Shown: piece by piece, positions 1-63,456 of the stretch | Layout: the number at the start of each line of letters is the position of its first letter | Position numbering within the stretch: the first letter of the stretch is position 1 | Assembly (NCBI GenBank): GCA_964452095.1 | Contig: CAYVKX010000002.1 | Coordinates: 1 to 63,456 of the forward strand | Source of the DNA: an uncultured Weeksellaceae bacterium | GTDB taxonomy: Bacteria > Bacteroidota > Bacteroidia > Flavobacteriales > BACL11 | Reading direction: 5' to 3' | DNA length: 63,456 nt | The notes under the pieces: generated by a model | Told to the model about the DNA's origin: nothing | Seen by the model: only the letters and a program-made list of their open reading frames with translations | Databases searched by the model: none | Translations under genes and position numbers: made by a program

Positions 1-1
1 G

Positions 2-1267
2 CAAGTAAGAGCAATTTGTGATACTATTAATAATATCAAGTCATCATGGACCTCATGGAATAACTTCTTTACTGATGCGCCTTGCGACTTACCTACTAAT
101 TTACAGGTATTAAATAGTGTTACCTCCTTAACTTCTGTAGCATTAAGATGGTATGGGCCAATGAATACTACACATTATTTTATATTTAAAGAAAGTACTG
201 CAAGTAGTTGGGATACTATTAGTGTGTTGGGTTCTGCAATTACTTATAATACACTATTACCATTTGGACAAACAGCTACATCTAGCACAAGTGGTATTGA
301 GTACACTTTTACCCTTTCTGGACTATCATCATCTACTACTTATAATTGGCAAGTAATGTCAGTTTGTTCGCCATTAAATATGTCGATTGCAATAAATGGT
401 ACTGATTTTACAACTCTTACTTCTTGTGCAATTCCTACCAATTTAACTTCCTCACCTCTTACTAATAATGCAACTATTAGTTGGGATGCAGTTAGTGGTG
501 CTGTAAAATATGATATTAGAAGAATGGATCAAGGAAGTGGTAGTTGGATATATATTTACAACCAATATGTTACAACTAAAACCATGTGGGGATTAACTCC
601 TGGTGCATCTTACGATTGGGAGGTAAGAGCACATTGTGATTATTCTGGAACTAATGTATCTAACTGGAGTGCAACACAAAGCTTTACAACTCAGCTATTT
701 TGTACAATACCAACTAATCCTACTGAGAATAACATTGCTGGAACTACTGTCGATTTATCTTGGGATTCAATTCCAGGAGGATCATGGGGATATAGAATTT
801 TCTATCTGAAATCGGGTGCTGCATGGAATACTAAAGTGATTGATACTACCAATACAACTACTTATAATGCAACAGGGCTTGATCCGAATTCTACATACAG
901 ATGGAGAGTACATGGAATTTGTGATGTTTCAGGATTGAACAATTCAGGATTCACCTCTTTCCAATACTTTACTACTCTTTCAAGTATCAGAATTACTGCT
1001 GGAGATGATAATCTTTCTGATAATTTGAATATTTACCCTAATCCAACAAGAGGCGTATTTAATATTAGTTTTGTTTCTGATGAAGTGGATAATTTTGAAA
1101 TTACGGTTGTAGATGCTTTCGGGAAAGTAATCTCTATAGAAGAGAATCAAGCATTTGTTGGGGAGTATACTAAGCAACTTGATTTATCGGAATATCCGAG
1201 AGGAATTTATATGGTACAAATAAGAACTGAGGACTCATTTGTAAGTAAAAGAGTGGTGCTTCAGTAA
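2..1267 (+). CDS. T9SS cargo protein with tandem Fn3-like modules and a C-terminal type-A sorting domain; the 5' end lies outside the window
   Basis: Frame 2 is open from nt 2 (QVRAICD...SSWTSWNNFFT matches the downstream repeat consensus), so the listed ATG at 161 is internal. The C-terminus NIYPNPTRGVFNISF...GIYMVQIRTEDSFVSKRVVLQ is a typical Bacteroidota T9SS CTD. Confidence 0.8.
   Translation, partial: QVRAICDTINNIKSSWTSWNNFFTDAPCDLPTNLQVLNSVTSLTSVALRWYGPMNTTHYFIFKESTASSWDTISVLGSAITYNTLLPFGQTATSSTSGIEYTFTLSGLSSSTTYNWQVMSVCSPLNMSIAINGTDFTTLTSCAIPTNLTSSPLTNNATISWDAVSGAVKYDIRRMDQGSGSWIYIYNQYVTTKTMWGLTPGASYDWEVRAHCDYSGTNVSNWSATQSFTTQLFCTIPTNPTENNIAGTTVDLSWDSIPGGSWGYRIFYLKSGAAWNTKVIDTTNTTTYNATGLDPNSTYRWRVHGICDVSGLNNSGFTSFQYFTTLSSIRITAGDDNLSDNLNIYPNPTRGVFNISFVSDEVDNFEITVVDAFGKVISIEENQAFVGEYTKQLDLSEYPRGIYMVQIRTEDSFVSKRVVLQ
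83..976 (+). repeat. Three tandem Fn3-like coding modules (83-424, 425-700, 701-976), each starting C-x-(I/L)-PTN and ending W-x-V-x-A/G-x-C-D...FTT
   Basis: Protein-level periodicity read from the translation: PCDLPTN..., SCAIPTN...WEVRAHCD...SFTT, FCTIPTN...WRVHGICD...YFTT. Confidence 0.6.
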
Positions 1268-1304
1268 AGTATTAAGTTTATAAGATATATTATTAAAAAA
1301 AGAT

Positions 1305-1329
1305 GGAGGAATTTTCCTCCTTCTTTTTT
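1305..1329 (+). terminator. Intrinsic terminator after the T9SS cargo gene
   Basis: ggagga-attt-tcctcc hairpin (1305-1320) followed by ttctttttt. Confidence 0.6.
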
Positions 1330-1371
1330 GGTAATTCAATTTTACTTAAAGTTTAGTAGATAAAAAAATCA

Positions 1372-2340
1372 ATGGATTTTAATAAAGAAAAGTGTTTAGT
1401 TTGCTCTAATAAGTTTGAAAAAATAGTAGAAAGAAAGGATAACTATCATTACTATCAATGCAAAGGTTGCTCTTTAATTACTACTTTTCCTCAGCCAGAG
1501 GATGCAATAATTACCGAATACTATGATGGTTTTTTATTTAAAAAACCTGATGATAATGAAATATCATCTAGAAAAAAATTGATTGATAAGGATGTTGCAA
1601 TGATAATAAAAGACATAAAAACAATAAGAAATGAGGATAATTTATCTTTATTGGATTTTGGTGGTGGCACAGGGTTTTATTCCAATTCTTTTCAGCAATA
1701 CGGTTATGATGTTACTCTTTTAGATTTAGATAAACAAGCTTGTGATTATGTGCGAGAAAAATTTCCTGCTATTGATGTTATATGCGCTAATCCTATGCAA
1801 AATCCTATTAATAAAAAATTCGATATTATATTTTGTAATCAGGTAATAGAACATTATAAAATCCCAGACCAACTTCTAGCTACACTTTATACAATGTTAA
1901 ATGATAATGGACTGTTAATTGTTACTACCCCCAATCAGCAATGTAGAGAGTTTTGGTTTCGCCCAACTTGGGTGTGGGATTATATTAAACTTACTTCAGA
2001 TAAATTTTTTGTAAGGATTAAAAATGTTTTTAAATTAGTTGCAAATTCCTGGTTATGTTGCGATCCGCCAAGGCATATATATTCGTTCAACAAAAAAAAT
2101 ATAAGCCAACTACACAATAGAAATAAATTAGAAATAATAGCTATTTTTACAGAGTATGTTACTACCCAACATTTTTCCCTAAAACAACACAGAGATTTTT
2201 CAATGAAAAGAATTCAAAGCGTTCTGAAAATTTTGTTTAATATTTATGCAAATGTTGGTATTATGCTTTTAAAATGGATGGATAGAAAAAATAATTGGGG
2301 AAATAATTTGGTTATTTTTTCTAGAAAAAAAGACAGTTAA
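1372..2340 (+). CDS. Class I SAM-dependent methyltransferase with an N-terminal CxxC...CxxC zinc-ribbon-like motif
   Basis: SAM-binding motif I LLDFGGGTGFYS, an acidic residue after beta-2 (VTLLDLD), and N-terminal CLVC...CKGC. Confidence 0.7.
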   Translation: MDFNKEKCLVCSNKFEKIVERKDNYHYYQCKGCSLITTFPQPEDAIITEYYDGFLFKKPDDNEISSRKKLIDKDVAMIIKDIKTIRNEDNLSLLDFGGGTGFYSNSFQQYGYDVTLLDLDKQACDYVREKFPAIDVICANPMQNPINKKFDIIFCNQVIEHYKIPDQLLATLYTMLNDNGLLIVTTPNQQCREFWFRPTWVWDYIKLTSDKFFVRIKNVFKLVANSWLCCDPPRHIYSFNKKNISQLHNRNKLEIIAIFTEYVTTQHFSLKQHRDFSMKRIQSVLKILFNIYANVGIMLLKWMDRKNNWGNNLVIFSRKKDS

Positions 2341-2442
2341 AAAAATCATCTTTTGTAAGTAAAAGAGTAGTATTACAATAAAGTTTGTGAGTTAAAGAAA
2401 AAGGTTATATATTTGCCGACAGAAAAATAGAAGAAAATGAGG

Positions 2443-2468
2443 GATGGGGCGTAAGCCCCATCTTTTGT
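2443..2468 (+). terminator. Perfect 8-bp hairpin with a GTAA tetraloop and a short T-run, 7 nt upstream of the rimP ATG. It is either the terminator of the methyltransferase gene or a leader attenuator of rimP-nusA-infB.
   Basis: gatggggc-gtaa-gccccatc followed by ttttgt. Confidence 0.5.
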
Positions 2469-2474
2469 ACAATA

Positions 2475-2924
2475 ATGATTTCAGAAGAAAGAGTAAAAGA
2501 ATTAGCCAGAGAAAAGGTTCTGGAAATGAAAGGGTTTTTAGTATCGGTAACCGTAGGTACTCAAAATGTGATAAGAGTATTTGTGGATAAACAAGATGGA
2601 ATTTCAATTACTGAATGTTTGCAAATCAGCAAATATATCGATCAGGAGTTGGATAGAGAAATAGAGGATTTTGATTTATCGGTTTCATCACCAGGGCTTA
2701 GTAAATCTTTTGTAGTAAAAGAGCAATACCAAAAAAACATTGGGAAAGAGGTGGCTATAAAACTACAAGACGGCAAGAAAATAAAAGGAAAATTACTGAC
2801 TTTTGGAGAGGAAATAACAATAGAAACAAGTAAAAAACTAAAAGGTAAAAAACAAATAATAACCAAGGTGCAAACAATCTCATTAGAACAAATAAAAGAA
2901 ACAAAACTAATTATAAAATTTTAA
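2475..2924 (+). CDS. rimP: Ribosome maturation factor RimP
   Basis: About 150 aa with the LSVSSPGL motif, positioned directly upstream of nusA-infB. Confidence 0.85.
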   Translation: MISEERVKELAREKVLEMKGFLVSVTVGTQNVIRVFVDKQDGISITECLQISKYIDQELDREIEDFDLSVSSPGLSKSFVVKEQYQKNIGKEVAIKLQDGKKIKGKLLTFGEEITIETSKKLKGKKQIITKVQTISLEQIKETKLIIKF

Positions 2925-2927
2925 AAA

Positions 2928-4178
2928 ATGAATATAGATAATTTGATAGAATCGTTTTCCGAATTTAAGGAAGTAAAAAACATTAACCGAGAAACAATGA
3001 TGAACATTTTAGAAGATGTTTTTAAAAGTGTATTGGCAAAAAAATATGAGGAAGCCGATAATTTTGATGTAATTATAAATGTAGATAAAGGAGATTTGGA
3101 AATATGGCAAAATAGAGAGGTGGTAAAGGATGGTAAAGTAGAAGACCCAATCTCACAAATTTCTCTCTCGGAGGCATTAAAAATTGAAGACGATTATGAA
3201 GTAGGAGAAGAAGTGCCTCAGCAAATAGATTTTTCAAAAGAATTTGGCAGACGCCATATCCTTTCTATTCGCCAAAATTTGCAAGCAAGAGTACAGGATT
3301 TGCACAGAGATGAAATCTTAAAAAAATATGATGAAAGAGTTGGGGAAATTGTAACAGGAGAAGTGTATCAAGTATGGAGAAATGAAATCCTTTTACAAGA
3401 TGATGAAGGAAATGATTTAATCCTGCCAAAAGCAAACCAAATTCCAAGAGATTTTTTCAGAAAAGGAGAAACTGTAAAAGCGGTAGTTGTTTCAGCAGAA
3501 CTAAAAAACAACAAAGCACTAATCACTCTTTCAAGAATTGCCCCAGAATTTATTGAGAGACTTTTTGAAACGGAAGTCCCAGAAGTTTTTGATGGGCTTA
3601 TCACCATTAAAAAAGTAGTAAGAATGCCTGGAGAAAGAGCCAAAGTAGCGGTAGAATCTTATGATGATAGAATTGATCCGGTTGGTGCTTGTGTTGGTAT
3701 GAAGGGTTCCAGAATTCACGGTATTGTGCGTGAGCTCAGAAACGAAAATATTGATGTTATCAATTTTACTGAAAACACCCAATTACTTATTAGTCGTTCG
3801 CTTAGTCCGGCAAAAGTAAGCTCTATAAAATTAGATGAAGAAAACAGCACTGCTGATGTGTATATGCAGCCCGACCAAGTGTCTTTGGCTATTGGCAAAG
3901 GTGGTTTTAATATCAAATTAGCTGGCTTGCTTACGGGTTTTGAAATTGATGTGTACAGAGATGTAGATGATATGATTGATGATGTGGCTATTGAAGAATT
4001 TTCTGATGAGATTGAAGGATGGATAATTGAAGAATTAAAAGCTATAGGTTGCGATTCGGCAAGAAGCGTATTAGAATTAGATGCAGAAGATTTAGTAAAA
4101 AGAACTGATTTGGAAATTGAAACTGTGGAAAATGTATTGTCGGTACTAAAAAGTGAATTTGAAACAGAAGAAGAATAA
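2928..4178 (+). CDS. nusA: Transcription termination/antitermination factor NusA
   Basis: S1-like segment VTGEVYQV, KH motifs GACVGMKGSRI and AIGKGGFNIKLA, acidic C-terminus; lies in the rimP-nusA-infB order. Confidence 0.95.
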   Translation: MNIDNLIESFSEFKEVKNINRETMMNILEDVFKSVLAKKYEEADNFDVIINVDKGDLEIWQNREVVKDGKVEDPISQISLSEALKIEDDYEVGEEVPQQIDFSKEFGRRHILSIRQNLQARVQDLHRDEILKKYDERVGEIVTGEVYQVWRNEILLQDDEGNDLILPKANQIPRDFFRKGETVKAVVVSAELKNNKALITLSRIAPEFIERLFETEVPEVFDGLITIKKVVRMPGERAKVAVESYDDRIDPVGACVGMKGSRIHGIVRELRNENIDVINFTENTQLLISRSLSPAKVSSIKLDEENSTADVYMQPDQVSLAIGKGGFNIKLAGLLTGFEIDVYRDVDDMIDDVAIEEFSDEIEGWIIEELKAIGCDSARSVLELDAEDLVKRTDLEIETVENVLSVLKSEFETEEE

Positions 4179-4191
4179 TTAAAATAAAAAT

Positions 4192-6702
4192 ATGTCAGAG
4201 AAAAAAATACGGCTTAATAAGCTTACCAAAGAGTTAAATGTTGGGATTGATAGAATCCTTTCGTTTTTGGAAAGCAAAGGGCATGATGGATTGAAACCTT
4301 CCTCAAAAATTCAGGATGATGTTTATCAGTTGCTCCTTACTGAGTTTCAGATGTCAAAGCAAACAAAAATGGCAGCCAAAATTGTTGCTACTAATAAAAT
4401 ATTAGAGGAAGAAGCAAAAGAAGAAAAAGCTGCTGAGCCAGAAAAAATAAAGACAAATACTCCAAAATTAGAGATTAAATCTCTTGGAACAATTGATCTT
4501 TCTGACAAAAAGAAAAAAGAGGAAAAGGTAGAAGAAAAACTAGAAAAAAAGCAGGAAAAAGAAACTCCAAAGAAAGAGGAAGTAATAAAAGCAAAAAAGA
4601 TAAAATTAAATGCTCCAACTCTTACAGGTGAAAAAATTGATTTAGAGAAAGTGCAGCCCAAGAAGAAGAAAAAGCCAGTTGCTACATCTTCAGGAGGTGG
4701 AATTGCGGCTAAGAAAAAAAGAAAACGACTTACTAAAAAAGTAGATAAAAACAGATTTAAAGGAGCTAAAGGAAAGAAAAAGCCAAATATAGTAGAGGTA
4801 GATGAAGTTGAAGCTCAAAAAAAAGTAAGAGAAACTTTAGCAAAACTTCAGGGTGGAGGAAAGAAAACTTCTGTAAAAAACAGAAGAGAAAAAAGAATTG
4901 CTCATAAGGAAATTGCTGACAAAGAATCAGCAGCTATTACTGCTTCCGATAAGTCCGTAAAGATTGCGGAATTTGCTACTGCTCAAGAACTTGCTACAAT
5001 GATGGATGTCCCTGTAAATGAAATTATTTCTGCATTGATGGTGCTAGGTTTTATGGTTACTATGAACCAAAGATTGGAGGCAGATACCATTCAAATTATT
5101 GTAGAAGAATTTGGTTTTACGGTTGAATTTGTAGGAGTAGATGTGCAAGAAGCGATTGAGGAAGTGGAGGATAAGGAAGAAGATTTGGAAAACCGACCGC
5201 CAATTGTTACTATTATGGGGCATGTGGATCATGGTAAAACTTCCCTTTTGGATTACATTAGAGAAACCAATGTGATTGCTGGAGAATCAGGTGGGATTAC
5301 CCAGCATATTGGGGCTTATGAAGTTACACTTGAAGATGGAAAACAAATTGCATTTTTAGATACTCCTGGTCATGAGGCGTTTACTGCTATGAGGGCAAGG
5401 GGAGCAAAAGTTACCGATATTGTAGTAATTGTAATTGCTGCTGATGATAAAATTATGCCGCAAACCAAAGAGGCAATTTCTCATGCGCAAGCAGCTGGCG
5501 TTCCTATTGTTTTTGCTATTAATAAAATTGATAGAGATGTAGCAGATTCAGAAAAAATAAAAGGTCAATTGGCAGAACAAAACCTTTTGGTAGAAGATTG
5601 GGGAGGTAAAATTCAAAGTCAAGATGTATCAGCAAAAACAGGAATTGGTATTCCAGAACTATTGGAAAAAGTATTATTGGAAGCTGAAATGTTGGACTTA
5701 AAAGCAAATCCAAATAGAGATGCAAAAGGAACGGTAATTGAAGCATCATTAGATAAAGGAAAAGGATATTTAACAACTATTTTGGTGCAAAATGGAACAC
5801 TAAAAATTGGTGATTATGTAATTTCTGGGAGCTATAGCGGAAAAGTAAAAGCCCTATTGGATGAAAGAGGACATAATGTGGAGTTGGCAGGACCAGCTAC
5901 TCCAGCAGTTTTATTAGGATTAAATGGTGCGCCTCAAGCGGGAGATTCTTTTAATGTGATGCAAGATGAACAAGAAGCGAAAAAAATTGCAACTAAAAGA
6001 ATGCAGCTTAAAAGAGAGCAAGGAGTTAGAACACAGAAACACATTACTTTAGATGAGATTGGAAGACGAATTGCTCTTGGTGATTTCAAGGAAATAAATG
6101 TAATTGTAAAAGGAGATGTAGATGGCTCTATTGAAGCGCTTTCAGAATCTTTAGAAAAACTTTCTACTGAGGAAATAAGCGTGAATATTATTCACAAATC
6201 GGTGGGGCAAATATCCGAATCGGATGTAATGTTGGCATCAGCATCTGAGGCAGTAATTATTGGTTTCCAAGTTCGCCCATCAATTCAAGCAAGAAAATTA
6301 GCTGAAACAGAACAAATTGATATCCGACTTTATTCGGTGATTTATAAAGCAATTGAAGAACTGAAATTAGCAATGGAAGGCATGCTTTCTCCTGATATTC
6401 AGGAAGAAATTGTTTGTAGTATAGAAATTCGCGACATTTTCAAAATATCAAAAGTAGGAACTATTGCAGGATGCATGGTTCTTGATGGAAAAATAAATAG
6501 AAACTCAAAAGTAAGAGTTATCCGAGATGGAGTAGTGGTTTATACTGGCGAACTTTCTTCTTTAAAACGATTCAAAGAAGATGCTAAAGAAGTAGCTAAG
6601 GGATTTGAATGTGGGCTATCAATCGATAAATATAATGATATAAAAGTGGGCGATATTATTGAAGGGTTTGAGGAAAAAGAAATCCAAAGAAAACTTGCTT
6701 AA
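4192..6702 (+). CDS. infB: Translation initiation factor IF-2
   Basis: G-domain motifs [20 protein letters not shown] and NKID; Lys/Glu-rich N-terminal region. Confidence 0.97.
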
Positions 6703-7100
6703 TCGGTACTTAATTTAATTTCAGAAGGAACAAGATAAGAATGATACTTTTTCCTGATTTCATTTTTAACTTTTTTGGCTTGTAGCTTGGTGTAAAAATT
6801 TCCAATTACTACTTTAAAATAAGGTTCTATATGATCCAAATAAGCAGGGATTTCAGGGAAATCTTGCATAAATTTTGTTCTTACTTCTTGAGCTTTTTCT
6901 CTATCTGTATCTGAGTAGATTTGCAATCTCCAAGCCATCAAACCTTCCTCTGTTTTATTTAACTTAATGTGTCGATCTAATAATTCCTGTACTTTTTCCT
7001 CTCCTAAAAGGGTAGTTTCATTAAGTTGTAAACTATCCGTATTTTGTCCCATTAAAAAAACAGGAACACAAACAAAAAATAGATAAAGGTGTTTAAACAT
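6699..7100 (-). CDS. SPOR-domain (peptidoglycan-binding) protein with a signal peptide
   Basis: [20 protein letters not shown] signal sequence, and a C-terminal half WRLQIYS...[22 protein letters not shown] that resembles a SPOR repeat. The track start at 7109 is TTG; the ATG at 7100 is preferred. Confidence 0.6.
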
Positions 7101-7168
7101 ATTTGGCAAAGATAGAAAAGAAAAATAAAGTAACGAGTGAAGTGGGACTAGCCACTAATAAAAAATAG

Positions 7169-7361
7169 TTGTTATGTGATACTTACACTTGGGTGGATGG
7201 AATAACTTATGCTTTACAAACTATAACTGGTTGTGATAGTATTGTAACACTTGATTTGAGTATAATCAACAAATTAATCTGAATAAAATGCTAAAGGAAT
7301 TTATTTCTTAGAAATAGAAACGAATGATGGTGTGATTAACAAGAAACTTATTTTGCAATAA
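7169..7361 (+). pseudogene. Relic of a T9SS cargo gene: an internal CDxYTWxDGxTY...GCDSxVTLxL module fragment joined out of frame to the last 22 codons of a T9SS CTD
   Basis: 7169-7279 reads LLCDTYTWVDGITYALQTITGCDSIVTLDLSIINKLI then stop. 7287-7358 in another frame reads [24 protein letters not shown] then stop. There is no start codon and no upstream ORF. Confidence 0.7.
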
Positions 7362-7413
7362 GTTTAGGAGAGCCCACCTCTAACTCCTCCAAGGATGAGA
7401 GTAATTTAAAACC

Positions 7414-7441
7414 CCCAACAGCAATGTTGGGAGCTTTTATT
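7414..7441 (+). terminator. Intrinsic terminator left downstream of the gene relic
   Basis: cccaaca-gcaa-tgttggg hairpin followed by agcttttattt. Confidence 0.5.
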
Positions 7442-7676
7442 TATACCTCTCAGTCATAAATGACAGCTCCCCTAAAACAGTGGAGAAGTTATTTGTAAGA
7501 TTGCTTCAAAATAAATTTTTCGCAAAGACAAAACACTATGGTCTGTGTACTATATTCTGACTACTATTTTCTACTTAGCATATCATCAAATTAACTCATT
7601 ACCCCTTCTCTATTTAGAATAAATATAAATTATACTAAATTATGATATTGCTCATATTTAGGTATTATTAAAATTC

Positions 7677-7684
7677 TAAATTTG
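7677..7684 (+). promoter_or_regulatory. Bacteroidota-type -7 box (TAnnTTTG) for the act operon
   Basis: TAAATTTG, 26 nt upstream of the actA ATG. Confidence 0.45.
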
Positions 7685-7710
7685 CAGCCGAAAAATTGAA
7701 TACATAAGAA

Positions 7711-8883
7711 ATGATTCGAATAAAAAACCTAAAAAACCGCTTCTTACTTCTTGCGGTTTTATTATCACTAGCAATAAGCACATTTGCTCAATCAGAAGGA
7801 GAACAAATTTTTAAATCAAGTGGTTGTGCAGCTTGTCATACCATTGGAGGAGGAAAGTTAGTTGGGCCTGATTTAGTAGGTGTGCAAGACAGAAGATCGG
7901 AAGATGAAATAATCAGGTTTGTACAAAACCCTGGTGATTTTGGTGTAACCCTAATGCCTCCACAATCATTAGATGCTGATGAAATTAAAGCAGTTTTAGT
8001 ATATGTTGCAGCTTATGTTCCTGAAGTAAAAGAAGAAATTGTTGAGGAAGGGGAAGAAGCATCATCAGAAGGAATGAGTAATTCTGTACTCTTATTAATA
8101 GCTGCAATTGTTTTGCTACTATTAGTTTTTGTGTTGTCGTCTTTAAAAAACAAACTAAAGCAAGAATTAAATCAATCAACAGAATCAGTATTAGATTCTG
8201 TAAATAATTTCTGTAAAGCATTTTTAGCAAATACTGCTGCAAAACTTATTGTTGGTTTTGTAATTACTATATTTGTGTTAAAAGTTGCATTTGATGCTAT
8301 GATGGGTGTAGGTGTTACTACTCATTATCAGCCAGAACAACCAATTGCGTACTCTCATAAAATTCATGCTGGAGATAATGGAATTGACTGTAATTATTGT
8401 CATACTGGTGCAAGAAATAGTAAAACTGCAGGTATTCCATCAGCAAATGTTTGTATGAATTGTCATACTTATATTTCAAGTGGAGCAACTACTGGAGAAA
8501 CTGAAATTGCAAAAATTTATGATGCTATTGGTTTTGATGTAAAAACTAGATCATACATTGAAGGGTATGAACAAAAACCAATTAAGTGGGTAAGAATTCA
8601 TAATCTTCCTGATTTATCTTATTTCAATCACTCACAGCACGTTACTGTTGGTAAAATTGAGTGTCAAGAATGTCATGGTGCTATTGAGGAGATGGATGTT
8701 GTAAGACAAGAAAATGATTTAACTATGGGATGGTGTGTTAATTGCCATAAAGACACAGAAGTAAAAATGGAAGGAAACGACTACTATACTAGCATGCACG
8801 AAAAAATGAAAGAAAAATATGCTGGTGAAAAAATCACTGTAGATAAAATTGGTGGTTTGGAATGTGGGAAGTGCCATTATTAA
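7711..8883 (+). CDS. actA: Alternative complex III subunit ActA: multihaem cytochrome c with an extra N-terminal monohaem domain
   Basis: Six CxxCH motifs: CAACH, CNYCH, CMNCH, CQECH, CVNCH, CGKCH. There is a signal peptide and two hydrophobic helices between the first haem domain and the pentahaem part. It is the first gene of an act-type operon. Confidence 0.85.
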   Translation: MIRIKNLKNRFLLLAVLLSLAISTFAQSEGEQIFKSSGCAACHTIGGGKLVGPDLVGVQDRRSEDEIIRFVQNPGDFGVTLMPPQSLDADEIKAVLVYVAAYVPEVKEEIVEEGEEASSEGMSNSVLLLIAAIVLLLLVFVLSSLKNKLKQELNQSTESVLDSVNNFCKAFLANTAAKLIVGFVITIFVLKVAFDAMMGVGVTTHYQPEQPIAYSHKIHAGDNGIDCNYCHTGARNSKTAGIPSANVCMNCHTYISSGATTGETEIAKIYDAIGFDVKTRSYIEGYEQKPIKWVRIHNLPDLSYFNHSQHVTVGKIECQECHGAIEEMDVVRQENDLTMGWCVNCHKDTEVKMEGNDYYTSMHEKMKEKYAGEKITVDKIGGLECGKCHY

Positions 8884-8912
8884 TAAGTATTTAGATTTAA
8901 TCTCTATATAAT

Positions 8913-11867
8913 ATGACAAAAGCAAAAAAATATTGGAAAGGTTTAGCGGAGCTAAATAATGATCCAATTGTAGAAAAATTAAGACAAAACGAATTTGTTG
9001 AAGAAATTCCTGTTGATGAGTTTTTAGGAGATAAAGATATATCTGCTACATCTACATCAAGAAGAGACTTTTTAAAGTTTTTAGGGTTTACAACTGCTGC
9101 TGCTACTTTAGCTGCTTGTGAGACTCCTGTTAATAAAGCAATTCCTTATGTAATAAAGCCAGAAGAAGTAACTCCTGGAGTTGCTAACTATTATGCAACT
9201 ACAATGTATGATGGACACGATTTTGGCTCTATCTTAGTAAAAACAAGAGAAGGAAGACCAATTAAAATTGAATCAAATAAAACTGCAACAAATGCAAGGA
9301 TTCAAGCTTCAGTTCTTTCTTTATATGATTCAGGGAGATTGCAGAATCCTACAAAAAATGGTACTGATTCTGATTGGGAAACTATGGATGCAGAAATTAC
9401 TGCTGAGTTAAACAAGATTTCTGCAAATGGAGGGAATATAGCTATTTTAACTTCAACAGTTTTAAGTCCTTCTACTAAAAGTTTAATTGCTGATTTCTCA
9501 TCTAAATACGGAAATGTAAAGCATGTACAAATGGATGCTGTTTCTTATAGTGGAATGTTAGATGCCAATAAAGCTTCATTTGGAGTAAGAGCATTACCTA
9601 CTTATAGTTTTGATAAAGCAAATGTTATTGTTTCATTTGGTGCTGATTTCTTAGGGAATTGGCTAAATGCTGATTATGCAACTGCTTATGCTGCTGGGAG
9701 AAATCCTAATTCAGGAAAAATGTCTAAGCATTACCAAATTGAAACTTCTTTATCGTTAACGGGTTCTAATGCTGATGAAAGGGTTCAAATCAAACCATCA
9801 GAACAAGCTGGTTTATTATCTAATTTATATAATGCATTAAATGGTGGTTCTGCTGATAGCAGAATAGCTAAATTAGCTAATGATTTAGCGAATAATGCAG
9901 GAAACTCTATTGTTGTTTGTAATAGTAATAATGCTGAGGTTCAGACTTTAGTAAATGCTATTAACAACAAGTTAGGGAACTATGAAAATACAATGTCATT
10001 ATCTAAACCTTCTTATTTAAAACAAGGAAATGATACTGATGTTGCAACTTTAATAAAAGATATGAATGCTGGTAAAATTTCAGCATTGTTTACTCATAAT
10101 GTAAACCCTTCTTATTCTTTGCAGAATGTTGCTGAGTATAATTCAGGAATTAAAAAAGTAGGATTAACAGTAGCTACTTCACTTTATAATGATGAGTCTG
10201 CAGAAAATATGACTTATGTTTGTGCTGATAATCATTACTTAGAAAGTTGGGGAGATGCAATGCCAGCACATGGTGAGTATACTTTGATGCAACCAACTAT
10301 TTCACCATTATTTAACGGAAGACAATTCCAAGAAAGTATGATGGCTTGGATGGGTAAATCAGATTATCATACTTATTTACAAAACTACTATTCATTTACT
10401 GATTGGAATCAATCAGTTCATGATGGTTATTTCACTTCAAATGATGGCAAGGTAAATCCTGCATCTTTTGCAGCAACTGTTCCTTCTTTTGCTTTGTCAA
10501 AATCTGAGAGAATTGAATTTGAAATGACTGAAAAAATTTCAATGGGAGATGGTTCTCAATCTAACAATCCTTGGTTACAAGAATTACCTGACCCTCTTTC
10601 AAGAGCTTCTTGGGATAATTACTTAACTATGTCAGCAGCTACTGCTCGTGAGTTAGGAATTACAAATTGGAATATTTCAAATGGTGCATTAAATGGTAAT
10701 ATGGTAGATATTACTGTAAATGGAACTACTTATAATGATGTTCCTGTTATGATTCAGCCAGGACAAGCAGTTGGTACTATTGCAATGGCTGTTGGATATG
10801 GAAGAACTGCTGCTGGAAAATGTGGTAATGATATAGGATTTAATGCATTTACTCTAGGTAATGGAGATGCAACTCTTAAAGTTGTTGGTGGGGAATATGA
10901 ATTTGCTGCTGTGCAATTGCATCATACAATGATGGGGAGAGAGATCGTAAAAGAAACTACTCTAGCTGATTTTATTGTTGATCCTTCTTCAGGAAATAAG
11001 GAAACTTTATACGCTACTCATGACGGGAAAAAGAAAGGTTCTGAAGTAACTCTTTGGGATGAATTCGATCATTCTACTGGTCACTTTTGGAATATGTCAA
11101 TTGATTTGACTTCATGTATTGGGTGTGCTGCTTGTGTAGTTTCGTGTCATGCTGAAAATAATGTCCCTGTAGTTGGTAAAGAAGAAATTAGAAAATCGAG
11201 AGATATGCACTGGTTGCGTATTGATCGTTACTTCTCTTCTGATATGACAAGAGAATTGTCTGAAGCAGAAAAAGTTTCTGCTATTGATATGTATGCTAAA
11301 ATGGAAGATCCTTCAGGAAATCCTGAAACGGTTTATCAGCCAGTAATGTGTCAGCATTGTAATCATGCCCCTTGTGAAACTGTTTGCCCTGTGGCTGCAA
11401 CTTCACATAGTGCTGAAGGTCAAAATCACATGGCTTACAATAGATGTGTAGGTACTAGATATTGTGCTAATAACTGCCCTTATAAAGTAAGAAGATTCAA
11501 CTGGTTCCAGTACTCTGAAAACGATAAGTTTGATTTTAATATGAATGATGACTATGGTAAGATGGTATTGAATCCTGATGTAGTTGTAAGATCAAGAGGG
11601 GTTATTGAGAAATGTTCTATGTGTTTACAGAAAATACAAGAAACTAAGTTAGATGCTAAAAAAACAGGAAGAACAGTTAGAGATGAAGATGCTCAAACAG
11701 CATGTTCATCAGTTTGCCCTACTAATGCAATTGTATTTGGAGATTCAAATGATTCTTCTCATGAAATTTCAGATTTGAAAAATGACCCTAGAAAATACGA
11801 TTTATTAGATCATTTAAATGTTGCACCATCAGTGTTCTATCAAACAAAAATTAGAAATAAAGCTTAA
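8913..11867 (+). CDS. actB: ACIII subunit ActB (molybdopterin-oxidoreductase-like domain fused to a 4Fe-4S ferredoxin domain, Tat signal)
   Basis: Twin-arginine SRRDFLKFLGF...LAAC; Fe-S motifs CIGCAACVVSCHAEN, CQHCNHAPCETVCP, CVGTRYCANNCPY and CSSVCPTNAI. Confidence 0.9.
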   Translation: MTKAKKYWKGLAELNNDPIVEKLRQNEFVEEIPVDEFLGDKDISATSTSRRDFLKFLGFTTAAATLAACETPVNKAIPYVIKPEEVTPGVANYYATTMYDGHDFGSILVKTREGRPIKIESNKTATNARIQASVLSLYDSGRLQNPTKNGTDSDWETMDAEITAELNKISANGGNIAILTSTVLSPSTKSLIADFSSKYGNVKHVQMDAVSYSGMLDANKASFGVRALPTYSFDKANVIVSFGADFLGNWLNADYATAYAAGRNPNSGKMSKHYQIETSLSLTGSNADERVQIKPSEQAGLLSNLYNALNGGSADSRIAKLANDLANNAGNSIVVCNSNNAEVQTLVNAINNKLGNYENTMSLSKPSYLKQGNDTDVATLIKDMNAGKISALFTHNVNPSYSLQNVAEYNSGIKKVGLTVATSLYNDESAENMTYVCADNHYLESWGDAMPAHGEYTLMQPTISPLFNGRQFQESMMAWMGKSDYHTYLQNYYSFTDWNQSVHDGYFTSNDGKVNPASFAATVPSFALSKSERIEFEMTEKISMGDGSQSNNPWLQELPDPLSRASWDNYLTMSAATARELGITNWNISNGALNGNMVDITVNGTTYNDVPVMIQPGQAVGTIAMAVGYGRTAAGKCGNDIGFNAFTLGNGDATLKVVGGEYEFAAVQLHHTMMGREIVKETTLADFIVDPSSGNKETLYATHDGKKKGSEVTLWDEFDHSTGHFWNMSIDLTSCIGCAACVVSCHAENNVPVVGKEEIRKSRDMHWLRIDRYFSSDMTRELSEAEKVSAIDMYAKMEDPSGNPETVYQPVMCQHCNHAPCETVCPVAATSHSAEGQNHMAYNRCVGTRYCANNCPYKVRRFNWFQYSENDKFDFNMNDDYGKMVLNPDVVVRSRGVIEKCSMCLQKIQETKLDAKKTGRTVRDEDAQTACSSVCPTNAIVFGDSNDSSHEISDLKNDPRKYDLLDHLNVAPSVFYQTKIRNKA

Positions 11868-11876
11868 TTTATAGAT

Positions 11877-13256
11877 ATGCAAAAAGAATCAGAAATTAGA
11901 GACCCCTTAATTCTTGGTAATAAATCTTACCATGATATTACTAGGGATATTGCTCGTCCTGTTGAAGGAAAAGCCAATAAATATTGGTGGATTTTATTCT
12001 CATTATCATTAGTACTTTTCTTATGGGGGGTACTTTCAATGGCTTACACAATTGGAACAGGTATTGGTGCTTGGGGACTTAACAAAACTGTAAACTGGGC
12101 TTGGGATATTACCAACTTTGTTTGGTGGATTGGAATTGGACATGCGGGAACATTAATCTCTGCAGTGCTTTTATTATTCCGTCAGAAATGGAGAATGTCA
12201 ATTAACCGTTCAGCAGAGGCAATGACAATTTTTGGAGTACTTCAAGCGTCATTATTCCCAATTATTCACATGGGAAGACCATGGCTTGCTTACTATGTTT
12301 TTCCTATTCCTAATCAGTTTGGCTCACTTTGGGTAAACTTTAATTCCCCTCTACTTTGGGATGTATTTGCAATTTCAACTTATTTTTCTGTATCGCTTGT
12401 ATTTTGGTACATTGGATTAATTCCTGATTTTGCAATGCTCAGAGATAGATTTAGTGAAAAAGTTTCTCCAATGAAAAAGAAATTATATGCTTTTTTATCC
12501 TTTGGTTGGAGTGGAAAAGCAAAACATTGGCAAAGATTTGAAGAGGTTTCTTTAGTATTAGCTGGACTTGCAACTCCTCTTGTATTCTCGGTACACTCTA
12601 TTGTATCTATGGATTTTGCAACTTCTGTAATTCCTGGGTGGCATACTACAATTTTCCCGCCTTATTTTGTGCTTGGAGCTTTATTCTCTGGGTTCGCAAT
12701 GGTGGAGACCTTGCTTATTATTATGCGAAAAGTAGTGAATTTGGAATCCTACATTACTATTAAGCATATCGAGTATATGAATATCATCATTTTACTTACG
12801 GGTTCTTTGGTGGGAACGGCTTATATTACTGAACTTTTTATGTCATGGTATTCTGGTGTTGAGTTTGAACAATATGCGTTCTTAAATAGAGCAACTGGTC
12901 CTTACTGGTGGGCTTATGCAATTATGATGACTTGTAATGTACTTACTCCTCAGTTATATTGGTTCAGTTCAATCAGAAAGAGTTTTGTAGCAACTTTCAT
13001 CTTATCAATTTTTGTAAATATCGGAATGTGGTTTGAGCGTTTTGTGATTATTGTAACTTCTCTACATAGAGATTTCTTACCATCTTCTTGGAGTATGTTT
13101 TCGCCATCTTTTATCGATATTGGAATTTATTTGGGAACAATAGGATTCTTCTTTACGCTATTTTTATTATACGCTAGAACTTTCCCAGTAATTGCACAAG
13201 CAGAATTAAAAACTATTGTTAAATCTTCTGGTTCAGAATATAAAAACAAAAAATAA
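11877..13256 (+). CDS. actC: ACIII subunit ActC (NrfD/PsrC-like polytopic quinol-interacting membrane subunit)
   Basis: About 10 hydrophobic segments, NrfD-like, positioned after actB. Confidence 0.85.
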   Translation: MQKESEIRDPLILGNKSYHDITRDIARPVEGKANKYWWILFSLSLVLFLWGVLSMAYTIGTGIGAWGLNKTVNWAWDITNFVWWIGIGHAGTLISAVLLLFRQKWRMSINRSAEAMTIFGVLQASLFPIIHMGRPWLAYYVFPIPNQFGSLWVNFNSPLLWDVFAISTYFSVSLVFWYIGLIPDFAMLRDRFSEKVSPMKKKLYAFLSFGWSGKAKHWQRFEEVSLVLAGLATPLVFSVHSIVSMDFATSVIPGWHTTIFPPYFVLGALFSGFAMVETLLIIMRKVVNLESYITIKHIEYMNIIILLTGSLVGTAYITELFMSWYSGVEFEQYAFLNRATGPYWWAYAIMMTCNVLTPQLYWFSSIRKSFVATFILSIFVNIGMWFERFVIIVTSLHRDFLPSSWSMFSPSFIDIGIYLGTIGFFFTLFLLYARTFPVIAQAELKTIVKSSGSEYKNKK

Positions 13257-13777
13257 TGAGTAAAAATACACTATACGGAATCTTTGATGATGAAGAAATT
13301 TTACTTTCTTCAGTAAAAGAAATTCGTGCAAATAATATTGAGATTAAAGAGGTTTATTCTCCTTTCCCTATTCACGGTTTAGATAAAGCTTTGGGCTTAA
13401 AAGAAACAAGAATGGCAATTTTAGCATTCATTTATGGTTGCCTTGGTTTAGCTTTGGGTAGTTTAATGATTTATTATATGATGCAAGTAGATTGGCCACA
13501 AAATATTGGTGGAAAACCAAACTGGACATTCTATCATAATATTCCAGCATTTGTGCCTGTACTTTTTGAGTGTACGGTACTTTTTGCAGCTCACTTAATG
13601 TCGATTACTTACTTAATAAGATGTGGCTTATATCCTGGCGGAAAATCAGATTCTCCAGATGCAAGAACAACTGATGATAAATTTTTAATGGAGATAGAAG
13701 TAGATGGAGATGTAGCAAATGTAAAAGAAATGCTTTCAAAAACTGGAGCAACTGAAATTAATGAGAAAAACGCTTAA
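13256..13777 (+). CDS. actD: ACIII subunit ActD (DUF3341-type)
   Basis: 173 aa with two central TM helices. The start overlaps the actC stop (TAATG). Operon position supports the call. Confidence 0.75.
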   Translation: MSKNTLYGIFDDEEILLSSVKEIRANNIEIKEVYSPFPIHGLDKALGLKETRMAILAFIYGCLGLALGSLMIYYMMQVDWPQNIGGKPNWTFYHNIPAFVPVLFECTVLFAAHLMSITYLIRCGLYPGGKSDSPDARTTDDKFLMEIEVDGDVANVKEMLSKTGATEINEKNA

Positions 13778-13779
13778 TC

Positions 13780-14358
13780 ATGAATAAAGTATTAATAAAA
13801 ATCGCATTTGTAGCAGGAGTAATTTTTTTCTCTGCTTGTACTGGTGGAGATTCTAGCCCTGGCTATGAATTTATGCCAAATATGTATCGTTCGGCTTCAC
13901 AAGAAACTTATGGAGAAAACAATATCAATGGTATGAATGCCAGAACTCCTGTTGAAGGAACTGTAGCTAGAGGACACCTTTCTACCTTCAACTATGATGG
14001 AACATTAGAAGGTTATTTAAAAGCTGGTGAAGCAGTTAATCCTATTGAGAATAATGAAGAAAATTTAGCAGACGGTAAAGCCCTTTATGGAATGTTTTGT
14101 GAGCATTGTCATGGTAAAACAGGAGCAGGAGATGGTACGGTAATGCATGCTTTGTATTCGGCAGTTCCTCATTATAATGATGACAAATTAAAAAGAAGAT
14201 GTGGTGTGCCAATGTGCGATTTAAAAGCTGGGCATATTTTCCATGCGATTACTTTTGGACTTAATTCAATGGGGCCTCATGCATCACAAATTAATGAACA
14301 GGAGAGATGGAAAATTACTCTTTATATTCAAGAAGAATTACAACATTACGGTAAATAA
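13780..14358 (+). CDS. actE: ACIII subunit ActE, monohaem cytochrome c lipoprotein
   Basis: Lipobox-like FFSAC and a single CEHCH haem motif. Confidence 0.8.
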   Translation: MNKVLIKIAFVAGVIFFSACTGGDSSPGYEFMPNMYRSASQETYGENNINGMNARTPVEGTVARGHLSTFNYDGTLEGYLKAGEAVNPIENNEENLADGKALYGMFCEHCHGKTGAGDGTVMHALYSAVPHYNDDKLKRRCGVPMCDLKAGHIFHAITFGLNSMGPHASQINEQERWKITLYIQEELQHYGK

Positions 14359-14372
14359 AAAAATAAAATAGA

Positions 14373-15557
14373 ATGTTTACAATAAATAAAAAAGCAAAAA
14401 ATCTTTCAATGGTTCTTATGGCCGTTGGGCTAATTGCATTAATTTTCGGATTTGTGTCAAGTCCTCATGGGGCTTGGCCAGCACTACTTTTCAATACTTA
14501 TTTCTACTTAGGAATATCAGTTTTTGCTGTATTTTTTGTGGCAATGCAGTATGTGGCAGAAGCGGGTTGGTCCATTGTACTTAAAAGAGTGCCGGAAGCA
14601 ATAATGGGAGCATTGCCTGTATTTAGTATTATTATGCTATTTATTATGGTTGCAGCCATTATGCATTGGAATCATATTTACCATTGGTTACATGAAGGAA
14701 TTATGGATCCAAATAGTGAGCATTACGATTCAATTATTGCTGGGAAAGAGGCATTTTTGAATGCAACCTTCTTTATCATTAGAACGCTTATTTACCTTTT
14801 AGGTTGGAACTTTTTTGCTAGAAAACTAAGAGCATTATCTTTATTAGAGGATAAAGAAGGAGGCACTGCAATTCACTTTAATAGCGTGAGTACATCAGCT
14901 TGGTTTATGGTGTTTTTTGCAATTACTTCAGCCATTGCATCTTGGGATTGGATTATGTCAATAGATACGCATTGGTTCTCTACTATTTTTGGTTGGTATG
15001 TATTCTCAGAATGGGCGGCAATCGGATTTACAACTATTCTTTTGTTCACGCTTTATTTGCAAAAACAAGGTTATTTAAAAGATGTGAATGATAGTCATAT
15101 TCACGATTTAGGAAAATGGATTTTTGCATTCTCACTGGTATGGACTTACATTTGGTTTTCTCAATTTATGCTTATTTGGTACTCCAATATCCCAGAGGAA
15201 GTAACTTATTATACTGCAAGATTAGAAGTTGAGAATTACAAATTTTTGTTTTGGTTCTCAATGCTGATTAACTTCTTGTTTCCTATTATTTTACTAATGA
15301 GTAGAGATGCAAAACGAAAAAAAGGAAGATTGATTTTTGTGGGAATTATCATTCTTATTGGGCATTGGCTCAACTCTTACTTAATGGTTGCTCCTGGCAC
15401 TTTAAACACACACGGGCATATAGGAATTACCGAAATTGGAATAGGGCTTGGCTTTGCGGGCTTATTGATTTATTTAACATTAAACGCTTTAACAAAAGCA
15501 CCATTGGAAACCAAAAATCATCCTATGCTTGATGAAAGCAAACATTTACATACATAA
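14373..15557 (+). CDS. actF: ACIII subunit ActF (second polytopic membrane subunit)
   Basis: Polytopic membrane protein and the last gene of the act cluster. Confidence 0.75.
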   Translation: MFTINKKAKNLSMVLMAVGLIALIFGFVSSPHGAWPALLFNTYFYLGISVFAVFFVAMQYVAEAGWSIVLKRVPEAIMGALPVFSIIMLFIMVAAIMHWNHIYHWLHEGIMDPNSEHYDSIIAGKEAFLNATFFIIRTLIYLLGWNFFARKLRALSLLEDKEGGTAIHFNSVSTSAWFMVFFAITSAIASWDWIMSIDTHWFSTIFGWYVFSEWAAIGFTTILLFTLYLQKQGYLKDVNDSHIHDLGKWIFAFSLVWTYIWFSQFMLIWYSNIPEEVTYYTARLEVENYKFLFWFSMLINFLFPIILLMSRDAKRKKGRLIFVGIIILIGHWLNSYLMVAPGTLNTHGHIGITEIGIGLGFAGLLIYLTLNALTKAPLETKNHPMLDESKHLHT

Positions 15558-15583
15558 AATTGTATTGTTAATATAAAATTTAA

Positions 15584-15609
15584 GGGCTAGTATTTCTAGC
15601 CCTTTTTTT
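15584..15609 (+). terminator. Intrinsic terminator of the act operon
   Basis: gggctag-tattt-ctagccc hairpin followed by ttttttt. Confidence 0.75.
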
Positions 15610-15614
15610 ATGCT

Positions 15615-15622
15615 TACATTTG
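15615..15622 (+). promoter_or_regulatory. -7 box TACATTTG for ruvB
   Basis: TAnnTTTG match, 8 nt upstream of the ATG at 15631 and immediately after the terminator T-tract. Confidence 0.45.
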
Positions 15623-15630
15623 CCTTTGAA

Positions 15631-16656
15631 ATGAGTGAAGAATTAGATCCGAATATTGAAAATCTTTCAGAAGAAGAAATTGTTTTTGAACAAGTTTTAC
15701 GCCCAAAGTTATTCAATGATTTTTTTGGGCAAGAACAAATTGTAGATAATCTAAAAATTTTTATTGAAGCGGCAAGCAGAAGAAATGATGCGCTTGACCA
15801 TACGCTTTTGCACGGCCCTCCTGGGCTTGGCAAAACTACTTTGGCAAATATTATTGCTAATGAGTTGGGTGTAGGTATAAAAACTACTTCCGGTCCTGTA
15901 CTAGATAAACCAGGAGATTTAGCTGGGCTTTTGACAAACTTAGAAGAAAGAGATGTCCTTTTTATTGATGAGATTCATAGGTTAAATCCAATTATTGAAG
16001 AGTATTTGTATTCTGCAATGGAAGATTTCCAAATTGATATTATGATAGAATCTGGCCCGAATGCTCGTTCTGTTCAATTGCAAATAAATCCTTTTACCTT
16101 GATTGGAGCAACTACTCGTTCTGGCTTGCTTACCTCTCCACTTAGGGCAAGATTTGGAATTAATTCTCGCCTTTCCTATTATCCCTCTGATTTACTTTCT
16201 GGAATTGTAAATCGTTCGGCTTCTATATTAGATGTTGGAATTACAAAAGATGCGGCTAATGAAATCGCCAAAAGAAGTAGAGGAACACCAAGAATTGCAA
16301 ACGCAATACTTAGAAGAATTAGAGATTTTGCAGAAATTAAAGGGGATGGAAATATTAATTTGGAAATTACAAATTCATCATTAGAAGCACTAAATGTAGA
16401 TAGGCACGGCTTAGATGAAATGGACAATAGAATTCTTTCTGCTATTATCGATAAATTTGGAGGCGGTCCTGTTGGGCTCACCACCATTGCTACTGCTGTT
16501 GGCGAACAAGCTGGAACAATTGAGGAAGTGTATGAACCTTATTTAATTCAAGAAGGATACTTAATGCGAACACCAAGAGGAAGGCAAGCCACAGAAAAAG
16601 CTTTTAAGCATTTAGGGAAAACCGGCCCTACAAAACAATCGGATTTGTTTGACTAA
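15631..16656 (+). CDS. ruvB: Holliday junction branch-migration helicase RuvB
   Basis: Walker [12 protein letters not shown], Walker [10 protein letters not shown], sensor GATTRSGLL. The start is moved from 15610 to 15631 because 15610-15630 overlaps the terminator tail and the promoter box. Confidence 0.95.
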
Positions 16657-16659
16657 ATA

Positions 16660-17604
16660 ATGTCAACTTTGCACCATACTTCTTTATTAAAACAAAAAGC
16701 TTTAGAATTAGGTTTTGCTTATTGTAAAGTTTCCAAAGCTGAGTTTCTTCACAAAGAAGCCCTGCAATTAGAAAGATGGCTTGCTAAAGATTATCATGGT
16801 GAGATGAGTTATATGGAAAATCATTTTGATAAAAGATTGAATCCAAAACTGTTGGTAACGGGTGCAAAATCAGTAATTTCATTGGCATTTAATTATTATT
16901 CCCCTGCAAAGCAAGAAGATAAAAATGCTCCAAAAATTTCTATTTATGCCTTTGGGAGAGATTACCATAAAGTAGTAAAGAAAAAACTAAAATTACTTTT
17001 TCAGTTTTTGCAGGATGAAATAGGAGATGTAAATGGTAGATATTTTGTGGATTCTGCTCCTGTAATGGAAAAATCTTGGGCAGAGAAAAGTGGTATTGGC
17101 TGGATTGGGAAGCACAGCAACTTAATTTCTAAAAGTCAGGGTTCTTATTTTTTCTTAGCGGAACTTATTTTGGATGTTCCACTTGAATATGATTCCCCAA
17201 TTAAAGATTATTGCGGGACTTGCACAAAATGTATTGATGCTTGCCCCACTGACGCTATTACCGAACCTTATGTGGTTGATGGGAGTAAATGTATTTCCTA
17301 TTATACTATTGAGCTAAAAAATGCTATCCCAGAAAATGTTAAGGGTAAGTTTGAAAATTGGATGTTTGGCTGTGATATTTGTCAAATGGTTTGTCCTTGG
17401 AATAAATTTTCAATTCCACATAATGAAGCTAATTTTCTACCAAAAAAAGAATTACTATCCTTTAAAAAAGAAGATTGGGAAAAGTTAGAAGTAGAAAAAT
17501 TTGATGAAATATTTGAGGGTTCGCCAATAAAACGAACGGGCTTTAAGGGCTTAAAAAGAAATATAGAATTTGTTACGAAATCTGATCGAACACTTCCAAG
17601 ATAA
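16660..17604 (+). CDS. queG: Epoxyqueuosine reductase QueG
   Basis: Ferredoxin motifs [16 protein letters not shown] and [13 protein letters not shown]; GWIGKH motif. Confidence 0.9.
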
Positions 17605-17758
17605 TTCCTTTATATTGAGAAAAAGTAGCAAGTGCCCAAATTTTTAAATGGGTCATTTCTCTTTTACTAAGCCAACGCAAGCTTTTTTGTAATTCTTTTC
17701 TAAATAGGGCTTTATCGAAACTGACTTTATTGAGGACTTTTTTACTGAATTCTAACAT
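17573..17758 (-). CDS. Small hypothetical protein (61 aa), first gene candidate upstream of nothing obvious and downstream of ubiX
   Basis: Only an ATG-initiated ORF in an otherwise empty 190-nt gap. Its 3' end overlaps the queG 3' end by 32 nt. No recognisable motif. Confidence 0.35.
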
Positions 17759-17798
17759 AATTTATTTTTATCTATACAATAACACAAAGTTGCAATAA

Positions 17799-18371
17799 TT
17801 ATTGTTTATCCCCCCAACTATATGCTTTATTTTGTAAACCGGTAAGTGTTAATACCCTATCAATTACGGTTGCTGCAAGCTCTTCAAAGTTTTGGGGTTT
17901 GCTATAAAATGATGGTGTTGCAGGGCAAATAATTCCTCCGGCTTCTGTGATGCTTTTCATATTATTAATATGAATTAAATTGTAAGGGGTTTCCCTAGCC
18001 ACTAAGATGAGTTTTCGCCTTTCTTTCAAAATTACATCAGCAGCTCTTGTAGTCAAATCATTTGATATTCCTGCTGCAATTCTTCCCATTGTACCCATAG
18101 AGCAAGGGCAGATTATCATAGTATCAAAATTAGCCGATCCGCTTGCAAAAGGTGCCATAAAATCTTGTTTTTCATAAAAGGAAAAAGGTAATTTTTCATA
18201 CGCTTTATTGCCTAATTCGGTTTGCCAAACAAACTTTGCATTCTCACTCATCAATATGCCGACTTCTTCAATTTGTTCTTCTAACTGCATAAGTTTGTCA
18301 AACAAAACTTTTGCATAAATTGCTCCACTAGCTCCACTAACTGCAATAATTATTTTGTGTTTTTTACTCAT
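17799..18371 (-). CDS. ubiX: Flavin prenyltransferase UbiX
   Basis: KIIIAVSGASGAIYA N-terminus, PCSMGTMGRIAAG and ARETP motifs, about 190 aa. Confidence 0.9.
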   Translation of the reverse strand: MSKKHKIIIAVSGASGAIYAKVLFDKLMQLEEQIEEVGILMSENAKFVWQTELGNKAYEKLPFSFYEKQDFMAPFASGSANFDTMIICPCSMGTMGRIAAGISNDLTTRAADVILKERRKLILVARETPYNLIHINNMKSITEAGGIICPATPSFYSKPQNFEELAATVIDRVLTLTGLQNKAYSWGDKQ

Positions 18372-18964
18372 CTTATTTTATAATGAATCGCAAAACTTAA
18401 TACAGTATTGTATTGTCCTTTATTCCAACCATTTGTAGCACCAGAAGCATGAGGGCGAATTGGAATAATGGAGTTGCTAATTCTTGTATTCAAGATAATG
18501 TTATCCGTTAAATGATAATTAATTCCAGCAAAAATTCCAAAATCATATTTTTCAAAATCAGGAGAAAAATTGATTTCAGAATAATAATCATTCATTGCAG
18601 AACTAAGAATAAGTGCAGGTAAAACTCCCAATTCAATGCCTAAATTTTCACTTTGTTGCAGGTTAATACTCATTGGTACTTCTACATAAGAAAGCGTAAT
18701 TTCATCAATTTTGTATTTATGGATATTTGGATTTCTGCTTCCCTTTTGAATGTAAGTTATTTCAAATTGAAAACTAATGTTTTCTTTCGCTTTTAAGTTG
18801 GTATATGCTCCAGCAAGCAATCCAATTTTATTAAAACCACCGAGCATATCCCCTGAAACTTGTGAAGTGCTTAATCCCAGAATAACTCCACCGCCAAAAT
18901 TTTGTGCTTGAATATTTGAGAAAAGAAATCCACAAAAAAATAAGATTGCAAATCTCTTTTTCAT
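18368..18964 (-). CDS. Small outer-membrane beta-barrel (porin-family/OMP_b-brl_2-like) protein
   Basis: Signal peptide MKKRFAILFFCGFLFSNIQAQ, alternating amphipathic strands, about 200 aa. Confidence 0.6.
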   Translation of the reverse strand: MKKRFAILFFCGFLFSNIQAQNFGGGVILGLSTSQVSGDMLGGFNKIGLLAGAYTNLKAKENISFQFEITYIQKGSRNPNIHKYKIDEITLSYVEVPMSINLQQSENLGIELGVLPALILSSAMNDYYSEINFSPDFEKYDFGIFAGINYHLTDNIILNTRISNSIIPIRPHASGATNGWNKGQYNTVLSFAIHYKIR

Positions 18965-18965
18965 A

Positions 18966-19922
18966 TTATCTCAAACTAACCCCCAAACCAACTGTTGCTG
19001 TTGGGTATTCAGCAAAAGTATAATCAGCTTGTATCGTTACTACAGTAATATTAAATCTTAATCCAACATTTGCTCTTAAATTGTTTTTTGATTCAAAATC
19101 CATTGCTACTTTTTCTTCAAATTCAATTCCGCTTAATTCAAAATTTGCATCAGCTGAGAAACTAGTTGTTGAGGAATTGTACCCTATACCAGCATAACCT
19201 GTAACCATTAATAATTTTTTGGAAGCAACTAAATTAATTGTAGTAGCTTTTGTATTTAATGCAACTTTTTGCCCTGAAATTTCTAACTCAGTATTTAATG
19301 CTGTATATCCCCCTTGAAAAGATAAACTCATTGGAATCATATCTCCAATTCCTGGAATCCACTGTAATAAATCATGTTTTACACCAATTCCAAAAAGATT
19401 AACATTAACATTATCACCAATATTCATCATTGGCATAAATCTTAAGTCTATAGCTGTATTTTTAATTAAACCAATACCCGCTTGTAACATTGGTAATGGC
19501 ATAGCTGGAGTTTTGATTCCTCCTGGCATATTAAAAGGGATGCTATCTGAGCCTGGAACTGTTGATGGGTCATAATACATTGATGTGGCACTAGTACTCC
19601 CAAATATAGTAGACGCTTCATTTTCCTCAGATTTAAAAATATCTCCACCCGCTTTTTTAATGTTAAAAGTTTCAGCAGAATTTGGTATAATTACTGTATT
19701 TAAAGTAAATGTTAAATCAAAACCACCTAAATTGTGAGGTTTAGCGGTATTGTACCACCCATTATTTAGTCCAGCTCCAAAACTTTCAGCCATTGGGCTA
19801 AAATAAGCTTCAAGTATTTTTTCCCCTTGCTTTATATCTTGCCCTAAGATACTTTGTACAGTTTGACTATAGGAGCTAAATCCAATAAAGCTAGCTAAAA
19901 GTGTAAATAAATAGTTTTTCAT
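18966..19922 (-). CDS. Hypothetical outer-membrane protein with a signal peptide
   Basis: Signal peptide MKNYLFTLLASFIGFSSYSQ, Gly/aromatic-rich beta-strand pattern. No catalytic motif seen. Confidence 0.5.
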   Translation of the reverse strand: MKNYLFTLLASFIGFSSYSQTVQSILGQDIKQGEKILEAYFSPMAESFGAGLNNGWYNTAKPHNLGGFDLTFTLNTVIIPNSAETFNIKKAGGDIFKSEENEASTIFGSTSATSMYYDPSTVPGSDSIPFNMPGGIKTPAMPLPMLQAGIGLIKNTAIDLRFMPMMNIGDNVNVNLFGIGVKHDLLQWIPGIGDMIPMSLSFQGGYTALNTELEISGQKVALNTKATTINLVASKKLLMVTGYAGIGYNSSTTSFSADANFELSGIEFEEKVAMDFESKNNLRANVGLRFNITVVTIQADYTFAEYPTATVGLGVSLR

Positions 19923-19934
19923 AATTGCAGTTTT

Positions 19935-20804
19935 TTAATTATTTAGATGTGATTCTTCAACTTGCACAATTTCTTTTGTATTAGTATTGTATATATATGC
20001 AATAATTGACATATTAGCTGCATCCCAGTTACCAGCATTCCCATTTCCTAATTCAGCAGTATTTGTAGAGTAATCAATATTGTATTGCTCTAAAGTTGCA
20101 AGATCATAATTAATTACCCTTTCAATTTGCTGTCCAGCTACATAATTAGATGAGTTGGAGAGCTCCTCATCCATTAATACTGTTCTTAACACATGATTAT
20201 GTTGGTAATTCTCAATATTGTCTTGCCCATCTTTTTGCCAATTCATAATATTACTTTCTGTTAAACAGACAACTAAATTGTACTCTGAGCTTATATTATT
20301 TTTTACTTCTGATGTTATAGAAATAGAATTTTCATCAGAAGATATATGTATTGTAAAATCAACATCTTTTTTTAGTTCTAAAGCAACGGCACTTGCCCAT
20401 TCATCCTTTCCAAGTTTATGATTATCTGGGAATCCAATTCTATTCACCATTCCTCTTGGAAGTCCCATTGCTGAAATTCCATAAAAATCATCCCAATTAT
20501 CCCCCCATTGTGTTCTGAAGTCGTATTGAAAGCTTGGAGCCTGACTAGCAGGATATGGCCTTGCAAAAGACTTGCTTACATGTATTGCCATACCAATTAT
20601 TTGATATCCATAAATATCATGGATTGCATCTAATTCTCTTGCGGCATCTGGGCAGTTAGGACATAGATGCCCTGTAAAATCCTCAATTAATACTTTCTTT
20701 TCAGGATTTACATAAGAATCATAATCAGAGATAAAAGGACCATCTTCAACATCACAAGAAGTGATGATTAATATTGAACTAAGTATTGCTAAATATTTTT
20801 TCAT
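19935..20804 (-). CDS. Omp28-related thioredoxin-fold lipoprotein with a CPNC motif
   Basis: Lipobox ILIITSC; VLIEDFTGHLCPNCP resembles the Omp28-family/thioredoxin-like CxxC site. Confidence 0.6.
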   Translation of the reverse strand: MKKYLAILSSILIITSCDVEDGPFISDYDSYVNPEKKVLIEDFTGHLCPNCPDAARELDAIHDIYGYQIIGMAIHVSKSFARPYPASQAPSFQYDFRTQWGDNWDDFYGISAMGLPRGMVNRIGFPDNHKLGKDEWASAVALELKKDVDFTIHISSDENSISITSEVKNNISSEYNLVVCLTESNIMNWQKDGQDNIENYQHNHVLRTVLMDEELSNSSNYVAGQQIERVINYDLATLEQYNIDYSTNTAELGNGNAGNWDAANMSIIAYIYNTNTKEIVQVEESHLNN

Positions 20805-20807
20805 TTT

Positions 20808-22502
20808 TTAAAAACTTGATGATATACTTAAATTAAATCCGTTTGATGAAGGTACGAGTTTACAGACTCCTCCAACACAAAAGATTCCTTCTCTTTTCTT
20901 TCCGTAACCAATCTCAAAACGGTTTGCTCCTTTTATAAATCCTGCATTTAGATTTACATAATGCAACTGTTTTGAAACATCTTCATTCCCCCAGTTATAC
21001 ATGTCTTGTATTGCAAAAAACCAATGAGGTGAAATGGTATATTCTAAAAGTCCCATACTCCAATCTCCTTCAGCTGGCTCTTCCATTCCATTTTCATAAG
21101 CTCCCCCATGTGCAGAATAATCTTCTAGCTGTTTGGAATTTAACATTTGTAATTCCATTCTTAAAGAATGTCCTTTCTTAATTTTGTAGCTTATATCTGT
21201 AATTAAGATTGTTGAGTTAAGCACTCCATAATCTCCTGGAACATGACCTTCTAAAAAATCTTTATTGTAAGTTTGGTTTGCTATTACAAAATTAGCTTTT
21301 ATTTTTTTACTTATTTTTTTATTTATTTCAAGATTAATATCTTGAAAATAACGTTCTTGTTCAAAACAAAGTAGCATTGGAGTATAATTATCTTGGTCAT
21401 TTAGAAATGAATGACCATAATCACCGCTTAATCCATTCATTCTGGAATAATTTAAGGCTAATTTTGTGCCGTATTTACCTCCTAGCACGCTTCCTTTTTT
21501 AATTTTTAAATAAATATCAGCCTGTATACCAATCTCACCATTAAACTGTGTTGCATATTGATAAAGTGCTAGAAGAGAATAAGCATGAGGTTTACTTAAA
21601 GCTGGAATGTAATTTATTATATATGCTTTGCCGTCTTTATCTCTATCGGATTTAAAATTCATGTTATCTATTCTATGTAATTCTACTGAAAAACCAAATC
21701 CTCTTTTTGAGAAAGTAATATTATTTTTAAATGCACTTCCACTAGCATAGTTCATTTTGCTTTCAGTTAACATATTCGCAGGATCGTTAATCTTATAAGC
21801 AAACTCACTATAATAGTTCCAGTTACCACGGATTATGTTTAATCGACTTGCATAAGCGCTAACATTTTGTGGTATTTTAAAGATAATATTTTCTCTTTCT
21901 TGGTATCGACTCACAAAGCTTCCCCCTAAGATTACTTTTGTTTTAGATTTAGCATTGAATAATTCATTGATATTTATCTCTCCGTCAGCCCCTCTAAAAA
22001 TACCATCAGCATAATCAAAGTGAGCTCTGCTTTTCCCAATAAAGCTTTTTAAATAGACCCCTTTCAATGGTCTATATTTTAATCTTACTCCATCCATAGC
22101 ATTGTCAATCCCTAGCCCTTTTTCCTCATAACTTCTAAAGATTAATCCGCTCCCTAATTGTTCATAATAATTTCCTGCTGTAACTTCTAAGCCATCAATG
22201 CTGTAAGTTGCATATCTATACGGAATTCCATTTCCTTTAAATTCAGGGTCGTAATCAGCTAAAGCGTTTAAGTAACTTTCATAACGTAATCCAGTCGCAA
22301 AATTCCCTTTAGTATAGTTAAGATTTAAATAGGCGTTATTTAATATTACCTCATCAGCTGCTTCTGCTCCAATAAGCTCATCCTCTTGATAAGATTGTAA
22401 ATTTAAATTTAAATCACCATGAATTTCTCCGGTATTTACTTCCTGAGAGAATCCTGAAAAAGAAGCTCCAAAAACCACCAAAAGAGATACAATTTTCTTC
22501 AT
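20808..22502 (-). CDS. Large outer-membrane beta-barrel protein (DUF6029-like)
   Basis: Signal peptide, 564 aa, alternating strand pattern, C-terminal ...LSISSSF with a terminal Phe. Confidence 0.55.
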   Translation of the reverse strand: MKKIVSLLVVFGASFSGFSQEVNTGEIHGDLNLNLQSYQEDELIGAEAADEVILNNAYLNLNYTKGNFATGLRYESYLNALADYDPEFKGNGIPYRYATYSIDGLEVTAGNYYEQLGSGLIFRSYEEKGLGIDNAMDGVRLKYRPLKGVYLKSFIGKSRAHFDYADGIFRGADGEININELFNAKSKTKVILGGSFVSRYQERENIIFKIPQNVSAYASRLNIIRGNWNYYSEFAYKINDPANMLTESKMNYASGSAFKNNITFSKRGFGFSVELHRIDNMNFKSDRDKDGKAYIINYIPALSKPHAYSLLALYQYATQFNGEIGIQADIYLKIKKGSVLGGKYGTKLALNYSRMNGLSGDYGHSFLNDQDNYTPMLLCFEQERYFQDINLEINKKISKKIKANFVIANQTYNKDFLEGHVPGDYGVLNSTILITDISYKIKKGHSLRMELQMLNSKQLEDYSAHGGAYENGMEEPAEGDWSMGLLEYTISPHWFFAIQDMYNWGNEDVSKQLHYVNLNAGFIKGANRFEIGYGKKREGIFCVGGVCKLVPSSNGFNLSISSSF

Positions 22503-22505
22503 AAA

Positions 22506-23006
22506 TTATTTCGCTATTTTTTGGATTTGTTCTAAAAGCTCATCTTCATCTCCATCATTATACCCTGGATGATGCCAAACGATTTCATTTTTTCCGTTAA
22601 GTAAAAATGTGTGAGGAACAGTTTGCACTCCCATAGCTCTTTTAAGTTCACTATTAGCGTCTAAATAAACTTCATAATCCCAATCAGATGCATTCACATA
22701 AGGAGCTACTCTCATCATTGATCTTGTGTCATCAATAGAAATTGCTACAAGTTTAACTCCTGTTTCATCTTGCCAATCCTCATATACTTCAGCAATATTA
22801 TTTAATTCTTTTTTACAGGGCTTACACCAAGTGGCCCAAAAAGAAATTACAATTGGGTTTCCGTCATTTTCTAAATTTGTAATATTGAAATTACTTCCAT
22901 CTAAAGTTTTTACCTCCATTGATGGAAGCTTTCTTTCTTCTTGTGAAAAGCAGTTGGCTGCTATTAGTACAACAGTCGCGAATGTTAAAATTAGTTTTGT
23001 TCTCAT
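22506..23006 (-). CDS. TlpA/ResA-family periplasmic thiol:disulfide oxidoreductase
   Basis: Signal peptide, and FWATWCKPCKKELP-like active site WCKPC in a ~165-aa thioredoxin fold. Confidence 0.85.
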   Translation of the reverse strand: MRTKLILTFATVVLIAANCFSQEERKLPSMEVKTLDGSNFNITNLENDGNPIVISFWATWCKPCKKELNNIAEVYEDWQDETGVKLVAISIDDTRSMMRVAPYVNASDWDYEVYLDANSELKRAMGVQTVPHTFLLNGKNEIVWHHPGYNDGDEDELLEQIQKIAK

Positions 23007-23071
23007 TTTTATTGTTTTTTATGGTTTGCTAAAATAATTATTTATATCAGTTAATTGAATTTTATAGCAAT

Positions 23072-23100
23072 AAAAAAGCCAGCTTATGCTGGCTTTTTTA
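23072..23100 (-). terminator. Intrinsic (bidirectional-looking) terminator downstream of the T9SS redoxin gene
   Basis: aaaaa-agccagc-ttat-gctggct-ttttt. Confidence 0.75.
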
Positions 23101-23116
23101 TTTTAAAAGTTATTAT

Positions 23117-24616
23117 TTACTTAATGATAGTAATCTTATTTGTAATTACTTTATCGTTAATAATAAGATTTACAAAATAAATTCCTTCCGAAATTCCTGA
23201 AGTAGTAATTGGCATAAAATGCTGTCCTTCTGAAAGCATGCCAATATTATTGCTGTAAACCACTTCCCCAATTACATTAGTAATATTTAATTGTGCATTA
23301 CTCCTTTCAGTTGTAGAAAATGTAATGTTTGCAATGTCATTTGTTGGGTTAGGGTAAATTGAAATATTATTTGCAATACTATTATTATCAATAGAACTCA
23401 AGTTTCCAGTTTTAAACTGTGAAGATTCTTCATCAGCAAAACTACCGCCAGATCCTAATATTGTTCCGTTTCCATCTGTTACAGTATAACTTCCCGCTCC
23501 ATATCCAGCATTTATTCCATCACCATAACTATCAGTAATTGTAAAAGTGTGGCACTCATTAGGATTTAATGATGTAGTTATTGGAGTTTGAGTAGTAGTT
23601 CCAGCCGACCCTAAATCATTGTAAGGACCACCATTTGCTACAGTTAACCCAGAACTTGTTTTAATACTCCATCTTGTTTCAGACCCATAAGCATCTGTTA
23701 CAATTTGTACAGTTACATTAGTACTAGTATTTTGAGTAGCCATTACTACATTAAATGCAATAGTTTGATTGTTTGAAGGGTCATTATCTACCCCTCCATT
23801 TGGGTTAGTTACTTCAATAGTTATTGCTTCATTTCCAGTAAGACCAATAAGAGCTGGAAGTGTAATGTCATCTGTATCGTAAGTTAATAAGTTTCCAGCC
23901 CATTGGATAATAGTATCAGAAACTCCATTTACAAATACTTCAATAGTTGCTGATGTTAAAGGAGTTAATCCATAATTTTGAATTTTTATTTCAGGAGTTA
24001 AACCTCCTTCACAAGTTAGAGTTTCTCCAATATAATCAAATGATCTTATATCATTATTGAATGATGCAGGAGCCGGGCAAGTAGCTACATAAGCATAAGG
24101 ATTAGTGCTTTGCCCTATTTCTCTAATAATTCTATCAGGACAAATCATATAAATGGTAGGGAAATAAGCAATAGAATAAGCAGTATTTATTGCCTGAGTG
24201 TTTGCAGAACCATCAGTAGAAATTTGAGGGAACGGACATCCAGTAATCCAATCACCAACAGTATTGCAGCCAGTTCCGTACATACATGCAACAGCATTTC
24301 CATCCGCTTCAACAGCAAATACCATCACATCATCTGTTGTGTTAGAATCTACATCCGGATATCCTGCAGGACCATGTTGCGTGTAAAGGTTTTCCATTGC
24401 GCCTGTATTTTTGTATGCCCAACATGGGCTACACCATACGGCATAAAAATCTACAATAACTGTATATCCACTATCTAAGTAAGTATACAAATTGTGTGTT
24501 ACCCCATGAACATCAGTAAGTGTAAAATCAGGTGCTACTGAGCCATCTGGTAATTGTGCTTCTGCATTGTCAATTGAGAATAAAGCGACAATTGCAATTA
24601 GTAAAATCTTTTTCAT
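23117..24616 (-). CDS. T9SS-secreted multidomain protein with an N-terminal redoxin/thioredoxin-like domain (WCSPC)
   Basis: Signal peptide MKKILLIAIVALFSIDNAEAQ, APDFTLTD...VIVDFYAVWCSPCW, Ig-like middle domains, CTD ISIYPNPTNDIANITF...GIYFVNLIINDKVITNKITIIK. The start is moved to the ATG at 24616. Confidence 0.75.
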   Translation of the reverse strand: MKKILLIAIVALFSIDNAEAQLPDGSVAPDFTLTDVHGVTHNLYTYLDSGYTVIVDFYAVWCSPCWAYKNTGAMENLYTQHGPAGYPDVDSNTTDDVMVFAVEADGNAVACMYGTGCNTVGDWITGCPFPQISTDGSANTQAINTAYSIAYFPTIYMICPDRIIREIGQSTNPYAYVATCPAPASFNNDIRSFDYIGETLTCEGGLTPEIKIQNYGLTPLTSATIEVFVNGVSDTIIQWAGNLLTYDTDDITLPALIGLTGNEAITIEVTNPNGGVDNDPSNNQTIAFNVVMATQNTSTNVTVQIVTDAYGSETRWSIKTSSGLTVANGGPYNDLGSAGTTTQTPITTSLNPNECHTFTITDSYGDGINAGYGAGSYTVTDGNGTILGSGGSFADEESSQFKTGNLSSIDNNSIANNISIYPNPTNDIANITFSTTERSNAQLNITNVIGEVVYSNNIGMLSEGQHFMPITTSGISEGIYFVNLIINDKVITNKITIIK

Positions 24617-24648
24617 TTTTTCTTGTTTTTTAAAGGTTAATAGAACTG

Positions 24649-24656
24649 CAAATATA
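24649..24656 (-). promoter_or_regulatory. -7 box TATATTTG (minus strand) for the T9SS redoxin gene
   Basis: The plus strand reads caaatata, 32 nt upstream of the ATG at 24616. Confidence 0.45.
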
Positions 24657-24748
24657 ATACGAAAAGACATTAAAATCACGAAAATCATAGTTTTTTATTT
24701 TTGTCTTACGCGTTCAAATGCAATTGTTAATATTTCAGATTTATTTTG

Positions 24749-24756
24749 TATATTTG
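24749..24756 (+). promoter_or_regulatory. -7 box TATATTTG for the Cys-rich T9SS gene
   Basis: 16 nt upstream of the ATG at 24773. It lies inside the longer track ORF that starts at 24746. Confidence 0.45.
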
Positions 24757-24772
24757 CATAAAATTAATAAAA

Positions 24773-25471
24773 ATGATTAAAAAAATATTTATACTTTCTT
24801 TAGTTTTTATTGCAGTATTAACTGTAGATGCTCAAAGTTTACAACTTACTGGGGATGTGACAGTTCCAACTTCTGACCCTTGCGTTACAACTCATGCTTA
24901 TATTTTAGTTAAAAATACTTCTAATAAAGATTTGGATGTGGTTTGTCAGAAATTTATAATTGATACTACTGCTGGTACTTTAAATTATTTTTGTTGGGGC
25001 GGATATTGCTATCCAGCTGAGACTTATATTTCTCCATTTCTGCAATTTCTTCCACCAGGAGCTTCTTCTGATAGTGCTGGTTTTGGTGGCTATTATGATG
25101 CTTATTGTGCAGATGCTGAAGCTACAATAAAATATTGTTTTTACCCTGATACTGATCCAACTGATGCGTCTTGCTTAACAGTCCTTTATAACGGAACGGT
25201 AAGTGCTATAGTTGATTTAGTTTCTGAGGGGGAAGTAGGTGAATTTTTCCCTAATCCAGCTAAGGAATATATAAATGTAGAATACAAATTAGATAGAAAT
25301 AGCACGCTTACTATTGTAGATATTTTAGGAAATAAGGTAAAAGAAATTGACCTGAGTAATTCAGGTTTTCAGAGCATTTATATTTCTGATTTGCAAAATG
25401 GAATTTATTTTGGAAGATTTTCTACCAATGGAAACTTAGTGAAGATGAAAAAAATTATTGTAAAAAAATAG
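24773..25471 (+). CDS. Small Cys-rich T9SS cargo protein of unknown function
   Basis: Signal peptide MIKKIFILSLVFIAVLTVDAQ, 8 Cys in about 110 aa, CTD FFPNPAKEYINVEY...GIYFGRFSTNGNLVKMKKIIVKK. Confidence 0.7.
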   Translation: MIKKIFILSLVFIAVLTVDAQSLQLTGDVTVPTSDPCVTTHAYILVKNTSNKDLDVVCQKFIIDTTAGTLNYFCWGGYCYPAETYISPFLQFLPPGASSDSAGFGGYYDAYCADAEATIKYCFYPDTDPTDASCLTVLYNGTVSAIVDLVSEGEVGEFFPNPAKEYINVEYKLDRNSTLTIVDILGNKVKEIDLSNSGFQSIYISDLQNGIYFGRFSTNGNLVKMKKIIVKK

Positions 25472-25498
25472 CAAATAAAGAACCAAAAGTTATAAAAA

Positions 25499-25530
25499 CC
25501 CTATGCTTAAAAGTATAGGGTTTTGTTTTT
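25499..25530 (+). terminator. Intrinsic terminator
   Basis: ccctatgc-ttaaaa-gtataggg hairpin followed by ttttgttttt. Confidence 0.6.
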
Positions 25531-25550
25531 ATCAAAATCACATATTTTAG

Positions 25551-25558
25551 TAGATTTG
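25551..25558 (+). promoter_or_regulatory. -7 box TAGATTTG for ruvA(-sprA)
   Basis: TAnnTTTG match, 20 nt upstream of the ruvA ATG. Confidence 0.45.
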
Positions 25559-25578
25559 TTTTTTAAACCAAAACACAA

Positions 25579-26160
25579 ATGATAACACACATTCAAGGAA
25601 GATTGGTGGAAAAAACACCAACTTATGTAGTAATTGATTGTAATGGAATTGGCTACAAACTGCACATTTCCCTACAAACTTTCACCAATATTAAAGAAGA
25701 AAATTGTAAGCTTTTCTCCCATCTTTCAGTAAAGGAAGATTCGCATACGCTTTATGGTTTTTCTGATGAGGATGAAAGAACTCTTTTTAGAAATTTAATA
25801 TCTGTTTCTGGGGTAGGACCAAGTACTGCACAAGTAGTGCTTTCTACTTTTTCTCCACAAGAAACTTGCCAATATATTATTTCGGCTGATGTTGCTGCTC
25901 TGCAAAGTGTGAAAGGAATTGGAGCTAAAACCGCCCAAAGAATAATTATTGATTTGAAAGACAAATTAGGCAAGGGAATTACTACTACTGACATTCCTTT
26001 ATATCAGAACAATGATTTAAGAAATCAAGCGTTATCTGCACTAGTTGCATTGGGTTTTAGCAAAAAAGTAGCCGAGCAGAAAGTAGATAAAACTCTGAGA
26101 AACAGCTCAGAAGAATTATCGGTAGAAGCTTTGGTAAAATCTGCTTTAAGTGCAATGTAA
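25579..26160 (+). CDS. ruvA: Holliday junction DNA-binding protein RuvA
   Basis: OB-like N-terminus MITHIQGRLVEK, HhH motifs SVSGVGPSTAQ and VKGIGAKTAQRI. Confidence 0.93.
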   Translation: MITHIQGRLVEKTPTYVVIDCNGIGYKLHISLQTFTNIKEENCKLFSHLSVKEDSHTLYGFSDEDERTLFRNLISVSGVGPSTAQVVLSTFSPQETCQYIISADVAALQSVKGIGAKTAQRIIIDLKDKLGKGITTTDIPLYQNNDLRNQALSALVALGFSKKVAEQKVDKTLRNSSEELSVEALVKSALSAM

Positions 26161-26169
26161 TTTACTAGT

Positions 26170-29100
26170 TTGAGCAGAAAAAAAATATACATACTACTAG
26201 CAGTTTCTGTACTGTTTTCTATGCAGTCATTCTCTCAAAATGACAGCACATTATCTTATCCTTTTTCTGGAGATGAAAGTGGAGGTTTGTATATGAACAA
26301 TCCTAGTATTTTCAACACTTTTGTAGAGTACGACCCAGTTAGCAATCAATATTATGAGTGGCAAAGAATAGGCGATAGAAATGTAGGGTTGCCCAGAGTA
26401 ATGAGCTTTCAGGAGTATCAGCAATACCAATTGGAAAAATCAACTGAAACTTATTGGGATTTGCGAACTGGAGAAAGAAAAACAAAGCAAACTTCTGCTT
26501 TTGGCTTACCTAAACTTTTCATTCCAGGACAAGCATTTGATAGGATTTTTGGAGGAAATTCTGTAGATATTCGTCCGCAAGGGTCGGCAGAACTTATTTT
26601 TTCATTAAGAATTAATCGTTTAGATAATCCCTCTCTTCCTGAAGAACAAAGGCGAACCACCTCTTTTGATTTTGAAGAAAAAATACAAATGAATGTAGTT
26701 GGAAAAATTGGAGAAAAACTAAAACTCACTACTAATTACAATACCGAAAGCACTTTTGATTTTGAAAACCAAATGAAGTTGGAATACACAGGTGGTGAGG
26801 ACGAAATTATTAAAAAACTAGAAGTTGGAAATGTTAGTTTGCCATTAAACGGAACCCTTATTACCGGAAGTACTTCCCTTTTTGGAATGAAGGCACAATT
26901 GCAATTCGGGAGAACTACAATCACCTCTATTTTATCCCAACAAAAAAGTAAAACTTCTGAAGTGGAGGTGAGTGGAGGTGCACAAACCACAGAGTTTGAT
27001 ATTTATGTAGATGATTATGAGGCGAACAAGCATTTCTTTTTGGCGCATTATTTTAAAGAACAATATGATGTAGCACTGGCGAATTTACCTTTTGTAAATT
27101 CTGGAATAAATATCACAAAAATTGAAGTGTGGATTACCAACAAAACAGGAACTACTAATAATACCAGAAATATAGTTTCATTTCTAGATTTAGGAGAAAC
27201 AGAAATTTATAATAATGACCCTAATTTTGCAAATGGGTTAAAACCAAATGCACAATTTCCTGATAATGTAGAAGCAAATTATTTATACGATAATTTAACA
27301 AATAATTTTAATGCCGCTCGTGATATCAATCAAGTAAATTCTGCTTTTGGTCCTTTTTCAGTATTCTTCAAAGCTGCTCAAGATTATGAAAAATTAGAAA
27401 GAGCCAGACAACTTACTTCTTCAGAATATACTTTGCACCCGCAATTGGGCTATATTTCCTTAAATCAAGCACTAAATAATGATGAGGTTTTAGCAGTTGC
27501 TTTTCAATACACAATCGGCAGCAACACTTATCAAGTTGGGGAGTTAAGCACCACTGGCCCAACCGCTCCAGATGCACTTTTTGTAAAACTCTTGAAAGGA
27601 ACTAATTTTACACCAAAATTACCAAATTGGCATTTAATGATGAAAAACATTTATGCCATTGGGGCTTATCAAATGAGTAGTAATTCTTTTGTATTGGATG
27701 TTGTGTATGAAAATACTGAGGAATCTGGAGGGCTTACTAATTATATTCCAGAAGGAATAATAGATGGAATCCCACTTATAAAAGTATTGAATTTGGATAA
27801 TTTGAACTCTCAACAAGATAAGCAATCAGATGGGGTTTTTGATTTTATTGAAGGTATTACTGCAAAATCTTCAAATGGAAGAATTATTTTTCCTGTGCGT
27901 GAGCCATTTGGCAGCTATTTGAAAAGCCAATTTTCCGACCCCACTCTTGCCGATAAATATGTGTATCAAGCCCTTTATGATTCTACTATAACCATTGCTC
28001 AGCAATATCCAGAGCTGAATAAATTCAGATTAAAGGGAAGCTATCAAGCATCTTCTGGGGCAGAAATTTCCTTAAATGCTATGAATGTTCCAGAGGGCTC
28101 AGTAACGGTAACGGCTGGCTCACAAAAGTTAGTAGAAAACCAAGATTATACGGTAGATTATATGCTCGGAAGAGTAACAATTATCAATCAAGGAATTTTG
28201 AATTCTGGCGTTCCAATTAAAATTTCATTAGAAAATAATGCACTTTATGGCATTCAAAATAAAACACTAATTGGTACACATATTGATTATGAAATCAATA
28301 AGGATTTTATTGTTGGAGCAACAGTTTTGAACCTTACCGAACGCCCATATACTGTAAAAATAAATACTGGAGATGAGCCAATTTCTAACACCATTTGGGG
28401 ATTAGACGGAACTTATCAAAAGAAGTCGCCTTTTATCACCAAAATGGTGGATAAGCTTCCCTTTTTGGAAACCAAAGCAAAATCTACTATTGTGGCAACT
28501 GCCGAATTTGCTCACTTAATTCCTGGTCACCATAAATCTTTGGGGAATTCTGGCGTTTCTTATATTGATGATTTTGAGGCAAGTAAAACGGGAATCGATA
28601 TGAAAAATATGGGAGCCTGGTTTTTATCATCTATTCCTCAAGGGCAAGAAAATATTTTCCAAAATGCTAGTGAAAATAATGATTTAATAAGTGGTTTTCA
28701 AAGGTCAAAAGTAGCTTGGTATACCATTGACCCTTTATTTTACAGAAATACATCTGTAACACCTCCTGGTATAAACACCTCCATCACGCTTCCAAATGGG
28801 AATACCATTGCTCAGCAATCTTACCATTATTCCAGAGAGGTTTTAGAAAAAGAAGTTTTCCCGAATAAAGACCCTGATATTGGAAGTCAAATTTCCAATT
28901 TAGCACTTTTGGATGTGGCTTATTATCCTAATAAAAGAGGACCTTACAATTATAATGTAACGGATTTAAATAGTGATGGAAGTTTGCAAAATCCTACTGC
29001 AAAATGGGGAGGGCTAATGCGAAAAGTAGAGACCAATGATTTTGAGGCAGCCAATATTGAGTTTATAGAATTCTGGATGATGGATCCTTTTAATTCTGAG

Positions 29101-32100
29101 GATGGAGACGAATTTCATAGTGGTGGCGATTTGTATTTTCATTTAGGAAATGTATCGGAAGATGTGCTTAAAGATGGTTATAAAAGTTTTGAAAATGGAT
29201 TGCCTATTTCAAGCACAGTGGAAAATGTAGATACTACAGTTTGGGGAAGAGTGCCCACTAATTTTTCTATTGTAAATGCTTTTGATAACGATCCTGATTC
29301 CAGAGTATATCAGGATGTTGGTTTTGATGGTTTAAAAAATTCGGAGGAAAAATTATTTTTTGATGATTATATTCAGCAAATTGCAAATACCCCAAGTTTA
29401 GGGACATCTTCAGGGGCTTATCAAAATGCAGAAAACGATCCTTCTGCCGATAATTACCATTATTATAGAGGTAGCGATTTTGACAATAATCAAACCAAAA
29501 TTTTAGATAGATATTTGAATTTTAATAATATGGATGGAAATTCTGTAACTACTGATAATTCCCCTGAATCCTATCCGACTTCCTCCACTAGTATTCCCAA
29601 TACTGAGGATATAAATAAAGATAATACTTTAAGCGAATCAGAAAGTTATTTTCAATACAAAGTTCATCTTTTCCCAAATATGGATGTGGGCGATAGTTAT
29701 ATTTCAGATGTTTTTACTGCCAATGTTAAAACTGAAAATGGGAATAGCCGTTCTGTGAAGTGGTATCAGTTTAGGGTGCCTATTTACAAACCCGACAAAA
29801 CAGTTGGTGGTATTCAGGATTTTAAATCTATCCGATTTATGCGTATGGTTTTTGCTGATTTTCAGCAGCCAATAGTTTGCCGATTTGCAACCTTAGATTT
29901 GGTAAGAGGGGAGTGGAGAAGATACAATTTTGACCTTTCTTCTCCAGGGGAATACATTCCTGTAGATGATGAGGATAACACGCTTTTTGATGTAACGGCT
30001 GTAAATGTGGAAGAAAATGGAAAAAGAAGTCCTATAAATTATGTAGTTCCTCCAGGAATTGAACAAGAAATAGATAATACAACAACAACTCTTAGGAAAC
30101 AAAACGAGCAATCCTTAGTTTTGAAAGTGTGCGATTTAAAAGATGGAGATTCAAGGGCAGCTTACAAAACTGCCGATTTGGATGTTCGTTCTTACAAAAG
30201 AATTAAAATGTTTGTTCATGCTGAGGGGAAGAATGATGATTTGAAAGATGGCGATTTTTCTTGTTTTATTCGTTTAGGAACGGATTTTGTTTCTAACTAT
30301 TACGAATATGAAGTTAGCTTGAAAGCCACTGCTCATGAAGCTAGTAGCGCTAATGCAATTTGGCCATCTTCCAATCAAATTGACATTGCTTTTGAAGAGT
30401 TCCAAAAGGCAAAACAAATAAGAAATGATGCAATTAGAAGTGGTACGCACTCCAATGTTTCTGATCCTTTTATTAAATATTTATCCAATGGGAAAAAGAT
30501 TCAAATTGTAGGAAATCCGAATTTGGCAAGAGTAAAAACAATAATGATTGGGATTAGAAATCCTAAAAAATTAAACATTCAAGATGCAGATGATGGACTT
30601 CCTAAATGTGGAGAAATTTGGGTAAATGAATTACGCCTTACGGATTTTGATGAATATGGCGGATGGGCGGCTAATTCTCGGCTTACTACTCGCCTTGCCG
30701 ATTTTGGAACGGTAACTTTTGCAGGAAGTATGAGCACCATTGGCTTTGGTAGTATTGAGAAAAAAATTAATGAACGCCAAAGAGTAAATGCCTATCAATA
30801 TGATATTTCTTCAACTTTCGAATTGGGGAAATTTTTCCCGGAAGATTATGGGGTAAAAATTCCAATGTATGTTGGCGTATCGGAGGCGATTGCAAACCCA
30901 CAATACAATCCGCTTGACCCTGATATTCTGTTCAAAACCACCTTAGAAACTTTGGATAGCAAAGCCGAAAAAGATTCCTTAAAACACATTACACAAGATT
31001 ATGTAAAACGAAAAAGCATCAATTTTACCAATGTGAGAAAAATGCCTTCTATGAATAATAAAAAAGGCAAAACAGCAAAACCAAAAAAACCAAAAGTGTA
31101 TGATATTGAGAATGTGTCGCTTTCTTATTCGTTCAATGAAACTTTTATTAGAAATATCAATACAAAAGAAAACACGACAAAACTCTATAGAGGAGCAATT
31201 ACTTATAATTTCCACACCACTCCGAAAAACATCAAACCATTTACAAAATCTCCTTTGCTAAAATCAAAACATTTGCGGCTTATAAAAGATTTTAATTTCA
31301 ATACTATGCCAAAATCTTTCTCATTTAGAACTGATTTGGAAAGGCATTACAATAAAACGGAACTCAGAAACATCAACAATTCCAATATGCTTATTTTCCC
31401 TACTTACAATAAGTTTTTTAATTGGAACAGAATGTATGAGGTAAAATATGATTTGACAAGAACGCTAAAAGTGGATTTGGCAGTAAATAATAGGGCGATA
31501 ATTGATGAGCCAGCTGGCGACCTTTCCAAAGACGATCCTAACTATAAAGAAAAAAGAGATACAATTTGGCAAAATTTCTGGGATTTTGGAAGGGCAACTC
31601 TGTACCACCAAACTACCAATGTAAATTATCAAGTTCCTTTAAATAAAATTCCTTTTTTGAATTTCCTTTCGCTTAACACCAGGTATAGCGCAAATTACGA
31701 TTGGACGGGAGCGCCAAAATCATTGCAATATTTAGGGGGAAATATTCAAAACTCCAATACCAAGCAATATAATGGGCAAATAAATTTGACTACTCTTTAT
31801 AATAAAGTGCCGTATTTCAAAAAAATAAACCAATCGGCAAGAGGAGGTAGAAACCAAAGAGGAAGAAATAATCAGCAAAACACAGAGGAGGAAGATAAGA
31901 AAAAAGATAGATACGAGATTTTTAAATATATGACTCGTTTTATGCTGAGCGTGAAAAATGTGTCAGTAAATTATTCTGAAAATAGAGGAACTTTCTTGCC
32001 AGGATTTATGCCAAAACCACACTTTATGGGACAGCAATGGAGTATGATGGCACCAGGACTTCCCTTTGTTTTTGGAAGCCAGAATGACATTAGATACAGG

Positions 32101-33330
32101 GCAGCTTCAGATGGGTGGCTTACCGGAGACACTACTTTAAATACGCTTTACAAAACCAATTTTTCTTCTAATTTAACTTTAAGAAGTACGGTAGAGCCAA
32201 TAAAACAATTTAGAATTGAACTTACTGCCAACAAATCAAAATCTTTAAATAGCCAAGAGTATTTTAGGGCTGGAAATAATGGAAAATTTACATCTTTTAG
32301 CCCAACAGAAACAGGAGGTTTTAGTATTTCTATAATTTCTTGGAGTACGGCATTTTTAAAAGATGATGAGCAATACTCTTCCAAAACTTTTGCAAAATTT
32401 AGAAACTACAGAAATGAAATTGCAAAAAGATTGGCAGCAGAAAACCCTGATTTTAATGGAGGTATAAATCCTTTAACGGGCTTTCCGCTAGAGTCATATA
32501 TTGATGGAACAACAGGAGATACAATATATACAGGCGGTTATGGTCCGGCATCCCAAGATGTAATGATTCCTGCATTTTTGGCTGCTTATACCGGAAAAGA
32601 TGCATTGGGCGTTTCTTTGAAAAAATTCCCTGTTGTTCCTTTGCCCAATTGGCGAATTACTTACAATGGGCTTACAAAAGTGAAATTCATCAAAAGATAT
32701 TTTGAAACTTTCACACTTGGACACGCATACAGAAGTACTTATAGTGTTGGTTCTTTTGCATCCAATCTGGATTATAAAGATGAGAGCGGTGAGGTGCAAA
32801 TGAACCTTAATAATTTGAGTTATCATCCCAAATATGATATTGCACAAGTTTCTATTAATGAGCAATTCAGTCCGCTTTTCAAAATCGATATGACTTGGAA
32901 AAATTCTTTGCTTACACGATTTGAAATCAAAAAAAGCAGAATGCTTTCCTTATCCCTAAGTAATAATCAACTCACAGAAGTTGCCTCTAACGAATATGTA
33001 ATTGGTACGGGATTCAGAATTCAAGATGTGTCTTTCAATTTTCGCTCGGCCGGAAGAAGTAAAAAAATTAAAAGCGATTTGGACTTAAAATTGGATTTGA
33101 ATATCAGAAATAACAGAACGGTAATAAGAAAAGTAGTAGAAGATGAGGAGCAAATTACGGCTGGGCAACAAATAATTAGCATCAAATTTTCTGCTGATTA
33201 TGTGGTGAATGAAAGGTTAAATGTAAAAGCTTTTTACGATAAAGTAATTACAAATCCGTTTCTTTCCACCACTTTTCCAGGGGCAATTACCAATGCCGGA
33301 TTTAGTATAAGATTTACTTTGGCAGGATAA
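26170..33330 (+). CDS. sprA: T9SS translocon / cell-surface protein SprA (2386 aa)
   Basis: Size, signal peptide, Bacteroidota-specific giant beta-barrel character, and the conserved ruvA-sprA-gcvH neighbourhood. The only possible initiation codon is TTG at 26170. Confidence 0.85.
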   Translation: MSRKKIYILLAVSVLFSMQSFSQNDSTLSYPFSGDESGGLYMNNPSIFNTFVEYDPVSNQYYEWQRIGDRNVGLPRVMSFQEYQQYQLEKSTETYWDLRTGERKTKQTSAFGLPKLFIPGQAFDRIFGGNSVDIRPQGSAELIFSLRINRLDNPSLPEEQRRTTSFDFEEKIQMNVVGKIGEKLKLTTNYNTESTFDFENQMKLEYTGGEDEIIKKLEVGNVSLPLNGTLITGSTSLFGMKAQLQFGRTTITSILSQQKSKTSEVEVSGGAQTTEFDIYVDDYEANKHFFLAHYFKEQYDVALANLPFVNSGINITKIEVWITNKTGTTNNTRNIVSFLDLGETEIYNNDPNFANGLKPNAQFPDNVEANYLYDNLTNNFNAARDINQVNSAFGPFSVFFKAAQDYEKLERARQLTSSEYTLHPQLGYISLNQALNNDEVLAVAFQYTIGSNTYQVGELSTTGPTAPDALFVKLLKGTNFTPKLPNWHLMMKNIYAIGAYQMSSNSFVLDVVYENTEESGGLTNYIPEGIIDGIPLIKVLNLDNLNSQQDKQSDGVFDFIEGITAKSSNGRIIFPVREPFGSYLKSQFSDPTLADKYVYQALYDSTITIAQQYPELNKFRLKGSYQASSGAEISLNAMNVPEGSVTVTAGSQKLVENQDYTVDYMLGRVTIINQGILNSGVPIKISLENNALYGIQNKTLIGTHIDYEINKDFIVGATVLNLTERPYTVKINTGDEPISNTIWGLDGTYQKKSPFITKMVDKLPFLETKAKSTIVATAEFAHLIPGHHKSLGNSGVSYIDDFEASKTGIDMKNMGAWFLSSIPQGQENIFQNASENNDLISGFQRSKVAWYTIDPLFYRNTSVTPPGINTSITLPNGNTIAQQSYHYSREVLEKEVFPNKDPDIGSQISNLALLDVAYYPNKRGPYNYNVTDLNSDGSLQNPTAKWGGLMRKVETNDFEAANIEFIEFWMMDPFNSEDGDEFHSGGDLYFHLGNVSEDVLKDGYKSFENGLPISSTVENVDTTVWGRVPTNFSIVNAFDNDPDSRVYQDVGFDGLKNSEEKLFFDDYIQQIANTPSLGTSSGAYQNAENDPSADNYHYYRGSDFDNNQTKILDRYLNFNNMDGNSVTTDNSPESYPTSSTSIPNTEDINKDNTLSESESYFQYKVHLFPNMDVGDSYISDVFTANVKTENGNSRSVKWYQFRVPIYKPDKTVGGIQDFKSIRFMRMVFADFQQPIVCRFATLDLVRGEWRRYNFDLSSPGEYIPVDDEDNTLFDVTAVNVEENGKRSPINYVVPPGIEQEIDNTTTTLRKQNEQSLVLKVCDLKDGDSRAAYKTADLDVRSYKRIKMFVHAEGKNDDLKDGDFSCFIRLGTDFVSNYYEYEVSLKATAHEASSANAIWPSSNQIDIAFEEFQKAKQIRNDAIRSGTHSNVSDPFIKYLSNGKKIQIVGNPNLARVKTIMIGIRNPKKLNIQDADDGLPKCGEIWVNELRLTDFDEYGGWAANSRLTTRLADFGTVTFAGSMSTIGFGSIEKKINERQRVNAYQYDISSTFELGKFFPEDYGVKIPMYVGVSEAIANPQYNPLDPDILFKTTLETLDSKAEKDSLKHITQDYVKRKSINFTNVRKMPSMNNKKGKTAKPKKPKVYDIENVSLSYSFNETFIRNINTKENTTKLYRGAITYNFHTTPKNIKPFTKSPLLKSKHLRLIKDFNFNTMPKSFSFRTDLERHYNKTELRNINNSNMLIFPTYNKFFNWNRMYEVKYDLTRTLKVDLAVNNRAIIDEPAGDLSKDDPNYKEKRDTIWQNFWDFGRATLYHQTTNVNYQVPLNKIPFLNFLSLNTRYSANYDWTGAPKSLQYLGGNIQNSNTKQYNGQINLTTLYNKVPYFKKINQSARGGRNQRGRNNQQNTEEEDKKKDRYEIFKYMTRFMLSVKNVSVNYSENRGTFLPGFMPKPHFMGQQWSMMAPGLPFVFGSQNDIRYRAASDGWLTGDTTLNTLYKTNFSSNLTLRSTVEPIKQFRIELTANKSKSLNSQEYFRAGNNGKFTSFSPTETGGFSISIISWSTAFLKDDEQYSSKTFAKFRNYRNEIAKRLAAENPDFNGGINPLTGFPLESYIDGTTGDTIYTGGYGPASQDVMIPAFLAAYTGKDALGVSLKKFPVVPLPNWRITYNGLTKVKFIKRYFETFTLGHAYRSTYSVGSFASNLDYKDESGEVQMNLNNLSYHPKYDIAQVSINEQFSPLFKIDMTWKNSLLTRFEIKKSRMLSLSLSNNQLTEVASNEYVIGTGFRIQDVSFNFRSAGRSKKIKSDLDLKLDLNIRNNRTVIRKVVEDEEQITAGQQIISIKFSADYVVNERLNVKAFYDKVITNPFLSTTFPGAITNAGFSIRFTLAG

Positions 33331-33331
33331 T

Positions 33332-33361
33332 TTTGTCGACAAATAAAAAAATGTATTTTTG
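33332..33361 (+). promoter_or_regulatory. Bacteroidota promoter: -33 TTTG (33332-33335) and -7 TATTTTTG (33354-33361) for gcvH
   Basis: Both boxes are present with an 18-nt spacer, 14 nt upstream of the ATG. Confidence 0.5.
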
Positions 33362-33375
33362 AAAAAAATTTAAAA

Positions 33376-33753
33376 ATGAATTTTCCAGAAAATTTGAAGT
33401 ACAGCAAGGATCATGAATGGCTTAGGGTTGAAGGCGAAAATGTATATGTTGGAATTACTGATTTTGCTCAAGGCGAATTGGGAGATATTGTATTTGTAGA
33501 TGTAGATACTGAGGGAGAAACACTAGATAAAGATGAGGTGTTCGGAACTATTGAGGCAGTAAAAACTGTATCGGATATGTTTATGCCAATTAGCGGTGAA
33601 GTATTGGAGTTTAATGCAAAATTAGAAGATGATCCAGAACTTATAAATTCTGATTGCTATGGAGAGGGCTGGGTAGTGAAAATTGCCCTATCGGATGCGG
33701 GTGAATTAGAAGATTTGATGGATAGCGCATCTTATCAAGATTTGATAAATTAG
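33376..33753 (+). CDS. gcvH: Glycine cleavage system protein H
   Basis: YSKDHEWLR, and lipoyl-lysine context IEAVKTVSD. Confidence 0.93.
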
Positions 33754-33799
33754 TAAAATATAGAAACTAAATTTTCGTTAATATTTAAAGAAATAAATT

Positions 33800-34456
33800 A
33801 TGAAAGCCAAAAAAGATCCGAAAATAAGTTTAGAAAGAAAGAGAGGATTATTTCTCCAAATAGGATTAGTAATTTCCTTACTTATCGTATTAGTTGCTTT
33901 TGAATGGAAAAGCTATGAAAAAACTGATTATAGTTTGGGGCAATTGAAAATGGATGATTTGGAAGATGAAATGATTCCTATTACAAGGCAAGAAGAAAAA
34001 CCGCCACCGCCACCGCCACCACCGCCAGATATTATTGAAATTGTAGAGGATGATATTGAAATTGAAAACGAATTAGAGGTAGAAGATACCGATACCGACC
34101 AAGATGACATAATTGAAATTGAGGAGGAAGAGGATGATGATGAGGTGTTTATGGTAGTAGAGCAGATGCCAAATTTTCCAGGGGGAGATTTAGGGCTAAT
34201 GAAGTTTATTCAGAAAACGGTAAAATACCCTGCAATTGCTAAGGAAAATGATATTACCGGAAAAGTATATGTTAGCTATGTGGTAAATAAAAAAGGGAAA
34301 GTTACTAGTGTAAAAGTAGTAAGAAGTGTAAATAAATACTTGGATGCAGAAGCGGTAAGAGTAGTAAAACTTTTACCTTATGCAACAGCCGGTAAGCAAA
34401 GGGGAAAGCCCGTGAATGTGCAATATACCATTCCAATTAATTTTACACTTAATTAG
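33800..34456 (+). CDS. tonB: TonB-family energy transducer
   Basis: N-terminal TM anchor, Pro9 tract plus an acidic linker, C-terminal TonB_C-like MPNFPGGDLGLMKFIQKTVKYP...GKVYVSYVVNKKGKV. Confidence 0.85.
   Translation: MKAKKDPKISLERKRGLFLQIGLVISLLIVLVAFEWKSYEKTDYSLGQLKMDDLEDEMIPITRQEEKPPPPPPPPPDIIEIVEDDIEIENELEVEDTDTDQDDIIEIEEEEDDDEVFMVVEQMPNFPGGDLGLMKFIQKTVKYPAIAKENDITGKVYVSYVVNKKGKVTSVKVVRSVNKYLDAEAVRVVKLLPYATAGKQRGKPVNVQYTIPINFTLN
34001..34027 (+). repeat. (CCR)9 proline-codon simple repeat inside tonB
   Basis: ccgccaccgccaccgccaccaccgcca, in frame, encoding Pro x9. Confidence 0.9.
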
Positions 34457-34505
34457 ATATTTTAAAAGCCGTTTTTACGGTTTTTTTTATTTTCAGAAAA
34501 ACCCT

Positions 34506-34535
34506 TTTGTATTATCCTTAAAAAGTGTATTTTTG
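34506..34535 (+). promoter_or_regulatory. Bacteroidota promoter: -33 TTTG (34506-34509) and -7 TATTTTTG (34528-34535) for cysC
   Basis: 18-nt spacer, 23 nt upstream of the cysC ATG. Confidence 0.5.
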
Positions 34536-34558
34536 CACGCTAAAAAAAACAACTAATT

Positions 34559-35170
34559 ATGGCAACAGAAAATTTACATTTCCATGAGCATAGAGTTGCT
34601 CGGGAAGAAAAAGAAAAAAGAAACCAACACAAATCAAGAGTAATTTGGTTTACAGGACTTTCAGGTTCTGGGAAATCTACAGTAGCAAATGCTACAGAAA
34701 AAGTATTGCACGATATGGGTTTGCAAACCTATATTTTGGATGGCGATAATGTAAGAATGGGACTTAATAAAGACCTTGGGTTTTCTCCAGAAGATAGAAC
34801 TGAAAACATCAGAAGAATTACAGAAGTAGCAAATTTATTTGCAGATTCTGGCTCAATTGTTCTTACTGCTTTTATCTCTCCTTACCGAGTAGATAGAGAT
34901 AAAGCAAGAGAGATTATTGGTACGGACGATTTTATTGAAGTTTTTGTAAGTGCGGATTTATCCGTTTGTGAAGATAGAGATCCAAAAGGACTTTACAAAA
35001 AAGCAAGAGCAGGAGAAATCAAAGGTTTTACTGGTATTGACGCTCCTTATGAAGCACCTTTAAACCCAGAATTGATTGTAGAAACTGATAAAAACGACAT
35101 TGAAGCATCTGCTCAAATTGTGGTTGATTATTTGGTAGAAGAAGGAATTATTAGCAAAACATTAGTATAA
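34559..35170 (+). CDS. cysC: Adenylyl-sulfate (APS) kinase
   Basis: P-loop FTGLSGSGKSTVA, LDGDNVR, FISPY and IDAPYEAP motifs. Confidence 0.93.
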   Translation: MATENLHFHEHRVAREEKEKRNQHKSRVIWFTGLSGSGKSTVANATEKVLHDMGLQTYILDGDNVRMGLNKDLGFSPEDRTENIRRITEVANLFADSGSIVLTAFISPYRVDRDKAREIIGTDDFIEVFVSADLSVCEDRDPKGLYKKARAGEIKGFTGIDAPYEAPLNPELIVETDKNDIEASAQIVVDYLVEEGIISKTLV

Positions 35171-35191
35171 ATTTTTAAATAAAAAAACGAA

Positions 35192-35668
35192 ATGGAAGTA
35201 GCAAAATGGGATGTAAAAAATCATGGTGGCAATCCTACCACTAACGAAAGTAAAAAGTATGGAATCTTTGTTGGAAGATTTCAACCTTATCACCAAGGAC
35301 ATATTTCGCTTATCATGCAAAAAATAAATGCGGGTATTCCTGCACTTATTATGGTAAGAGACATTGCTCCTGATGCAAAAAATCCTTTTACCACCGAGCA
35401 AACTGTAGAAATGATTGAAAAATATCATGCAGCAAAAGGGCATGATGTTCAGGTAATTATTATTCCAGATATCGAAAGTGTGAGTTTTGGTAGAGGAGTT
35501 GGTTATGAAATCAATGAATTTACTCCACCTGAAAATATAGGTTGGATTTCTGCAACAAAAATCAGAAATTCAATAAAAGAAGGGAATAATGATTGGAGAA
35601 CTTTGGTAGATGAATCAATCCAGCCAGATGTGGAGAAATACTTACTTACAAGTGAAGTAGAATTGTAA
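35192..35668 (+). CDS. Small HxGH-type nucleotidyltransferase (cytidylyltransferase superfamily, NadM/NMNAT-like), substrate unknown
   Basis: GIFVGRFQPYHQGH (HxGH motif) and ISATKIR (ISxTxIR motif), 158 aa. It starts 21 nt after the cysC stop. Confidence 0.65.
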   Translation: MEVAKWDVKNHGGNPTTNESKKYGIFVGRFQPYHQGHISLIMQKINAGIPALIMVRDIAPDAKNPFTTEQTVEMIEKYHAAKGHDVQVIIIPDIESVSFGRGVGYEINEFTPPENIGWISATKIRNSIKEGNNDWRTLVDESIQPDVEKYLLTSEVEL

Positions 35669-35695
35669 AATTAAGTTCAAATAATTTTTAAAAAA

Positions 35696-35720
35696 GGGGA
35701 GAATTTTCTTCCCTTTTTTT
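35696..35720 (+). terminator. Intrinsic terminator ending the cysC-nucleotidyltransferase unit
   Basis: ggggagaa-tttt-cttccc imperfect hairpin followed by ttttttt. Confidence 0.55.
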
Positions 35721-35760
35721 GTGTTTTTACTTATCAAGCCCTTAAGAGAATTAAATTTTG

Positions 35761-35768
35761 TATTTTTG
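35761..35768 (+). promoter_or_regulatory. -7 box TATTTTTG for deoC and downstream genes
   Basis: 9 nt upstream of the ATG at 35778. Confidence 0.45.
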
Positions 35769-35777
35769 GAATCTATT

Positions 35778-36677
35778 ATGAACTTACCAAACCTATCTAA
35801 AATACCAAAAATCGATAAAGTTGGAGTGTATGAAAGAGTGAATCGTTTTTGTAAAAGAAGTGTTAAAACTTCCACAAAAGAATTTGGTTTGCACCTTACG
35901 CTCAGCATGATTGATTTAACTACTTTGGAAGGAAAAGACACTCCATCAAAAGTGAAACAGCTTTGTTATAAAGCTATGCATTTGCACGATTCTATGGGGG
36001 GATTGCCAACTGTTGCGGCAGTTTGTGTGTATCCAACTTTAGTAGGGATTGCAAAAAAAGAATTAAAAGGAAGTGGAATAAATATCGCATCTGTTGCAAC
36101 TGCTTTCCCATCCGGACAATCTACTTTAGAAGTGAAAATTTCTGACACAAAATATGCTGTAAATGAAGGTGCGGATGAAGTGGATATGGTGATTTCTAGA
36201 GGAAAGTTTTTAGCTGGAGAATACAATTTTGTATTTGATGAAATAGCGGCTGTAAAAGAAGCTTGCGGAAAAGCTCATTTAAAAGTAATTTTGGAAACTG
36301 GAGAGTTGGATACTTTGGATAATGTGCGAAAAGCATCTGATATTGCGATTTATGCTGGTGCTGATTTTATCAAAACTTCTACTGGGAAAATTAGTCCGGC
36401 AGCAACAATGCCAGTTACTTTTGTAATGCTGGATGCAATAAAAGATTATCATAAAAAAACAGGAATAAAAATTGGAATGAAGCCAGCTGGAGGAATTTCT
36501 ACTGCTAAAATTGCTTTACAATATTTAGTGATGTTAAACGAAACTTTAGGGAAGGATTGGATGAATAAGGGTTTGTTTAGGTTTGGCGCGAGTTCTTTGG
36601 CGAATGATGTTTTGATGCAACTTAAAAAACAAGAAAGTGGAATTTATCAATCCTTAGATTATTTTTCAAAAGATTAA
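35778..36677 (+). CDS. deoC: Deoxyribose-phosphate aldolase, long (eukaryote-like) form
   Basis: EVDMVI, and Schiff-base lysine context ADFIKTSTGK; PAGGI. The start is moved from GTG 35721 (inside the terminator tail) to ATG 35778. Confidence 0.85.
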   Translation: MNLPNLSKIPKIDKVGVYERVNRFCKRSVKTSTKEFGLHLTLSMIDLTTLEGKDTPSKVKQLCYKAMHLHDSMGGLPTVAAVCVYPTLVGIAKKELKGSGINIASVATAFPSGQSTLEVKISDTKYAVNEGADEVDMVISRGKFLAGEYNFVFDEIAAVKEACGKAHLKVILETGELDTLDNVRKASDIAIYAGADFIKTSTGKISPAATMPVTFVMLDAIKDYHKKTGIKIGMKPAGGISTAKIALQYLVMLNETLGKDWMNKGLFRFGASSLANDVLMQLKKQESGIYQSLDYFSKD

Positions 36678-36680
36678 AAG

Positions 36681-38138
36681 ATGACTAAAATAGATTTGTC
36701 AAAAAATTGGAACTTTGCATCTGCTGCAGAAAGCACAAAGCATATAAAATTAAAGAAAAAATATGGCTTGTTTATTGATGGGGAATTTGTAAAACCACAA
36801 TCAAAAAAATATTTTGGAACCATAAATCCTGCAACAGATGAGGTAATAGCTAAAATTGCAGAAGCAAATGAAAAAGATGTAGATTTGGCAGTTAGATCTG
36901 CAAGAAAGGCATTTAAAAGTTGGTCGAAATTAGAGCCGAAAGAAAGAGGAAAATACATTTTCAGAATTGCTAGAATGATTCAAGAACGAGCAAAAGAATT
37001 TGCCGTAATTGAAAGTTTAGATGGAGGAAAACCAATCCGAGAATCTCGTGATATTGATATTCCACTTGCTGCAAATCATTTCTTTTATTATGCGGGTTGG
37101 GCAGATAAATTAGAGTATGCTTTTCCGAATAAAAAACCTCAGCCATTGGGAGTTGCAGGACAAATTATTCCTTGGAATTTTCCACTTTTAATGGCGGCTT
37201 GGAAAATAGCTCCGGCACTTGCATGTGGAAATACAGTGGTATTAAAACCTGCTGAAACCACTTCACTTACTGCACTCAAATTAGCAGAACTTATAAAAGA
37301 TAGCGGACTTCCAAAAGGAGTGGTAAATATTGTAACGGGTGCTGGAAAAACGGGTGAGGCTATTGTAAATCATTCTGATATTAATAAAATTGCTTTTACT
37401 GGTAGTACAGCTGTTGGTAAAATGATTCAAAGAAGTATTGCTGGAACTAAAAAGAAATCAACTTTAGAGCTTGGAGGAAAAGGTGCTAATATCATTTTTG
37501 AGGATGCAGCAATCGACCAAGCTGTAGAAGGAATTGTGAACGCAATTTTCTTTAATCAAGGGCATGTTTGTTGTGCGGGTTCTCGCTTGTTTGTTCAGGA
37601 AAGTGTGGCAGATACAGTAATTGAAAAATTGAAAGATAGAATTTCAACATTAATTGTAGGTAATCCTCTAGATAAAAACACAGATATTGGGGCAATTAAT
37701 TCTGCTAATCAGCTAAAAACAATTAATAAATATATTGAGATTGGGAAAAAAGAAGGAGGAGAAATTTACCAACCAAAATGCAAAATTTCCAAGAAAGGAA
37801 ATTGGTGTCCTCCAACTTTATTTTTGAATGTTTCTCAGTCGCATACTATTGTTCAAGAAGAAATTTTCGGGCCAGTTTTAGCGATTCAAACTTTCAGAAC
37901 AATTGATGAGGTAATTGAAAAAGCAAACAATACTCCCTATGGTTTATCAGCAGGAGTTTGGACTGAAAAAGGTTCTAAAATTTTCAAACTCACACAAAAA
38001 TTAAATGCGGGAGTGGTATGGGCAAATACATATAATAAGTTCGATCCCACTTCTCCTTTTGGAGGATTTAAAGAGAGTGGATTTGGAAGAGAGGGCGGTT
38101 TGCATGGATTGAAATCATATTTAAAATTTAAGTCATGA
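36681..38138 (+). CDS. NAD(P)-dependent aldehyde dehydrogenase
   Basis: IIPWNFP, catalytic Glu in LELGGKG, catalytic Cys in FFNQGHVCCAGSR, EEIFGPV. Confidence 0.9.
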   Translation: MTKIDLSKNWNFASAAESTKHIKLKKKYGLFIDGEFVKPQSKKYFGTINPATDEVIAKIAEANEKDVDLAVRSARKAFKSWSKLEPKERGKYIFRIARMIQERAKEFAVIESLDGGKPIRESRDIDIPLAANHFFYYAGWADKLEYAFPNKKPQPLGVAGQIIPWNFPLLMAAWKIAPALACGNTVVLKPAETTSLTALKLAELIKDSGLPKGVVNIVTGAGKTGEAIVNHSDINKIAFTGSTAVGKMIQRSIAGTKKKSTLELGGKGANIIFEDAAIDQAVEGIVNAIFFNQGHVCCAGSRLFVQESVADTVIEKLKDRISTLIVGNPLDKNTDIGAINSANQLKTINKYIEIGKKEGGEIYQPKCKISKKGNWCPPTLFLNVSQSHTIVQEEIFGPVLAIQTFRTIDEVIEKANNTPYGLSAGVWTEKGSKIFKLTQKLNAGVVWANTYNKFDPTSPFGGFKESGFGREGGLHGLKSYLKFKS

Positions 38139-38995
38139 GCAGAATAGATGTACTAAAAACATATAAAATTTTTATTGGAGGAAAGTTTCCAAGAACAGAA
38201 TCAGGAAGATATTTTCATGTAAAAAATGAAGATGGAGATTTGCTTTCAAATATGTGTTTGTCTTCCAGAAAAGACTTTAGAAATGCAGTAGTTTCAGCAA
38301 GAAAAGCACAAAAAGGTTGGGAGGAGACAAAAGCTCTAAATAAAGGGCAAATTCTCTATAGAATTGCAGAAATGTTGGAAGGAAGAAAATCGCAATTTAT
38401 TGCTGAATTAATGCTGACAGGAAGCACGAAATCTGAGGGAAAAAAGGAAGTAGAATTGTCAATAGATAGATTGATTTATTATGCTGGTTGGAGCGATAAA
38501 TTTTCTCCAATTTTAAGCTCAGTAAATCCTGTTTCTTCTAATCACTTTAATTTTTCTGCACCAGAGGCAGTTGGAGTAGTTTCAGTAATTGCCCAAAATG
38601 AAGCACCCCTTTTAGGCTTAGTTTCAATGATAGCACCAATTATTGTTGGTGGAAATACCTCAGTTGTTCTTTCTTCAGAAAAAAATCCTATGATTAGTAT
38701 TTCTTTTGCTGAAGTTCTGAATACTTCTGATGTGCCAGCAGGAGTGGTAAATATTATGACTGGAAAAAGGGAAGAGTTACTTTCTCATTTTGCAACTCAT
38801 ATGGATGTAAACGCCATTATTTATTGTGGAAGTAATGAAAATCAAATAAAAGAAGTAGAAGAATTGTCAGTAGAAAATTTAAAAAGAACACAAATTTATA
38901 AACGAACAAATTGGGATGTAGCATCTGCTCAATCCCCATATTTTATTGAAAAATGCCAAGAAATAAAAACCACTTGGCATCCAACACAGGTATAA
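38135..38995 (+). CDS. ALDH-like protein consisting only of the N-terminal/cofactor-binding half (no catalytic Glu or Cys region)
   Basis: Aligns by eye to residues ~25-265 of the preceding ALDH (FIGGKF vs FIDGEF; PAGVVNIMTG vs PKGVVNIVTG) and stops where ELGGK would be. ATGA start/stop overlap with the upstream gene. Confidence 0.7.
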   Translation: MSRIDVLKTYKIFIGGKFPRTESGRYFHVKNEDGDLLSNMCLSSRKDFRNAVVSARKAQKGWEETKALNKGQILYRIAEMLEGRKSQFIAELMLTGSTKSEGKKEVELSIDRLIYYAGWSDKFSPILSSVNPVSSNHFNFSAPEAVGVVSVIAQNEAPLLGLVSMIAPIIVGGNTSVVLSSEKNPMISISFAEVLNTSDVPAGVVNIMTGKREELLSHFATHMDVNAIIYCGSNENQIKEVEELSVENLKRTQIYKRTNWDVASAQSPYFIEKCQEIKTTWHPTQV

Positions 38996-39019
38996 AAAAC
39001 AAAAAGAAAAAACAAGAAA

Positions 39020-39811
39020 ATGAATTTTGAAGAACTATTAAAAACGGCAATCAATGCTTCTATAAAAGGAGGACATGCCATTATGGAAGTTTATGCTTCC
39101 GATTTTGCAGTGGAGCATAAAGAGGATAATTCTCCACTTACACTTGCAGATAAAAATTGTAATGATGTAATTGAAGCAGATTTACTTAAAACCAATATTC
39201 CGATTTTGAGTGAGGAAGGAGCAAAAACTCCATATTCTGAGAGAAAAGATTGGGAATATTCTTGGTTAGTTGACCCTTTAGATGGAACAAAAGAATTTGT
39301 AAAAAGAAATGGAGAGTTTACGGTAAACATTGCACTGATTCATAATGGAAACCCAATTATGGGAGTTATTTATGTCCCTGTAAAAGAAGAGTTGTATTTT
39401 GCTTTGGAGGGGTTAGGTTCTTATAAACTTAGCAGAAATTCAGTAATTGATAATTTGGAGAAACTGATTTCTAACTCAGATAAATTGCCGATTGATTATA
39501 ATAGAAATAATTATGTGGTGGTTGGTTCTCGTTCGCATATGTCTTCTGAAACAGAAGTATTTTTCAATCAGAAGAAAAAAGAGTATGGAAATGTAGAGGT
39601 GATGGTAGTTGGGTCATCATTAAAACTATGTATGGTAGCAGAGGGGAAGGCAGATGCTTATCCTAGATATGCCCCAACAATGGAATGGGATACAGGAGCT
39701 GGACATGCTATTGCAAAATATGCGGGTTTTTCTGTAAAACAATACGATTCAACAGAAGATGTAATTTACAATAAAGAGGATTTACTAAACCCTTGGTTTT
39801 TAGTGAAATAA
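39020..39811 (+). CDS. cysQ: 3'(2'),5'-bisphosphate nucleotidase CysQ (PAP phosphatase)
   Basis: ILSEEG, WLVDPLDGTKEF and MEWDTGAGHAI motifs of the inositol monophosphatase/CysQ family. Confidence 0.85.
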   Translation: MNFEELLKTAINASIKGGHAIMEVYASDFAVEHKEDNSPLTLADKNCNDVIEADLLKTNIPILSEEGAKTPYSERKDWEYSWLVDPLDGTKEFVKRNGEFTVNIALIHNGNPIMGVIYVPVKEELYFALEGLGSYKLSRNSVIDNLEKLISNSDKLPIDYNRNNYVVVGSRSHMSSETEVFFNQKKKEYGNVEVMVVGSSLKLCMVAEGKADAYPRYAPTMEWDTGAGHAIAKYAGFSVKQYDSTEDVIYNKEDLLNPWFLVK

Positions 39812-39815
39812 ACCC

Positions 39816-41166
39816 ATGAAAGAAAAGTTTTTAAAAGCATTAGAGGATAAAGATTTTTCTGAATTATTTAAGAAGGGAGGAGTGTCTTTTCTTATGCGTG
39901 TTGGCGGGCAAATTATGGGCTTTGTTATTACCTTTATAATTGCTCATTATTTTGGAGCAAAAGGATTGGGCGATTATGTTTTAGCAATAATTGTTTTAAG
40001 GATATTTACTTTAATAGCAAAATTGGGAATTGATACTTCTTCCATTCGGTTTATTGCTGAATATGCTGCTAAAAATCATTGGAAAGGTCTAAGAAAATAT
40101 AGAGAAAAAGTCTCATTACTTTTGCTATTTTCCACTTTATTATTTTCGATAATAATGTTTGTTTTTGCACTACCAATTGCAAATTTAGTAGGTGCAAATC
40201 CTTTTTATATTAAGCTGAATTCATTTTTTATTCTCCCAATGACATTTTTTGTTTTGAATTACCAAAGCTTAAGAGGAATGAAGAAAATAGCAGAATTTTC
40301 TTTTTTTTTATTGGATGTCAAGAGTTACTTTTTCGGCAGTAATAATTTTGATAGCTGTACAATTTTCAAGAAATGAAAACATTCCGATTCTTGCTTTTTT
40401 ACTAGGGTTAATTATTGTTTCTGTTTTGTCATATTTTGTTTTTTCTAACAAATTAGATTTAGAGGAAAGAAAAAACAATACAGCACAAAATGATTTAGGA
40501 ATAAGTTTAGGGTACAAAACAATACTTCTTGTTTCACTGCCATTATTATTGGCTCAATCAGGACAATTTATAATGGCTTGGACTGATAAACTGATGTTGG
40601 GAGGGTTTATGTCAGCAACAGAAGTAGGTGTTTATGATGTAGCATTTAAGTTATCTATGTTTGTGAATATAGCACTTACATCAGTAAATAGTATTTCCTC
40701 CCCAAAATTTGCCGAAATGTATGCTAAAAAAGATTTTAAGCGATTAGAGAAAATTGTTCATCAATCAACAAAAATTATTTTTTGGACTACAGTGCCATTA
40801 TTAGTGGTTTTCTTCTCATTTTCTTCTCAACTTTTATCATTATTTGGGGATGAGTTTGCTTCAGGAATGCAAGTGTTCATGATTTTGTGTTCAGCAAGAA
40901 TGGTTAGTGCTTTTTCTGGACCAGCAGGAAATTTGTTGCAAATGACTGGCAGACAAGTAATTTTCATGAAAGTGTTATTTATTGGAGCAATAATAAATTT
41001 TGGGCTAAACTTTATTTTAATCCCAAAATTTGGCATTGAAGGAGCTGCTTATGCTAGTATTTTTAGCATTGTTTTTTGGAACCTTACAATGGTTTATTTT
41101 GTAAAAAAAGAGTTTGGATTTTTAACAATATATATTCCTTTTTCTATAAAAAATAATGACAAATAA
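39816..41166 (+). pseudogene. wzx: Wzx-type (MOP superfamily) polysaccharide flippase split by a 1-nt frameshift in a T9 run (ORFs 39816-40376 and 40315-41166)
   Basis: The two adjacent ORFs (186 + 283 aa) together make a ~450-aa polytopic protein with a Polysacc_synt_C-like end (FGIEGAAYASIFSIVFWNL). The frames differ by +1 and both are open across ttttcttttttttta (40296-40310). Confidence 0.7.
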
Positions 41167-42052
41167 TTTACCAAATTTATTAATTGTTGGTGCAGCAAAA
41201 AGTGGGACTACTTCATTACACAACTATTTGAATCAACATTCTGATATTTTTATGTGCTCACCAAAAGAGCCACATTTTTTAATAAATAATGATATTGGAG
41301 TAAAGAGGATCCCCAAAGGTATTTTGAATTTTGAAGATTATAAATTGCTTTTTTCTGGAGTAGAAGATGTGAAATATAAAGGAGAATCAAGTGTGATGTA
41401 TTTGCAGTTTCCTGAGATTACTATTAAGAATATCAAAAGATATTTATCTAAGGATGTGAAAATTATTATTATGTTAAGAAATCCTGTAGAGCGTGCTTAT
41501 TCTGGGTTTCAACATGTGAAAAGGTATAACACACAAGAAAATTGCAAGGATTTTAAAACCGCTTGGGATATATCAGAACAGAGGTATTTTGAAAAAAAAG
41601 AAATAACTCCAGCCACAAGATATAAAGAGTTAGGTCTGTATCATAAACAAGTAAAATCTTTTTTAGAAGGACTGAAAAATGTTCATATTATTATTTATGA
41701 TGATTATTTATCAGATTTTCAAAAGGAAATGAATAGAGTGTTTGATTTTTTGGGAATAGAAAAAATGGAAGTAAATGCCAAGCAAAAACATATGGTTGGG
41801 GGGTGGCAATGGGAAAATGAGAAAATAAAAAACGTAATGATGAAGAAAAACCAATTTAAATCTTTTTTGAAGATTCTTATCCCATTCAAGGGAATCAGAA
41901 AAAAAATAAGAGGTAAGTTGCAAGAGAATAATACAATAAGAGTAGCTAAGATAAATGATAAAGATAAAGAAATGCTGAAAGAATTTTACAGAGAAGATGT
42001 AAAAAAACTTTCAGGATTATTAGGTAGGGATTTAAATTTTTGGACACAATGA
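41156..42052 (+). CDS. PAPS-dependent sulfotransferase (Sulfotransfer_1-like)
   Basis: 5'-PSB loop PNLLIVGAAKSGTTSL, KEPHFL, 3'-PB IIMLRNPVERAYSGF. Confidence 0.8.
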   Translation: MTNNLPNLLIVGAAKSGTTSLHNYLNQHSDIFMCSPKEPHFLINNDIGVKRIPKGILNFEDYKLLFSGVEDVKYKGESSVMYLQFPEITIKNIKRYLSKDVKIIIMLRNPVERAYSGFQHVKRYNTQENCKDFKTAWDISEQRYFEKKEITPATRYKELGLYHKQVKSFLEGLKNVHIIIYDDYLSDFQKEMNRVFDFLGIEKMEVNAKQKHMVGGWQWENEKIKNVMMKKNQFKSFLKILIPFKGIRKKIRGKLQENNTIRVAKINDKDKEMLKEFYREDVKKLSGLLGRDLNFWTQ

Positions 42053-42933
42053 GTTTGCCAAATTTTATGTGTATAGGAGCAGCAAAAAGCGGTACAACCA
42101 CTTTGTATGATATTTTGCGCCAACATCCTGATGTATTTATCCCTGCATTTAAGGAACCACATTTTTTTGATATTCCTGCTAATTATAAGAATGGAATTGC
42201 ATGGTATGAAAGAACTTATTTTAAATCAGTAAAAAATGAGAAATGTATTGCCGACTTCACTCCTTCTTATTTTTTTGAAGCAAATACAGCAAAAAGAATC
42301 TATAATGACTTAGGTGAAGATGTAAAGTTTATAGTCATTTTAAGAAATCCTGTTGATAGAGCTTATTCTCATTATTTACATTCTTTGCGAGATGAAAGGG
42401 AAGAATTGATATTTTCGGATGCAATAGAAATAGAAAAGCAAAGGTTGAGTAATTACAAGAAAAACAATGATGTCTTAAACTATTTGAGACATTCTTACAT
42501 TTCACAAAGTATGTATGGAAGCATGTTACAATTTTATTTAAAGGATTTTCCAATTGAGAATTTTTTAATTATTCATTTTGAAAAAGAATTTATTGCTCAA
42601 AGAAAACAAACCATAAAAAAGGTGCTTAATTTTTTGGACTTAGATGATGAAGTTGAACTCAAAATTGATTTGAAAAGTAATCCTGCAAGTAAAGCTCGTT
42701 CAAAAACAATAAAAAGAATGATGCAAAAAACAGGATGGTGGAGAACTATTCTTAAAATTATTTTGCCTTCACAAATAAGACAAATAATGAAAAACAGAAT
42801 TCAAAGAGCAAATATTAGTAGTTTTACCCCAGAACCCATACAAGAAGAAGAACGAAAAAGAATCTTTTTAAATTATTTTTCAGAAGATATAAAAATGTTA
42901 GAAAAATTATTAAATAAGAAAATGAATTGGTAG
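42049..42933 (+). CDS. PAPS-dependent sulfotransferase (Sulfotransfer_1-like), paralog of the preceding gene
   Basis: PNFMCIGAAKSGTTTL, KEPHFFD, VILRNPVDRAYSHY. The ATG at 42049 overlaps the upstream stop (ATGA); the track start at 42040 is TTG. Confidence 0.8.
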   Translation: MSLPNFMCIGAAKSGTTTLYDILRQHPDVFIPAFKEPHFFDIPANYKNGIAWYERTYFKSVKNEKCIADFTPSYFFEANTAKRIYNDLGEDVKFIVILRNPVDRAYSHYLHSLRDEREELIFSDAIEIEKQRLSNYKKNNDVLNYLRHSYISQSMYGSMLQFYLKDFPIENFLIIHFEKEFIAQRKQTIKKVLNFLDLDDEVELKIDLKSNPASKARSKTIKRMMQKTGWWRTILKIILPSQIRQIMKNRIQRANISSFTPEPIQEEERKRIFLNYFSEDIKMLEKLLNKKMNW

Positions 42934-44207
42934 TGAAATATCTTTTAAAACATAAAATAATTGACAATATAATTGTAATGTTATTAGTTTTTAGTAGCGG
43001 AGGATTACTTTTTGTTTTCAATAGAAATATCATGTATGCTGTATTTGCTTTTGTACTAGCTATTGCGTTTCTTTTCACAGGAAAAAAAATAAAAACAACT
43101 TTTTTTAATCAATCGCTTATTACTTTTATATTAGTAATCGCCTTGCTTAGTGTTAATTACTTTTTTGCAATTTCAGAACAATCTACAAATAAATATTTAT
43201 ATTACTTTATGGTTATTTCTGTTTCTGTTGCAACACTTTTTCATTTTTACAACAATAGAAGTAAGGATATATTTATTTCCAGATTATATTTTGTATTGAA
43301 GATAATTACTATACATGCGTTTATTCAAGTATTTGCATATTTAATTGTGGGCGGACAGTTAAAAACTATTATAAATGCTGAATATGAATGTGAGACATTT
43401 AATTACATCTTTTATTATGCTTTTTTAGAAGAAAAGAAACATGCTTTTATTTCCCTTTTTGGATTAGATATTATAAGAAATCAGGGGTTGTTTTGGGAGG
43501 CAGGAGTGGCACAAGTATTTTTTAATATATTTTTCTTTTTGGAGGCACATATCATAAAAAAAAGCAAATATTTATTAGTATTGGCAGCTATTACAATTCT
43601 CTCTACTTATTCTACTGCCGGCATCTCTATTTTAATGTTACAAATTATTTTTTATGTTGTAACCGAATTAAAAAAGAATAAAATAATTATCCCTATACTT
43701 TTAGTTGCAGCTTTGCCAGTATATAATATTTTCACTACCAATATAGAGGCGAAATTTTCTGGAGAACAAGAAGCATCATTTCAAAAAAGATTTTTTGACA
43801 TGGTGCAACCATTTTTTATTGCAGTAGAAAATCCGCTTACAGGAATTGGATTAGATCTTTATAAGTTTCAGGAGTATAGATATAATTTTACTTTTTCTTC
43901 CAATACCTTTGATGATTTGCAAAAGCAAACAGGATTTGAACTGAAAATGTCAGGAACTGATCAAGGAAGTAGCAATTCGTTTATGTTCTTATTAGCCACC
44001 ATGGGATTCCCTACCGGAATATTTTTTATTTATATGTTCTTTAAACAAAAAATAATTACTAAGCGAAAAGAGATGCTGTTTGCTATTATAGTTTTATCAT
44101 TAATGTCATCTCCATTGTTTTTACGCCCATTCTTTTTTGTATTCATTATGTCTGGTATTATGTTTACAATAAGTAAAATTTCAATGCAAAAAAATCAAAT
44201 AATATGA
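42927..44207 (+). CDS. wzy: Wzy-like O-antigen/EPS polymerase (polytopic membrane protein)
   Basis: About 10-11 hydrophobic segments with a large loop (RNQGLFWEAGVAQVFF). The start is ambiguous: TTG 42927, GTG 42933 or ATG 42978. Confidence 0.55.
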   Translation: MVVKYLLKHKIIDNIIVMLLVFSSGGLLFVFNRNIMYAVFAFVLAIAFLFTGKKIKTTFFNQSLITFILVIALLSVNYFFAISEQSTNKYLYYFMVISVSVATLFHFYNNRSKDIFISRLYFVLKIITIHAFIQVFAYLIVGGQLKTIINAEYECETFNYIFYYAFLEEKKHAFISLFGLDIIRNQGLFWEAGVAQVFFNIFFFLEAHIIKKSKYLLVLAAITILSTYSTAGISILMLQIIFYVVTELKKNKIIIPILLVAALPVYNIFTTNIEAKFSGEQEASFQKRFFDMVQPFFIAVENPLTGIGLDLYKFQEYRYNFTFSSNTFDDLQKQTGFELKMSGTDQGSSNSFMFLLATMGFPTGIFFIYMFFKQKIITKRKEMLFAIIVLSLMSSPLFLRPFFFVFIMSGIMFTISKISMQKNQII

Positions 44208-44247
44208 AACGAAAATTGTTCGCGAACACAATTAAAATAGTAGTAAA

Positions 44248-45381
44248 GTGAGTAAAAAAATATTAATAACAGGTGGGGCGGGATTTATTGGGTCTAATCT
44301 AACTAAGAAATTAGTTGAAAAAGGATATGAAGTTACCATACTTGATAATTTGTCCAAGCAAATACATGGAGAAGATCAATCTTCATCTTTGTATAAGTCT
44401 ATAAAAGAGATATCTCACTTTATTTTAGGAGATGTGCAAAATAAAGAGGATTGGAGAAAAGCGTTAGATGAGAAAGATGTTGTAATTCACTTAGCAGCAG
44501 AAACCGGCACAGGACAATCTATGTATGAAAAAGAAAAATATAATAATGTAAATATAGGAGGTACTAAAAACTTAATTGAACTATTAGAAAATGAGCAGCA
44601 CCAAATAAAAAAAGTAATAGTCGCTTCATCTAGAGCAGTATATGGAGAAGGAAAATATTATTGTAATCTACATAATATTCAATATCCACATAAAAGAAAA
44701 GATGAAGATTTAAGAAATGGAAAATTTAATCCAATATGTGAGAATTGTAAAAGAGAGTTACAGTTACTCCCAACAGATGAATCATCAGTAATTAATCCTT
44801 CTTCACATTATGCTACTACCAAATACCAACAAGAAAAAATGATATTGAAAATTGGGGAATTGTTGGAAATTCCATCTGTTGCGTTAAGATTTCAAAATGT
44901 TTATGGCCCAGGACAATCTTTATCCAACCCTTACACAGGAATCTTATCGATATTTTCAACAAGAATATTAAATGGAAATAATATAGATATTTATGAAGAT
45001 GGAAAGGAGAGTAGAGACTTTGTTTTTATTGATGATGTAGTTGATGCTACAATTTTAGCTTTAGAAAACAAAAATGCAAACAATCAAGTTTTTAATGTTG
45101 GATCTGGAGTGGGAACTTCTGTAGAAACTGTAGCCAATATGTTAAAAGAAAAATATAATAGTAGAATAAATTTAAAGATAAGTGGAAAATATAGAATTGG
45201 GGATATTAGGCATAATATTGCTGATTTAACAAAAGTGAAAAAAATATTAGGTTTTCAGCCAAAAGTTGATTTCAAAATGGGAATATCAAAGTTTGTAGAT
45301 TGGGTAAAAACACAAGAAGTACAGGAAGATAAATATGATATTTCTATTAAGGAACTGAAAGATAAAGGTATTATTAAATGA
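44248..45381 (+). CDS. NAD-dependent sugar-nucleotide epimerase/dehydratase (extended SDR) with a Cys/His-containing insertion
   Basis: ITGGAGFIGSNL, catalytic S...YATTK. GTG is the only available start. The insertion is CNLH...CENC at 44662-44748. Confidence 0.8.
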   Translation: MSKKILITGGAGFIGSNLTKKLVEKGYEVTILDNLSKQIHGEDQSSSLYKSIKEISHFILGDVQNKEDWRKALDEKDVVIHLAAETGTGQSMYEKEKYNNVNIGGTKNLIELLENEQHQIKKVIVASSRAVYGEGKYYCNLHNIQYPHKRKDEDLRNGKFNPICENCKRELQLLPTDESSVINPSSHYATTKYQQEKMILKIGELLEIPSVALRFQNVYGPGQSLSNPYTGILSIFSTRILNGNNIDIYEDGKESRDFVFIDDVVDATILALENKNANNQVFNVGSGVGTSVETVANMLKEKYNSRINLKISGKYRIGDIRHNIADLTKVKKILGFQPKVDFKMGISKFVDWVKTQEVQEDKYDISIKELKDKGIIK

Positions 45382-46778
45382 GAAATCTAATTATATTTTT
45401 TCTTTTATCTAGTAGTTATTCTTTTTCTCAAGAGGATAGGTCTAATTTATTTGGTTTTCGGTTAAGCACCTCTTTTGTATTTTTTGATGTTGAAGATACT
45501 ACTTTCTCCAATAAAGTAATGTCATTAAACCCTCAAGTTTTAAGTTTTCCAGGAGGGCTAGGGAATTTTTATCATCTCAATGGTAGAGCATACGGAATAA
45601 ATGTGGAGGAGGTAGAAAAGTATCATAAGGGAAGTAAACCGAAAATTGCTAAAACACTAAATAAAATTAGCAGCAACAAAGGGCATGAAAAAAATTATAT
45701 TTATGATTTTATAGTATTAGTAAAAAAGACTAATGCAAAAGTGATTTTTAATATAAACATTCTTAATGAAGCACCTCAAGATTATTTAAAAGCCCTTAAA
45801 CTTTTTTCTGAAAACAATATTGATTTGGTAGGAGTTGAGCTTGGAGGGGAACTTTCAAATAGTGTATATAAGCACATTATTGATGAAAAAAAATATATTG
45901 AATTAGCAAAAAAATGTGCAATAAAAGTGAGAAAAGAATTCCCAAATTTAAAAATTTCGGTAGTTGCAGCACCAGTTAATGTGCTCAAAAGACATGATAA
46001 TTGGAATAATGCTTTGGCAAAAGAAACCTTTTATGATGCGATAGTAGTTCATTCTTATGCTAAAGTTACAAAAGGAAAAAGTCGCTTTGGGCAAATGACA
46101 AACGAAACTTCTGAGGGGGGGAATAAAAAAGATGCTTTTGATTTATATAAACAAAGGACATTAAATTATTTTAAATATTCATATCCTAAAAATATTGAGG
46201 AATATAATATCGCATTTCAGGACAAGCCAATTTGGATAACCGAATGGAATTTGCAAATGTCAAAGATTACTGCTAATACACTTTTTCAAGGGATTTTTGC
46301 AGCAAATTATTTGTTAGAATTGTGTACAAATCCGAAATTACAAACAATAGAACTTACCACTTTTCATAACTTTGCGGGAAGAACTCTTTCAGGATCAATG
46401 CTCTTGAAAAAAGAAAATAAAACCTATGTTTTATCTACATATCTACCAATGAAAATGATGAGTGTTCTTTTTTCGGATTCAAGATTAGTTGGAAGCAAAC
46501 AAATTATTGCTAAAGAATGTTTTGCATATCAATTTACAGATAAGGAAACTTCAAAGCAACTCATTTATTTTATTAATTGGTCAGACAAATCGGTTATGCA
46601 TACAATGAAAAAAAGCAAGAAAGATGATTGGATAAAAACTGAATATTTTGCAGATGAATTATATAGCACTACAATGGATGAAAAAAACACTTTTCAATTC
46701 CTCACTCAAAAAATAAAATATGTTTCTGAGATTAATTTGAAACCTTATAGTATTACTTTATTACAGATAGATGAATAG
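45378..46778 (+). CDS. Secreted clan GH-A-like (beta/alpha)8 glycoside-hydrolase-like protein
   Basis: Signal peptide MRNLIIFFLLSSSYSFSQ, LSFPGG, GVELGGE (in place of the usual ELGNE acid/base strand), and IWITEWN (nucleophile-type strand). Confidence 0.5.
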   Translation: MRNLIIFFLLSSSYSFSQEDRSNLFGFRLSTSFVFFDVEDTTFSNKVMSLNPQVLSFPGGLGNFYHLNGRAYGINVEEVEKYHKGSKPKIAKTLNKISSNKGHEKNYIYDFIVLVKKTNAKVIFNINILNEAPQDYLKALKLFSENNIDLVGVELGGELSNSVYKHIIDEKKYIELAKKCAIKVRKEFPNLKISVVAAPVNVLKRHDNWNNALAKETFYDAIVVHSYAKVTKGKSRFGQMTNETSEGGNKKDAFDLYKQRTLNYFKYSYPKNIEEYNIAFQDKPIWITEWNLQMSKITANTLFQGIFAANYLLELCTNPKLQTIELTTFHNFAGRTLSGSMLLKKENKTYVLSTYLPMKMMSVLFSDSRLVGSKQIIAKECFAYQFTDKETSKQLIYFINWSDKSVMHTMKKSKKDDWIKTEYFADELYSTTMDEKNTFQFLTQKIKYVSEINLKPYSITLLQIDE

Positions 46779-47787
46779 CACAAAACAAATATTTGTTGTT
46801 GGAAGCGGCAGAAGTGGCACAACAATGATGGGAAGGATTCTTGGAAATCATTCTGAGATTTTCACTTTTAAAGAAATTCATTTTTTAGGGTGGATGTATT
46901 CTGCAGAAACAATGCATGCCAATTTAAAAAATCAAGAAGCTGTTGAATTATTGTCAGATTTATTTGCAATACAAAAAGACGGAATATTTCTGAAAGAAAA
47001 CCCAAAACAATTTAACAATAAAGCAGAAAGGTATTTAGAGGGGAGGGTAAGCTTAAAAGCAGTAGATATATATGAATTGTTTTTAAAAAAAATAACAGAA
47101 GAAAATAATTGTAGTATTGCTTGCGAGCAAACGCCAAAAAATATTTTTTATATCTCAGAATTATTGAATACTTTCCCTGAGGCTAAGATTGTTCATATGG
47201 TAAGAGATAGTAGAGATGTGTTGCTTTCACAGAAGAATAAATGGAAAAGAAGATTTCTTGGGGCAAGTAAAATTCCTTTAAGAGAAGCAATAAGATCCTA
47301 TATGAATTATCACCCCCTTACTTCAGCAAAGTTTTGGAATTCTGCAGTTTTACATGGTAATAAAATGGAAAATAACGAAAGAGTTTTAAGTGTGAAATTT
47401 GAAGATGTATTGATGCAGCCAGAGAAAAAAATAAAAGAAATTTGCAAATTTACAGGTATAGATTTTGAGAACAGAATGTTAGCTGTTCCTAATATAGGCT
47501 CTTCTACACAAGCGGATAATAAGAGCGAATTAAAGATTGATAAATCAAAAATTAATAAATGGGAAAAGGGAGGATTGAATAATGCAGAGATTTTTTTATC
47601 TCAACTTATTAGTAAGAAAATGATGAATGCTTATAACTATCCTTTGAAGAAATTTTTTGTACCTTCCATCTATGTTGTGTTTTATCTTTTGTCATTTCCA
47701 ATAAAAACTGGAATTGCATTATTATTAAATTTAAAAAGAATTGGCAATATTTCAGAGATGATAAAACAAAGATTCATAGCAAAATGA
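46771..47787 (+). CDS. PAPS-dependent sulfotransferase (Sulfotransfer_3-like) with a C-terminal hydrophobic anchor
   Basis: FVVGSGRSGTTMMG, HMVRDSRDVLLSQ, and C-terminal FFVPSIYVVFYLLSFPIKTGIALLL. Confidence 0.75.
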   Translation: MNSTKQIFVVGSGRSGTTMMGRILGNHSEIFTFKEIHFLGWMYSAETMHANLKNQEAVELLSDLFAIQKDGIFLKENPKQFNNKAERYLEGRVSLKAVDIYELFLKKITEENNCSIACEQTPKNIFYISELLNTFPEAKIVHMVRDSRDVLLSQKNKWKRRFLGASKIPLREAIRSYMNYHPLTSAKFWNSAVLHGNKMENNERVLSVKFEDVLMQPEKKIKEICKFTGIDFENRMLAVPNIGSSTQADNKSELKIDKSKINKWEKGGLNNAEIFLSQLISKKMMNAYNYPLKKFFVPSIYVVFYLLSFPIKTGIALLLNLKRIGNISEMIKQRFIAK

Positions 47788-48650
47788 AAGTAGATTTTTT
47801 TATAGTAGGAGCACCAAAAGCAGGAACCACTTCTTTATATCATTACTTAAATGAGCATCCTAAAATTGTGATGAGCACACAAAAAGAAACAGATTTCTTT
47901 TCAGATGAATCTCTTCAAAAACAAGCAATGTATTATGGAAAAAATAGAATAAATACCATTGAAAAATACCATGCTCTTTTTCAAAATACAGAGAAGGAAG
48001 TACTTGGTGAGGCAAGCGTTTCCTATCTTTTTTATGATGATGTCCCAAAAAAAATAAAAATATATAATCCAAATGGAAAGATTATTATCCTGCTTAGAAA
48101 CCCTATAGATAGAGCTTTTTCTCATTACTTGATGGATTATCGATTGGGGTTGGTTAGCCAAAGTTTTGATGAAATTGTAGGAGCAAAAAATAAAGATGAA
48201 AAAACAAAATTATTTTATCAACAGTATATCGAATTGGGAATGTATTATCAACAAGTAAAAAGATATTTGGATGTTTTTGGAAAAGAAAATATTTGCATTT
48301 TATTTTATCAGGATTTTAAGCAAGATGGTGCAAAGGAAGTTAAAAACATTTATCAGTTTTTAGGAGTAGAAAGTAATTTTGAGGCAGAAGTAGGAAAAAA
48401 ACACAACACATTTAGTATGCCAAAAAATGCTATTGTCCGAAAAATTTATTCTGTGGTTTGGCTTAGGAAATTATTGAATAAATTTATTCCAAGCAGTATA
48501 ATAAAAACAATAAAAACTACTCTTTTTAGAAAAGATAAAAAACCAAAATTATCAGAAGAAAGTAGGTTGGAATTATATGCAGTGTTTAATGAAGATGTTA
48601 AGCAATTAGAGGAGCTTCTTGCAAAAGATTTATCGAGATGGAGAAAATAG
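47784..48650 (+). CDS. PAPS-dependent sulfotransferase (Sulfotransfer_1-like), third paralog
   Basis: FFIVGAPKAGTTSL, KETDFF, ILLRNPIDRAFSHY. ATGA overlap with the upstream gene. Confidence 0.8.
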   Translation: MKVDFFIVGAPKAGTTSLYHYLNEHPKIVMSTQKETDFFSDESLQKQAMYYGKNRINTIEKYHALFQNTEKEVLGEASVSYLFYDDVPKKIKIYNPNGKIIILLRNPIDRAFSHYLMDYRLGLVSQSFDEIVGAKNKDEKTKLFYQQYIELGMYYQQVKRYLDVFGKENICILFYQDFKQDGAKEVKNIYQFLGVESNFEAEVGKKHNTFSMPKNAIVRKIYSVVWLRKLLNKFIPSSIIKTIKTTLFRKDKKPKLSEESRLELYAVFNEDVKQLEELLAKDLSRWRK

Positions 48651-49546
48651 GATTAGTAACAATTACATATAATTCTGCTGATGTATTAAAACCATTTTTG
48701 GATTGTGTTTTTGCACAAACTCATGATAATTTGATGCTGTATGTAATTGATAATTCCTCCACCGATTCCACTTTATCTATTTTAGAAAATCAAGCAGATA
48801 AAAGATTATACATCATCAAAAACGAAAATAATCTTGGAGTTGCAAAAGGGAATAATCAAGGGATAAAAAAAGCAATTTTTGATGGGGTGGATCAATTACT
48901 TATTATAAATAATGATGTGGAATTTGAAGCAACTTTAATTGAGAAATTATTAAAAGTTCAGCAAGAAAAAAAGTGCAGTTTGGTAACGCCAAAAATGATG
49001 TATTTTGATAATCCGAATAACTTTTGGTATGCAGGAAGTTGGTTTATAAAAAGTAAAGGATATTTGCCTTTGCACAGAGGGATGAAAGAAATAGATAATG
49101 GGCAATATGATAAAATTCAGGAGGTAGAATACGCCCCAACTTGTTGTCTTTTAGCTAAAAAGGAAATTTTTGAAGATGTTGGGTTTATGGATGAAAAATA
49201 TTTTGTCTATTTTGATGATACCGATTTTTCTTTTAGAATATGGAAAGATGGTAGGCATAAAATGTTTTATGTGCCAAATATTAAGTTTTTTCATAAAGTT
49301 GGGAGTTTAACAAATTCTTTCCAGAAAGAAAATAAGAAAACTTATAGAGGGGATTTCTTTATCAAGCAAACTACAAAAAACCATGTTTATTTTCTAAAGA
49401 AAATAGGAGGATTATTTGCTAATCTTTTTATTTTTTGGTTGTTTTTTAAAAACAATATAAGGTTTGTAGTTAATCCTCAAATAAAAAAGAATTTTGCAAC
49501 ATGGTGGCTCATAAATAAATCTTATTTTCAAGGGTTGTTTTTATAA
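48638..49546 (+). CDS. Family 2 glycosyltransferase (rhamnosyltransferase-like)
   Basis: LVTITYNS, VIDNSSTD, NLGVAKGNNQG, DxD-type FDDTDF. Confidence 0.8.
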   Translation: MEKIGLVTITYNSADVLKPFLDCVFAQTHDNLMLYVIDNSSTDSTLSILENQADKRLYIIKNENNLGVAKGNNQGIKKAIFDGVDQLLIINNDVEFEATLIEKLLKVQQEKKCSLVTPKMMYFDNPNNFWYAGSWFIKSKGYLPLHRGMKEIDNGQYDKIQEVEYAPTCCLLAKKEIFEDVGFMDEKYFVYFDDTDFSFRIWKDGRHKMFYVPNIKFFHKVGSLTNSFQKENKKTYRGDFFIKQTTKNHVYFLKKIGGLFANLFIFWLFFKNNIRFVVNPQIKKNFATWWLINKSYFQGLFL

Positions 49547-50470
49547 CTCCCTTCCAATTGTAAGAGAATCTGTAAAAATTTCCTCAACTATAATTTTACT
49601 TACACTTTCTGTTGTGTGAGTAGGGTCCTTAAAAGAACTTTTATTTTTAGTGATTACATTAGGGAATTCAAAATCGATAACCCTACCAATAGTTGAAATA
49701 TCTTCTTTAAAAATCAACTCTTCTTCTAATAAGTCAAAGTCGGCTACCCTATTTTGATACTCAATATGTGTAGGCATTATTAATATTGTAAGGTTAATCT
49801 TATGCTTATTGCAATAAGCATTAACCTCCTGTAATTGTTTCAAAATCCCTTTAGGATAGACATATTTAGCATACTGATTAAAGGCTTTTTCATCAATAGA
49901 TTTCCTCCATATTAAGTCCTTATTTTTTTTAATTTTTTCTTCTATATTATTAGAAAAATGATACTTTGAAGATAAATAAACAGTTTGTGCAATATTTCTG
50001 TTAAAGAGATAAATTAATGGGTTTTCTAATATTTGTTTTACATCTTGAACCCTATCAGCAAAAGCATATTCATTATACAGATTAAAATGCAATCCAATAA
50101 TCACATTCTTCAATTTTGTATACTCTGTAGTAAGCCAAAATAAGTCAACTATTTCATTCAGTTTTGCAGCATTAGAATATAAAGTATAATACTCATCTCC
50201 AGTCAATAATTTAATATGATCAGTTGGAAGAACTCTTATGCGAGAGTCCCCAATAATCACATTTTCAGTTGGATTATTAATAAATCCAATTGAATTATAT
50301 AATATGGAATTTAATTGCTTTGCAGATTTCTCTTTTGCTTTAGCAGAAATAAAGCTTGAATGATTGAAATAATTGAAAGGATCAACAATCATTACAATGC
50401 AAATCCAAGCAATGATTGGTAATATAAAAACAAAACACTTTTTTAATAATATTTTTACTTCTTTAGTCAT
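49541..50470 (-). CDS. Membrane-anchored SGNH/DltD-like partner of the MBOAT acyltransferase
   Basis: N-terminal TM helix, GDS block VIIGDSRIR, C-terminal D-x-x-H block FKDPTHTT. The start directly abuts the MBOAT stop (TAGATG). Confidence 0.55.
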   Translation of the reverse strand: MTKEVKILLKKCFVFILPIIAWICIVMIVDPFNYFNHSSFISAKAKEKSAKQLNSILYNSIGFINNPTENVIIGDSRIRVLPTDHIKLLTGDEYYTLYSNAAKLNEIVDLFWLTTEYTKLKNVIIGLHFNLYNEYAFADRVQDVKQILENPLIYLFNRNIAQTVYLSSKYHFSNNIEEKIKKNKDLIWRKSIDEKAFNQYAKYVYPKGILKQLQEVNAYCNKHKINLTILIMPTHIEYQNRVADFDLLEEELIFKEDISTIGRVIDFEFPNVITKNKSSFKDPTHTTESVSKIIVEEIFTDSLTIGREL

Positions 50471-51937
50471 CTAAAATTGAAAATAAATAAAATTATTAAC
50501 TCTAGAGTAAGGGGCTAAAAATAAGATGCCAAAAATTAGGATGTAATAGACTAACCATCTTACCCATCTCTTTTTAGATTCTAATTTCACCCATACATCT
50601 CCACTTCTTTCATAAAGATTGTATAATTCCATAAACAGAATTAGCGCAAAATTTATTTTCATATCCATTTTCTGCACCCCCAATCCTCTTAACTTCAATT
50701 GCATTTTTCCAAAATCGGTGTAATCTCCAATATCAGAAAACATATTTCCAATTACATAATATGCATCTGAGATATTGTTTGCTCTAAAGAATATCCAAGC
50801 GAAAACAGCTAATGCAAAAGTAAAGCCAACTTGATATATTTTATGAATGTAAGTGTTGTTTAATTTGAATAAATCAAGAATATATTGTTTAGGTTTTCTT
50901 AGCCCGATAGCCATAATTAAATAAGTTCCATGCAAAGCCCCCCAAGCCAAAAAAGTCCAATTTGCTCCATGCCAAAACCCACTAACAAGGAAAGTAATAA
51001 ACAAATTATAGTACCACCGCCATTTCACCACTCTATTCCCACCAAGAGGAATGTATAAATAATCACGAAACCAAGTAGAAAGCGATATATGCCACCTTTG
51101 CCAAAATTCCGAAATTGATTTGGAGAAATAAGGGCGTTTGAAATTATCCATTAATTCAAACCCCATTACTCTTGCTGAGCCAATTGCGATATCAGAATAT
51201 CCAGAAAAATCGCAATAAATTTGGAAAGTAAAAAATATGGTTGCGATTACTAATGAGAAGCCAGAATAATTATCCAAATTATTATAGACTCCATCTACTA
51301 CAATAGCTAATCTATCTGCAATTACTACTTTTTTAAAGAACCCCCAAAGCATTTGTTGTAAGCCGAATTTGACTCTATCATAGCTGAATTTATGCTCTAC
51401 AAAAAATTGAGGCAAAAGATGGTTTGACCTCTCAATTGGGCCTGCAACTAGTTGAGGGAAAAAGGAAACGTATACCGCAAAAATTCCTAAATGATTTTGT
51501 ACAGGTGTTTTCCCATTATACACATCAATGGTGTAACTTAAGGTTTGAAAAGTGTAAAATGAAATTCCAACAGGGAGCAAAACATCAAATGCAGGAACGC
51601 CATAAAAAACATTAAAATTATCAAATAATGCCTGAACATTCGTGTTTACAAAATTGAAGTATTTAAAGCCAAACAAAATCCCAAGATTAGAAATCAAGCT
51701 AATTAAAAGCCATTTTTTTCTTTTTGCTTTTTCCGTTAATTCTGCCATCTTTTTAGCTACAAAATAATCGATAAGAGTAGAGGCAATTATTAAAACTATA
51801 TACTCCACCTTCCAGCACATATAAAAATAATAGGAAGCTATTAATAATAGAATCCATCTTCTTTTTTGAGGAAGCAAAAAGAATATGCTAACGACTATAG
51901 GGAAGAAAATTAAAAATTGAAGGGAATTAAATAGCAT
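50471..51937 (-). CDS. MBOAT-family O-acyltransferase (AlgI/DltB-like)
   Basis: Polytopic; FWQRWHISLSTWFRDYLYIPLGGNR and the conserved His in SGFWHGANW. Confidence 0.88.
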   Translation of the reverse strand: MLFNSLQFLIFFPIVVSIFFLLPQKRRWILLLIASYYFYMCWKVEYIVLIIASTLIDYFVAKKMAELTEKAKRKKWLLISLISNLGILFGFKYFNFVNTNVQALFDNFNVFYGVPAFDVLLPVGISFYTFQTLSYTIDVYNGKTPVQNHLGIFAVYVSFFPQLVAGPIERSNHLLPQFFVEHKFSYDRVKFGLQQMLWGFFKKVVIADRLAIVVDGVYNNLDNYSGFSLVIATIFFTFQIYCDFSGYSDIAIGSARVMGFELMDNFKRPYFSKSISEFWQRWHISLSTWFRDYLYIPLGGNRVVKWRWYYNLFITFLVSGFWHGANWTFLAWGALHGTYLIMAIGLRKPKQYILDLFKLNNTYIHKIYQVGFTFALAVFAWIFFRANNISDAYYVIGNMFSDIGDYTDFGKMQLKLRGLGVQKMDMKINFALILFMELYNLYERSGDVWVKLESKKRWVRWLVYYILIFGILFLAPYSRVNNFIYFQF

Positions 51938-51986
51938 TAATTACTAGCTTGAATGATAAATTCTTTTTGTTTTTTTGTTATTGCCG

Positions 51987-51994
51987 CAAATATA
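51987..51994 (-). promoter_or_regulatory. -7 box TATATTTG (minus strand) for the MBOAT operon
   Basis: The plus strand reads caaatata, 49 nt upstream of the start at 51937. Confidence 0.4.
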
Positions 51995-52017
51995 TAAATT
52001 GTTTATTGAAAAGGTTT

Positions 52018-52025
52018 TATCTTTG
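52018..52025 (+). promoter_or_regulatory. -7 box TATCTTTG for the GT4-gmhA-gmhB/gmd-wecA unit
   Basis: TAnnTTTG match, 11 nt upstream of the ATG at 52037. Confidence 0.45.
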
Positions 52026-52036
52026 TCTGCTAAATT

Positions 52037-53179
52037 ATGAATAGAAAAGTAGCAATAATTGATCCTCTTGGTAGCTTTGGAAGTTCGCACCATTTTTATT
52101 TATTTGGTCAATCAGAAGGGTTGATAAATTCAGATGTAGAGGTGTGTTTGTACACTAATAAAGAAACAGATAATCCAAACATAAAAGGGTTAAGGTTTTA
52201 TCAATTTTATGGATTCCTTTTTAGTTCAAATAAATTCTTTAGCACTTTAAAGTACATTAAAGGAAGTGCGTTATCCATCTTCCATGCAAAATTTTTTGGT
52301 AGCAAATTTTTTCATTTTCATGTTTTTCGCATGAGAATAAATATGTTGTTTAATCTAATTTTAGTTAAGTTATTGTTTGGGAAAGTAGTTTTAACAGTAC
52401 ATGATGTTGGAGCTTTTGCAAATAATAATGACGCATCATTTTACGCTAAATGGATTTACAAACTTGCTGATTTAGTGCTAACTCATAATGAGTTTAGTAA
52501 AGAGGAAATAATTAAGGTAACACCAATCCCTGAGCAAAAGATTCACATTGTTCCTCATGGAAATTACACGCCATTTATTACTATTCAGAAAGATAAAAAT
52601 CATTCAAGAGCAAAATTAAATTTACCAAAAGACAAAACAATTTTACTCTTCTTTGGTATGATAAAGAAAGTAAAGGGATTAGAAATTTTACTTGAATCTT
52701 TTAAGAAAGTAATCGATAAAAATCCTGATACTATTTTATTGATTGCTGGAAAACCTTGGGAAAATGATTTTTCCTTATATCAGAAAATAATTGATAAAAA
52801 TAAGCTTTCAGAAAATATAATTTTACACACAAAATTTATTCTCCATGAGGATGTAGAACATTATTATTGCGCATCAGATTTAGTGGTTTTGCCTTATAAA
52901 AAGATTTATCAAAGTGGGGTGCTGATCATGACACTCAGTTATGAAAAACCAGCATTAGTATCTGATTTATCACCTCTAAAAGAAATAATTTCTGATAATG
53001 AAAATGGTTTTTTGTTTCAATCAGAAAATGCGAAAGATTTAGCAGAAAAACTAATTAAAATTTTAGCAAATAAAGAGGGCTTAGAAAGAGTCAGATTAAA
53101 AGGAACAGAACTCATAAATACAAAATATGGCTGGGATGAAATTGGCCGACTCACAAAGTTAGCTTATGAAACTCTTTAA
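52037..53179 (+). CDS. Family 4 (GT-B) glycosyltransferase
   Basis: C-terminal E-x7-E-like region YEKPALVSDLSPLKEIISDNENGFLF; about 380 aa. Confidence 0.75.
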   Translation: MNRKVAIIDPLGSFGSSHHFYLFGQSEGLINSDVEVCLYTNKETDNPNIKGLRFYQFYGFLFSSNKFFSTLKYIKGSALSIFHAKFFGSKFFHFHVFRMRINMLFNLILVKLLFGKVVLTVHDVGAFANNNDASFYAKWIYKLADLVLTHNEFSKEEIIKVTPIPEQKIHIVPHGNYTPFITIQKDKNHSRAKLNLPKDKTILLFFGMIKKVKGLEILLESFKKVIDKNPDTILLIAGKPWENDFSLYQKIIDKNKLSENIILHTKFILHEDVEHYYCASDLVVLPYKKIYQSGVLIMTLSYEKPALVSDLSPLKEIISDNENGFLFQSENAKDLAEKLIKILANKEGLERVRLKGTELINTKYGWDEIGRLTKLAYETL

Positions 53180-53206
53180 TTTTGTATTTTAGCAAAAACT
53201 AAAAAC

Positions 53207-53788
53207 ATGAAAAGTAGAATAAATAAATCTATAGCAAGTTCGCTTGAAATTTTTAATAGCATTTTGCAAGATGATAAGTTGCAAAGCAATATTGAGAAAA
53301 TTGCTAAGGAAAGCATCAAAGCTTTTAAGAATGATAAAAAGATGCTTTTTTGTGGAAATGGCGGAAGTGCCTCTGATGCTCAGCATATTGCAGCCGAACT
53401 CAGTGGTAGGTTTTATACTGACCGACCTCCACTTTATGCAGAAGCTTTGCATGTTAATTCCTCCTTTATGACGGCTGTTGCCAATGATTATGGCTATGAA
53501 GAAACTTACGCAAGAATGGTAGAAGCATCTGGTAGAAAAGGGGATGTTTTAGTAGGAATTTCTACTTCTGGGAATTCTCCAAATGTAGTAAAAGCAATGC
53601 AAAAGGCAAAAGATATTGGGATGACAACTGTCGGTTTTACAGGAAATAGTGGAGGGGAAATGAAAGCAATTTGCGATATTATGATTAGGATTCCTTCTGA
53701 TGATACGCCAAGAATTCAAGAAGCACATATTTTAATTGGGCATATTATTTGTCAGCTTATTGAAGAAGAAATATTTCCTAATGCCTGA
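53207..53788 (+). CDS. gmhA: Sedoheptulose-7-phosphate isomerase GmhA (SIS domain)
   Basis: [35 protein letters not shown]. Confidence 0.88.
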
Positions 53789-55358
53789 TTTTGACACACT
53801 TTTCTTAGATAGAGATGGGGTGATAAACAAAAAATTAGAAGGTCGGTATGTCCGAAATTCAGAGGAATTTGAGTTTATGCCAAAAGCCAAACAAGCTATT
53901 GCGGAACTCTCAAAAATATTTAAAAGAATTATTGTTGTAACTAATCAACAAGGAATTGGAAAGGGGATTATGAGTGAAAATGATTTGAATACTCTACATC
54001 AATTTATGATTTTGGAAATAGAAAAATCAAAAGGGAAAATTGATAAAATTTATTTCTGCCCTCATTTAGAAAAAAAGAGATGTAATTGCAGAAAACCAAA
54101 AACGGGAATGATTGAAAAAGCTATTATTGATTTTCCTAAGATAAATACTCAAAATTCTTATTTAGTTGGCGACTCAGATTCTGATATCCAAGCTGGAAAA
54201 GATGCGAAATTAAACACCATAAAAGTAGATAATATCTTCACTTTACATGATTGGGTGCAGCAAATTACGGCCTATAAAAATATTTATGAGTATTTTTACC
54301 CCTCAAAACAAGTAAACATTTCAATGAGGAAGGCAATTATTACAGGTATAACCGGGCAAGATGGTGCGTATTTAGCTCAAATTTTATTAGCTAAAAATTA
54401 TAAAGTTTATGGTGCGTACAGAAGGACTAGTTCCCAAAACTTTTGGAGAATAGAGTATTTAGGAATAAAGGAAAATCCGAACTTAATGCTTATTGAACAC
54501 GATTTGATTGATGCGGCTAGCACCATCAGAATGGTTTCTGAAATCAGGCCTGATGAAATTTATAATTTAGCTGCTCAAAGTTTTGTGCATGTATCATTCG
54601 ATCAGCCATTGGCTACTTCTATGATAACTGGAATTGGTGTTACTCATCTTTTGGAAGCAATCAGAATTATAGATAAAAACATCAAATTTTACCAAGCATC
54701 TACTTCCGAACTTTATGGAAAGGTGCAAGAAGTTCCGCAAAAAGAAACAACTTCTTTTTATCCGAGAAGCCCTTATGGAATAGCAAAACTTTATGCACAT
54801 TGGATGACTCAAAATTACAGAGAATCCTATGGTATTTTTGCTTGTAGCGGCATCCTTTTTAATCATGAATCTCCACTAAGAGGATTGGAATTTGTAACTA
54901 GAAAAATTACAGATGGAGTAGCTAGAATAAATTCTGGAGAAGGAAATTGTATTAAATTAGGCAATTTAGATGCTAGTAGAGATTGGGGATATGCACCAGA
55001 ATTTGTGGAAGGAATGTACAGAATGATGCAACATGATACTGCCGATACTTTTGTTCTAGCAACAAATAAAGCAAGCACTGTAAGACAATTTACAGAAATG
55101 GCTTTTAGTGTTATTGGTACAGAAATAGAATGGGATGGAGTAGGTGTAAAAGAAAAAGGAATTGATAAAAAAACCGGAAAAGTAGTAGTAAAAGTGGATG
55201 AAAAATATTTTCGATTGGCAGAGGTAGATGCTCTCATTGGAAATCCTGCAAAAGCCGAAAAATTACTTGGATGGAAACCTAAAATAACAGTGGAGGAACT
55301 TTGCAAAAAAATGGTAGAATCAGATATTGAAGGATTAAAAAACAACTCAAAAAGATAA
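53781..55358 (+). CDS. Single ORF fusing a GmhB-like HAD phosphatase (53781-~54290) to a GDP-mannose 4,6-dehydratase-like SDR (54324-55358)
   Basis: HAD motifs [42 protein letters not shown], then [46 protein letters not shown]. No stop codon lies between the two parts. The ATG overlaps the gmhA stop (ATGCCTGA). Confidence 0.8.
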
Positions 55359-55365
55359 GCGAAAA

Positions 55366-56430
55366 GTGAATCAAATTATCATAAATATATTTTTTGGTTT
55401 TTTCACATCCTTTCTTATTACTTATTTAATAATACCAAAAATAATTCAGTTTGCTGAAAAAAGGCGACTATACGATAATCCTGGAGTGCGCGCCTCACAT
55501 GAGAAAAGTATTCCCGTTTTTGGAGGGATTGGCATTTTTTCTGGAGTAAGTTTTGCCCTTCTTTTTTGGGGAATTGGCATGGAGGAAATAGGAAATATTC
55601 AGTTTTTGCTTTCAGCAATTATTGTAATATTTTTTGTTGGAATTATTGATGATCTATTATCACTTACCCCAAGTAAGAAAATGATGGGACAAATTATAGC
55701 AATTCTTATAGTTATTTTCTTAGCGGAAGTTAAAATTACGGATATGCATGGAGTATGGGGTGTATTTAATCTCCCTTCTTGGATAGGTTTGCTTTTTACA
55801 ATTTTTACAGTTATTGTAATTACAAATGCTTACAATTTGATTGACGGAATAGATGGTTTGGCAGCTGGAATAGGTATAATAGCAGCCATAACTTTTGGGC
55901 TTCTAGCTTTTTTCGCTTCTCATTTTGAAATGGCAATATTAGCATTTTCGCTAGCTGGAGCTTTGTTTGCATATATCAGATATAATTTTTATCCAGCTAA
56001 AATTTTTATGGGAGATACGGGTTCATTAGTGGTTGGTTTTATTCTTGCAATTTTGGCTATTGACCTCATCAAAACTGGTGTTATTGTTAATGAAATAACC
56101 TTTATAAATAAAGGACCTTTATTAGCAATTTCTATTTTGTCTATTCCACTTTTTGATTCTTTAAGGGTTTTTGTAGTGAGGGTTTTAAAAGGAAAATCTC
56201 CTCTTTATGCCGATAGAAATCATATTCATCATGCACTGCTTGATTTAGGGTTTTCACATAAGCAAACCGCTATAATAATTTATATTGCTAGTATTATTTT
56301 AATACTTATATCCTTACTTATACTAGATATTAATATCAATTACTCGATAAGTATTTTAGCAGTTATTGCTTATAGCACAATGTCCATTCCATTTATTATT
56401 CTTAAAAGAAGAAATAAAAATAATGAATAA
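55366..56430 (+). CDS. wecA: Polyprenyl-phosphate HexNAc-1-phosphate transferase (WecA/MraY family initiating transferase)
   Basis: NAYNLIDGIDGLA, FMGDTGS, polytopic; GTG start. Confidence 0.85.
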   Translation: MNQIIINIFFGFFTSFLITYLIIPKIIQFAEKRRLYDNPGVRASHEKSIPVFGGIGIFSGVSFALLFWGIGMEEIGNIQFLLSAIIVIFFVGIIDDLLSLTPSKKMMGQIIAILIVIFLAEVKITDMHGVWGVFNLPSWIGLLFTIFTVIVITNAYNLIDGIDGLAAGIGIIAAITFGLLAFFASHFEMAILAFSLAGALFAYIRYNFYPAKIFMGDTGSLVVGFILAILAIDLIKTGVIVNEITFINKGPLLAISILSIPLFDSLRVFVVRVLKGKSPLYADRNHIHHALLDLGFSHKQTAIIIYIASIILILISLLILDININYSISILAVIAYSTMSIPFIILKRRNKNNE

Positions 56431-58093
56431 ATTTTTTCTTCTCATTTTACTGCTGTTGGCTTTTTTATTTACCAATGCTCAGCATACTAATTTGCCTTTG
56501 GGTAAAGATGCACATTTGATTTTGGAGCAAGAAATTAATAATTCTATAGCACACACTTCCTTTCAGCCACTAATCAAATCAACTGTAAATGAAAAAGTAA
56601 ATGCCGATTCTTTGATAAATGAAATATTTCCAAATAAATGGACAAATTGGTACAAACGGAAATTATTTTCTGAACATTTAGTAATCCTAAAAGGAGATGA
56701 CTATAAAGTTACCGCTTCACCAATTATTGATTTTACCAAAGGGAAAGAAACAGTAAGAAACACAAATATTTTTACTAATACAAGAGGGTTTATTATTGAA
56801 GGAAATCTAGGAGAATCTGTTTCTTTTTACTCTTCTTTTTCTGAAAACCAAGCTATATTCCCAAACTATTTGGACTCTAATATTAGAAGAAATAGGGTAG
56901 TTCCCGGACAAGGATTTGCTCGAGAGTTTAAAGAAACAGGATTTGATTACGCAATGGCATCTGGCTATGTGGCGATAAAGCCAGCCAAGCATTTTGTAGT
57001 TCAGTTTGGGCATGGGAAACATTTTATAGGTGATGGTTACCGTTCTCTTTTACTTTCTGATAATGCTTTTAATTATCCTTTTTTAAGAATTCAAACTATT
57101 TTTTGGAGGGTACAATACACCAATTTGTATGCAGAATTTCAGGATATAAATTATTTTAAAAATAATGGAATAGATAATTACGACCAAATGGGCTATGCTA
57201 AAAAATATATGTCAGCACATTACTTGAGTACGAAAGTAAATTCTAATCTTACGATTAGCATTTTTGAATCTGTAATTTGGAGAGCAAATCATGCACCAGG
57301 AAACAGAGGTTTTGATGCAAATTATTTGAATCCTATTTCACTTTTTCGACCTTTAGAGTTCTCCATTAATTCCCCCGATAATGTGTTGGTTGGAATCAAT
57401 ACAAAATATCAATTGCCATATAAATCTTATCTGTACGGACAATTTGCATTGGATGAATTTAGTATCAATGATTTAAGACAAAGAAATGGATTTTGGGGAA
57501 ACAAATTTGCCTATCAGTTAGGAGCAAAAATGTATGATGTTTTTGGTTTGCAGAACTTAACTTTGCAAACCGAGTACAATTTAGTTCGCCCTTATACTTA
57601 CGCTCATCATAATCCTGTGCAGAATTATGCGCATTACAATCAGCCACTTGCACATCCTTTAGGAGCAAATTTTTCTGAAAAATTATTGATTATAAATTAT
57701 AGAAAACAAAGGTGGACGGCAAGAGCACAATTGATGATTGCAAAATATGGCGGGAAAATCATAGGTGACCAAACCTCTTACGGAAATGATGTGTATATGT
57801 CTACAGGAGATTTTGCGGAGGAATCAGGAGTGCAGCATGTAGGAATTGGAAGACCAGACAGAGATAATGATGGGGTGTTAGATGAATTCGGTATGGAAAT
57901 GTATCAGGGGAATCTAACGGATGTAAAGTATTTTCAACTGAATTTTGGCTATATTATTAATCCGGCAACAAATTTTAAAATTGACATTGGGATTAGAAAA
58001 CGAGATTTAACCAATGAGTTGGCTGAGGTAAACACCTTACTTTATACCATTAGTTTGAAAACAGATTTGTTTAATCATTATTACGATTTTTAG
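56423..58093 (+). CDS. Outer-membrane beta-barrel, Wzi/RemB-like capsule-assembly family candidate
   Basis: Signal peptide MNKFFLLILLLLAFLFTNAQ, GHGKHFIGDGYRSLLLSDNAFNYPFLRI resembling the Wzi LSxNA motif, C-terminal aromatic ...HYYDF. The start is moved to the ATG at 56423. Confidence 0.5.
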   Translation: MNKFFLLILLLLAFLFTNAQHTNLPLGKDAHLILEQEINNSIAHTSFQPLIKSTVNEKVNADSLINEIFPNKWTNWYKRKLFSEHLVILKGDDYKVTASPIIDFTKGKETVRNTNIFTNTRGFIIEGNLGESVSFYSSFSENQAIFPNYLDSNIRRNRVVPGQGFAREFKETGFDYAMASGYVAIKPAKHFVVQFGHGKHFIGDGYRSLLLSDNAFNYPFLRIQTIFWRVQYTNLYAEFQDINYFKNNGIDNYDQMGYAKKYMSAHYLSTKVNSNLTISIFESVIWRANHAPGNRGFDANYLNPISLFRPLEFSINSPDNVLVGINTKYQLPYKSYLYGQFALDEFSINDLRQRNGFWGNKFAYQLGAKMYDVFGLQNLTLQTEYNLVRPYTYAHHNPVQNYAHYNQPLAHPLGANFSEKLLIINYRKQRWTARAQLMIAKYGGKIIGDQTSYGNDVYMSTGDFAEESGVQHVGIGRPDRDNDGVLDEFGMEMYQGNLTDVKYFQLNFGYIINPATNFKIDIGIRKRDLTNELAEVNTLLYTISLKTDLFNHYYDF

Positions 58094-58762
58094 ATGGCAC
58101 TTTTTTTGCTTATAGAAACAGCAACTAAAAGCTGTTCGGTTGCTTTGGCTTTAGAGAGTAAAATTATTGCTTGCAAAGAGGAAGTAAATCAGCAATATTC
58201 TCATGCTGAAAAACTCAATATTTTTATTGAAGAATTATTTAAAAATACAAAATATTCCATAAAAGATTTGGATGCGGTGGCAGTGAGCAAAGGTCCTGGA
58301 TCTTATACCGGCTTGCGAATTGGCGTTTCCACCGCAAAGGGTTTTTGTTACGCATTAGGTATTCCGCTTATTTCGGTTTCTACTCTAAAGGCAATGGCTT
58401 TTGGAATGGCTCAAAAAGTAGAATCTGATTTGTATTCTCCTATGATTGATGCAAGAAGAATGGAGGTGTATAATGCTTTTTATGATAATTCAAATAATGA
58501 GATAAGAGGCGTGCAAGCCGATATAATTGATGAAAAATCTTGCCAAAAAGAATTAGAGAAAAAAGTATTATTTTTTGGGGATGGAGCGGAAAAATGCAAG
58601 AAAATTATTACTTCTTCCAATGCGACTTATGTAGACAATATATATCCTACTTCAAAAGATATGCTTGCAACTACAGTTGCGAAATTTGCTAAAAAAGATT
58701 TTGAGGATATTGCTTATTTTGAACCGTATTATTTGAAAGATTTTGTTGCTGGGAAAAAGTAA
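58094..58762 (+). CDS. tsaB: tRNA t6A37 biosynthesis protein TsaB
   Basis: LLIETATKSCSVAL, SKGPGSYTGLRIG. Confidence 0.88.
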   Translation: MALFLLIETATKSCSVALALESKIIACKEEVNQQYSHAEKLNIFIEELFKNTKYSIKDLDAVAVSKGPGSYTGLRIGVSTAKGFCYALGIPLISVSTLKAMAFGMAQKVESDLYSPMIDARRMEVYNAFYDNSNNEIRGVQADIIDEKSCQKELEKKVLFFGDGAEKCKKIITSSNATYVDNIYPTSKDMLATTVAKFAKKDFEDIAYFEPYYLKDFVAGKK

Positions 58763-60589
58763 TTAGCGTCTTTTTCTTTTTGTACTAGCTTTAAATTTAT
58801 CTTTGAACGAGCCTTCTCCACCGCCACTTCTTCTGCCGCCATTTTTTCTTTTAGTAGAGCTACTTCTATCTTTTCGTTTTGCATCAAATCTTCTTTTACC
58901 ACTTCCTTTTGAAGATCTTTTAAAATCACCACTTGCTGATGGAGGCTTTGATAATTCCACAGAAACTCTATTTCCGTTCCATTGAGCATCAGAGAGTCCT
59001 GCCAATATATCTTGCTCATGATTGCTATCTACTTCAAAAAAGGAAAATTTACGCAAAATATCAATCTTTCCAATTTGGATATTTCTTTGGCGAGTGTATT
59101 CATTGATAAGCCCAATTAGGTTATGTGTTTCTAAATTTTGCAACTTCCCTAAATTGATAAAAAATCGGCTGTATCCTTTTTCTGCATGCCCTGTACCGCC
59201 ACCTTTTTTCTCTCTCCTATCATCTCTTTTTCTATCTTTTTTTCTACTTCTATCACTTTTACTGTTAGTGCTGATGTTTAAATCAGGAGCATTTTTATAA
59301 AAGGAAAGAAACCGATTAAATTCTGCTGAAACAAAATGTTTTAAAAGCTCTTCTTTATCTAAATGTGCTAATTTCTCTTCAATTACCGGAATGTACTTTT
59401 CTATTTGTTCATTCACATTTGTTTTTACCACTTTATCAATTAAAGTTAGCAATTGAATTGCACAAATTTCTTCTCCATTTGGGACTTGTTTTTGAGCAAT
59501 ATCTTTTTTTAGCATTTTGCTAATTGCTTGCAATTTTCTTCTCTCTCTGCTGTGTGCAATAATAATAGAAACACCACTTTTCCCTGCTCTTCCAGTACGC
59601 CCAGATCTATGCACATACACTTCCAAATCATCTGGAAGATTGTAATTTATAATATGCGTTAAATCATCAATATCAATTCCTCTTGCTGCTACATCAGTTG
59701 CTACCAACATTTGTAAATTTCTTTTTCTGAATCTACCCATTACATGGTCTCTTTGCGATTGAGACAAATCGCCATGAATAGCATCTGCATTGTAGCCATC
59801 TTGCATCAATTTATCGGCAACATCTTTTGTTTCTCTTCTTGTTCTACAAAAAACAATACCATAAATTTCAGGGTTTACATCACAAATTCTTCTAAGTGCT
59901 TTATATCTATCACGAGCATTCACCATATAAAAGTGATGTTCTACATTTTTTGCCCCTTCATTTCTGCCAGCCACTTCAATTGTTTGAGGGCTAAACATAT
60001 AATTTTTTGTAATTCTCATTACTTCCTTTGGCATTGTTGCAGAAAACAAAAGTGTTTGTTTTTCTTCAGGAGTTTCTGCCAAAATTGTATCTAAATCATC
60101 TTTAAATCCCATATTGAGCATTTCATCTGCTTCATCTAAAACTACATACTCAATATGTCCAAGTTTTAATTTTTTTCTTTTTATTAAATCAATCACTCTG
60201 CCAGGAGTTCCAACTACAATTTGACTACCAGAATTTAAAGCTCTGATTTGAGTTTGTATATTAGCTCCTCCATATACAGCAGTAATTTTTAACTTTTTTA
60301 AGTATTTAGCATAACTCTCTAAATCTTTGGTTATTTGCAAACAAAGCTCTCTTGTAGGGCACAAAATAATTGCTTGAGTTTCTTTTCTATCAGTTTCAAT
60401 TTTCTGAATAATAGGTAAGCCAAAAGCAGCTGTTTTTCCTGTTCCAGTTTGGGCAAGAGCAATAAGGTCGTTTTCCTGAGTTAGCACAAAGGGAATACTT
60501 TCTTGTTGTATGGGTGTTGGTTTCTCAAAACCCAAATCGGCAATGGCTTTTTGAATGTTTTCGTCTAGCCCTATATCTGTAAATGTCAT
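58763..60589 (-). CDS. deaD: DEAD-box ATP-dependent RNA helicase (DeaD/CsdA-like) with a DbpA-type RNA-binding domain and a basic tail
   Basis: Q motif F..PTPIQ, AQTGTGKTAAF, VLDEADEM, SAT, HRSGRTGRAG, and a C-terminal K/R/G-rich tail. The ATG at 60589 is preferred over TTG 60607, which lies in the -7 box. Confidence 0.92.
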   Translation of the reverse strand: MTFTDIGLDENIQKAIADLGFEKPTPIQQESIPFVLTQENDLIALAQTGTGKTAAFGLPIIQKIETDRKETQAIILCPTRELCLQITKDLESYAKYLKKLKITAVYGGANIQTQIRALNSGSQIVVGTPGRVIDLIKRKKLKLGHIEYVVLDEADEMLNMGFKDDLDTILAETPEEKQTLLFSATMPKEVMRITKNYMFSPQTIEVAGRNEGAKNVEHHFYMVNARDRYKALRRICDVNPEIYGIVFCRTRRETKDVADKLMQDGYNADAIHGDLSQSQRDHVMGRFRKRNLQMLVATDVAARGIDIDDLTHIINYNLPDDLEVYVHRSGRTGRAGKSGVSIIIAHSRERRKLQAISKMLKKDIAQKQVPNGEEICAIQLLTLIDKVVKTNVNEQIEKYIPVIEEKLAHLDKEELLKHFVSAEFNRFLSFYKNAPDLNISTNSKSDRSRKKDRKRDDRREKKGGGTGHAEKGYSRFFINLGKLQNLETHNLIGLINEYTRQRNIQIGKIDILRKFSFFEVDSNHEQDILAGLSDAQWNGNRVSVELSKPPSASGDFKRSSKGSGKRRFDAKRKDRSSSTKRKNGGRRSGGGEGSFKDKFKASTKRKRR

Positions 60590-60604
60590 CTGCAAAATTT
60601 TTTG

Positions 60605-60612
60605 CAAATCTA
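60605..60612 (-). promoter_or_regulatory. -7 box TAGATTTG (minus strand) for the helicase gene
   Basis: The plus strand reads caaatcta, 15 nt upstream of the ATG at 60589. Confidence 0.45.
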
Positions 60613-60666
60613 CTCCTTTCTAATTGATATATAGGTTTTTAAGAAGAAATGATTTTTTGTGATAAT

Positions 60667-62793
60667 TTACTCAACAACTATCTGTCTCACAGTGCTCCCT
60701 TTATCTGTATCTATCTTTAAAAAGTAAATACCTTTAGTTGTAATTTTAATTGATGATGTTTCATTTACAGAAATTAACTTTCCATCAACTGCATACAGGA
60801 TTATTTTCTCTATTTCTAAATCTGTTTTTACAGTTACAACTCCACTTGAAGGATTTGGAAAAACAGAAAGTCCTAATTCTACTAAATCATCAATATTAGA
60901 TGTTCCACTTAATTCATTAAAACGCTTAGTAAATTCTTGCAGATAAATATTAGCAATAGTAGCATCATGAATAATTAAAGTATTTTCATCAGAATTATTT
61001 TCTGCATTATTACTCCAATTGTGTGATCCCGTTAAAATAGTTGGGTCAGAAGCCACTACATCAGCATCTGCAATAGCATATTTATGATGAAATTGGTAAG
61101 TAATTCCCATGTGTGATTTTACATTTACTCCAGCAGAAATCAAATCAGCAAATTCACTTCCAAGAATATTTTCTTGTTCAATAATACCTCTAATATTTAT
61201 TCCAAATTGAGCATCTTTATCAATTACTGCTTGTCCTAAATCATCACGAGTAAAACCTAATAGTCCAAATTCAAAAGTGTAATCTACATTATCAATTACT
61301 TCTAGTATTTTGCTTGTAGTTTGGTCAGAAGGAGAAAAATAAACCTCAACATCTTTACCACCAACCACAAATTTATGAGGCGTATTATCTATTTTATTTG
61401 CCCCAAAAGTGCCATTCCACATTTCATTAAATTCCAAAGTATATGCTTTTGCAATTGCTTCATCTTGAATAAAAATAAGATTGTTATAATCATTAAATAA
61501 ATTGGTAGGGTTTGTCCAATTGCAAGAACCTCCCATTATCCAAGAATTAGTAGTAGAATTTGCATCAATAATAATAAATTTATTGTGCATAATTCCATCA
61601 GGAATAGGATCTCTATATACGATTGGAATATTTGAATTTAAAGATGATAACATAGTATTTGTGACATCATCATCTGCTATATATCTCACTGTAACCCCTC
61701 TATTATATGCATCATTTATTGCAGTTGCTATGGTAGCATCTGACGCATTATACACACAAATATCCAAAGTATTTTGCGCCAAATCCATATATGCTTTAAT
61801 GGTGTCATTAAAATAAGTAGTAATGTTTTGGGCATCCACTCCAGTAGAAACAGAAACATCCACAGAATGATTAAAATAAGGACGAATAACACCTGAGGAA
61901 AGGGATGCGGTAGAATAAATTCCAATTGAAGAAAAGGTCGTATCGGTTCCTTTTACTGAATAACACTCCACATGATAAAAAGTAGCAGGAGAAAGCCCAG
62001 TCAAACTTAAGGTATGAGTCATTGTATTTCCTCCATTATTAACGGAAGTACCTAATGCAGAAGATGTCCCATAATTACAATTTGTACTGGAAGAATCAGA
62101 AACAGTCCAACTCAAATCAAAAGAAGTTGTTGTGATGTTTGATTGCACAACAGCAGAAGTAAAAATTAAATTTCCAGATGGAATAATGTCTGAAGAATCT
62201 CTTGGTAAAATTTGATAACCATCATTGGCTGGGGTTGAAAAAGTGTATTGTGAAGAAATTCCAATAAGTGTAACTGCACCCATAGGAATCATAGAGTTTT
62301 CTAAAGGATTTCCGGCTCTAATATATACTTTACCATTTTCACCATTAGAAGAAAAATCATGGGTTCCTACTGTAAAAAGCGACCCTCCACTATTGAAAAT
62401 AACATTGTTAATTTGCACCAATTCTGATTCTGTACTTTCTCCAATTTGAATAGGTGTAACTACTTGAGGTGTTACTGAATTTCCAGCAGAATTTGTAGCA
62501 AGAGAGGATACTGGAGTCATTTCCATTAATCCATTATAATCTACCAAAACACCGGTAACAGTCAATTCATCTCCTCTTACTACAGCACTTAAAACTGTAG
62601 GATCGTAAAGCCCTAACCCACCCGTTGCGTCTTCAATATATCGAATTGGCCCGAGTTCATCTCCATTTGTTACTACACCTGTAACGGTTACTGTTGCTCC
62701 AACTCCTTGAGCTCTTGCTGTTGCAATATCTGTTTGTGCAAACCCTACTACACTTAGTAATGTTGCAATAATTAATGTGGTTGATTTTTTCAT
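60667..62793 (-). CDS. T9SS-secreted phospholipase D-superfamily (two HKD motifs) protein, possibly an extracellular nuclease
   Basis: Signal peptide, HKD motifs MHNKFIIID and FHHKYAIAD...GSHNWSNNAE, an Fn3-like middle domain, CTD LSVFPNPSSGVVTV...GIYFLKIDTDKGSTVRQIVVE. Confidence 0.75.
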   Translation of the reverse strand: MKKSTTLIIATLLSVVGFAQTDIATARAQGVGATVTVTGVVTNGDELGPIRYIEDATGGLGLYDPTVLSAVVRGDELTVTGVLVDYNGLMEMTPVSSLATNSAGNSVTPQVVTPIQIGESTESELVQINNVIFNSGGSLFTVGTHDFSSNGENGKVYIRAGNPLENSMIPMGAVTLIGISSQYTFSTPANDGYQILPRDSSDIIPSGNLIFTSAVVQSNITTTSFDLSWTVSDSSSTNCNYGTSSALGTSVNNGGNTMTHTLSLTGLSPATFYHVECYSVKGTDTTFSSIGIYSTASLSSGVIRPYFNHSVDVSVSTGVDAQNITTYFNDTIKAYMDLAQNTLDICVYNASDATIATAINDAYNRGVTVRYIADDDVTNTMLSSLNSNIPIVYRDPIPDGIMHNKFIIIDANSTTNSWIMGGSCNWTNPTNLFNDYNNLIFIQDEAIAKAYTLEFNEMWNGTFGANKIDNTPHKFVVGGKDVEVYFSPSDQTTSKILEVIDNVDYTFEFGLLGFTRDDLGQAVIDKDAQFGINIRGIIEQENILGSEFADLISAGVNVKSHMGITYQFHHKYAIADADVVASDPTILTGSHNWSNNAENNSDENTLIIHDATIANIYLQEFTKRFNELSGTSNIDDLVELGLSVFPNPSSGVVTVKTDLEIEKIILYAVDGKLISVNETSSIKITTKGIYFLKIDTDKGSTVRQIVVE

Positions 62794-62839
62794 GTTTTAA
62801 TGTTTATTTGTATTCTGTTTATTCGTTTATCTGCTATAT

Positions 62840-62847
62840 CAAAACTA
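62840..62847 (-). promoter_or_regulatory. -7 box TAGTTTTG (minus strand) for the PLD-like gene
   Basis: The plus strand reads caaaacta, 46 nt upstream of the ATG at 62793. Confidence 0.35.
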
Positions 62848-62856
62848 GGATTTAAC

Positions 62857-63456
62857 TTAAAAATTGAATTTTGCTGATAAACTAAACCTTCTTCCTAAGC
62901 CAAAAAATACTCCTGCCGATTTTGCATCAAAATCTTGATAGTTTGCATTATAAGGGTCGTTATTTTGAGCATCTGAAATATAAATTTCGTTAAATAGGTT
63001 CAGTACACTAAATTTAACATCCAATTTATTATTATCCCAAAGCTTAAATTTATATCCAGCATGCAAATCAACTAATTGATATGCTGGTATCACCCAACTT
63101 TCTCTTCCGGCATTTTCTCCATTTAAACTTAATGGGTCAAAATCAGCATAATAATTATCAAAATAAGTTCCTCTTAATTTAAAATAAGAATTATGGGTTG
63201 GCTCATATCTTACACTTATGCCATATTGCGTTTGAGCAGCATCCCCAACATGCACTCCATCTGCATCAAAGGTTGCAGTAATTTCATTACCAAAATCATC
63301 AACAATTGGGTTATTGTTGTCATCTAAAAACCTTACAGTATCGGCTGATGTCCATTTCCAATCTCCAATAGAAAGTAAGCCTTCCACACTTAGTTGTCTG
63401 TTAATTTTATAAACTGCATCAATTTCAACACCTTTATGTAAAGCATTCATTCCATT
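62857..63456 (-). CDS. TonB-dependent receptor, C-terminal barrel part only (N-terminus outside the window)
   Basis: Beta-strand pattern ...LNLFNEIYISD...GLGRRFSLSAKFNF with a terminal Phe. The ORF is open to the window edge. Confidence 0.7.
   Translation of the reverse strand, partial: NGMNALHKGVEIDAVYKINRQLSVEGLLSIGDWKWTSADTVRFLDDNNNPIVDDFGNEITATFDADGVHVGDAAQTQYGISVRYEPTHNSYFKLRGTYFDNYYADFDPLSLNGENAGRESWVIPAYQLVDLHAGYKFKLWDNNKLDVKFSVLNLFNEIYISDAQNNDPYNANYQDFDAKSAGVFFGLGRRFSLSAKFNF

Follow-up and report, generated by a model that had tools for sequence, protein, structure and literature searches.

The window analyzed here is a stretch of 63,456 nucleotides from an uncultured Weeksellaceae bacterium. 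Six minus-strand open reading frames (ORFs) run from 23006 to 17799 in the order TlpA-like, DUF6029, Omp28, DUF6588, OMP_b-brl_2, and UbiX (Table 1). The earlier note had described them as tightly packed, with junctions of +3, +3, +12, +1, and -4 nt, which matched the ORF coordinates exactly, and its family assignments (TlpA-like, DUF6029, Omp28, and UbiX) were all upheld by profile searches. An intrinsic-terminator-like hairpin (dG of -20.7 kcal/mol, z of -5.4; 0/200 shuffles equally stable) lies just upstream of the TlpA gene, between it and the gene for a T9SS-exported thioredoxin protein. No space for an internal terminator was seen within the block, and the six genes plausibly form one predicted transcription unit beginning past the terminator at about 23085.

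Table 1. Positions of genes, motifs, and the hairpin at the locus, numbered along the window
Feature	Positions	Strand	Evidence
PorA-family T9SS-CTD protein, divergent from the module	24746..25471	+	Por_Secre_tail, 50.6 bits
T9SS-exported protein, N-terminal TlpA/redoxin-like domain (WCSPC), type-A CTD	23117..24688	-	profile matches
Intrinsic-terminator-like hairpin	23069..23102	-	GCCAGC-ATAA-GCTGGC, A and T tracts on the flanks
TlpA/ResA-like thiol-disulfide oxidoreductase, periplasmic, 166 aa	22506..23006	-	profile matches
WCKPC (C61, C64) of the TlpA-like protein	22815-22826	-	
DUF6029 outer-membrane beta-barrel, 564 aa	20808..22502	-	PF19494, 587 bits vs. cutoff 27
Cys hairpin of DUF6029, residues 539-550 (C542/C547 within FCVGGVCK)	20853-20888	-	
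Omp28/HBP35-type lipoprotein, 289 aa	19935..20804	-	lipobox Cys17, PF11551
CxxC (C48-P-N-C51) of the lipoprotein	20652-20663	-	
DUF6588 protein with signal peptide, 318 aa	18966..19922	-	PF20230, 286 bits
Small outer-membrane beta-barrel, OMP_b-brl_2 family, 198 aa	18368..18964	-	PF13568, 33.9 bits vs. 27
UbiX flavin prenyltransferase, cytoplasmic, 190 aa	17799..18371	-	TIGR00421, 182 bits vs. 108.9
61-codon ORF after ubiX	17573..17758	-	position and length conserved in relatives

The source genome is streamlined. Across the whole window, same-strand junctions were 12 nt or shorter in 22/44 cases (median, 12.5 nt), the coding density was about 95%, and the ruvB-queG gap, for example, was 3 nt. 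Since half of the same-strand junctions are this short, tight packing is the norm for the genome and thus is not evidence of functional coupling among the six genes. The block is probably a composite with at least two unrelated functions inside.

The TlpA-like protein matched the AhpC-TSA (6e-20) and Redoxin (3e-16) profiles as well as PDB entry 2m72, an "uncharacterized thioredoxin-like protein" (E 5.6e-44), and scored far under the ResA, TlpA, and DsbE equivalog cutoffs (86 vs. 170; 46 vs. 230). Its cysteine pair was kept in 77/79 and 78/79 orthologs. A search of the genome found one DsbD_TM protein and six TlpA-like paralog matches, of which three were weak (E > 1e-5) and about three convincing. 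With its thioredoxin fold, WCxxC motif, and signal peptide, and a DsbD in the genome, the protein resembles the DsbD/CcdA-fed TlpA/ResA/CcmG (DsbE) reductases. It differs from them in its conserved partners: a barrel in the outer membrane and a lipoprotein take the place of cytochrome c maturation or Sco/Cox proteins.

The AlphaFold2 (AF2) model of the DUF6029 protein comprised about 24 strands (pLDDT 86, pTM 0.81), and its Foldseek matches were generic large barrels only (TM ≤0.44). The earlier note overlooked the barrel's own invariant cysteine pair, which was conserved in 81/83 and 82/83 homologs and did not vary across 57 sequences. According to the AF2 strand list, the cysteine hairpin lies between the strand 527-536 and the final strand. 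This would place it in the last extracellular loop (L12), its lumen or rim position being suggested by strand order only. The pair may be a purely structural disulfide.

For the lipoprotein, the PF11551 score was 66.7 bits (cutoff, 34.9), and the NF033782 score, at 128 bits, was under the cutoff of 150. An N-terminal thioredoxin fold is followed by a C-terminal Ig-like Omp28 domain (AF2 model, pLDDT 93.5), and CPNC falls within the predicted thioredoxin fold, as the earlier note had claimed. That note had also named loss of these cysteines in orthologs as a ground for refutation; they were conserved in 65/66 and 64/66 orthologs and invariant in 61 further ones, in which C17, T44, P52, P116, and R207 were likewise invariant. 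The lipid cysteine is followed by D-K/V-I/V, unlike the textbook Bacteroidota surface-export signal.

The best PDB fold match of the lipoprotein was Porphyromonas gingivalis HBP35 (5y1a; E 3.9e-10, 283 columns, TMq 0.60); the next matches were 2axo and Omp28 (2r2c), in that order. The likeness to HBP35 extends over the full-length fold, in which an N-terminal CxxC thioredoxin domain precedes an Ig-like beta-sandwich, and in HBP35, C48/C51 are needed for insulin-reductase (thioredoxin) activity (PMC2907840). However, the identity is only 14%, and HBP35, which has a CTD, is a cargo of the T9SS and is attached to A-LPS, whereas the window protein is a lipobox-Cys17 lipoprotein without a CTD. In addition, the HBP35 gene (PG0616) is not beside a DUF6029 barrel; the Omp28/thioredoxin genes of P. 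gingivalis are PG2173-2175.

This second P. gingivalis locus has matching components. PDB entry 2r2c is the product of PG2173, and we take 2m72 to be that of PG2175. PG2173 is Omp28 and PG2175 is a thioredoxin-domain protein (PMC13744359), and PorA is PG2172 (PMC7712824). The locus tags PG2172-2175 are consecutive and, as in the window, include a member of the PorA family along with an Omp28 domain (E 7e-7) and a TlpA-like protein (E 5.6e-44); we infer that PG2174 is DUF6029. Unlike in the window, porA stands beside Omp28 and is not divergent from TlpA. The P. gingivalis counterparts of the three core proteins are likewise without a described function.

Gene neighborhoods were compared in an identity-ranked sample of 80 genomes (counts over 78 to 80 loci), which took in Flavobacteriales, Vicingaceae, Bacteroidales, Chitinophaga, Sphingobacteriaceae, Hymenobacter, and Lentimicrobium, and in an even sample of 301 Bacteroidota genomes, 80 of which carried DUF6029 and from which 53 DUF6029 loci were fetched. 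In 67/78 loci of the identity-ranked sample, the gene immediately upstream of DUF6029, on its strand, was TlpA-like, and in 71/79 the gene immediately downstream was of the Omp28 type. In the even sample, the TlpA-like gene adjoined DUF6029 in 39/53 loci, and an NF033782 match lay within about 6 kb in 47 of the 52 genomes with a clear DUF6029. No other Pfam family recurred near DUF6029 in more than 5 of the 118 remaining neighbors. The TlpA-like protein, DUF6029, and the Omp28-type lipoprotein are therefore a Bacteroidota-wide syntenic unit, and it is one without a described function. All three proteins, like those of the PorA family, have near-invariant cysteine pairs. Synteny in other genomes had been set beforehand as a test of the envelope redox unit proposed in the earlier note; these three genes, unlike the remaining three, withstood it, and their cysteines were kept. 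As DUF6029 was absent from 157 of the 237 genomes with SprA, many T9SS-bearing genomes do without it, and the module is not a general part of the T9SS.

The genes behind the trio behaved differently. Only 8/79 loci had DUF6588 within three genes of DUF6029, and no linkage was seen beyond the family of the window and two of its sister families. In other families of the order, three genomes carried both genes unlinked, and two had DUF6588 where DUF6029 was not found. DUF6588, for which no PDB relative was found, is thus a lineage-specific insertion outside the conserved module. The small barrel is a frequent, not general, downstream neighbor (33/79 identity-ranked loci; in the even sample, three loci, which belong to a single other family). 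UbiX followed the module in 28/79 identity-ranked loci, which appear, judged by shared flanks and titles, to come mostly from the window's own order, and in none of the 53 loci from the even sample of the phylum. The ubiX start overlaps the small-barrel stop by 4 nt, an overlap seen in the closest relatives only, and the gene for its partner, UbiD, is on another contig of the source genome. An ORF of 60 to 63 aa follows UbiX in many related loci; the 61-codon ORF of the window had no Pfam match. As the small barrel and UbiX lie behind the module in about 35 to 40% of identity-ranked loci, they may have a lineage-specific functional link to it.

Two conserved partners beyond the six genes were overlooked in the earlier note, namely, the T9SS-exported thioredoxin protein and the PorA-family protein. 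Both are present here and in about half of all module carriers. The former matched AhpC-TSA (1.3e-5), Por_Secre_tail (42.7 bits), and a ResA-like profile (1.9e-9), its true start is likely near 24616, and a homolog was found within four genes upstream of DUF6029 in 39/78 loci. The latter likely starts at the ATG at 24773; it is the protein previously listed as a "Cys-rich T9SS cargo." A profile of 46 homologs matched PDB 6kjk, "N-terminal domain of PorA" (E 7.7e-7), in an alignment that takes in both cysteines. This pair, FCWGGYCY here and FCWGGxCY in general form, was kept in 74/75 and 75/75 homologs.

With moderate confidence, we interpret the trio as a thiol-disulfide module that is fed by DsbD and TlpA and works in the outer membrane or on the surface of the cell, with the other genes as neighbors. 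DsbD, encoded elsewhere in the genome, would keep the periplasmic TlpA paralog reduced. The barrel, with its L12 hairpin, and the lipoprotein, with its CPNC, would position cysteine pairs in the outer membrane or on the cell surface, as the modeled topology suggests, and the module would reduce or isomerize disulfides in surface proteins. DUF6588, the small barrel, UbiX, and the 61-aa ORF would be lineage-specific neighbors packed in by genome compaction. By analogy only, the arrangement is like MtrCAB (6r2q), in which the genes for a redox protein of the periplasm and a redox lipoprotein of the surface go together with that for a large barrel, and MtrB was among the generic Foldseek matches of the DUF6029 model (TM-score 0.39). 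However, the module has neither hemes nor sequence relation to MtrCAB, and its chemistry would be thiol-disulfide exchange, not electron hopping.

It is possible, if unlikely, that the DUF6029 barrel is instead a T9SS-independent route or anchor by which the PorA-like protein reaches the cell surface. On the way, the cysteines of PorA would be kept in the reduced state by TlpA. At the outer membrane, their disulfide would be re-formed or exchanged by the Omp28-type lipoprotein, and the FCVGGVC hairpin would be a docking or exchange element. With an HMM of the N-domain only, a PorA copy was found within about 7 kb of DUF6029 in 22/29, 21/55, and 40/80 loci (38 to 76%), despite one or two copies per genome (only 2 in the source genome), but around half of the DUF6029 loci lack a PorA-like gene in the vicinity. 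The cysteine-hairpin motif common to the barrel and the PorA family also favors such a route, although so short a motif could be convergent. With its roughly 24 strands, the barrel is comparable in size class to usher translocons, yet the usher matches were as generic as the rest. In the window, the porA-like gene runs in the same direction as ruvA and sprA, which is also counted in favor of this route.

It is rather improbable that the barrel and lipoprotein are a solute channel and its surface-binding partner, serving, for instance, heme or the export of polysaccharide. The thioredoxin fold would then be a binding domain, and the sole task of TlpA would be to mature the cysteines of these two proteins. 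Barrel-lipoprotein gene pairs are a common transport layout in Bacteroidota, and AlgE was the best Foldseek match of the DUF6029 model, albeit a weak one (TMq 0.38). Polysaccharide export has been proposed for DUF6029 from its Wzi-like profile, and Wzi-like barrels show HHpred similarity to DUF6029 (PMC9603273), but no OPX, Wzz, or other polysaccharide-export family recurs beside it. HBP35 binds hemin and is required under hemin limitation (PMC2907840); the lipoprotein's invariant CxxC and cis-Pro-like P116, however, argue for catalysis and not binding alone, and a dedicated TlpA is retained in about 85% of loci.

The reading of the earlier note, a single envelope redox or biogenesis pathway made up of the six genes together, in which the translational coupling of ubiX would be functionally meaningful, is highly improbable and largely refuted by the synteny data: the short junctions, the terminator ahead of the block, and the small barrel and then UbiX behind the module in 28 to 33 of 79 loci speak for it, but DUF6588 is seldom linked to the module, UbiX is absent from the loci of the even sample, equally tight junctions abound in the window, and UbiX is cytoplasmic with its partner encoded apart.

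For the thiol-disulfide module that we favor, the best candidate substrates would be T9SS cargo and the PorA-like protein, whose FCWGGxCY hairpin resembles the barrel's FCVGGVC. If the barrel were the route for PorA, the module would feed the signal that runs from PorA to PorXY-SigP.

Among the six minus-strand genes of the block, the three that proved to be conserved as a unit encode the TlpA-like protein, the DUF6029 barrel, and the Omp28/HBP35-type lipoprotein. In 29 relatives from the same family and order, the block was whole from ruvA to ruvB, housekeeping flanks included, which reflects general synteny. It is the distant comparisons that are informative. Among 301 evenly sampled Bacteroidota genomes (completeness of at least 90%), DUF6029 was found in 80 and Omp28-family matches in 78. 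Fifty-five DUF6029 loci were taken from this sample, and their open reading frames (ORFs) were labeled by HMMs built from relatives. A TlpA-like gene adjoined the barrel gene in 39 of 53 loci and lay within three genes of it in 3 more, and part of the misses came from spurious antisense ORFs masking the TlpA-like gene. Of 52 genomes in which DUF6029 was clear, 47 had, by coordinates, a match to the NCBIfam model NF033782 no more than about 6 kb away.

A second, independent set comprised 80 genomes from Flavobacteriales, Vicingaceae, Bacteroidales, Chitinophaga, Sphingobacteriaceae, Hymenobacter, and Lentimicrobium; barrel relatives were retrieved with a 14-sequence barrel alignment. The TlpA-like gene was directly upstream of DUF6029 on the same strand in 67 of 78 loci and the Omp28 gene directly downstream in 71 of 79, and the synteny expected in the earlier note thus holds for these three genes. 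In contrast, the small barrel was near DUF6029 in 33 of 79 loci, UbiX in 28, and DUF6588 in only 8, and neither UbiX nor DUF6588 was near the barrel in any of the 53 loci of the even sample. Thus, TlpA, DUF6029, and Omp28 form the conserved unit, which is kept in marine, soil, gut, and oral Bacteroidota, and the three distal genes are lineage specific. The trio is often accompanied by a T9SS thioredoxin protein and a PorA-like protein, found within four genes upstream of DUF6029 in 39 and 40 of 78 loci, respectively.

Three loci of family f42 in the phylum sample (L112 to L114) carry a distant barrel of about 505 aa, which matched DUF6029 at only 1e-7 to 1e-14. Here, a TlpA-like gene lies directly upstream and thioredoxin-like genes lie downstream. 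The module therefore seems to extend further than the Pfam model recognizes well. SprA was present in all 80 DUF6029 genomes. As a test of a T9SS link, this phyletic pattern was uninformative, since the SprA-negative set was essentially one family (63 of 64) and 157 SprA-positive genomes had no DUF6029.

Coordinates of the genes and features discussed (window positions unless another contig or genome is named)
Feature	Position	Strand	Remark
TlpA-like gene	22506-23006	minus	trio
DUF6029 barrel gene	20808-22502	minus	trio
Omp28/HBP35-type lipoprotein gene	19935-20804	minus	trio
DUF6588 gene	18966-19922	minus	distal
Small barrel gene	18368-18964	minus	distal
ubiX	17799-18371	minus	distal
61-codon ORF	17573-17758	minus	directly after ubiX; position and size (60-63 aa) shared by many related loci
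Terminator-like hairpin	23069-23102	minus	dG -20.7, z -5.4; flanking A and T tracts; 3' of upstream gene
T9SS thioredoxin gene	23117-24688	minus
TATATTTG box	24649-24656 (in 24616-24688)	minus	upstream of second ATG of T9SS thioredoxin gene
porA-like gene	24746-25471	plus	divergent
porA-like gene, ruvA, sprA (T9SS translocon)	24746-33330	plus	co-directional, close together
Second PorA N-domain paralog	contig 38, 15487-15918	plus	39% identity, 221-aa frame; away from module
Omp28/HBP35-type thioredoxin-like N-domain	contig 18, 24522-25034	minus	in a 701-aa frame; NF033782 positions 21-187, E 7e-15
Omp28 ortholog beside DUF6029 (locus L071)	G254:C3:199150-200040		one in-frame TGA within match

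The TlpA-like protein scored above the cutoffs of AhpC-TSA, Redoxin, and Thioredoxin_8, and its active site, WCKPC, is conserved, with C61 and C64 kept in 77 and 78 of 79 homologs. Read from the sequence, its N terminus is a signal peptide, and Gln follows the predicted cleavage site. Its scores were far below the curated cutoffs of the ResA, StoA, TlpA, and DsbE equivalogs. It matched PDB 2m72 (E 5.6e-44), which we take to be PG2175 of P. gingivalis. The genome has one DsbD and about three convincing TlpA-like paralogs (six matches, three of them weak).

For the barrel, the proposed DUF6029 identity was confirmed over the full length (PF19494, 587 bits against a gathering score of 27, profile positions 1 to 538). 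A homolog search returned marine relatives only, at 79 to 100% identity, and a sequence search against the PDB found nothing. Two cysteines, C542 and C547, were retained in 81 and 82 of 83 homologs, and in a larger alignment C542, G544, G545, and C547 were invariant. They belong to a motif, G-[IL]-F-C-[VI]-G-G-[VI]-C-[RK], which precedes the last barrel strand and which alone retrieved at least 594 genomes. In the predicted structure (pLDDT 86, pTM 0.81), about 24 long strands are linked by connections that are short and long in turn. Topology was deduced from strand order, counting back from the C-terminal strand, whose end must be periplasmic. On this basis the long conserved loops, including 113-135 (with a YEQFGSG motif) and 280-322, would be extracellular, and the CVGGVC hairpin (539-550) would be the last extracellular loop, between strands 527-536 and 553-563. 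Two-residue turns join the hairpin to both strands, so its tip would point back toward the membrane.

The lipoprotein has a lipobox (C17) and an Omp28 C-terminal domain. As the earlier note had supposed, it matched the Omp28 family (PF11551, 66.7 bits against 34.9). Its NF033782 score of 128.4 bits was below the subfamily cutoff of 150, a value reached in only 7 of the 301 genomes, and it is a divergent member of the Omp28 family; weak matches to DUF1223 and to the NCBIfam "Omp28-related selenoprotein" model were also obtained. The CPNC cysteines, C48 and C51, are conserved as predicted (65 and 64 of 66 orthologs), and C17, T44, C48, C51, P52, P116, and R207 were invariant in a larger alignment. 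The best full-length PDB match of its model (pLDDT 93.5) was HBP35 (5y1a; Foldseek E 3.9e-10, 283 columns, TMq 0.60), followed by the DUF1223 protein 2axo and the Omp28 domain 2r2c, the last also found by sequence. HBP35 is a T9SS-exported surface protein of P. gingivalis whose insulin-reductase activity requires C48 and C51 (PMC2907840). As in HBP35, a thioredoxin-fold domain with CxxC precedes an Ig-like domain, but the lipoprotein has a lipobox and no Por_Secre_tail match (T9SS CTD).

Elsewhere in the genome, a long frame on contig 18 has a similar N-domain. Since many Bacteroidota have such domains in frames of 600 to 860 aa, large surface proteins of this kind may form a broader family. 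In another genome (locus L071), the in-frame TGA of the Omp28 ortholog, together with the selenoprotein model, makes a selenocysteine variant conceivable.

Both genes upstream of the trio carry a T9SS CTD. The T9SS thioredoxin protein combines this with a TlpA/redoxin-like domain containing WCSPC. Its ORF begins 24 codons ahead of a typical signal peptide (MKKILLIAIV...), and the position of this peptide and the TATATTTG box place the real start probably near 24616. The divergent gene has a type-A CTD (50.6 bits), and its N-terminal domain matched no Pfam family. A profile of 46 homologs matched 6kjk, "N-terminal domain of PorA" (E 7.7e-7, profile positions 28 to 98), and the aligned stretch takes in both family cysteines. 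A FimH-like N-domain and a type-A CTD thus assign the gene, by profile, to the PorA family, at 232 to 241 aa against 246 aa for PorA (about 245 aa expected). The family's cysteine pair, typically FCWGGxCY, was kept in 74 and 75 of 75 members and can be called invariant; as a motif it resembles the FCVGGVC of the barrel. With an HMM of the PorA N-domain only, a copy was found no more than about 7 kb from DUF6029 in 22 of 29, 21 of 55, and 40 of 80 loci. The genome of the window has only two such copies, so we estimate chance co-location to be of the order of 1%. The second copy lies on contig 38. In the window, ruvA and sprA are close to the porA-like gene and run in the same direction. In three genomes of another family of the same class, too, the porA-like side of the module has sprA, at a distance of about 6 kb.

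Gram-negative disulfide chemistry is understood as far as the periplasm. The components of the trio belong to catalogued families, and no paper was found that describes the trio, its PorA link, or the cysteine pair of the barrel. On balance, we lean slightly toward a thiol-disulfide module at the outer membrane or cell surface that is fed by DsbD and TlpA. DsbD would reduce TlpA, which would feed or maintain cysteine pairs at the outer membrane. Surface proteins may be acted on by the lipoprotein in the catalytic manner of a thioredoxin, and its likeliest clients would be the PorA-family protein and T9SS cargo. The established part behind this mechanism is the synteny, together with the folds, the conserved cysteine pairs, the single DsbD, and the small number (about three) of convincing TlpA-like paralogs.

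A narrower proposal is that the trio is an outer-membrane thiol-disulfide relay or export device serving the PorA-family protein, with the barrel as the route or dock of PorA through matching cysteine hairpins and with TlpA and the lipoprotein setting its redox state. Such a device would resemble a barrel-sheathed conduit, with cysteines as its working parts. Full T9SS expression via PorXY-SigP requires PorA (PG2172), which is surface exposed by an unknown route in mutants of the T9SS translocation machinery and must be connected to PorY by an unknown factor (PMC7712824). If true, this proposal would explain the T9SS-independent surface route of PorA and its link to PorXY-SigP. T9SS-independent exposure and PorXY-SigP control are known only for P. 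gingivalis PorA, and neither its cysteines nor its neighbors are discussed in that report (PMC7712824). In P. gingivalis, Omp28 is PG2173, PG2175 is a thioredoxin-domain protein (PMC13744359), and PG2174 is an uncharacterized vesicle protein (PMC4335976); papers naming PGN_0120-0126 or PG2173-2175 gave no functional data. We regard this narrower proposal as unlikely.

Transport, of heme or polysaccharide, is more doubtful again. Foldseek searches with the barrel model returned generic large barrels only (AlgE, FimD, MtrB, and OprC, at a TM of 0.44 or less). Polysaccharide export has been read into DUF6029 (PMC9603273), and this was rejected: among 118 otherwise unlabeled neighbors scanned against Pfam, there was no OPX or Wzz, and no further family recurred in more than five.

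The proposal of the earlier note that all six genes form a single pathway is very improbable, as six-gene synteny was not found beyond close relatives. Its description of the block was accurate: the six ORFs were recovered with exactly the same coordinates, the junctions are +3, +3, +12, +1, and -4 nt, and each family assignment was upheld by Pfam and NCBIfam searches. Such tight packing is nothing special within the window, where coding density is about 95%, 22 of 44 same-strand junctions are 12 nt or less (median, 12.5 nt), and even the unrelated pair ruvB/queG is only 3 nt apart. The hairpin 3' of the upstream gene gives the six genes their own upstream boundary, and, with this terminator and no room for others between the genes, their co-transcription is plausible. 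A terminator scan called no minus-strand site at this hairpin, although it is strong by eye and by folding, so the negatives of the scan are untrustworthy in the window; scans for sigma-70 and Bacteroidota -7 boxes showed no enrichment over shuffles.

DUF6588, which had no match in a sequence search against the PDB, was on a contig other than that of DUF6029 in three genomes carrying both, and two genomes had DUF6588 but yielded no DUF6029. The small barrel belongs to the OMP_b-brl_2 family. UbiX scored above its cutoff (TIGR00421, 182 bits against 108.9), and a UbiD gene sits on another contig of the genome. The unit probably ends in a genuine small gene, the 61-codon ORF, which has no Pfam match. 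The coupling of ubiX to the envelope genes, which the earlier note had called unexpected, and the six-gene "operon" most probably arose by compaction of the genome and do not represent a new pathway, which is a useful negative outcome for this window in particular.

For Bacteroidota more widely, the trio joins a large barrel and a thioredoxin-fold lipoprotein to a reductive branch of the DsbD type. It is a concrete candidate for the link that keeps thioredoxin-type proteins of the outer membrane and surface, such as HBP35, Omp28, and their relatives, active. In addition, a PorA-family gene is often paired with it, which bears on the T9SS-independent route of PorA and on the mediator between PorA and PorY.

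Follow-up and report, generated by a model that had tools for sequence, protein, structure and literature searches.

The 63,456-nt window analysed here, the whole stretch from an uncultured Weeksellaceae bacterium (contig CAYVKX010000002.1, positions 1 to 63,456), contains between 34.5 and 58.1 kb what we read, with a probability of roughly 0.75, as the gene set for making a heavily sulfated surface glycan on an undecaprenyl-phosphate carrier. The locus occupies the 23.6 kb between TonB (ending at 34456) and tsaB (starting at 58094), and it is a real gene cluster, conserved across more than 50 species of uncultured marine Flavobacteriales. Its product is most likely a heavily sulfated cell-surface glycan, judging from the gene identities, the PAPS motifs in all four sulfotransferases, an intact conspecific wzx, synteny across 52 species, 20 loci with cysN-cysD-cysC, and the fold of a glycoside hydrolase-like protein. 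Pfam and NCBIfam searches confirmed the gene placements of the original prediction, except for a Wzi-like barrel, which has no family match, and wzx, which is split in this sequence. The features are, in order:

34464 to 34485, plus strand: terminator-like hairpin 3' of TonB, a 9-bp stem then a T-run; left limit of the locus
34559 to 35170, plus: cysC, APS kinase converting APS to PAPS (PF01583 2e-71; TIGR00455 288 bits, cutoff 139; PRK03846 296 bits)
35192 to 35668, plus: 158-aa HIGH-motif nucleotidyltransferase, NMNAT/PPAT-like (PF01467; predicted fold NMNAT/PPAT-like, pLDDT 87.5)
35690 to 35719, plus: strong terminator-like hairpin, a 13-bp stem then a T-run, closing the cysC-nucleotidyltransferase pair
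35778 to 36677, plus: deoC, deoxyribose-phosphate aldolase, at the head of the long operon (TIGR00126 193 bits, cutoff 117)
36681 to 38138, plus: full-length aldehyde dehydrogenase (PF00171 8.5e-168)
38135 to 38995, plus: N-terminal half of an aldehyde dehydrogenase, lacking the catalytic domain (PF00171 profile positions 14-233 of 461)
39020 to 39811, plus: cysQ, 3'(2'),5'-bisphosphate nucleotidase converting PAP to AMP (TIGR01331 260 bits, cutoff 229)
39816 to 41166, plus: wzx flippase, frameshifted into halves 39816-40376 and 40315-41166 (PF01943/PF13440/MatE match both)
41156 to 42052, plus: sulfotransferase 1, heparan-sulfate 3-OST/NDST-like (PF00685 1.8e-17; PDB 3rnl 9e-34; GAAKSGTTSL, KEPHF, LRNPVERAYS)
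42040 to 42933, plus: sulfotransferase 2, heparan-sulfate 3-OST-like (PF00685 1.4e-17; 3-OST-5 1e-19; GAAKSGTTTL, KEPHFF, LRNPVDRAYS)
42927 to 44207, plus: Wzy_C-domain membrane protein (PF04932 5.7e-10, 39.6 bits, cutoff 31.7)
44248 to 45381, plus: SDR protein resembling nucleotide-sugar 4-epimerases (GalE/WbpP/WbgU group), which carries an internal insertion (PF01370 5e-52, split over two stretches; PDB 4zrm 4e-44; WbpP 5e-36; WbgU 3e-34)
45378 to 46778, plus: secreted clan GH-A glycoside-hydrolase-fold protein, GH79/GH51-like, of an unclassified family (signal peptide; AF2 pLDDT 91.4)
46771 to 47787, plus: sulfotransferase 3, Sulfotransfer_3, CurM/TPST-like (PF13469 3e-27; GSGRSGTTMM, VRDSRDVLLS)
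47784 to 48650, plus: sulfotransferase 4, heparan-sulfate NDST/3-OST-like (PF00685 4e-25; PDB 3rnl 3e-46; NDST 6e-14; GAPKAGTTSL, KETDFF, LRNPIDRAFS)
48638 to 49546, plus: GT2 glycosyltransferase (PF00535 4e-22)
49541 to 50470, minus: membrane-anchored SGNH-motif protein, partner of MBOAT (motifs GDS, G, N, DxxH)
50471 to 51937, minus: MBOAT O-acyltransferase, DltB/AlgI-like (PF03062 3.7e-27; TIGR04091 145 bits, below cutoff)
52037 to 53179, plus: GT4 glycosyltransferase, heading the third plus-strand unit (PF00534 6e-26)
53207 to 53788, plus: GmhA, sedoheptulose-7-phosphate isomerase (PF13580; TIGR00441 207.5 bits, just under the cutoff of 209.45)
53781 to 54278, plus: GmhB-like HAD phosphatase (PRK08942 150 bits, below cutoff; TIGR01656 above cutoff)
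54324 to 55358, plus: Gmd, GDP-mannose 4,6-dehydratase (TIGR01472 460 bits, cutoff 415)
55366 to 56430, plus: WecA/MraY-family initiating HexNAc-1-P transferase (PF00953 2.5e-42; TIGR02380 161 bits, below cutoff)
56420 to 58093, plus: secreted protein with C-terminal YYDF, probably a beta-barrel of the outer membrane (signal peptide, C-terminal Phe)

The same chromosomal site between TonB and tsaB holds the locus in 52 GTDB species representatives, all of them uncultured marine Flavobacteriales MAGs or SAGs, and an arrangement that recurs in 52 species-level genomes is far beyond chance. The gene set as a whole is syntenic in these species, with three to five sulfotransferases per locus. Among the 42 complete loci spanning cysQ to gmhA, every one encodes CysQ, Wzx, the Wzy_C protein, the GH-fold protein, GT4, and GmhA, and 41 encode the SDR protein and likewise GT2. 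The locus is conserved clade-wide and not an "island" in the sense of a recent acquisition. Conservation of gene content to this degree is unusual for an O-antigen or capsule locus, and was counted against the sulfated-glycan reading.

The genes are tightly packed, as first described, although the 13 genes from deoC to GT2 form 12 junctions and not 13. At eleven of the 12 the genes overlap by 4-13 nt or lie 3-24 nt apart, and the wzy-SDR gap is 40 nt, as had been stated. TAnnTTTG boxes lie at 34528 (31 nt upstream of cysC), 17 nt upstream of deoC, and 19 nt upstream of GT4; terminators and -7 boxes of the Bacteroidota type are confined to the predicted operon heads and gmhA. There are probably four transcription units: cysC and the nucleotidyltransferase, deoC to GT2, the minus-strand MBOAT-SGNH pair, and GT4 to the barrel protein, the last of which may extend into tsaB. 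Every locus with its left end inside the fetched flank contains deoC. The full-length aldehyde dehydrogenase is an optional insert (13 of 42 loci), and the half-gene travels with it and is 69-81% identical in 13 species. The sulfated-glycan reading explains no role for deoC and the two dehydrogenase genes within the operon, a point that was held against it.

Both PAPS-binding motifs, 5'-PSB and 3'-PB, are intact in all four sulfotransferases, three of which resemble the heparan-sulfate 3-OST/NDST carbohydrate sulfotransferases. Sulfotransferases 1, 2, and 4 share with the animal 3-O-sulfotransferases, the NDST domain, and the bacterial homologue PDB 3rnl a PKxGTT-type 5'-PSB, a KE(x)xFF catalytic-base region, and a RNPxDRxxS 3'-PB (E-values down to 1e-19 against the animal enzymes and 1e-46 against 3rnl). 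Unlike the animal enzymes, they are predicted to be soluble cytoplasmic proteins of about 290 aa, and identity is low. In all four sulfotransferases the P-loop lies at residues 3-20, so they have no signal peptide.

Taken together, the genes suggest the following pathway. The WecA-type transferase would place HexNAc-1-P on the lipid carrier, the GalE/WbpP-like epimerase together with GmhA, GmhB, and Gmd would provide special sugars, and GT4 and GT2 would lengthen the chain into a short repeat, roughly three sugars long. The four cytoplasmic PAPS-dependent sulfotransferases could then add up to four sulfates per unit, with CysC making PAPS and CysQ removing the inhibitory PAP; APS for CysC may come from the adjacent 158-aa nucleotidyltransferase, the source we prefer, or from an ATP sulfurylase encoded elsewhere. 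Wzx would flip the sulfated unit across the membrane, and the Wzy_C protein would polymerise it or ligate it to an acceptor. In the periplasm, the MBOAT and SGNH-motif pair may O-acylate the glycan, the secreted GH79/GH51-fold enzyme may trim or release chains, and the beta-barrel protein may hold the product on the cell surface. Gmd is optional (7 of 42 loci). The kinase and nucleotidyltransferase of the heptose pathway are not in the locus, which was also counted against the reading. The core of the original prediction, a sulfated, optionally O-acylated, lipid-carrier-built, and Wzx-flipped glycan, is supported as far as sequence goes.

CysC and CysQ score as true equivalogs. The window contains no ATP sulfurylase (Sat or CysDN), so the "complete local sulfation cycle" proposed at the outset is not shown with known enzymes, and this absence weighed against the sulfated-glycan reading. 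In 20 sister loci, cysN-cysD-cysC lies directly upstream in the same position and would give each of these loci a complete PAPS pathway of its own; five sister loci lack PAPS genes altogether, so an outside supply of PAPS is possible. The 158-aa nucleotidyltransferase is a candidate non-orthologous ATP sulfurylase in place of cysDN and, if it has this activity, may represent an undescribed route of sulfate activation. To a competing explanation we give slightly less than even odds: the protein would be a conventional NMN adenylyltransferase of the NadM type, or some other adenylyltransferase with no link to sulfate, with APS supplied by Sat/CysDN elsewhere, and a lone cysC would suffice if assimilation runs via APS reductase. 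The nearest solved proteins are indeed archaeal NMNAT and PPAT, the window protein matches neither PF01747 nor Sat, and distant phage homologues (30-37% identity) adjoin a NADAR/COG3236 gene or are themselves NadM-Nudix proteins; the five loci devoid of PAPS genes fit this explanation as well. Against it, the nucleotidyltransferase and cysDN occupy the same site in 27 loci and never occur together, and among the 150 best family representatives 43 are fusions with an APS kinase, in both domain orders. The kinase domains tested from these fusions score well above the apsK cutoff. Moreover, cysC adjoins the family gene in 34 of 40 metagenome loci, sulfotransferases are the commonest neighbour family there, cysD, cysN, or the Sat motif was found in 0 of 80 loci, and the protein has a deletion of 27 residues compared with NMNAT.

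The secreted GH-fold protein has no Pfam, NCBIfam, or CAZy-type sequence match, yet its predicted fold bears out the earlier call of a "secreted GH-like" protein: Foldseek matched the model to GH79 beta-glucuronidase (4e-18), and to GH51 and heparanase too. Like these clan GH-A enzymes (GH79 beta-glucuronidase/heparanase and GH51 arabinofuranosidases), it is predicted to combine a (beta/alpha)8 barrel with a beta-sandwich and has conserved glutamates at or close to beta-4 and beta-7, but at only 10-14% identity and a TM of ~0.63. E154, E158, and E289 are invariant, and the family (>300 members) is found only in metagenomes and Flavobacteriales MAGs. The MBOAT-SGNH cassette is optional (15 of 42 loci). 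The "SGNH-like" label holds for the motifs, as S76, G126, N130, and D282/H285 are invariant in 18 homologues, but the protein has no family or PDB match. Similarly, the signal peptide and C-terminal Phe of the last protein suit an outer-membrane barrel, which it likely is, but calling it Wzi-like is weak: it has no Pfam, NCBIfam, or PDB match, and one of 18 homologues matched PF14052, at 1.6e-6.

The label "Wzx/Wzy-type polysaccharide" is a tentative one, since PF04932 also fits ligases. PF04932 is the "O-antigen ligase" family, a domain shared by WaaL ligases and PglL-type oligosaccharyltransferases. Because it spans both functions, polymerase and ligase are not separable for this protein, which could be a polymerase or a ligase/oligosaccharyltransferase; the family's ambiguity was counted against the main reading, as was the lack of Wza, Wzc, and Wzz in the 63-kb window. 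The product could be an O-antigen, a capsule, or an oligosaccharide of conserved structure that is attached to LPS or protein. It is conceivable, though unlikely, that no Wzy polymer is made and that a conserved sulfated oligosaccharide is moved once to the LPS core or to envelope proteins by a Wzy_C protein that works as a ligase (WaaL type) or an O-oligosaccharyltransferase (PglL type), as in Bacteroidota general O-glycosylation. The missing Wza, Wzc, and Wzz fit this reading too, the Wzy_C match is modest, no NCBIfam model, including the polymerase models, matches the protein, and the content conserved over 42 loci at 40-60% protein identity suits a conserved core glycan more than a hypervariable O-antigen or capsule. 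However, the secreted endo-type GH-fold enzyme and the possible Wzi-like barrel suit a polymer better, and export genes can be elsewhere, as is the OPX gene for synechan (PMC8205485).

More doubtful still is that the sulfated-glycan pathway is off or decaying in this organism. An additional T in a run of Ts near position 40301 splits wzx, a defect that was also counted against the main reading, and an A at 54276, replacing the T of the TAA stop, fuses GmhB and Gmd into one 540-aa ORF (53781-55358); in addition, one conspecific contig has a nonsense change in the aldehyde dehydrogenase half-gene. Yet in two independent conspecific assemblies (contigs L001 and L002, 99.98% identical), wzx is intact (449 aa) and the gmhB stop is present, homopolymer length errors are a common assembly artefact, and the remaining genes of the locus are all intact. 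Finally, it is highly improbable that the sulfotransferases act on a lipid, metabolite, or protein tyrosine and merely adjoin a glycan locus: sulfotransferase 3 does resemble CurM/OLS and TPST enzymes, and metabolite-acting Bacteroides sulfotransferases are known (PMC13449962), but the four genes lie interspersed among wzx, Wzy_C, the GH-fold gene, and GT2 with overlaps of 4-13 nt, their order is kept in 42 loci, and three are heparan-sulfate sulfotransferase-like down to the KE..FF catalytic-base motif.

The combination of PAPS genes and sulfotransferases inside a polysaccharide cluster has been called a hallmark of sulfated polysaccharide synthesis (PMC11641403). Such loci are less rare in bacteria than the original prediction held, having been published for Synechocystis, Vibrio, Cobetia, and Pontiella (PMC8205485, PMC11641403, PMC11766843, PMC7356697). 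The pairing of nucleotidyltransferase and cysC recalls bifunctional Sat-CysC/PAPS synthases, in which an adenylyltransferase is paired or fused with a kinase that adds phosphate to the 3'-OH of its adenylylated product, and PPAT with dephospho-CoA kinase is an analogous pair. The NT-CysC domain order mirrors Sat-CysC, and two NT-CysC fusions align to the Sat/CysC model past the kinase domain, whereas the NT domain, of predicted activity, has ~130-160 aa, is NMNAT/PPAT-like, and lacks a PUA-like domain. In Vibrio sp. KMM 8419 and Cobetia marina KMM 1449, too, the sulfated-capsule loci contain sulfotransferases together with PAPS-synthesis genes, namely a second copy of cysDNC (PMC11641403, PMC11766843). 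The Vibrio capsule belongs to a Gammaproteobacterium, uses ABC (Kps) export, is encoded in an 80-gene region, and has a solved structure (PMC11641403), whereas the pathway predicted here is Wzx-dependent and compact and includes cysQ. The Wzx/Wzy model with cytoplasmic modification derives from synechan (PMC8205485), whose xss cluster in Synechocystis sp. PCC 6803 is also Wzx/Wzy-type, with sulfotransferases among glycosyltransferases, wzx, and wzy, and the outer-membrane export gene outside the cluster. The plasmid-borne xss cluster has two sulfotransferases for eight glycosyltransferases, a PCP gene, and the XssQRS regulators, but no PAPS genes (PMC8205485). In contrast, the present locus has four sulfotransferases for three glycosyltransferases, carries cysC and cysQ (plus cysDN or the nucleotidyltransferase) inside, encodes a GH79/51-fold enzyme and an MBOAT pair without a PCP or regulator, and is chromosomal and conserved across a Bacteroidota clade.

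We annotated the window by listing its ORFs and scanning them against Pfam and NCBIfam. The genes of the locus and its two flanking neighbours are as follows:

33800-34456, plus strand: TonB, left neighbour of the locus
34559-35170, plus strand: cysC, APS kinase (TIGR00455, 288 bits)
35192-35668, plus strand: 158-aa nucleotidyltransferase (PF01467), here called the NTase
35778-36677, plus strand: deoC (DERA by NCBIfam)
36681-38138, plus strand: full aldehyde dehydrogenase (ALDH)
38135-38995, plus strand: N-terminal (NAD-binding) half of an ALDH, without the catalytic domain
39020-39811, plus strand: cysQ, PAP phosphatase (TIGR01331, 260 bits)
39816-41166, plus strand: wzx, MOP-family flippase (PF01943/PF13440/MatE)
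41156-42933, plus strand: sulfotransferases ST1 and ST2 (Pfam)
42927-44207, plus strand: Wzy_C protein (PF04932)
44248-45381, plus strand: SDR, closest to the GalE, WbpP, and WbgU 4-epimerases
45378-46778, plus strand: 466-aa secreted protein with a predicted GH-A fold (fold model; no family match)
46771-48650, plus strand: sulfotransferases ST3 and ST4 (Pfam)
48638-49546, plus strand: GT2
49541-50470, minus strand: 309-aa SGNH-motif protein (no family match)
50471-51937, minus strand: MBOAT membrane acyltransferase (PF03062, 3.7e-27)
52037-53179, plus strand: GT4
53207-55358, plus strand: GmhA, GmhB, and Gmd
55366-56430, plus strand: WecA-type transferase (PF00953, 2.5e-42)
56420-58093, plus strand: 557-aa secreted protein, likely a barrel (signal peptide, C-terminal ...YYDF)
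58094-58762, plus strand: tsaB, right neighbour of the locus

The original prediction was that of a locus for a sulfated, O-acylated Wzx/Wzy-type polysaccharide, and its gene inventory was found in place with minor corrections to wzx, the gmhB stop, and the Wzi and SGNH labels. G+C content is 0.28 inside the locus versus 0.33-0.35 outside, where the window carries housekeeping and T9SS genes (nusA, infB, alternative complex III, ruvB, and queG). Rfam and tRNA scans returned no family and no tRNA in the whole window. A 2386-aa ORF (26170-33330) has a counterpart with PF14349 SprA_N in a sister locus, a 394-aa ORF right after the alternative complex III genes (14373-15557) has no Pfam match even at E up to 10, and a T9SS-secreted protein on the minus strand (60667-62793) combines two PLD-like domains, DUF5689, fn3, and a Por_Secre_tail.

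From deoC to GT2, the genes are packed as tightly as first described, including the single 40-nt gap; the junctions number 12, of which 11 are overlaps of 4-13 nt or gaps of at most 24 nt, rather than 13 with 12 tight. A sigma-70 promoter scan was uninformative, with counts equal to those of shuffled sequences. The plus strand of the window has 60 copies of the Bacteroidota -7 box TAnnTTTG. Of 22 plus-strand gene starts examined in the locus, tsaB among them, only four (cysC, deoC, GT4, and gmhA) have a copy in the 60 nt before them; a minus-strand copy precedes MBOAT. The cysC-NTase pair sits between terminator-like hairpins at 34464-34485 and 35690-35719, no strong terminator was found between deoC and GT2, and the barrel protein gene abuts tsaB with no gap. 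The box positions and the uninterrupted deoC-GT2 stretch fit four predicted transcription units: cysC-NTase, deoC to GT2, MBOAT-SGNH, and GT4 to the barrel protein.

All four sulfotransferases score above the Pfam gathering cutoff (PF00685/PF13469). Each keeps both PAPS-binding motifs, a 5'-PSB loop of the form G(A/S)xK/RSGTT and a 3'-PB of the form RNPxDRxxS or RDSRDVLLS, and the residues on which the original reading depended are thus present in four of four proteins:

ST1: 5'-PSB GAAKSGTTSL, 3'-PB LRNPVERAYS
ST2: 5'-PSB GAAKSGTTTL, 3'-PB LRNPVDRAYS
ST3: 5'-PSB GSGRSGTTMM, 3'-PB VRDSRDVLLS
ST4: 5'-PSB GAPKAGTTSL, 3'-PB LRNPIDRAFS

ST1, ST2, and ST4 match the bacterial structure 3rnl (1e-34 to 1e-46) as well as heparan-sulfate 3-O-sulfotransferases and the NDST sulfotransferase domain (E down to 1e-19), including the KE..FF stretch. 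KEPHF in ST1, KEPHFF in ST2, and KETDFF in ST4 line up with the KE.HFF region of 3rnl, the Glu of which we take to be the catalytic base of heparan-sulfate sulfotransferases. The matches of ST3 are the CurM/OLS and TPST sulfotransferases. The P-loops start within the first 20 residues of all four proteins, which leaves no signal peptide and places them in the cytoplasm. ST1-ST4 are thus predicted PAPS-dependent sulfotransferases, which would act on a saccharide.

Assembly of the glycan would begin with the WecA-type protein, an initiating polyprenyl-phosphate sugar-1-phosphate transferase that scores 161 bits with the WecA model, under the equivalog cutoff. Together with the GalE/WbpP/WbgU-like SDR, this initiator suggests that the repeat unit contains HexNAc. 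Two independent metagenome contigs with 99.98% identity to the window carry the flippase gene wzx intact (449 aa). In the window, an additional T in a poly-T run near 40301, accompanied by an A/T difference at 40278 (region 40278-40311), shifts the frame and divides the gene into two ORFs. This split reflects either an error of assembly or a homopolymer that switches the gene on and off. The gmhB stop codon (TAA) is likewise normal in both contigs and lost in the window only, where 54276 is A instead of T and GmhB and Gmd are read as one 540-aa ORF.

The polymerase call is less secure. The Wzy_C protein matches PF04932 at 39.6 bits and no NCBIfam model, and this domain is common to Wzy polymerases and WaaL/PglL-type ligases. 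The Wzx-dependent part of the original Wzx/Wzy assignment is supported, and the Wzy part was overstated. The protein may instead be a ligase or oligosaccharyltransferase acting on a conserved oligosaccharide, a reading that we retain partly because the conservation of the locus is unusual for O-antigen or capsule loci. A Pfam scan found no Wza, Wzc, or Wzz (PCP/OPX export) among the large ORFs of the window; these could be encoded elsewhere in the genome.

On the precursor side, gmhA and gmhB are present in the locus without their kinase and nucleotidyltransferase. The half-length ALDH gene directly follows the full one and is kept at 69-81% identity in 13 species, with a nonsense change at 38661 in one of the two conspecific contigs. 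The deoC and ALDH genes may form a co-transcribed deoxyribose-catabolism module. A gene of the sister loci without a Pfam match, considered as a separate gene, turned out to encode a short DeoC, recognisable by its KTSTGY and KASGGI motifs.

With more than 300 members, the family of the 466-aa protein is confined to metagenomes and Flavobacteriales MAGs and has no Pfam domain; no Pfam or NCBIfam match above noise places the protein in a described GH family. Its AlphaFold model, built with 33 homologs (mean pLDDT 91.4), shows a (beta/alpha)8 barrel with a beta-sandwich, and the best PDB matches by Foldseek are a GH79 beta-glucuronidase, GH51 arabinofuranosidases, and human heparanase (E ~4e-18, TM ~0.63). 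E154, E158, and E289 (in WITEWN) are invariant, with E154 or E158 as the acid/base. Given the GH-A fold and the signal peptide, the protein is predicted to be a secreted clan GH-A hydrolase of an unclassified family, in line with the first description of it as secreted and GH-like, and it would likely trim or release the polymer. In the proposed periplasmic O-acylation pair, comparable to AlgI/AlgJ-X or PatA/PatB, MBOAT is confirmed by Pfam, and the SGNH label comes from motifs only (GDS, G, N, and DxxH, invariant in 18 homologs); Pfam at E up to 10 and PDB profile searches returned no match for the SGNH-motif protein. The same searches gave no Wzi (PF14052) match for the 557-aa protein. Its signal peptide and C-terminal ...YYDF are typical of outer-membrane barrels, so a barrel is likely, and the Wzi label is weak, as PF14052 is touched by only one of 18 homologs (1.6e-6).

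We surveyed one genome per GTDB species with a pattern and tblastn scan for the 466-aa protein and mapped the window proteins onto the resulting loci. The protein occurs in 52 species representatives, each of them a MAG or SAG from uncultured marine Flavobacteriales, and the synteny survey that had been proposed as a check places the locus at the same site in these sister genomes, between gcvH-TonB and tsaB-DEAD helicase wherever enough flank is available. Gene content was counted in 42 loci that span cysQ to gmhA. The genes for CysQ, Wzx, Wzy_C, the GH-fold protein, GT4, and GmhA are present in all 42, and those for SDR and GT2 in 41; the loci carry three (5 loci), four (27 loci), or five (10 loci) sulfotransferases. 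Optional cassettes are the MBOAT and SGNH-motif pair (15 loci), the ALDH pair (13), a hexapeptide acyltransferase (8), and Gmd (7). The fixed core across the clade indicates an old, clade-wide locus, despite its lower G+C content. The "island" first proposed is thus a real low-G+C cluster and not a recent arrival.

Sulfotransferases require PAPS, and the supply genes differ between loci. CysC and CysQ both pass the NCBI curated equivalog cutoffs, which bears out their original assignment. The claim of a complete local sulfation cycle went too far, as a Pfam scan of the large ORFs detected no ATP sulfurylase (Sat PF01747 or CysD/CysN) in the window. Among the mapped sister loci, the left end takes four forms. 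In 20 loci, cysN-cysD-cysC lies on the opposite strand and is followed by deoC-cysQ, which would give the locus a full PAPS pathway of its own. Seven loci, the window among them, have a plus-strand cysC and then the NTase directly after TonB; these cysC genes are 74-84% identical among themselves and ~50% identical to the cysN-cysD-linked type. PAPS genes are missing from five loci. Nine loci are truncated on the left, and three more show part of this end, one with the NTase (L015) and two with a partial minus-strand cysC (L019 and L053). The operon is headed by deoC in every locus whose left end falls within the fetched flank. Across the syntenic loci, the NTase always accompanies a plus-strand cysC (21 nt apart in the window), and cysDN and the NTase never occur in the same locus.

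The NTase matches only PF01467 and sub-threshold NMNAT models and none of the known sulfurylase families (PF01747 and PF01507). A PDB profile search returned NMNAT and PPAT and no Sat, and the predicted fold is NMNAT/PPAT-like, with ~27 residues of archaeal NMNAT missing. The HxxH-type nucleotidyltransferase motif GRFQPYHQGH and the ISxT..R phosphate-binding motif ISATKIR are kept (family pattern GRxQPxHxGH and ISATxIR), and H37, S120, and R125 are invariant or nearly so in the homolog alignment.

HMMER, run exhaustively over 1.84 billion representative proteins, yielded 1098 relatives of the NTase. Of the 150 best, 43 also contain an APS-kinase domain (32 CysC-NT and 11 NT-CysC), as do 41 of the 49 that are at least 230 aa long. 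The kinase domains of three fusions score 183-257 bits by NCBIfam (apsK cutoff, 139). BLAST puts the kinase domains of most fusions compared at 40-55% identity to the window CysC. Fusions in Omnitrophota and Woesearchaeota MAGs are annotated merely as "adenylyl-sulfate kinase". Of three fusion contexts inspected, two show sulfotransferases no more than 5 kb away and lack a known sulfurylase. In L063 (8001-12158, Omnitrophica MAG GCA_028711865.1) and L064 (8001-13721), the NT-CysC fusion gene lies a few genes from sulfotransferases, and in L064 a Wzy_C gene and GT4 genes are close by too. Within 8 kb of either fusion, there is no known ATP sulfurylase.

In 80 metagenome loci with an NTase relative, no cysD, cysN, or Sat motif was found. 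Adjacency was scored in the 40 with at least 800 nt on both sides, and 34 of these have an adjacent same-strand cysC. The commonest Pfam family among 149 neighbouring ORFs is that of the sulfotransferases. Other neighbours are carbamoyltransferases, 2OG-Fe(II) oxygenases, UvdE, SegE GIY-YIG endonucleases, and peptide deformylase, which hint that some cysC-NTase modules reside on viral genomes. Cultured phages of Xylella (e.g., Bacata, locus coordinates 3587-4327), Xanthomonas, and Stenotrophomonas encode a kinase-NTase fusion that is annotated as "adenylylsulfate kinase" or "kinase" and adjoins a COG3236/NADAR gene.

Adjacency, fusions, and the exclusion of cysDN indicate that the NTase is functionally coupled to the APS kinase. 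We consider it a candidate ATP sulfurylase that would adenylylate sulfate and hand APS to CysC, a proposal whose chances fall just short of even. Such a pairing would parallel Sat-CysC as well as PPAT with dephospho-CoA kinase. The main rival casts the NTase as an NMNAT-type enzyme, with APS supplied by genes outside the locus in the same genome. The wider family does shade into NAD metabolism, as its distant phage homologs lie beside the NADAR gene, and at their 30-37% identity the family may serve NAD-related chemistry instead; the five loci without PAPS genes make supply from outside the locus possible. Identity as HldC/RfaE-II, the heptose-1-P adenylyltransferase that would complete the GmhA/GmhB pathway, was rejected: no rfaE model matches, and the NTase is absent from most gmhA/gmhB loci and tracks cysC rather than the heptose genes. 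Homology to Sat was dismissed because profile and fold searches give NMNAT and PPAT instead, the weak Sat hints in the family being two NT-CysC fusions and one PF01747 match at 1.6e-4.

Sequence, predicted fold, and synteny together support a locus that would make a sulfated glycan through a Wzx-dependent route. This core of the original prediction is supported, shorn of the complete sulfation cycle, the rarity, and the Wzy and Wzi labels. In the joint reading, to which we give a probability of roughly 0.45, the NTase and its CysC-fused relatives in Omnitrophota, DPANN archaea, and marine metagenomes would be a third, non-orthologous type of ATP sulfurylase that forms with CysC a minimal PAPS synthase for sulfation, not assimilation; separately, abundant uncultured marine Flavobacteriales would wear a clade-wide conserved glycan of GAG-like charge density, a bacterial source of seawater sulfated glycans. 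The literature searched holds no description of an NT-type ATP sulfurylase, which is not proof of absence. As a small, soluble protein, the cysC-linked NTase is a directly testable candidate sulfate-activating enzyme, and if it is one, many genomes now scored as PAPS-incapable would need re-annotation.

Research on marine Bacteroidota treats them as consumers of algal sulfated polysaccharides. A conserved locus with three to five sulfotransferases to ~3 glycosyltransferases, present in over 50 species of uncultured planktonic Flavobacteriales, would add production to this role, which bears on the origin of seawater sulfated glycans, on phage and grazer recognition of such cells, and on new sources of carbohydrate sulfotransferases for making GAG-like polymers.

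Loci of this general kind are less rare than first claimed. The synechan xss cluster of Synechocystis combines sulfotransferases with Wzx/Wzy genes (PMC8205485), and capsule loci of Vibrio and Cobetia carry extra cysDNC copies with sulfotransferases (PMC11641403, PMC11766843), a combination that the Vibrio authors call a hallmark of sulfated polysaccharide synthesis (PMC11641403). Another producer is Pontiella, with sulfated GAG-like exopolymers (PMC7356697). For Bacteroidota, the Bacteroidetes genomes of one MAG survey were reported to have no genes for sulfotransferases (PMC9723792), and we found no such locus described in the literature searched, a result that does not prove absence. Compared with the known sulfated-polysaccharide loci, the one described here is new in its phylum, its planktonic uncultured hosts, and its clade-wide conservation, and it differs in having more sulfotransferases than glycosyltransferases, cysQ inside the locus, a GH79/51-fold enzyme, and an alternative sulfate-activation cassette.

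Follow-up and report, generated by a model that had tools for sequence, protein, structure and literature searches.

Four sulfotransferase genes in a Wzx/Wzy locus

Four sulfotransferase genes lie on the forward strand of the window (the whole 63,456-nt stretch of DNA analysed, from an uncultured Weeksellaceae bacterium). ST1 (41156..42052; 298 aa; PF00685 64 bits), ST2 (42049..42933, with ATG 42049 as its start codon; 294 aa; PF00685 64.4 bits) and ST4 (47784..48650; 288 aa; PF00685 89 bits) are predicted soluble Sulfotransfer_1 enzymes, ST1 and ST4 of the 3RNL/XssA type and ST2 the most HS3ST-like of the set, and ST3 (46771..47787; 338 aa; PF13469 96.6 bits) is a Sulfotransfer_3 enzyme. Judged against the Pfam cut-offs (22 bits for Sulfotransfer_1 and 27 bits for Sulfotransfer_3), these sequence matches are far beyond chance.

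The neighbouring genes are those of polysaccharide assembly. On the same strand we found cysQ (39020..39811; TIGR01331 259.6 bits, cut-off 228.8), encoding the 3'(2'),5'-bisphosphate nucleotidase that removes PAP; a wzx flippase gene split in two ORFs (39816..41166; Polysacc_synt/MatE matches in both halves); a wzy-type polymerase gene (42927..44207; Wzy_C 39.6 bits, cut-off 31.7) kept at the same position in relatives at 40-52% identity; an NAD-dependent sugar epimerase/dehydratase (SDR) gene (44248..45381; Pfam Epimerase 177 bits); and a gene for a 466-aa protein (45378..46778) that has no Pfam or NCBIfam match and is kept at the same position in 9/9 related loci at 42-54% identity. Beyond ST4 are genes for a GT2 glycosyltransferase (48638..49546, +; Glycos_transf_2 79.3 bits), a GT4-type glycosyltransferase (52037..53179, +; Glycos_transf_1 91.5 bits) and a WecA/MraY-family initiating sugar-phosphate transferase (55366..56430, +; Glycos_transf_4 145 bits). 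On the reverse strand (49541..51937), an MBOAT acyltransferase (50471-51937; 95.9 bits) stands beside a 309-aa membrane-anchored partner (49541-50470) with an N-terminal hydrophobic segment (KD19 2.72) and no family match in Pfam or NCBIfam; the pair probably O-acylates the glycan. We assign a role in sugar-precursor supply to the genes at 53207..55358 (+), a gmhA-like SIS isomerase (SIS_2 97.9 bits) followed by a single ORF that joins a GmhB-type phosphatase (150 bits) to a GDP-mannose 4,6-dehydratase (gmd 459.6 bits).

From wzx to GT2, the gene junctions are -11, -4, -7, +40, -4, -8, -4 and -13 nt, the four sulfotransferase ORFs are intact and translationally coupled, and the sole terminator-like site in 38.9-53.3 kb is inside cysQ, in keeping with the original prediction that the four genes share one operon. 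The window holds no PCP/OPX export genes, and the genome has three Wza-like and several Wzz/Wzc-like genes elsewhere. Since the export candidates are all outside the window, a capsule is not distinguishable from an O-antigen.

One extra T breaks the flippase gene into two ORFs (39816-40376 and 40315-41166), with T9 at about 40301-40309 where the frame needs T8. A genuine frameshift would leave the pathway blocked or phase-off in this cell: the sulfotransferase genes would be intact, and the pathway would be off or decaying here with repeat units unable to reach the periplasm. We consider this unlikely. In its favour, the wzx gene is intact in 9/9 relatives (one ORF, 441-457 aa, with EFSFFY(R/W)MSQ across the site), and the window also lacks a paralog, ST1', that is found in 8/9 related loci; however, every other operon gene is intact and tightly coupled, and assembly commonly introduces homopolymer errors of one base, the present assembly being a draft of 180 contigs. 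Whether it reflected phase variation in the T-run or a gene at an early stage of pseudogenisation, such a frameshift would be a state of the cell, compatible with the functional assignment of the locus.

Catalytic residues and relatives of ST1, ST2 and ST4

The Lys that binds PAPS, the catalytic Glu and the 3'-PB Arg and Ser, whose absence would speak against sulfotransferase activity, are all present in ST1 (GAAKSGTT 12-19, KEPHF 37-41 and LRNPVERAYS 107-116), ST2 (GAAKSGTT 10-17, KEPHF(FD) 35-41 and LRNPVDRAYS 98-107) and ST4 (GAPKAGTT 9-16, KETDF 34-38 and LRNPIDRAFS 104-113). In ST1 these residues are K15, E38, R108 and S116, none of which varies across alignment A1. The consensus drawn up earlier, P-x-(L/F)-x-I-(V/G)-G-A-x-K and onward, captures the overall pattern of the three proteins, and each deviates from it slightly: ST2 reads P-N-F-M-C-I-G, with C and I rather than I and V/G at the fifth and sixth positions, ST4 has no leading Pro, and ST1 has M-L-R-N-P instead of (I/L)-L-R-N-P. 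The 5'-PSB/3'-PB architecture holds for all four proteins, as seen from Pfam matches, profile alignment and motif positions.

The best solved relative of ST1, ST2 and ST4 is a bacterial protein, 3RNL from Alicyclobacillus acidocaldarius (single-sequence E 8.8e-34, 1.9e-36 and 3.2e-46, respectively; profile E 6.7e-83). It is a deposited structure for which we found no functional study. The match is full-length, including the C-terminal ~90 residues, although 3RNL comes from a Gram-positive organism and the Alicyclobacillus homologs fall in a different tree clade, near a paralog on contig C28. The next best solved matches are only NDST1 and HS3ST1/3A1/5 (ST2 to HS3ST5, E 1.5e-19, and to HS3ST3A1, E 3.6e-19; ST4 to NDST1, E 6.2e-14), with profile E values of 1.8e-23 to 4.8e-16 versus 1.6e-5 or weaker for cytosolic SULTs. 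In the profile alignment with HS3ST5 and HS3ST3A1, the Lys of GAxKxGTT falls in the G-V-R/K-K-G-G-T column, the Glu of KExxF in E-I/P-H-F-F-D, and the Arg and Ser of LRNPxxRAxS in V-R-E/D-P-x-x-R-A-x-S. Hence, the likeness to heparan-sulfate N- and 3-O-sulfotransferases that had been noticed by eye is borne out.

We rejected membership of ST1, ST2 and ST4 in the animal families, since their closest relatives are bacterial (3RNL and XssA) and the likeness to the animal enzymes is confined to the first ~200 residues. NDST1 and HS3ST1/3A1/5 share the PAPS-binding architecture and the position of the catalytic Glu, and ST2 carries the full E-P-H-F-F-D motif, whereas their C-terminal substrate-binding part does not align, they are Golgi-lumenal type II membrane proteins rather than predicted soluble cytoplasmic ones, and, unlike in heparan-sulfate systems, there is no heparosan synthase at this locus. 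No hydrophobic segment is seen in ST1, ST2 or ST4 (Kyte-Doolittle 19-residue maximum <0.8), consistent with a location in the cytoplasm, the site of PAPS synthesis.

ST3 belongs to a different subfamily

By sequence and by structure model, ST3 is a CurM/TPST-like member of the Sulfotransfer_3 subfamily, which agrees with its having been set apart for its GSGRSGTT variant. Its motifs are GSGRSGTT 11-18, KEIHF 34-38 and VRDSRDVLLS 144-153, and R14, E35, H37, R145 and S153 do not vary among 32 homologs. CurM/olefin-synthase (4GBM, 4GOX) and TPST are its best solved matches by both sequence (E 7.6e-8 and 9.8e-6) and fold (Foldseek E 3.3e-7, TM 0.54 normalised to target). The best 50 matches of the model (pLDDT 75.7) in a fold search of the PDB are all sulfotransferases, so non-sulfotransferase P-loop proteins are not its closest structural matches. 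Together with NodH, CurM/olefin-synthase and TPST1/2 share with ST3 the R-S-G-T/S-T variant of the 5'-PSB (Arg for Lys), the E-x-H catalytic motif and the overall fold; the acceptors of this group are an acyl-ACP intermediate, tyrosine and a lipochitooligosaccharide. ST3 differs from these enzymes in being a stand-alone protein, in being encoded by a glycan operon and in its additional hydrophobic helix at the C-terminus.

This helix (301-319 in the model) is conserved, and hydropathy peaks at residues 300-318 (Kyte-Doolittle 19-residue maximum 1.82), just above the usual transmembrane threshold, with an invariant Pro and Lys inside. Of the predicted C-terminal membrane anchor, the hydrophobic stretch is thus real and anchoring is plausible at this borderline score; the helix probably holds ST3 at the membrane.

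Ancient paralogs in a conserved locus

Since ST1, ST2 and ST4 have mutual identities of only 28-32% and each has its own ortholog clade (support 100/100, 100/99 and 100/99, respectively) common to Flavobacteriales and Chitinophagales MAGs, we place them by sequence as ancient paralogs; they are not recent tandem duplicates, an origin that had been raised for these genes. The locus is conserved within a family of 1-2 Mb Flavobacteriales genomes and is syntenic in nine related MAG loci, with identities of 75-94% in the flanks versus 40-77% from wzx through GT2/GT4. The ST1/2/4 subfamily is present in 24/24 genomes sampled from the family, at 1-7 copies each.

Four separately conserved ortholog groups make several distinct sulfation positions per repeat unit, as originally predicted, a reasonable inference. 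Gene number would overstate these positions if the paralogs were partly redundant or non-catalytic, as scaffolds or same-position isoenzymes. Consistent with such redundancy, syntenic loci vary from 3 to 5 sulfotransferases, so none is indispensable for the locus, and deleting xssE changed little in the synechan system (PMC8205485). Also, ST4 has Asp for the His after the catalytic Glu (KETDF); the same His is absent from two paralogs elsewhere in the genome (M and K instead). To our knowledge, NDST1 also lacks this His, and the ST4-NDST1 alignment did not place that motif. However, the alignment of all five genome paralogs of the ST1/2/4 type shows no variation at the Lys, Glu, Arg or Ser, the equivalent residues are likewise invariant in the 32 ST3 homologs, and separate ortholog groups have been kept across order-level divergence at such low identity, which is the pattern expected of distinct specificities. 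Hence, redundancy is quite improbable and distinct positions are preferred.

Sulfate activation

The only APS kinase gene in the genome, cysC (34559..35170, +; APS_kinase 239 bits; NCBIfam adenylyl-sulfate kinase 295.6 bits, over cut-off), converts APS to PAPS. It adjoins a gene for NT158 (35192..35668, +), an orphan HIGH-motif adenylyltransferase of 158 aa with a weak CTP_transf_like match, which is below every NCBIfam cut-off and whose nearest solved relatives are NMN adenylyltransferases. We found neither CysDN nor Sat ATP sulfurylase in the genome; hence, NT158 most likely makes APS as a candidate ATP sulfurylase replacement. Corroborating this assignment, NT158 adjoins cysC in 15/15 family genomes, sits where cysDN otherwise stands between the same flanking genes, and is fused to a kinase on a viral contig (L096). 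Of 55 CysC-bearing family genomes, 15 encode NT158 and the other 40 CysD, so that every genome has exactly one of the two. This complete complementarity is, to us, the most interesting point, though it lies outside the region first singled out.

Comparison with known systems and proposed function

Sulfotransferases in a polysaccharide cluster are a design already known from cyanobacteria, Vibrio and Cobetia. The closest characterised system is the synechan xss cluster on plasmid pSYSM of Synechocystis sp. PCC 6803, also a Wzx/Wzy-dependent cluster with two kinds of sulfotransferase and with export genes located elsewhere; XssA is required for production of this sulfated exopolysaccharide (PMC8205485). 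XssA, which belongs to the subfamily of ST1, ST2 and ST4, matches ST4 at 25% identity across 293 aa (E 2e-27 against a database of nine proteins) and has the motifs GGMKCATSTL, KEPNFF and MRHPIDRLVS; XssE falls in Sulfotransfer_3 together with ST3, which it matches at 19% identity across 316 aa (E 6e-9). The synechan cluster has two sulfotransferases to eight glycosyltransferases, and its product carries roughly two sulfates for every eight sugars (PMC8205485), whereas our locus, from another phylum, has four sulfotransferases, two glycosyltransferases plus the initiating transferase, PAPS genes linked to it and no XssQRS regulator. In Vibrio sp. KMM 8419 and Cobetia marina KMM 1449, PAPS genes with sulfotransferases were proposed as a hallmark of sulfated polysaccharides (PMC11641403, PMC11766843). 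As here, genes for polysaccharide assembly are found in a single region with sulfotransferases and PAPS genes (cysC, joined by cysQ in Cobetia); in contrast, capsule export there is by an ABC transporter (Kps), cysDN is of the canonical kind, and the one to three sulfotransferases are scattered among 70-80 genes (PMC11641403, PMC11766843), while our locus has Wzx/Wzy, four sulfotransferases within 7.5 kb and no cysDN.

The window encodes Wzx, Wzy, GT2, GT4, the WecA-type initiator, MBOAT, CysQ and CysC, and from this gene content we infer a pathway. The WecA-type transferase would start the unit on the lipid carrier and the GT2 and GT4 enzymes would lengthen it. Soluble ST1, ST2 and ST4 and membrane-held ST3 would each transfer sulfate to a different position, using PAPS from CysC, itself fed with APS by the adjoining NT158, and CysQ would clear the inhibitory by-product PAP. 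Wzx would then flip the unit and Wzy polymerise it, with O-acylation by the MBOAT pair outside the cytoplasm. We think it likely that all four are active cytoplasmic PAPS-dependent carbohydrate sulfotransferases that decorate an Und-PP-linked Wzx/Wzy repeat unit before it is flipped.

Sulfotransfer_1 and Sulfotransfer_3 acceptors are very varied, and NodH, Stf0, the Bacteroides cholesterol sulfotransferase and TPST all have non-polysaccharide acceptors. Some or all of the four enzymes could accordingly act on a glycolipid, lipid A/LPS core, a small metabolite or a protein; the nearest solved relatives of ST3 act on a polyketide intermediate and tyrosine, and five further sulfotransferase-domain genes lie elsewhere in this genome. 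We regard this as very improbable, since ST1-4 all lie inside the transcription unit that runs from wzx to GT2, where stop codons overlap the next start, their positions are kept in the nine related loci, the nearest non-bacterial relatives of ST1, ST2 and ST4 are polysaccharide sulfotransferases, and genetic evidence links XssA, from the same subfamily as these three, to a sulfated polysaccharide. Decoration of the repeat unit is thus the preferred reading. With four intact sulfotransferase genes in one surface-polysaccharide operon, this small-genome marine flavobacterium is very probably covered by a sugar coat of its own making that is heavily sulfated.

ST1, ST2, and ST4 are predicted PAPS-dependent sulfotransferases

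We found all four sulfotransferase genes of the glycan operon (ST1 to ST4) on the + strand, where the original prediction had placed four open reading frames. ST1 (41156-42052, 298 aa), ST2 (42049-42933, 294 aa from ATG), and ST4 (47784-48650, 288 aa) match Sulfotransfer_1 (PF00685) with 64, 64.4, and 89 bits, respectively, relative to a Pfam gathering cut-off of 22 bits. None of the four proteins matches a named NCBIfam family, and PHROGs gave a single weak, unnamed match among the sulfotransferases, for ST1 only.

The motifs previously read by eye are present in ST1, ST2, and ST4, with three trivial departures from the consensus then given. The 5'-PSB loop GxxKxGT[TS] reads GAAKSGTT in ST1 and ST2 and GAPKAGTT in ST4; its Lys is invariant in an alignment of five paralogs from the genome of the window and, by profile alignment, shares the column of the Lys in G-V-R/K-K-G-G-T of HS3ST5 and HS3ST3A1. 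Similarly, the 3'-PB motif LRNPxxRA[YF]S occurs in all three proteins, and R108 and S116 (ST1 numbering), invariant in the five-paralog alignment, occupy the columns of V-R-E/D-P-x-x-R-A-x-S in the HS3ST enzymes. E38 (ST1 numbering), also invariant in the five genome paralogs, matches the Glu of HS3ST QEIHFFD / AEPHFFD. The His after this catalytic-position Glu is found in ST1 and ST2, and ST4 has Asp instead; the E-x-H-F-F-D stretch is complete in ST2 (EPHFFD) and reads EPHFLI in ST1 and ETDFFS in ST4. We take the aligned Lys, Glu, Arg, and Ser to be the catalytic and PAPS-contacting residues of the published HS3ST and NDST structures, and none of them is missing from any of the five paralogs. 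From family matches and motifs, ST1, ST2, and ST4 are predicted PAPS-dependent sulfotransferases of Sulfotransfer_1.

ST1, ST2, and ST4 form a probable bacterial sister subfamily of the heparan-sulfate enzymes

The closeness to animal heparan-sulfate (HS) 3-O/N-sulfotransferases that had been noticed by eye was borne out by database comparison. Among all PDB sequences, the best match of each protein was 3RNL, a solved Alicyclobacillus acidocaldarius sulfotransferase, which aligned over the full length (E 8.8e-34 for ST1, 1.9e-36 for ST2, and 3.2e-46 for ST4); the only other strong matches were NDST1 and HS3ST1/3A1/5. With a profile built from five same-subfamily paralogs of the genome, E was 6.7e-83 for 3RNL, 1.8e-23 for HS3ST5, 3.9e-22 for HS3ST3A1, and 1.5e-19 for NDST1, versus 1.6e-5 or weaker for the cytosolic SULTs. 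The alignments to the HS enzymes stop at query residue ~200 of ~295, and the C-terminal third aligns with 3RNL alone. Hence, ST1, ST2, and ST4 constitute a probable bacterial sister subfamily and are not members of HS3ST/NDST.

On these alignments, the three proteins are predicted to work like HS-type carbohydrate sulfotransferases, outside the animal families. We saw no gene resembling a heparosan synthase in the locus. With 3RNL and with XssA, a sulfotransferase of the synechan (xss) cluster, the three proteins make up the bacterial subfamily closest to HS N-/3-O-sulfotransferases among solved structures, and since they are soluble, they are practical candidates for enzymatic oligosaccharide sulfation.

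ST3 belongs to a different subfamily

ST3 (46771-47787, +, 338 aa) matches Sulfotransfer_3 (PF13469) with 96.6 bits (gathering cut-off 27 bits), which agrees with its earlier placement in a different subfamily. Its motifs are GSGRSGTT at 11-18 (the RSG[TS]T variant of the 5'-PSB), KEIHF at 34-38 (E-x-H), and VRDSRDVLLS at 144-153 (3'-PB). R14 (in place of Lys), E35, H37, R145, and S153 are invariant across 32 homologs with 53-100% identity, and E35 and H37 align with the E and H of PPELHLL in the olefin-synthase sulfotransferase. By sequence, the best solved relatives are this olefin-synthase enzyme (7.6e-8) and the CurM sulfotransferase domain (9.8e-6), followed by TPST. Homologs of ST3 are numerous (1,114 at the cluster level) and come mostly from marine metagenomes, including TARA.

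We modeled ST3 with AlphaFold2 from the 32-homolog alignment (pLDDT 75.7, pTM 0.73) and found that its best 50 Foldseek matches in the PDB are all sulfotransferases, with no other P-loop protein among them. Hence, the alternative that the best structural matches are P-loop proteins of another kind fails for ST3 too. That alternative is ruled out for all four proteins by their sequence matches, and for ST3 also by its fold.

The original prediction gave ST3 a C-terminal membrane anchor, and the hydrophobic helix itself is present: residues 300-318 have a hydropathy of 1.82, the sole stretch in ST1 to ST4 above the usual transmembrane threshold, and the model places a helix at 301-319. P298, P310, K312, N320, and R323 in this tail are invariant in the 32 homologs, and an invariant Pro and Lys within the helix would also be compatible with a role that is peripheral or in protein-protein contact. 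From the model, membrane tethering by the C-terminal helix is plausible.

The sulfotransferase paralogs are old, and the set varies among strains

The original prediction asked whether ST1, ST2, and ST4 are recent tandem duplicates, and phylogeny says no. The three are 28-32% identical to each other, and each is nearer (47-66% identity) to the orthologs that occupy its position in other genomes. A maximum-likelihood tree of 60 sequences puts each in its own ortholog clade, with support of 100/100 for ST1 and 100/99 each for ST2 and ST4. This identity, the closer positional orthologs, and the separate clades rule out recent tandem duplication. Chitinophagales genes lie inside the ST2 and ST4 clades and are sister (100/99) to the combined clade of ST1 and ST1', an extra paralog found in related loci. 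Hence, either the duplications predate the split of the orders or the set moved between orders as a unit.

ST1 and ST1' are a younger pair in the same tree (support 98/89). ST1' occurs in 8/9 related loci (all except L004), between wzx and ST1 or ST2, and is absent from the window (41150-41170; compare L001:9087-9995). L029 and L078 have ST1' without ST1, and L004 has ST1 without ST1'; this variable presence indicates that the sulfotransferase set is modular between strains.

There are more than 582 relatives across many phyla. The ST1/2/4 subfamily is present in 1-7 copies in all 24 sampled genomes of the GTDB family (0.9-2.1 Mb) and in 6 of 16 genomes from other families of the order.

Five more sulfotransferase-domain genes lie elsewhere in the 2.08-Mb genome. 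Two of these, on contigs C9 (22359-23243) and C28 (6265-7224), are of the ST1/2/4 subfamily, and three are more distant (C26:12224-12889, C43:14473-15138, and C40:7548-7739). The gene on C26 has a Wza/Wzc-like pair ~4-5 kb away, suggesting a second locus for a sulfated glycan.

The four genes lie in one conserved Wzx/Wzy operon

The reading that the four sulfotransferases share one operon agrees with the gene spacing. The genes run in the order cysQ, wzx, ST1, ST2, wzy, SDR epimerase, a 466-aa protein, ST3, ST4, and GT2; from wzx to GT2 they overlap by 4-13 nt with the single exception of a 40-nt gap, and the only terminator-like site of the region is inside cysQ. On the 3' side follow an inverted MBOAT pair (49541-51937), GT4, gmhA, a gmhB::gmd fusion ORF, and a WecA-type initiator, and cysC (34559-35170, +) lies 4 kb upstream of the operon. 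The Wzx/Wzy set beside the sulfotransferases thus comprises Wzx (frameshifted), Wzy_C, Glycos_transf_4, GT2, and GT4. PCP/OPX export genes were not found within the window; candidates for them lie elsewhere in the genome, on contigs C11, C23, and C26, and the glycan may be either a capsule or an O-antigen.

We found the same gene order, including that of the Wzx/Wzy set, in nine Flavobacteriales/Cryomorphaceae MAG loci (L001-L007, L029, and L078) with 3-5 sulfotransferases per locus; Chitinophagales loci have five or six sulfotransferase genes. Across the nine loci, the flanking genes (cysC, the orphan adenylyltransferase NT158, deoC, two ALDH genes, and cysQ) are 75-94% identical, cysDN-type cysC left aside, and identity from wzx through GT2/GT4 is 40-77%. 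The inverted MBOAT pair accompanies ST3 in 5/6 loci with ST3 and is absent in 3/3 loci without it, and this co-occurrence hints that the two modifications are linked.

The wzx gene of the window is split at 40290-40320 by T9 where the frame needs T8. In 9/9 related loci, wzx is intact (441-457 aa) and encodes EFSFFY(R/W)MSQ across the site. The extra T may be an error, phase variation, or decay.

Several neighboring genes were also seen. The 466-aa protein (45378-46778) is kept at the same position in 9/9 related loci with 42-54% identity and has no Pfam/NCBIfam match. A 575-aa ORF after the WecA-type gene (56366-58093) likewise matches neither Pfam nor NCBIfam and is 60% identical to its L005 counterpart. 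Between the PAPS genes and cysQ lie deoC, a full-length aldehyde dehydrogenase (ALDH) gene, and a half-length ALDH paralog (35721-38995), a block kept there in 6/9 related loci with 75-89% identity (L078 is cut at the ALDH end). At 53736-55358, directly after the gmhA-like SIS gene, a GmhB-type heptose bisphosphate phosphatase (150 bits) and a GDP-mannose 4,6-dehydratase (459.6 bits) share one ORF, and contig C8 carries a gene for an RfaE-domain-II adenylyltransferase. The glycan may contain heptose or 6-deoxyheptose.

NT158 is a candidate ATP sulfurylase for PAPS supply

The genome of the window is 100% complete by marker genes (180 contigs) and encodes CysC and CysQ, and we found no ATP sulfurylase of a known type in it, neither CysD/PAPS_reduct (PF01507) nor the Sat type (PF01747). 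Next to cysC lies NT158 (35192-35668, +), an orphan 158-aa HIGH-motif adenylyltransferase with the motif GRFQPYHQGH, which scores below every NCBIfam cut-off. A housekeeping role as NadD or CoaD is ruled out for NT158, as both are encoded elsewhere in the genome; other genes there encode an RfaE-type heptose adenylyltransferase and, judged by its motif only, a probable RibF. An ATP sulfurylase must transfer the adenylyl group of ATP and release PPi, which is adenylyltransferase chemistry.

Between a TonB-C gene and deoC, sister genomes hold either cysC-NT158 or cysN-cysD-cysC. CysC is present in 55/68 family genomes, 15 with NT158 (always adjoining cysC) and 40 with CysD; every one of the 55 has exactly one of the two, a pattern without exception among related genomes that are not independent samples and include many incomplete MAGs. 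Among the 21 high-quality genomes, NT158 occurs in 7 versus 14 for CysD, and one genus has both states. On this distribution, cysC-NT158 appears to be a mobile two-gene module that took the place of cysDN several times within the family.

NT158 homologs (65-76% identity) are also found in 36 marine IMG/VR viral contigs, and an APS-kinase-like gene lies directly upstream in 33 of them. In the viral contig L096 (3551-4450), kinase and NT158 are fused in one 299-aa ORF, and in L087 (2713-4459) a sulfotransferase-like gene precedes the kinase-NT158 pair, an arrangement that would make a complete viral sulfation module.

The structural model of NT158 (pLDDT 73.3) resembles PPAT and the NMN adenylyltransferases of archaea (TM about 0.6); the invariant GRGVGYEINE loop is where the model diverges and where its confidence is low. 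Our literature search turned up no relevant paper on a non-orthologous ATP sulfurylase. Weighing gene content and neighborhood, we lean toward ST1 to ST4 running on PAPS whose APS comes from an undescribed third type of ATP sulfurylase, with NT158 as the candidate. This APS supply without CysDN or Sat is the part likeliest to yield new biochemistry and a higher-value lead than the sulfotransferases.

A probable sulfated glycan in streamlined marine Flavobacteriales

For a long time, animals, algae, and cyanobacteria were regarded as almost the sole sources of sulfated polysaccharides, and to our knowledge the acceptor is known for very few polysaccharide sulfotransferases from bacteria. Among characterised systems, the nearest is the synechan xss cluster on plasmid pSYSM of Synechocystis sp. 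PCC 6803, in which XssA is of the ST1/2/4 subfamily and XssE of the ST3 type (sequences from the pSYSM record NC_005229). XssA is needed for making the sulfated exopolysaccharide synechan (PMC8205485), and the clusters of Vibrio sp. KMM 8419 and Cobetia marina KMM 1449 share the hallmark of PAPS genes with sulfotransferases (PMC11641403, PMC11766843). A 2024 review points out the small number of characterised bacterial polysaccharide sulfotransferases, and our literature search found no paper on such a sulfotransferase locus in Flavobacteriia. The design is already known, and the locus is a further case of it in uncultured Flavobacteriales.

Given that PAPS is found in the cytoplasm, that ST1, ST2, and ST4 are soluble proteins, and that their genes lie within a Wzx/Wzy unit, the lipid-linked repeat unit would be sulfated before flipping; sulfation on the lipid carrier would take place at the inner membrane face, the unit would then be flipped, and CysQ would clear PAP. 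Four separately conserved ortholog groups suggest four specificities, as the original prediction also had it that several positions are sulfated, and since the locus has only two glycosyltransferases besides the initiator, the sulfates of the repeat unit could outnumber its sugars.

Three to five sulfotransferases are kept in one short operon throughout a family of streamlined marine Flavobacteriales with genomes of 1-2 Mb. With four sulfotransferases per approximately three sugar-transfer steps, the charge density of the glycan could near that of a glycosaminoglycan. If so, there would be consequences for phage adsorption, for grazing and metal binding, and for the pool of sulfated carbon in the sea.
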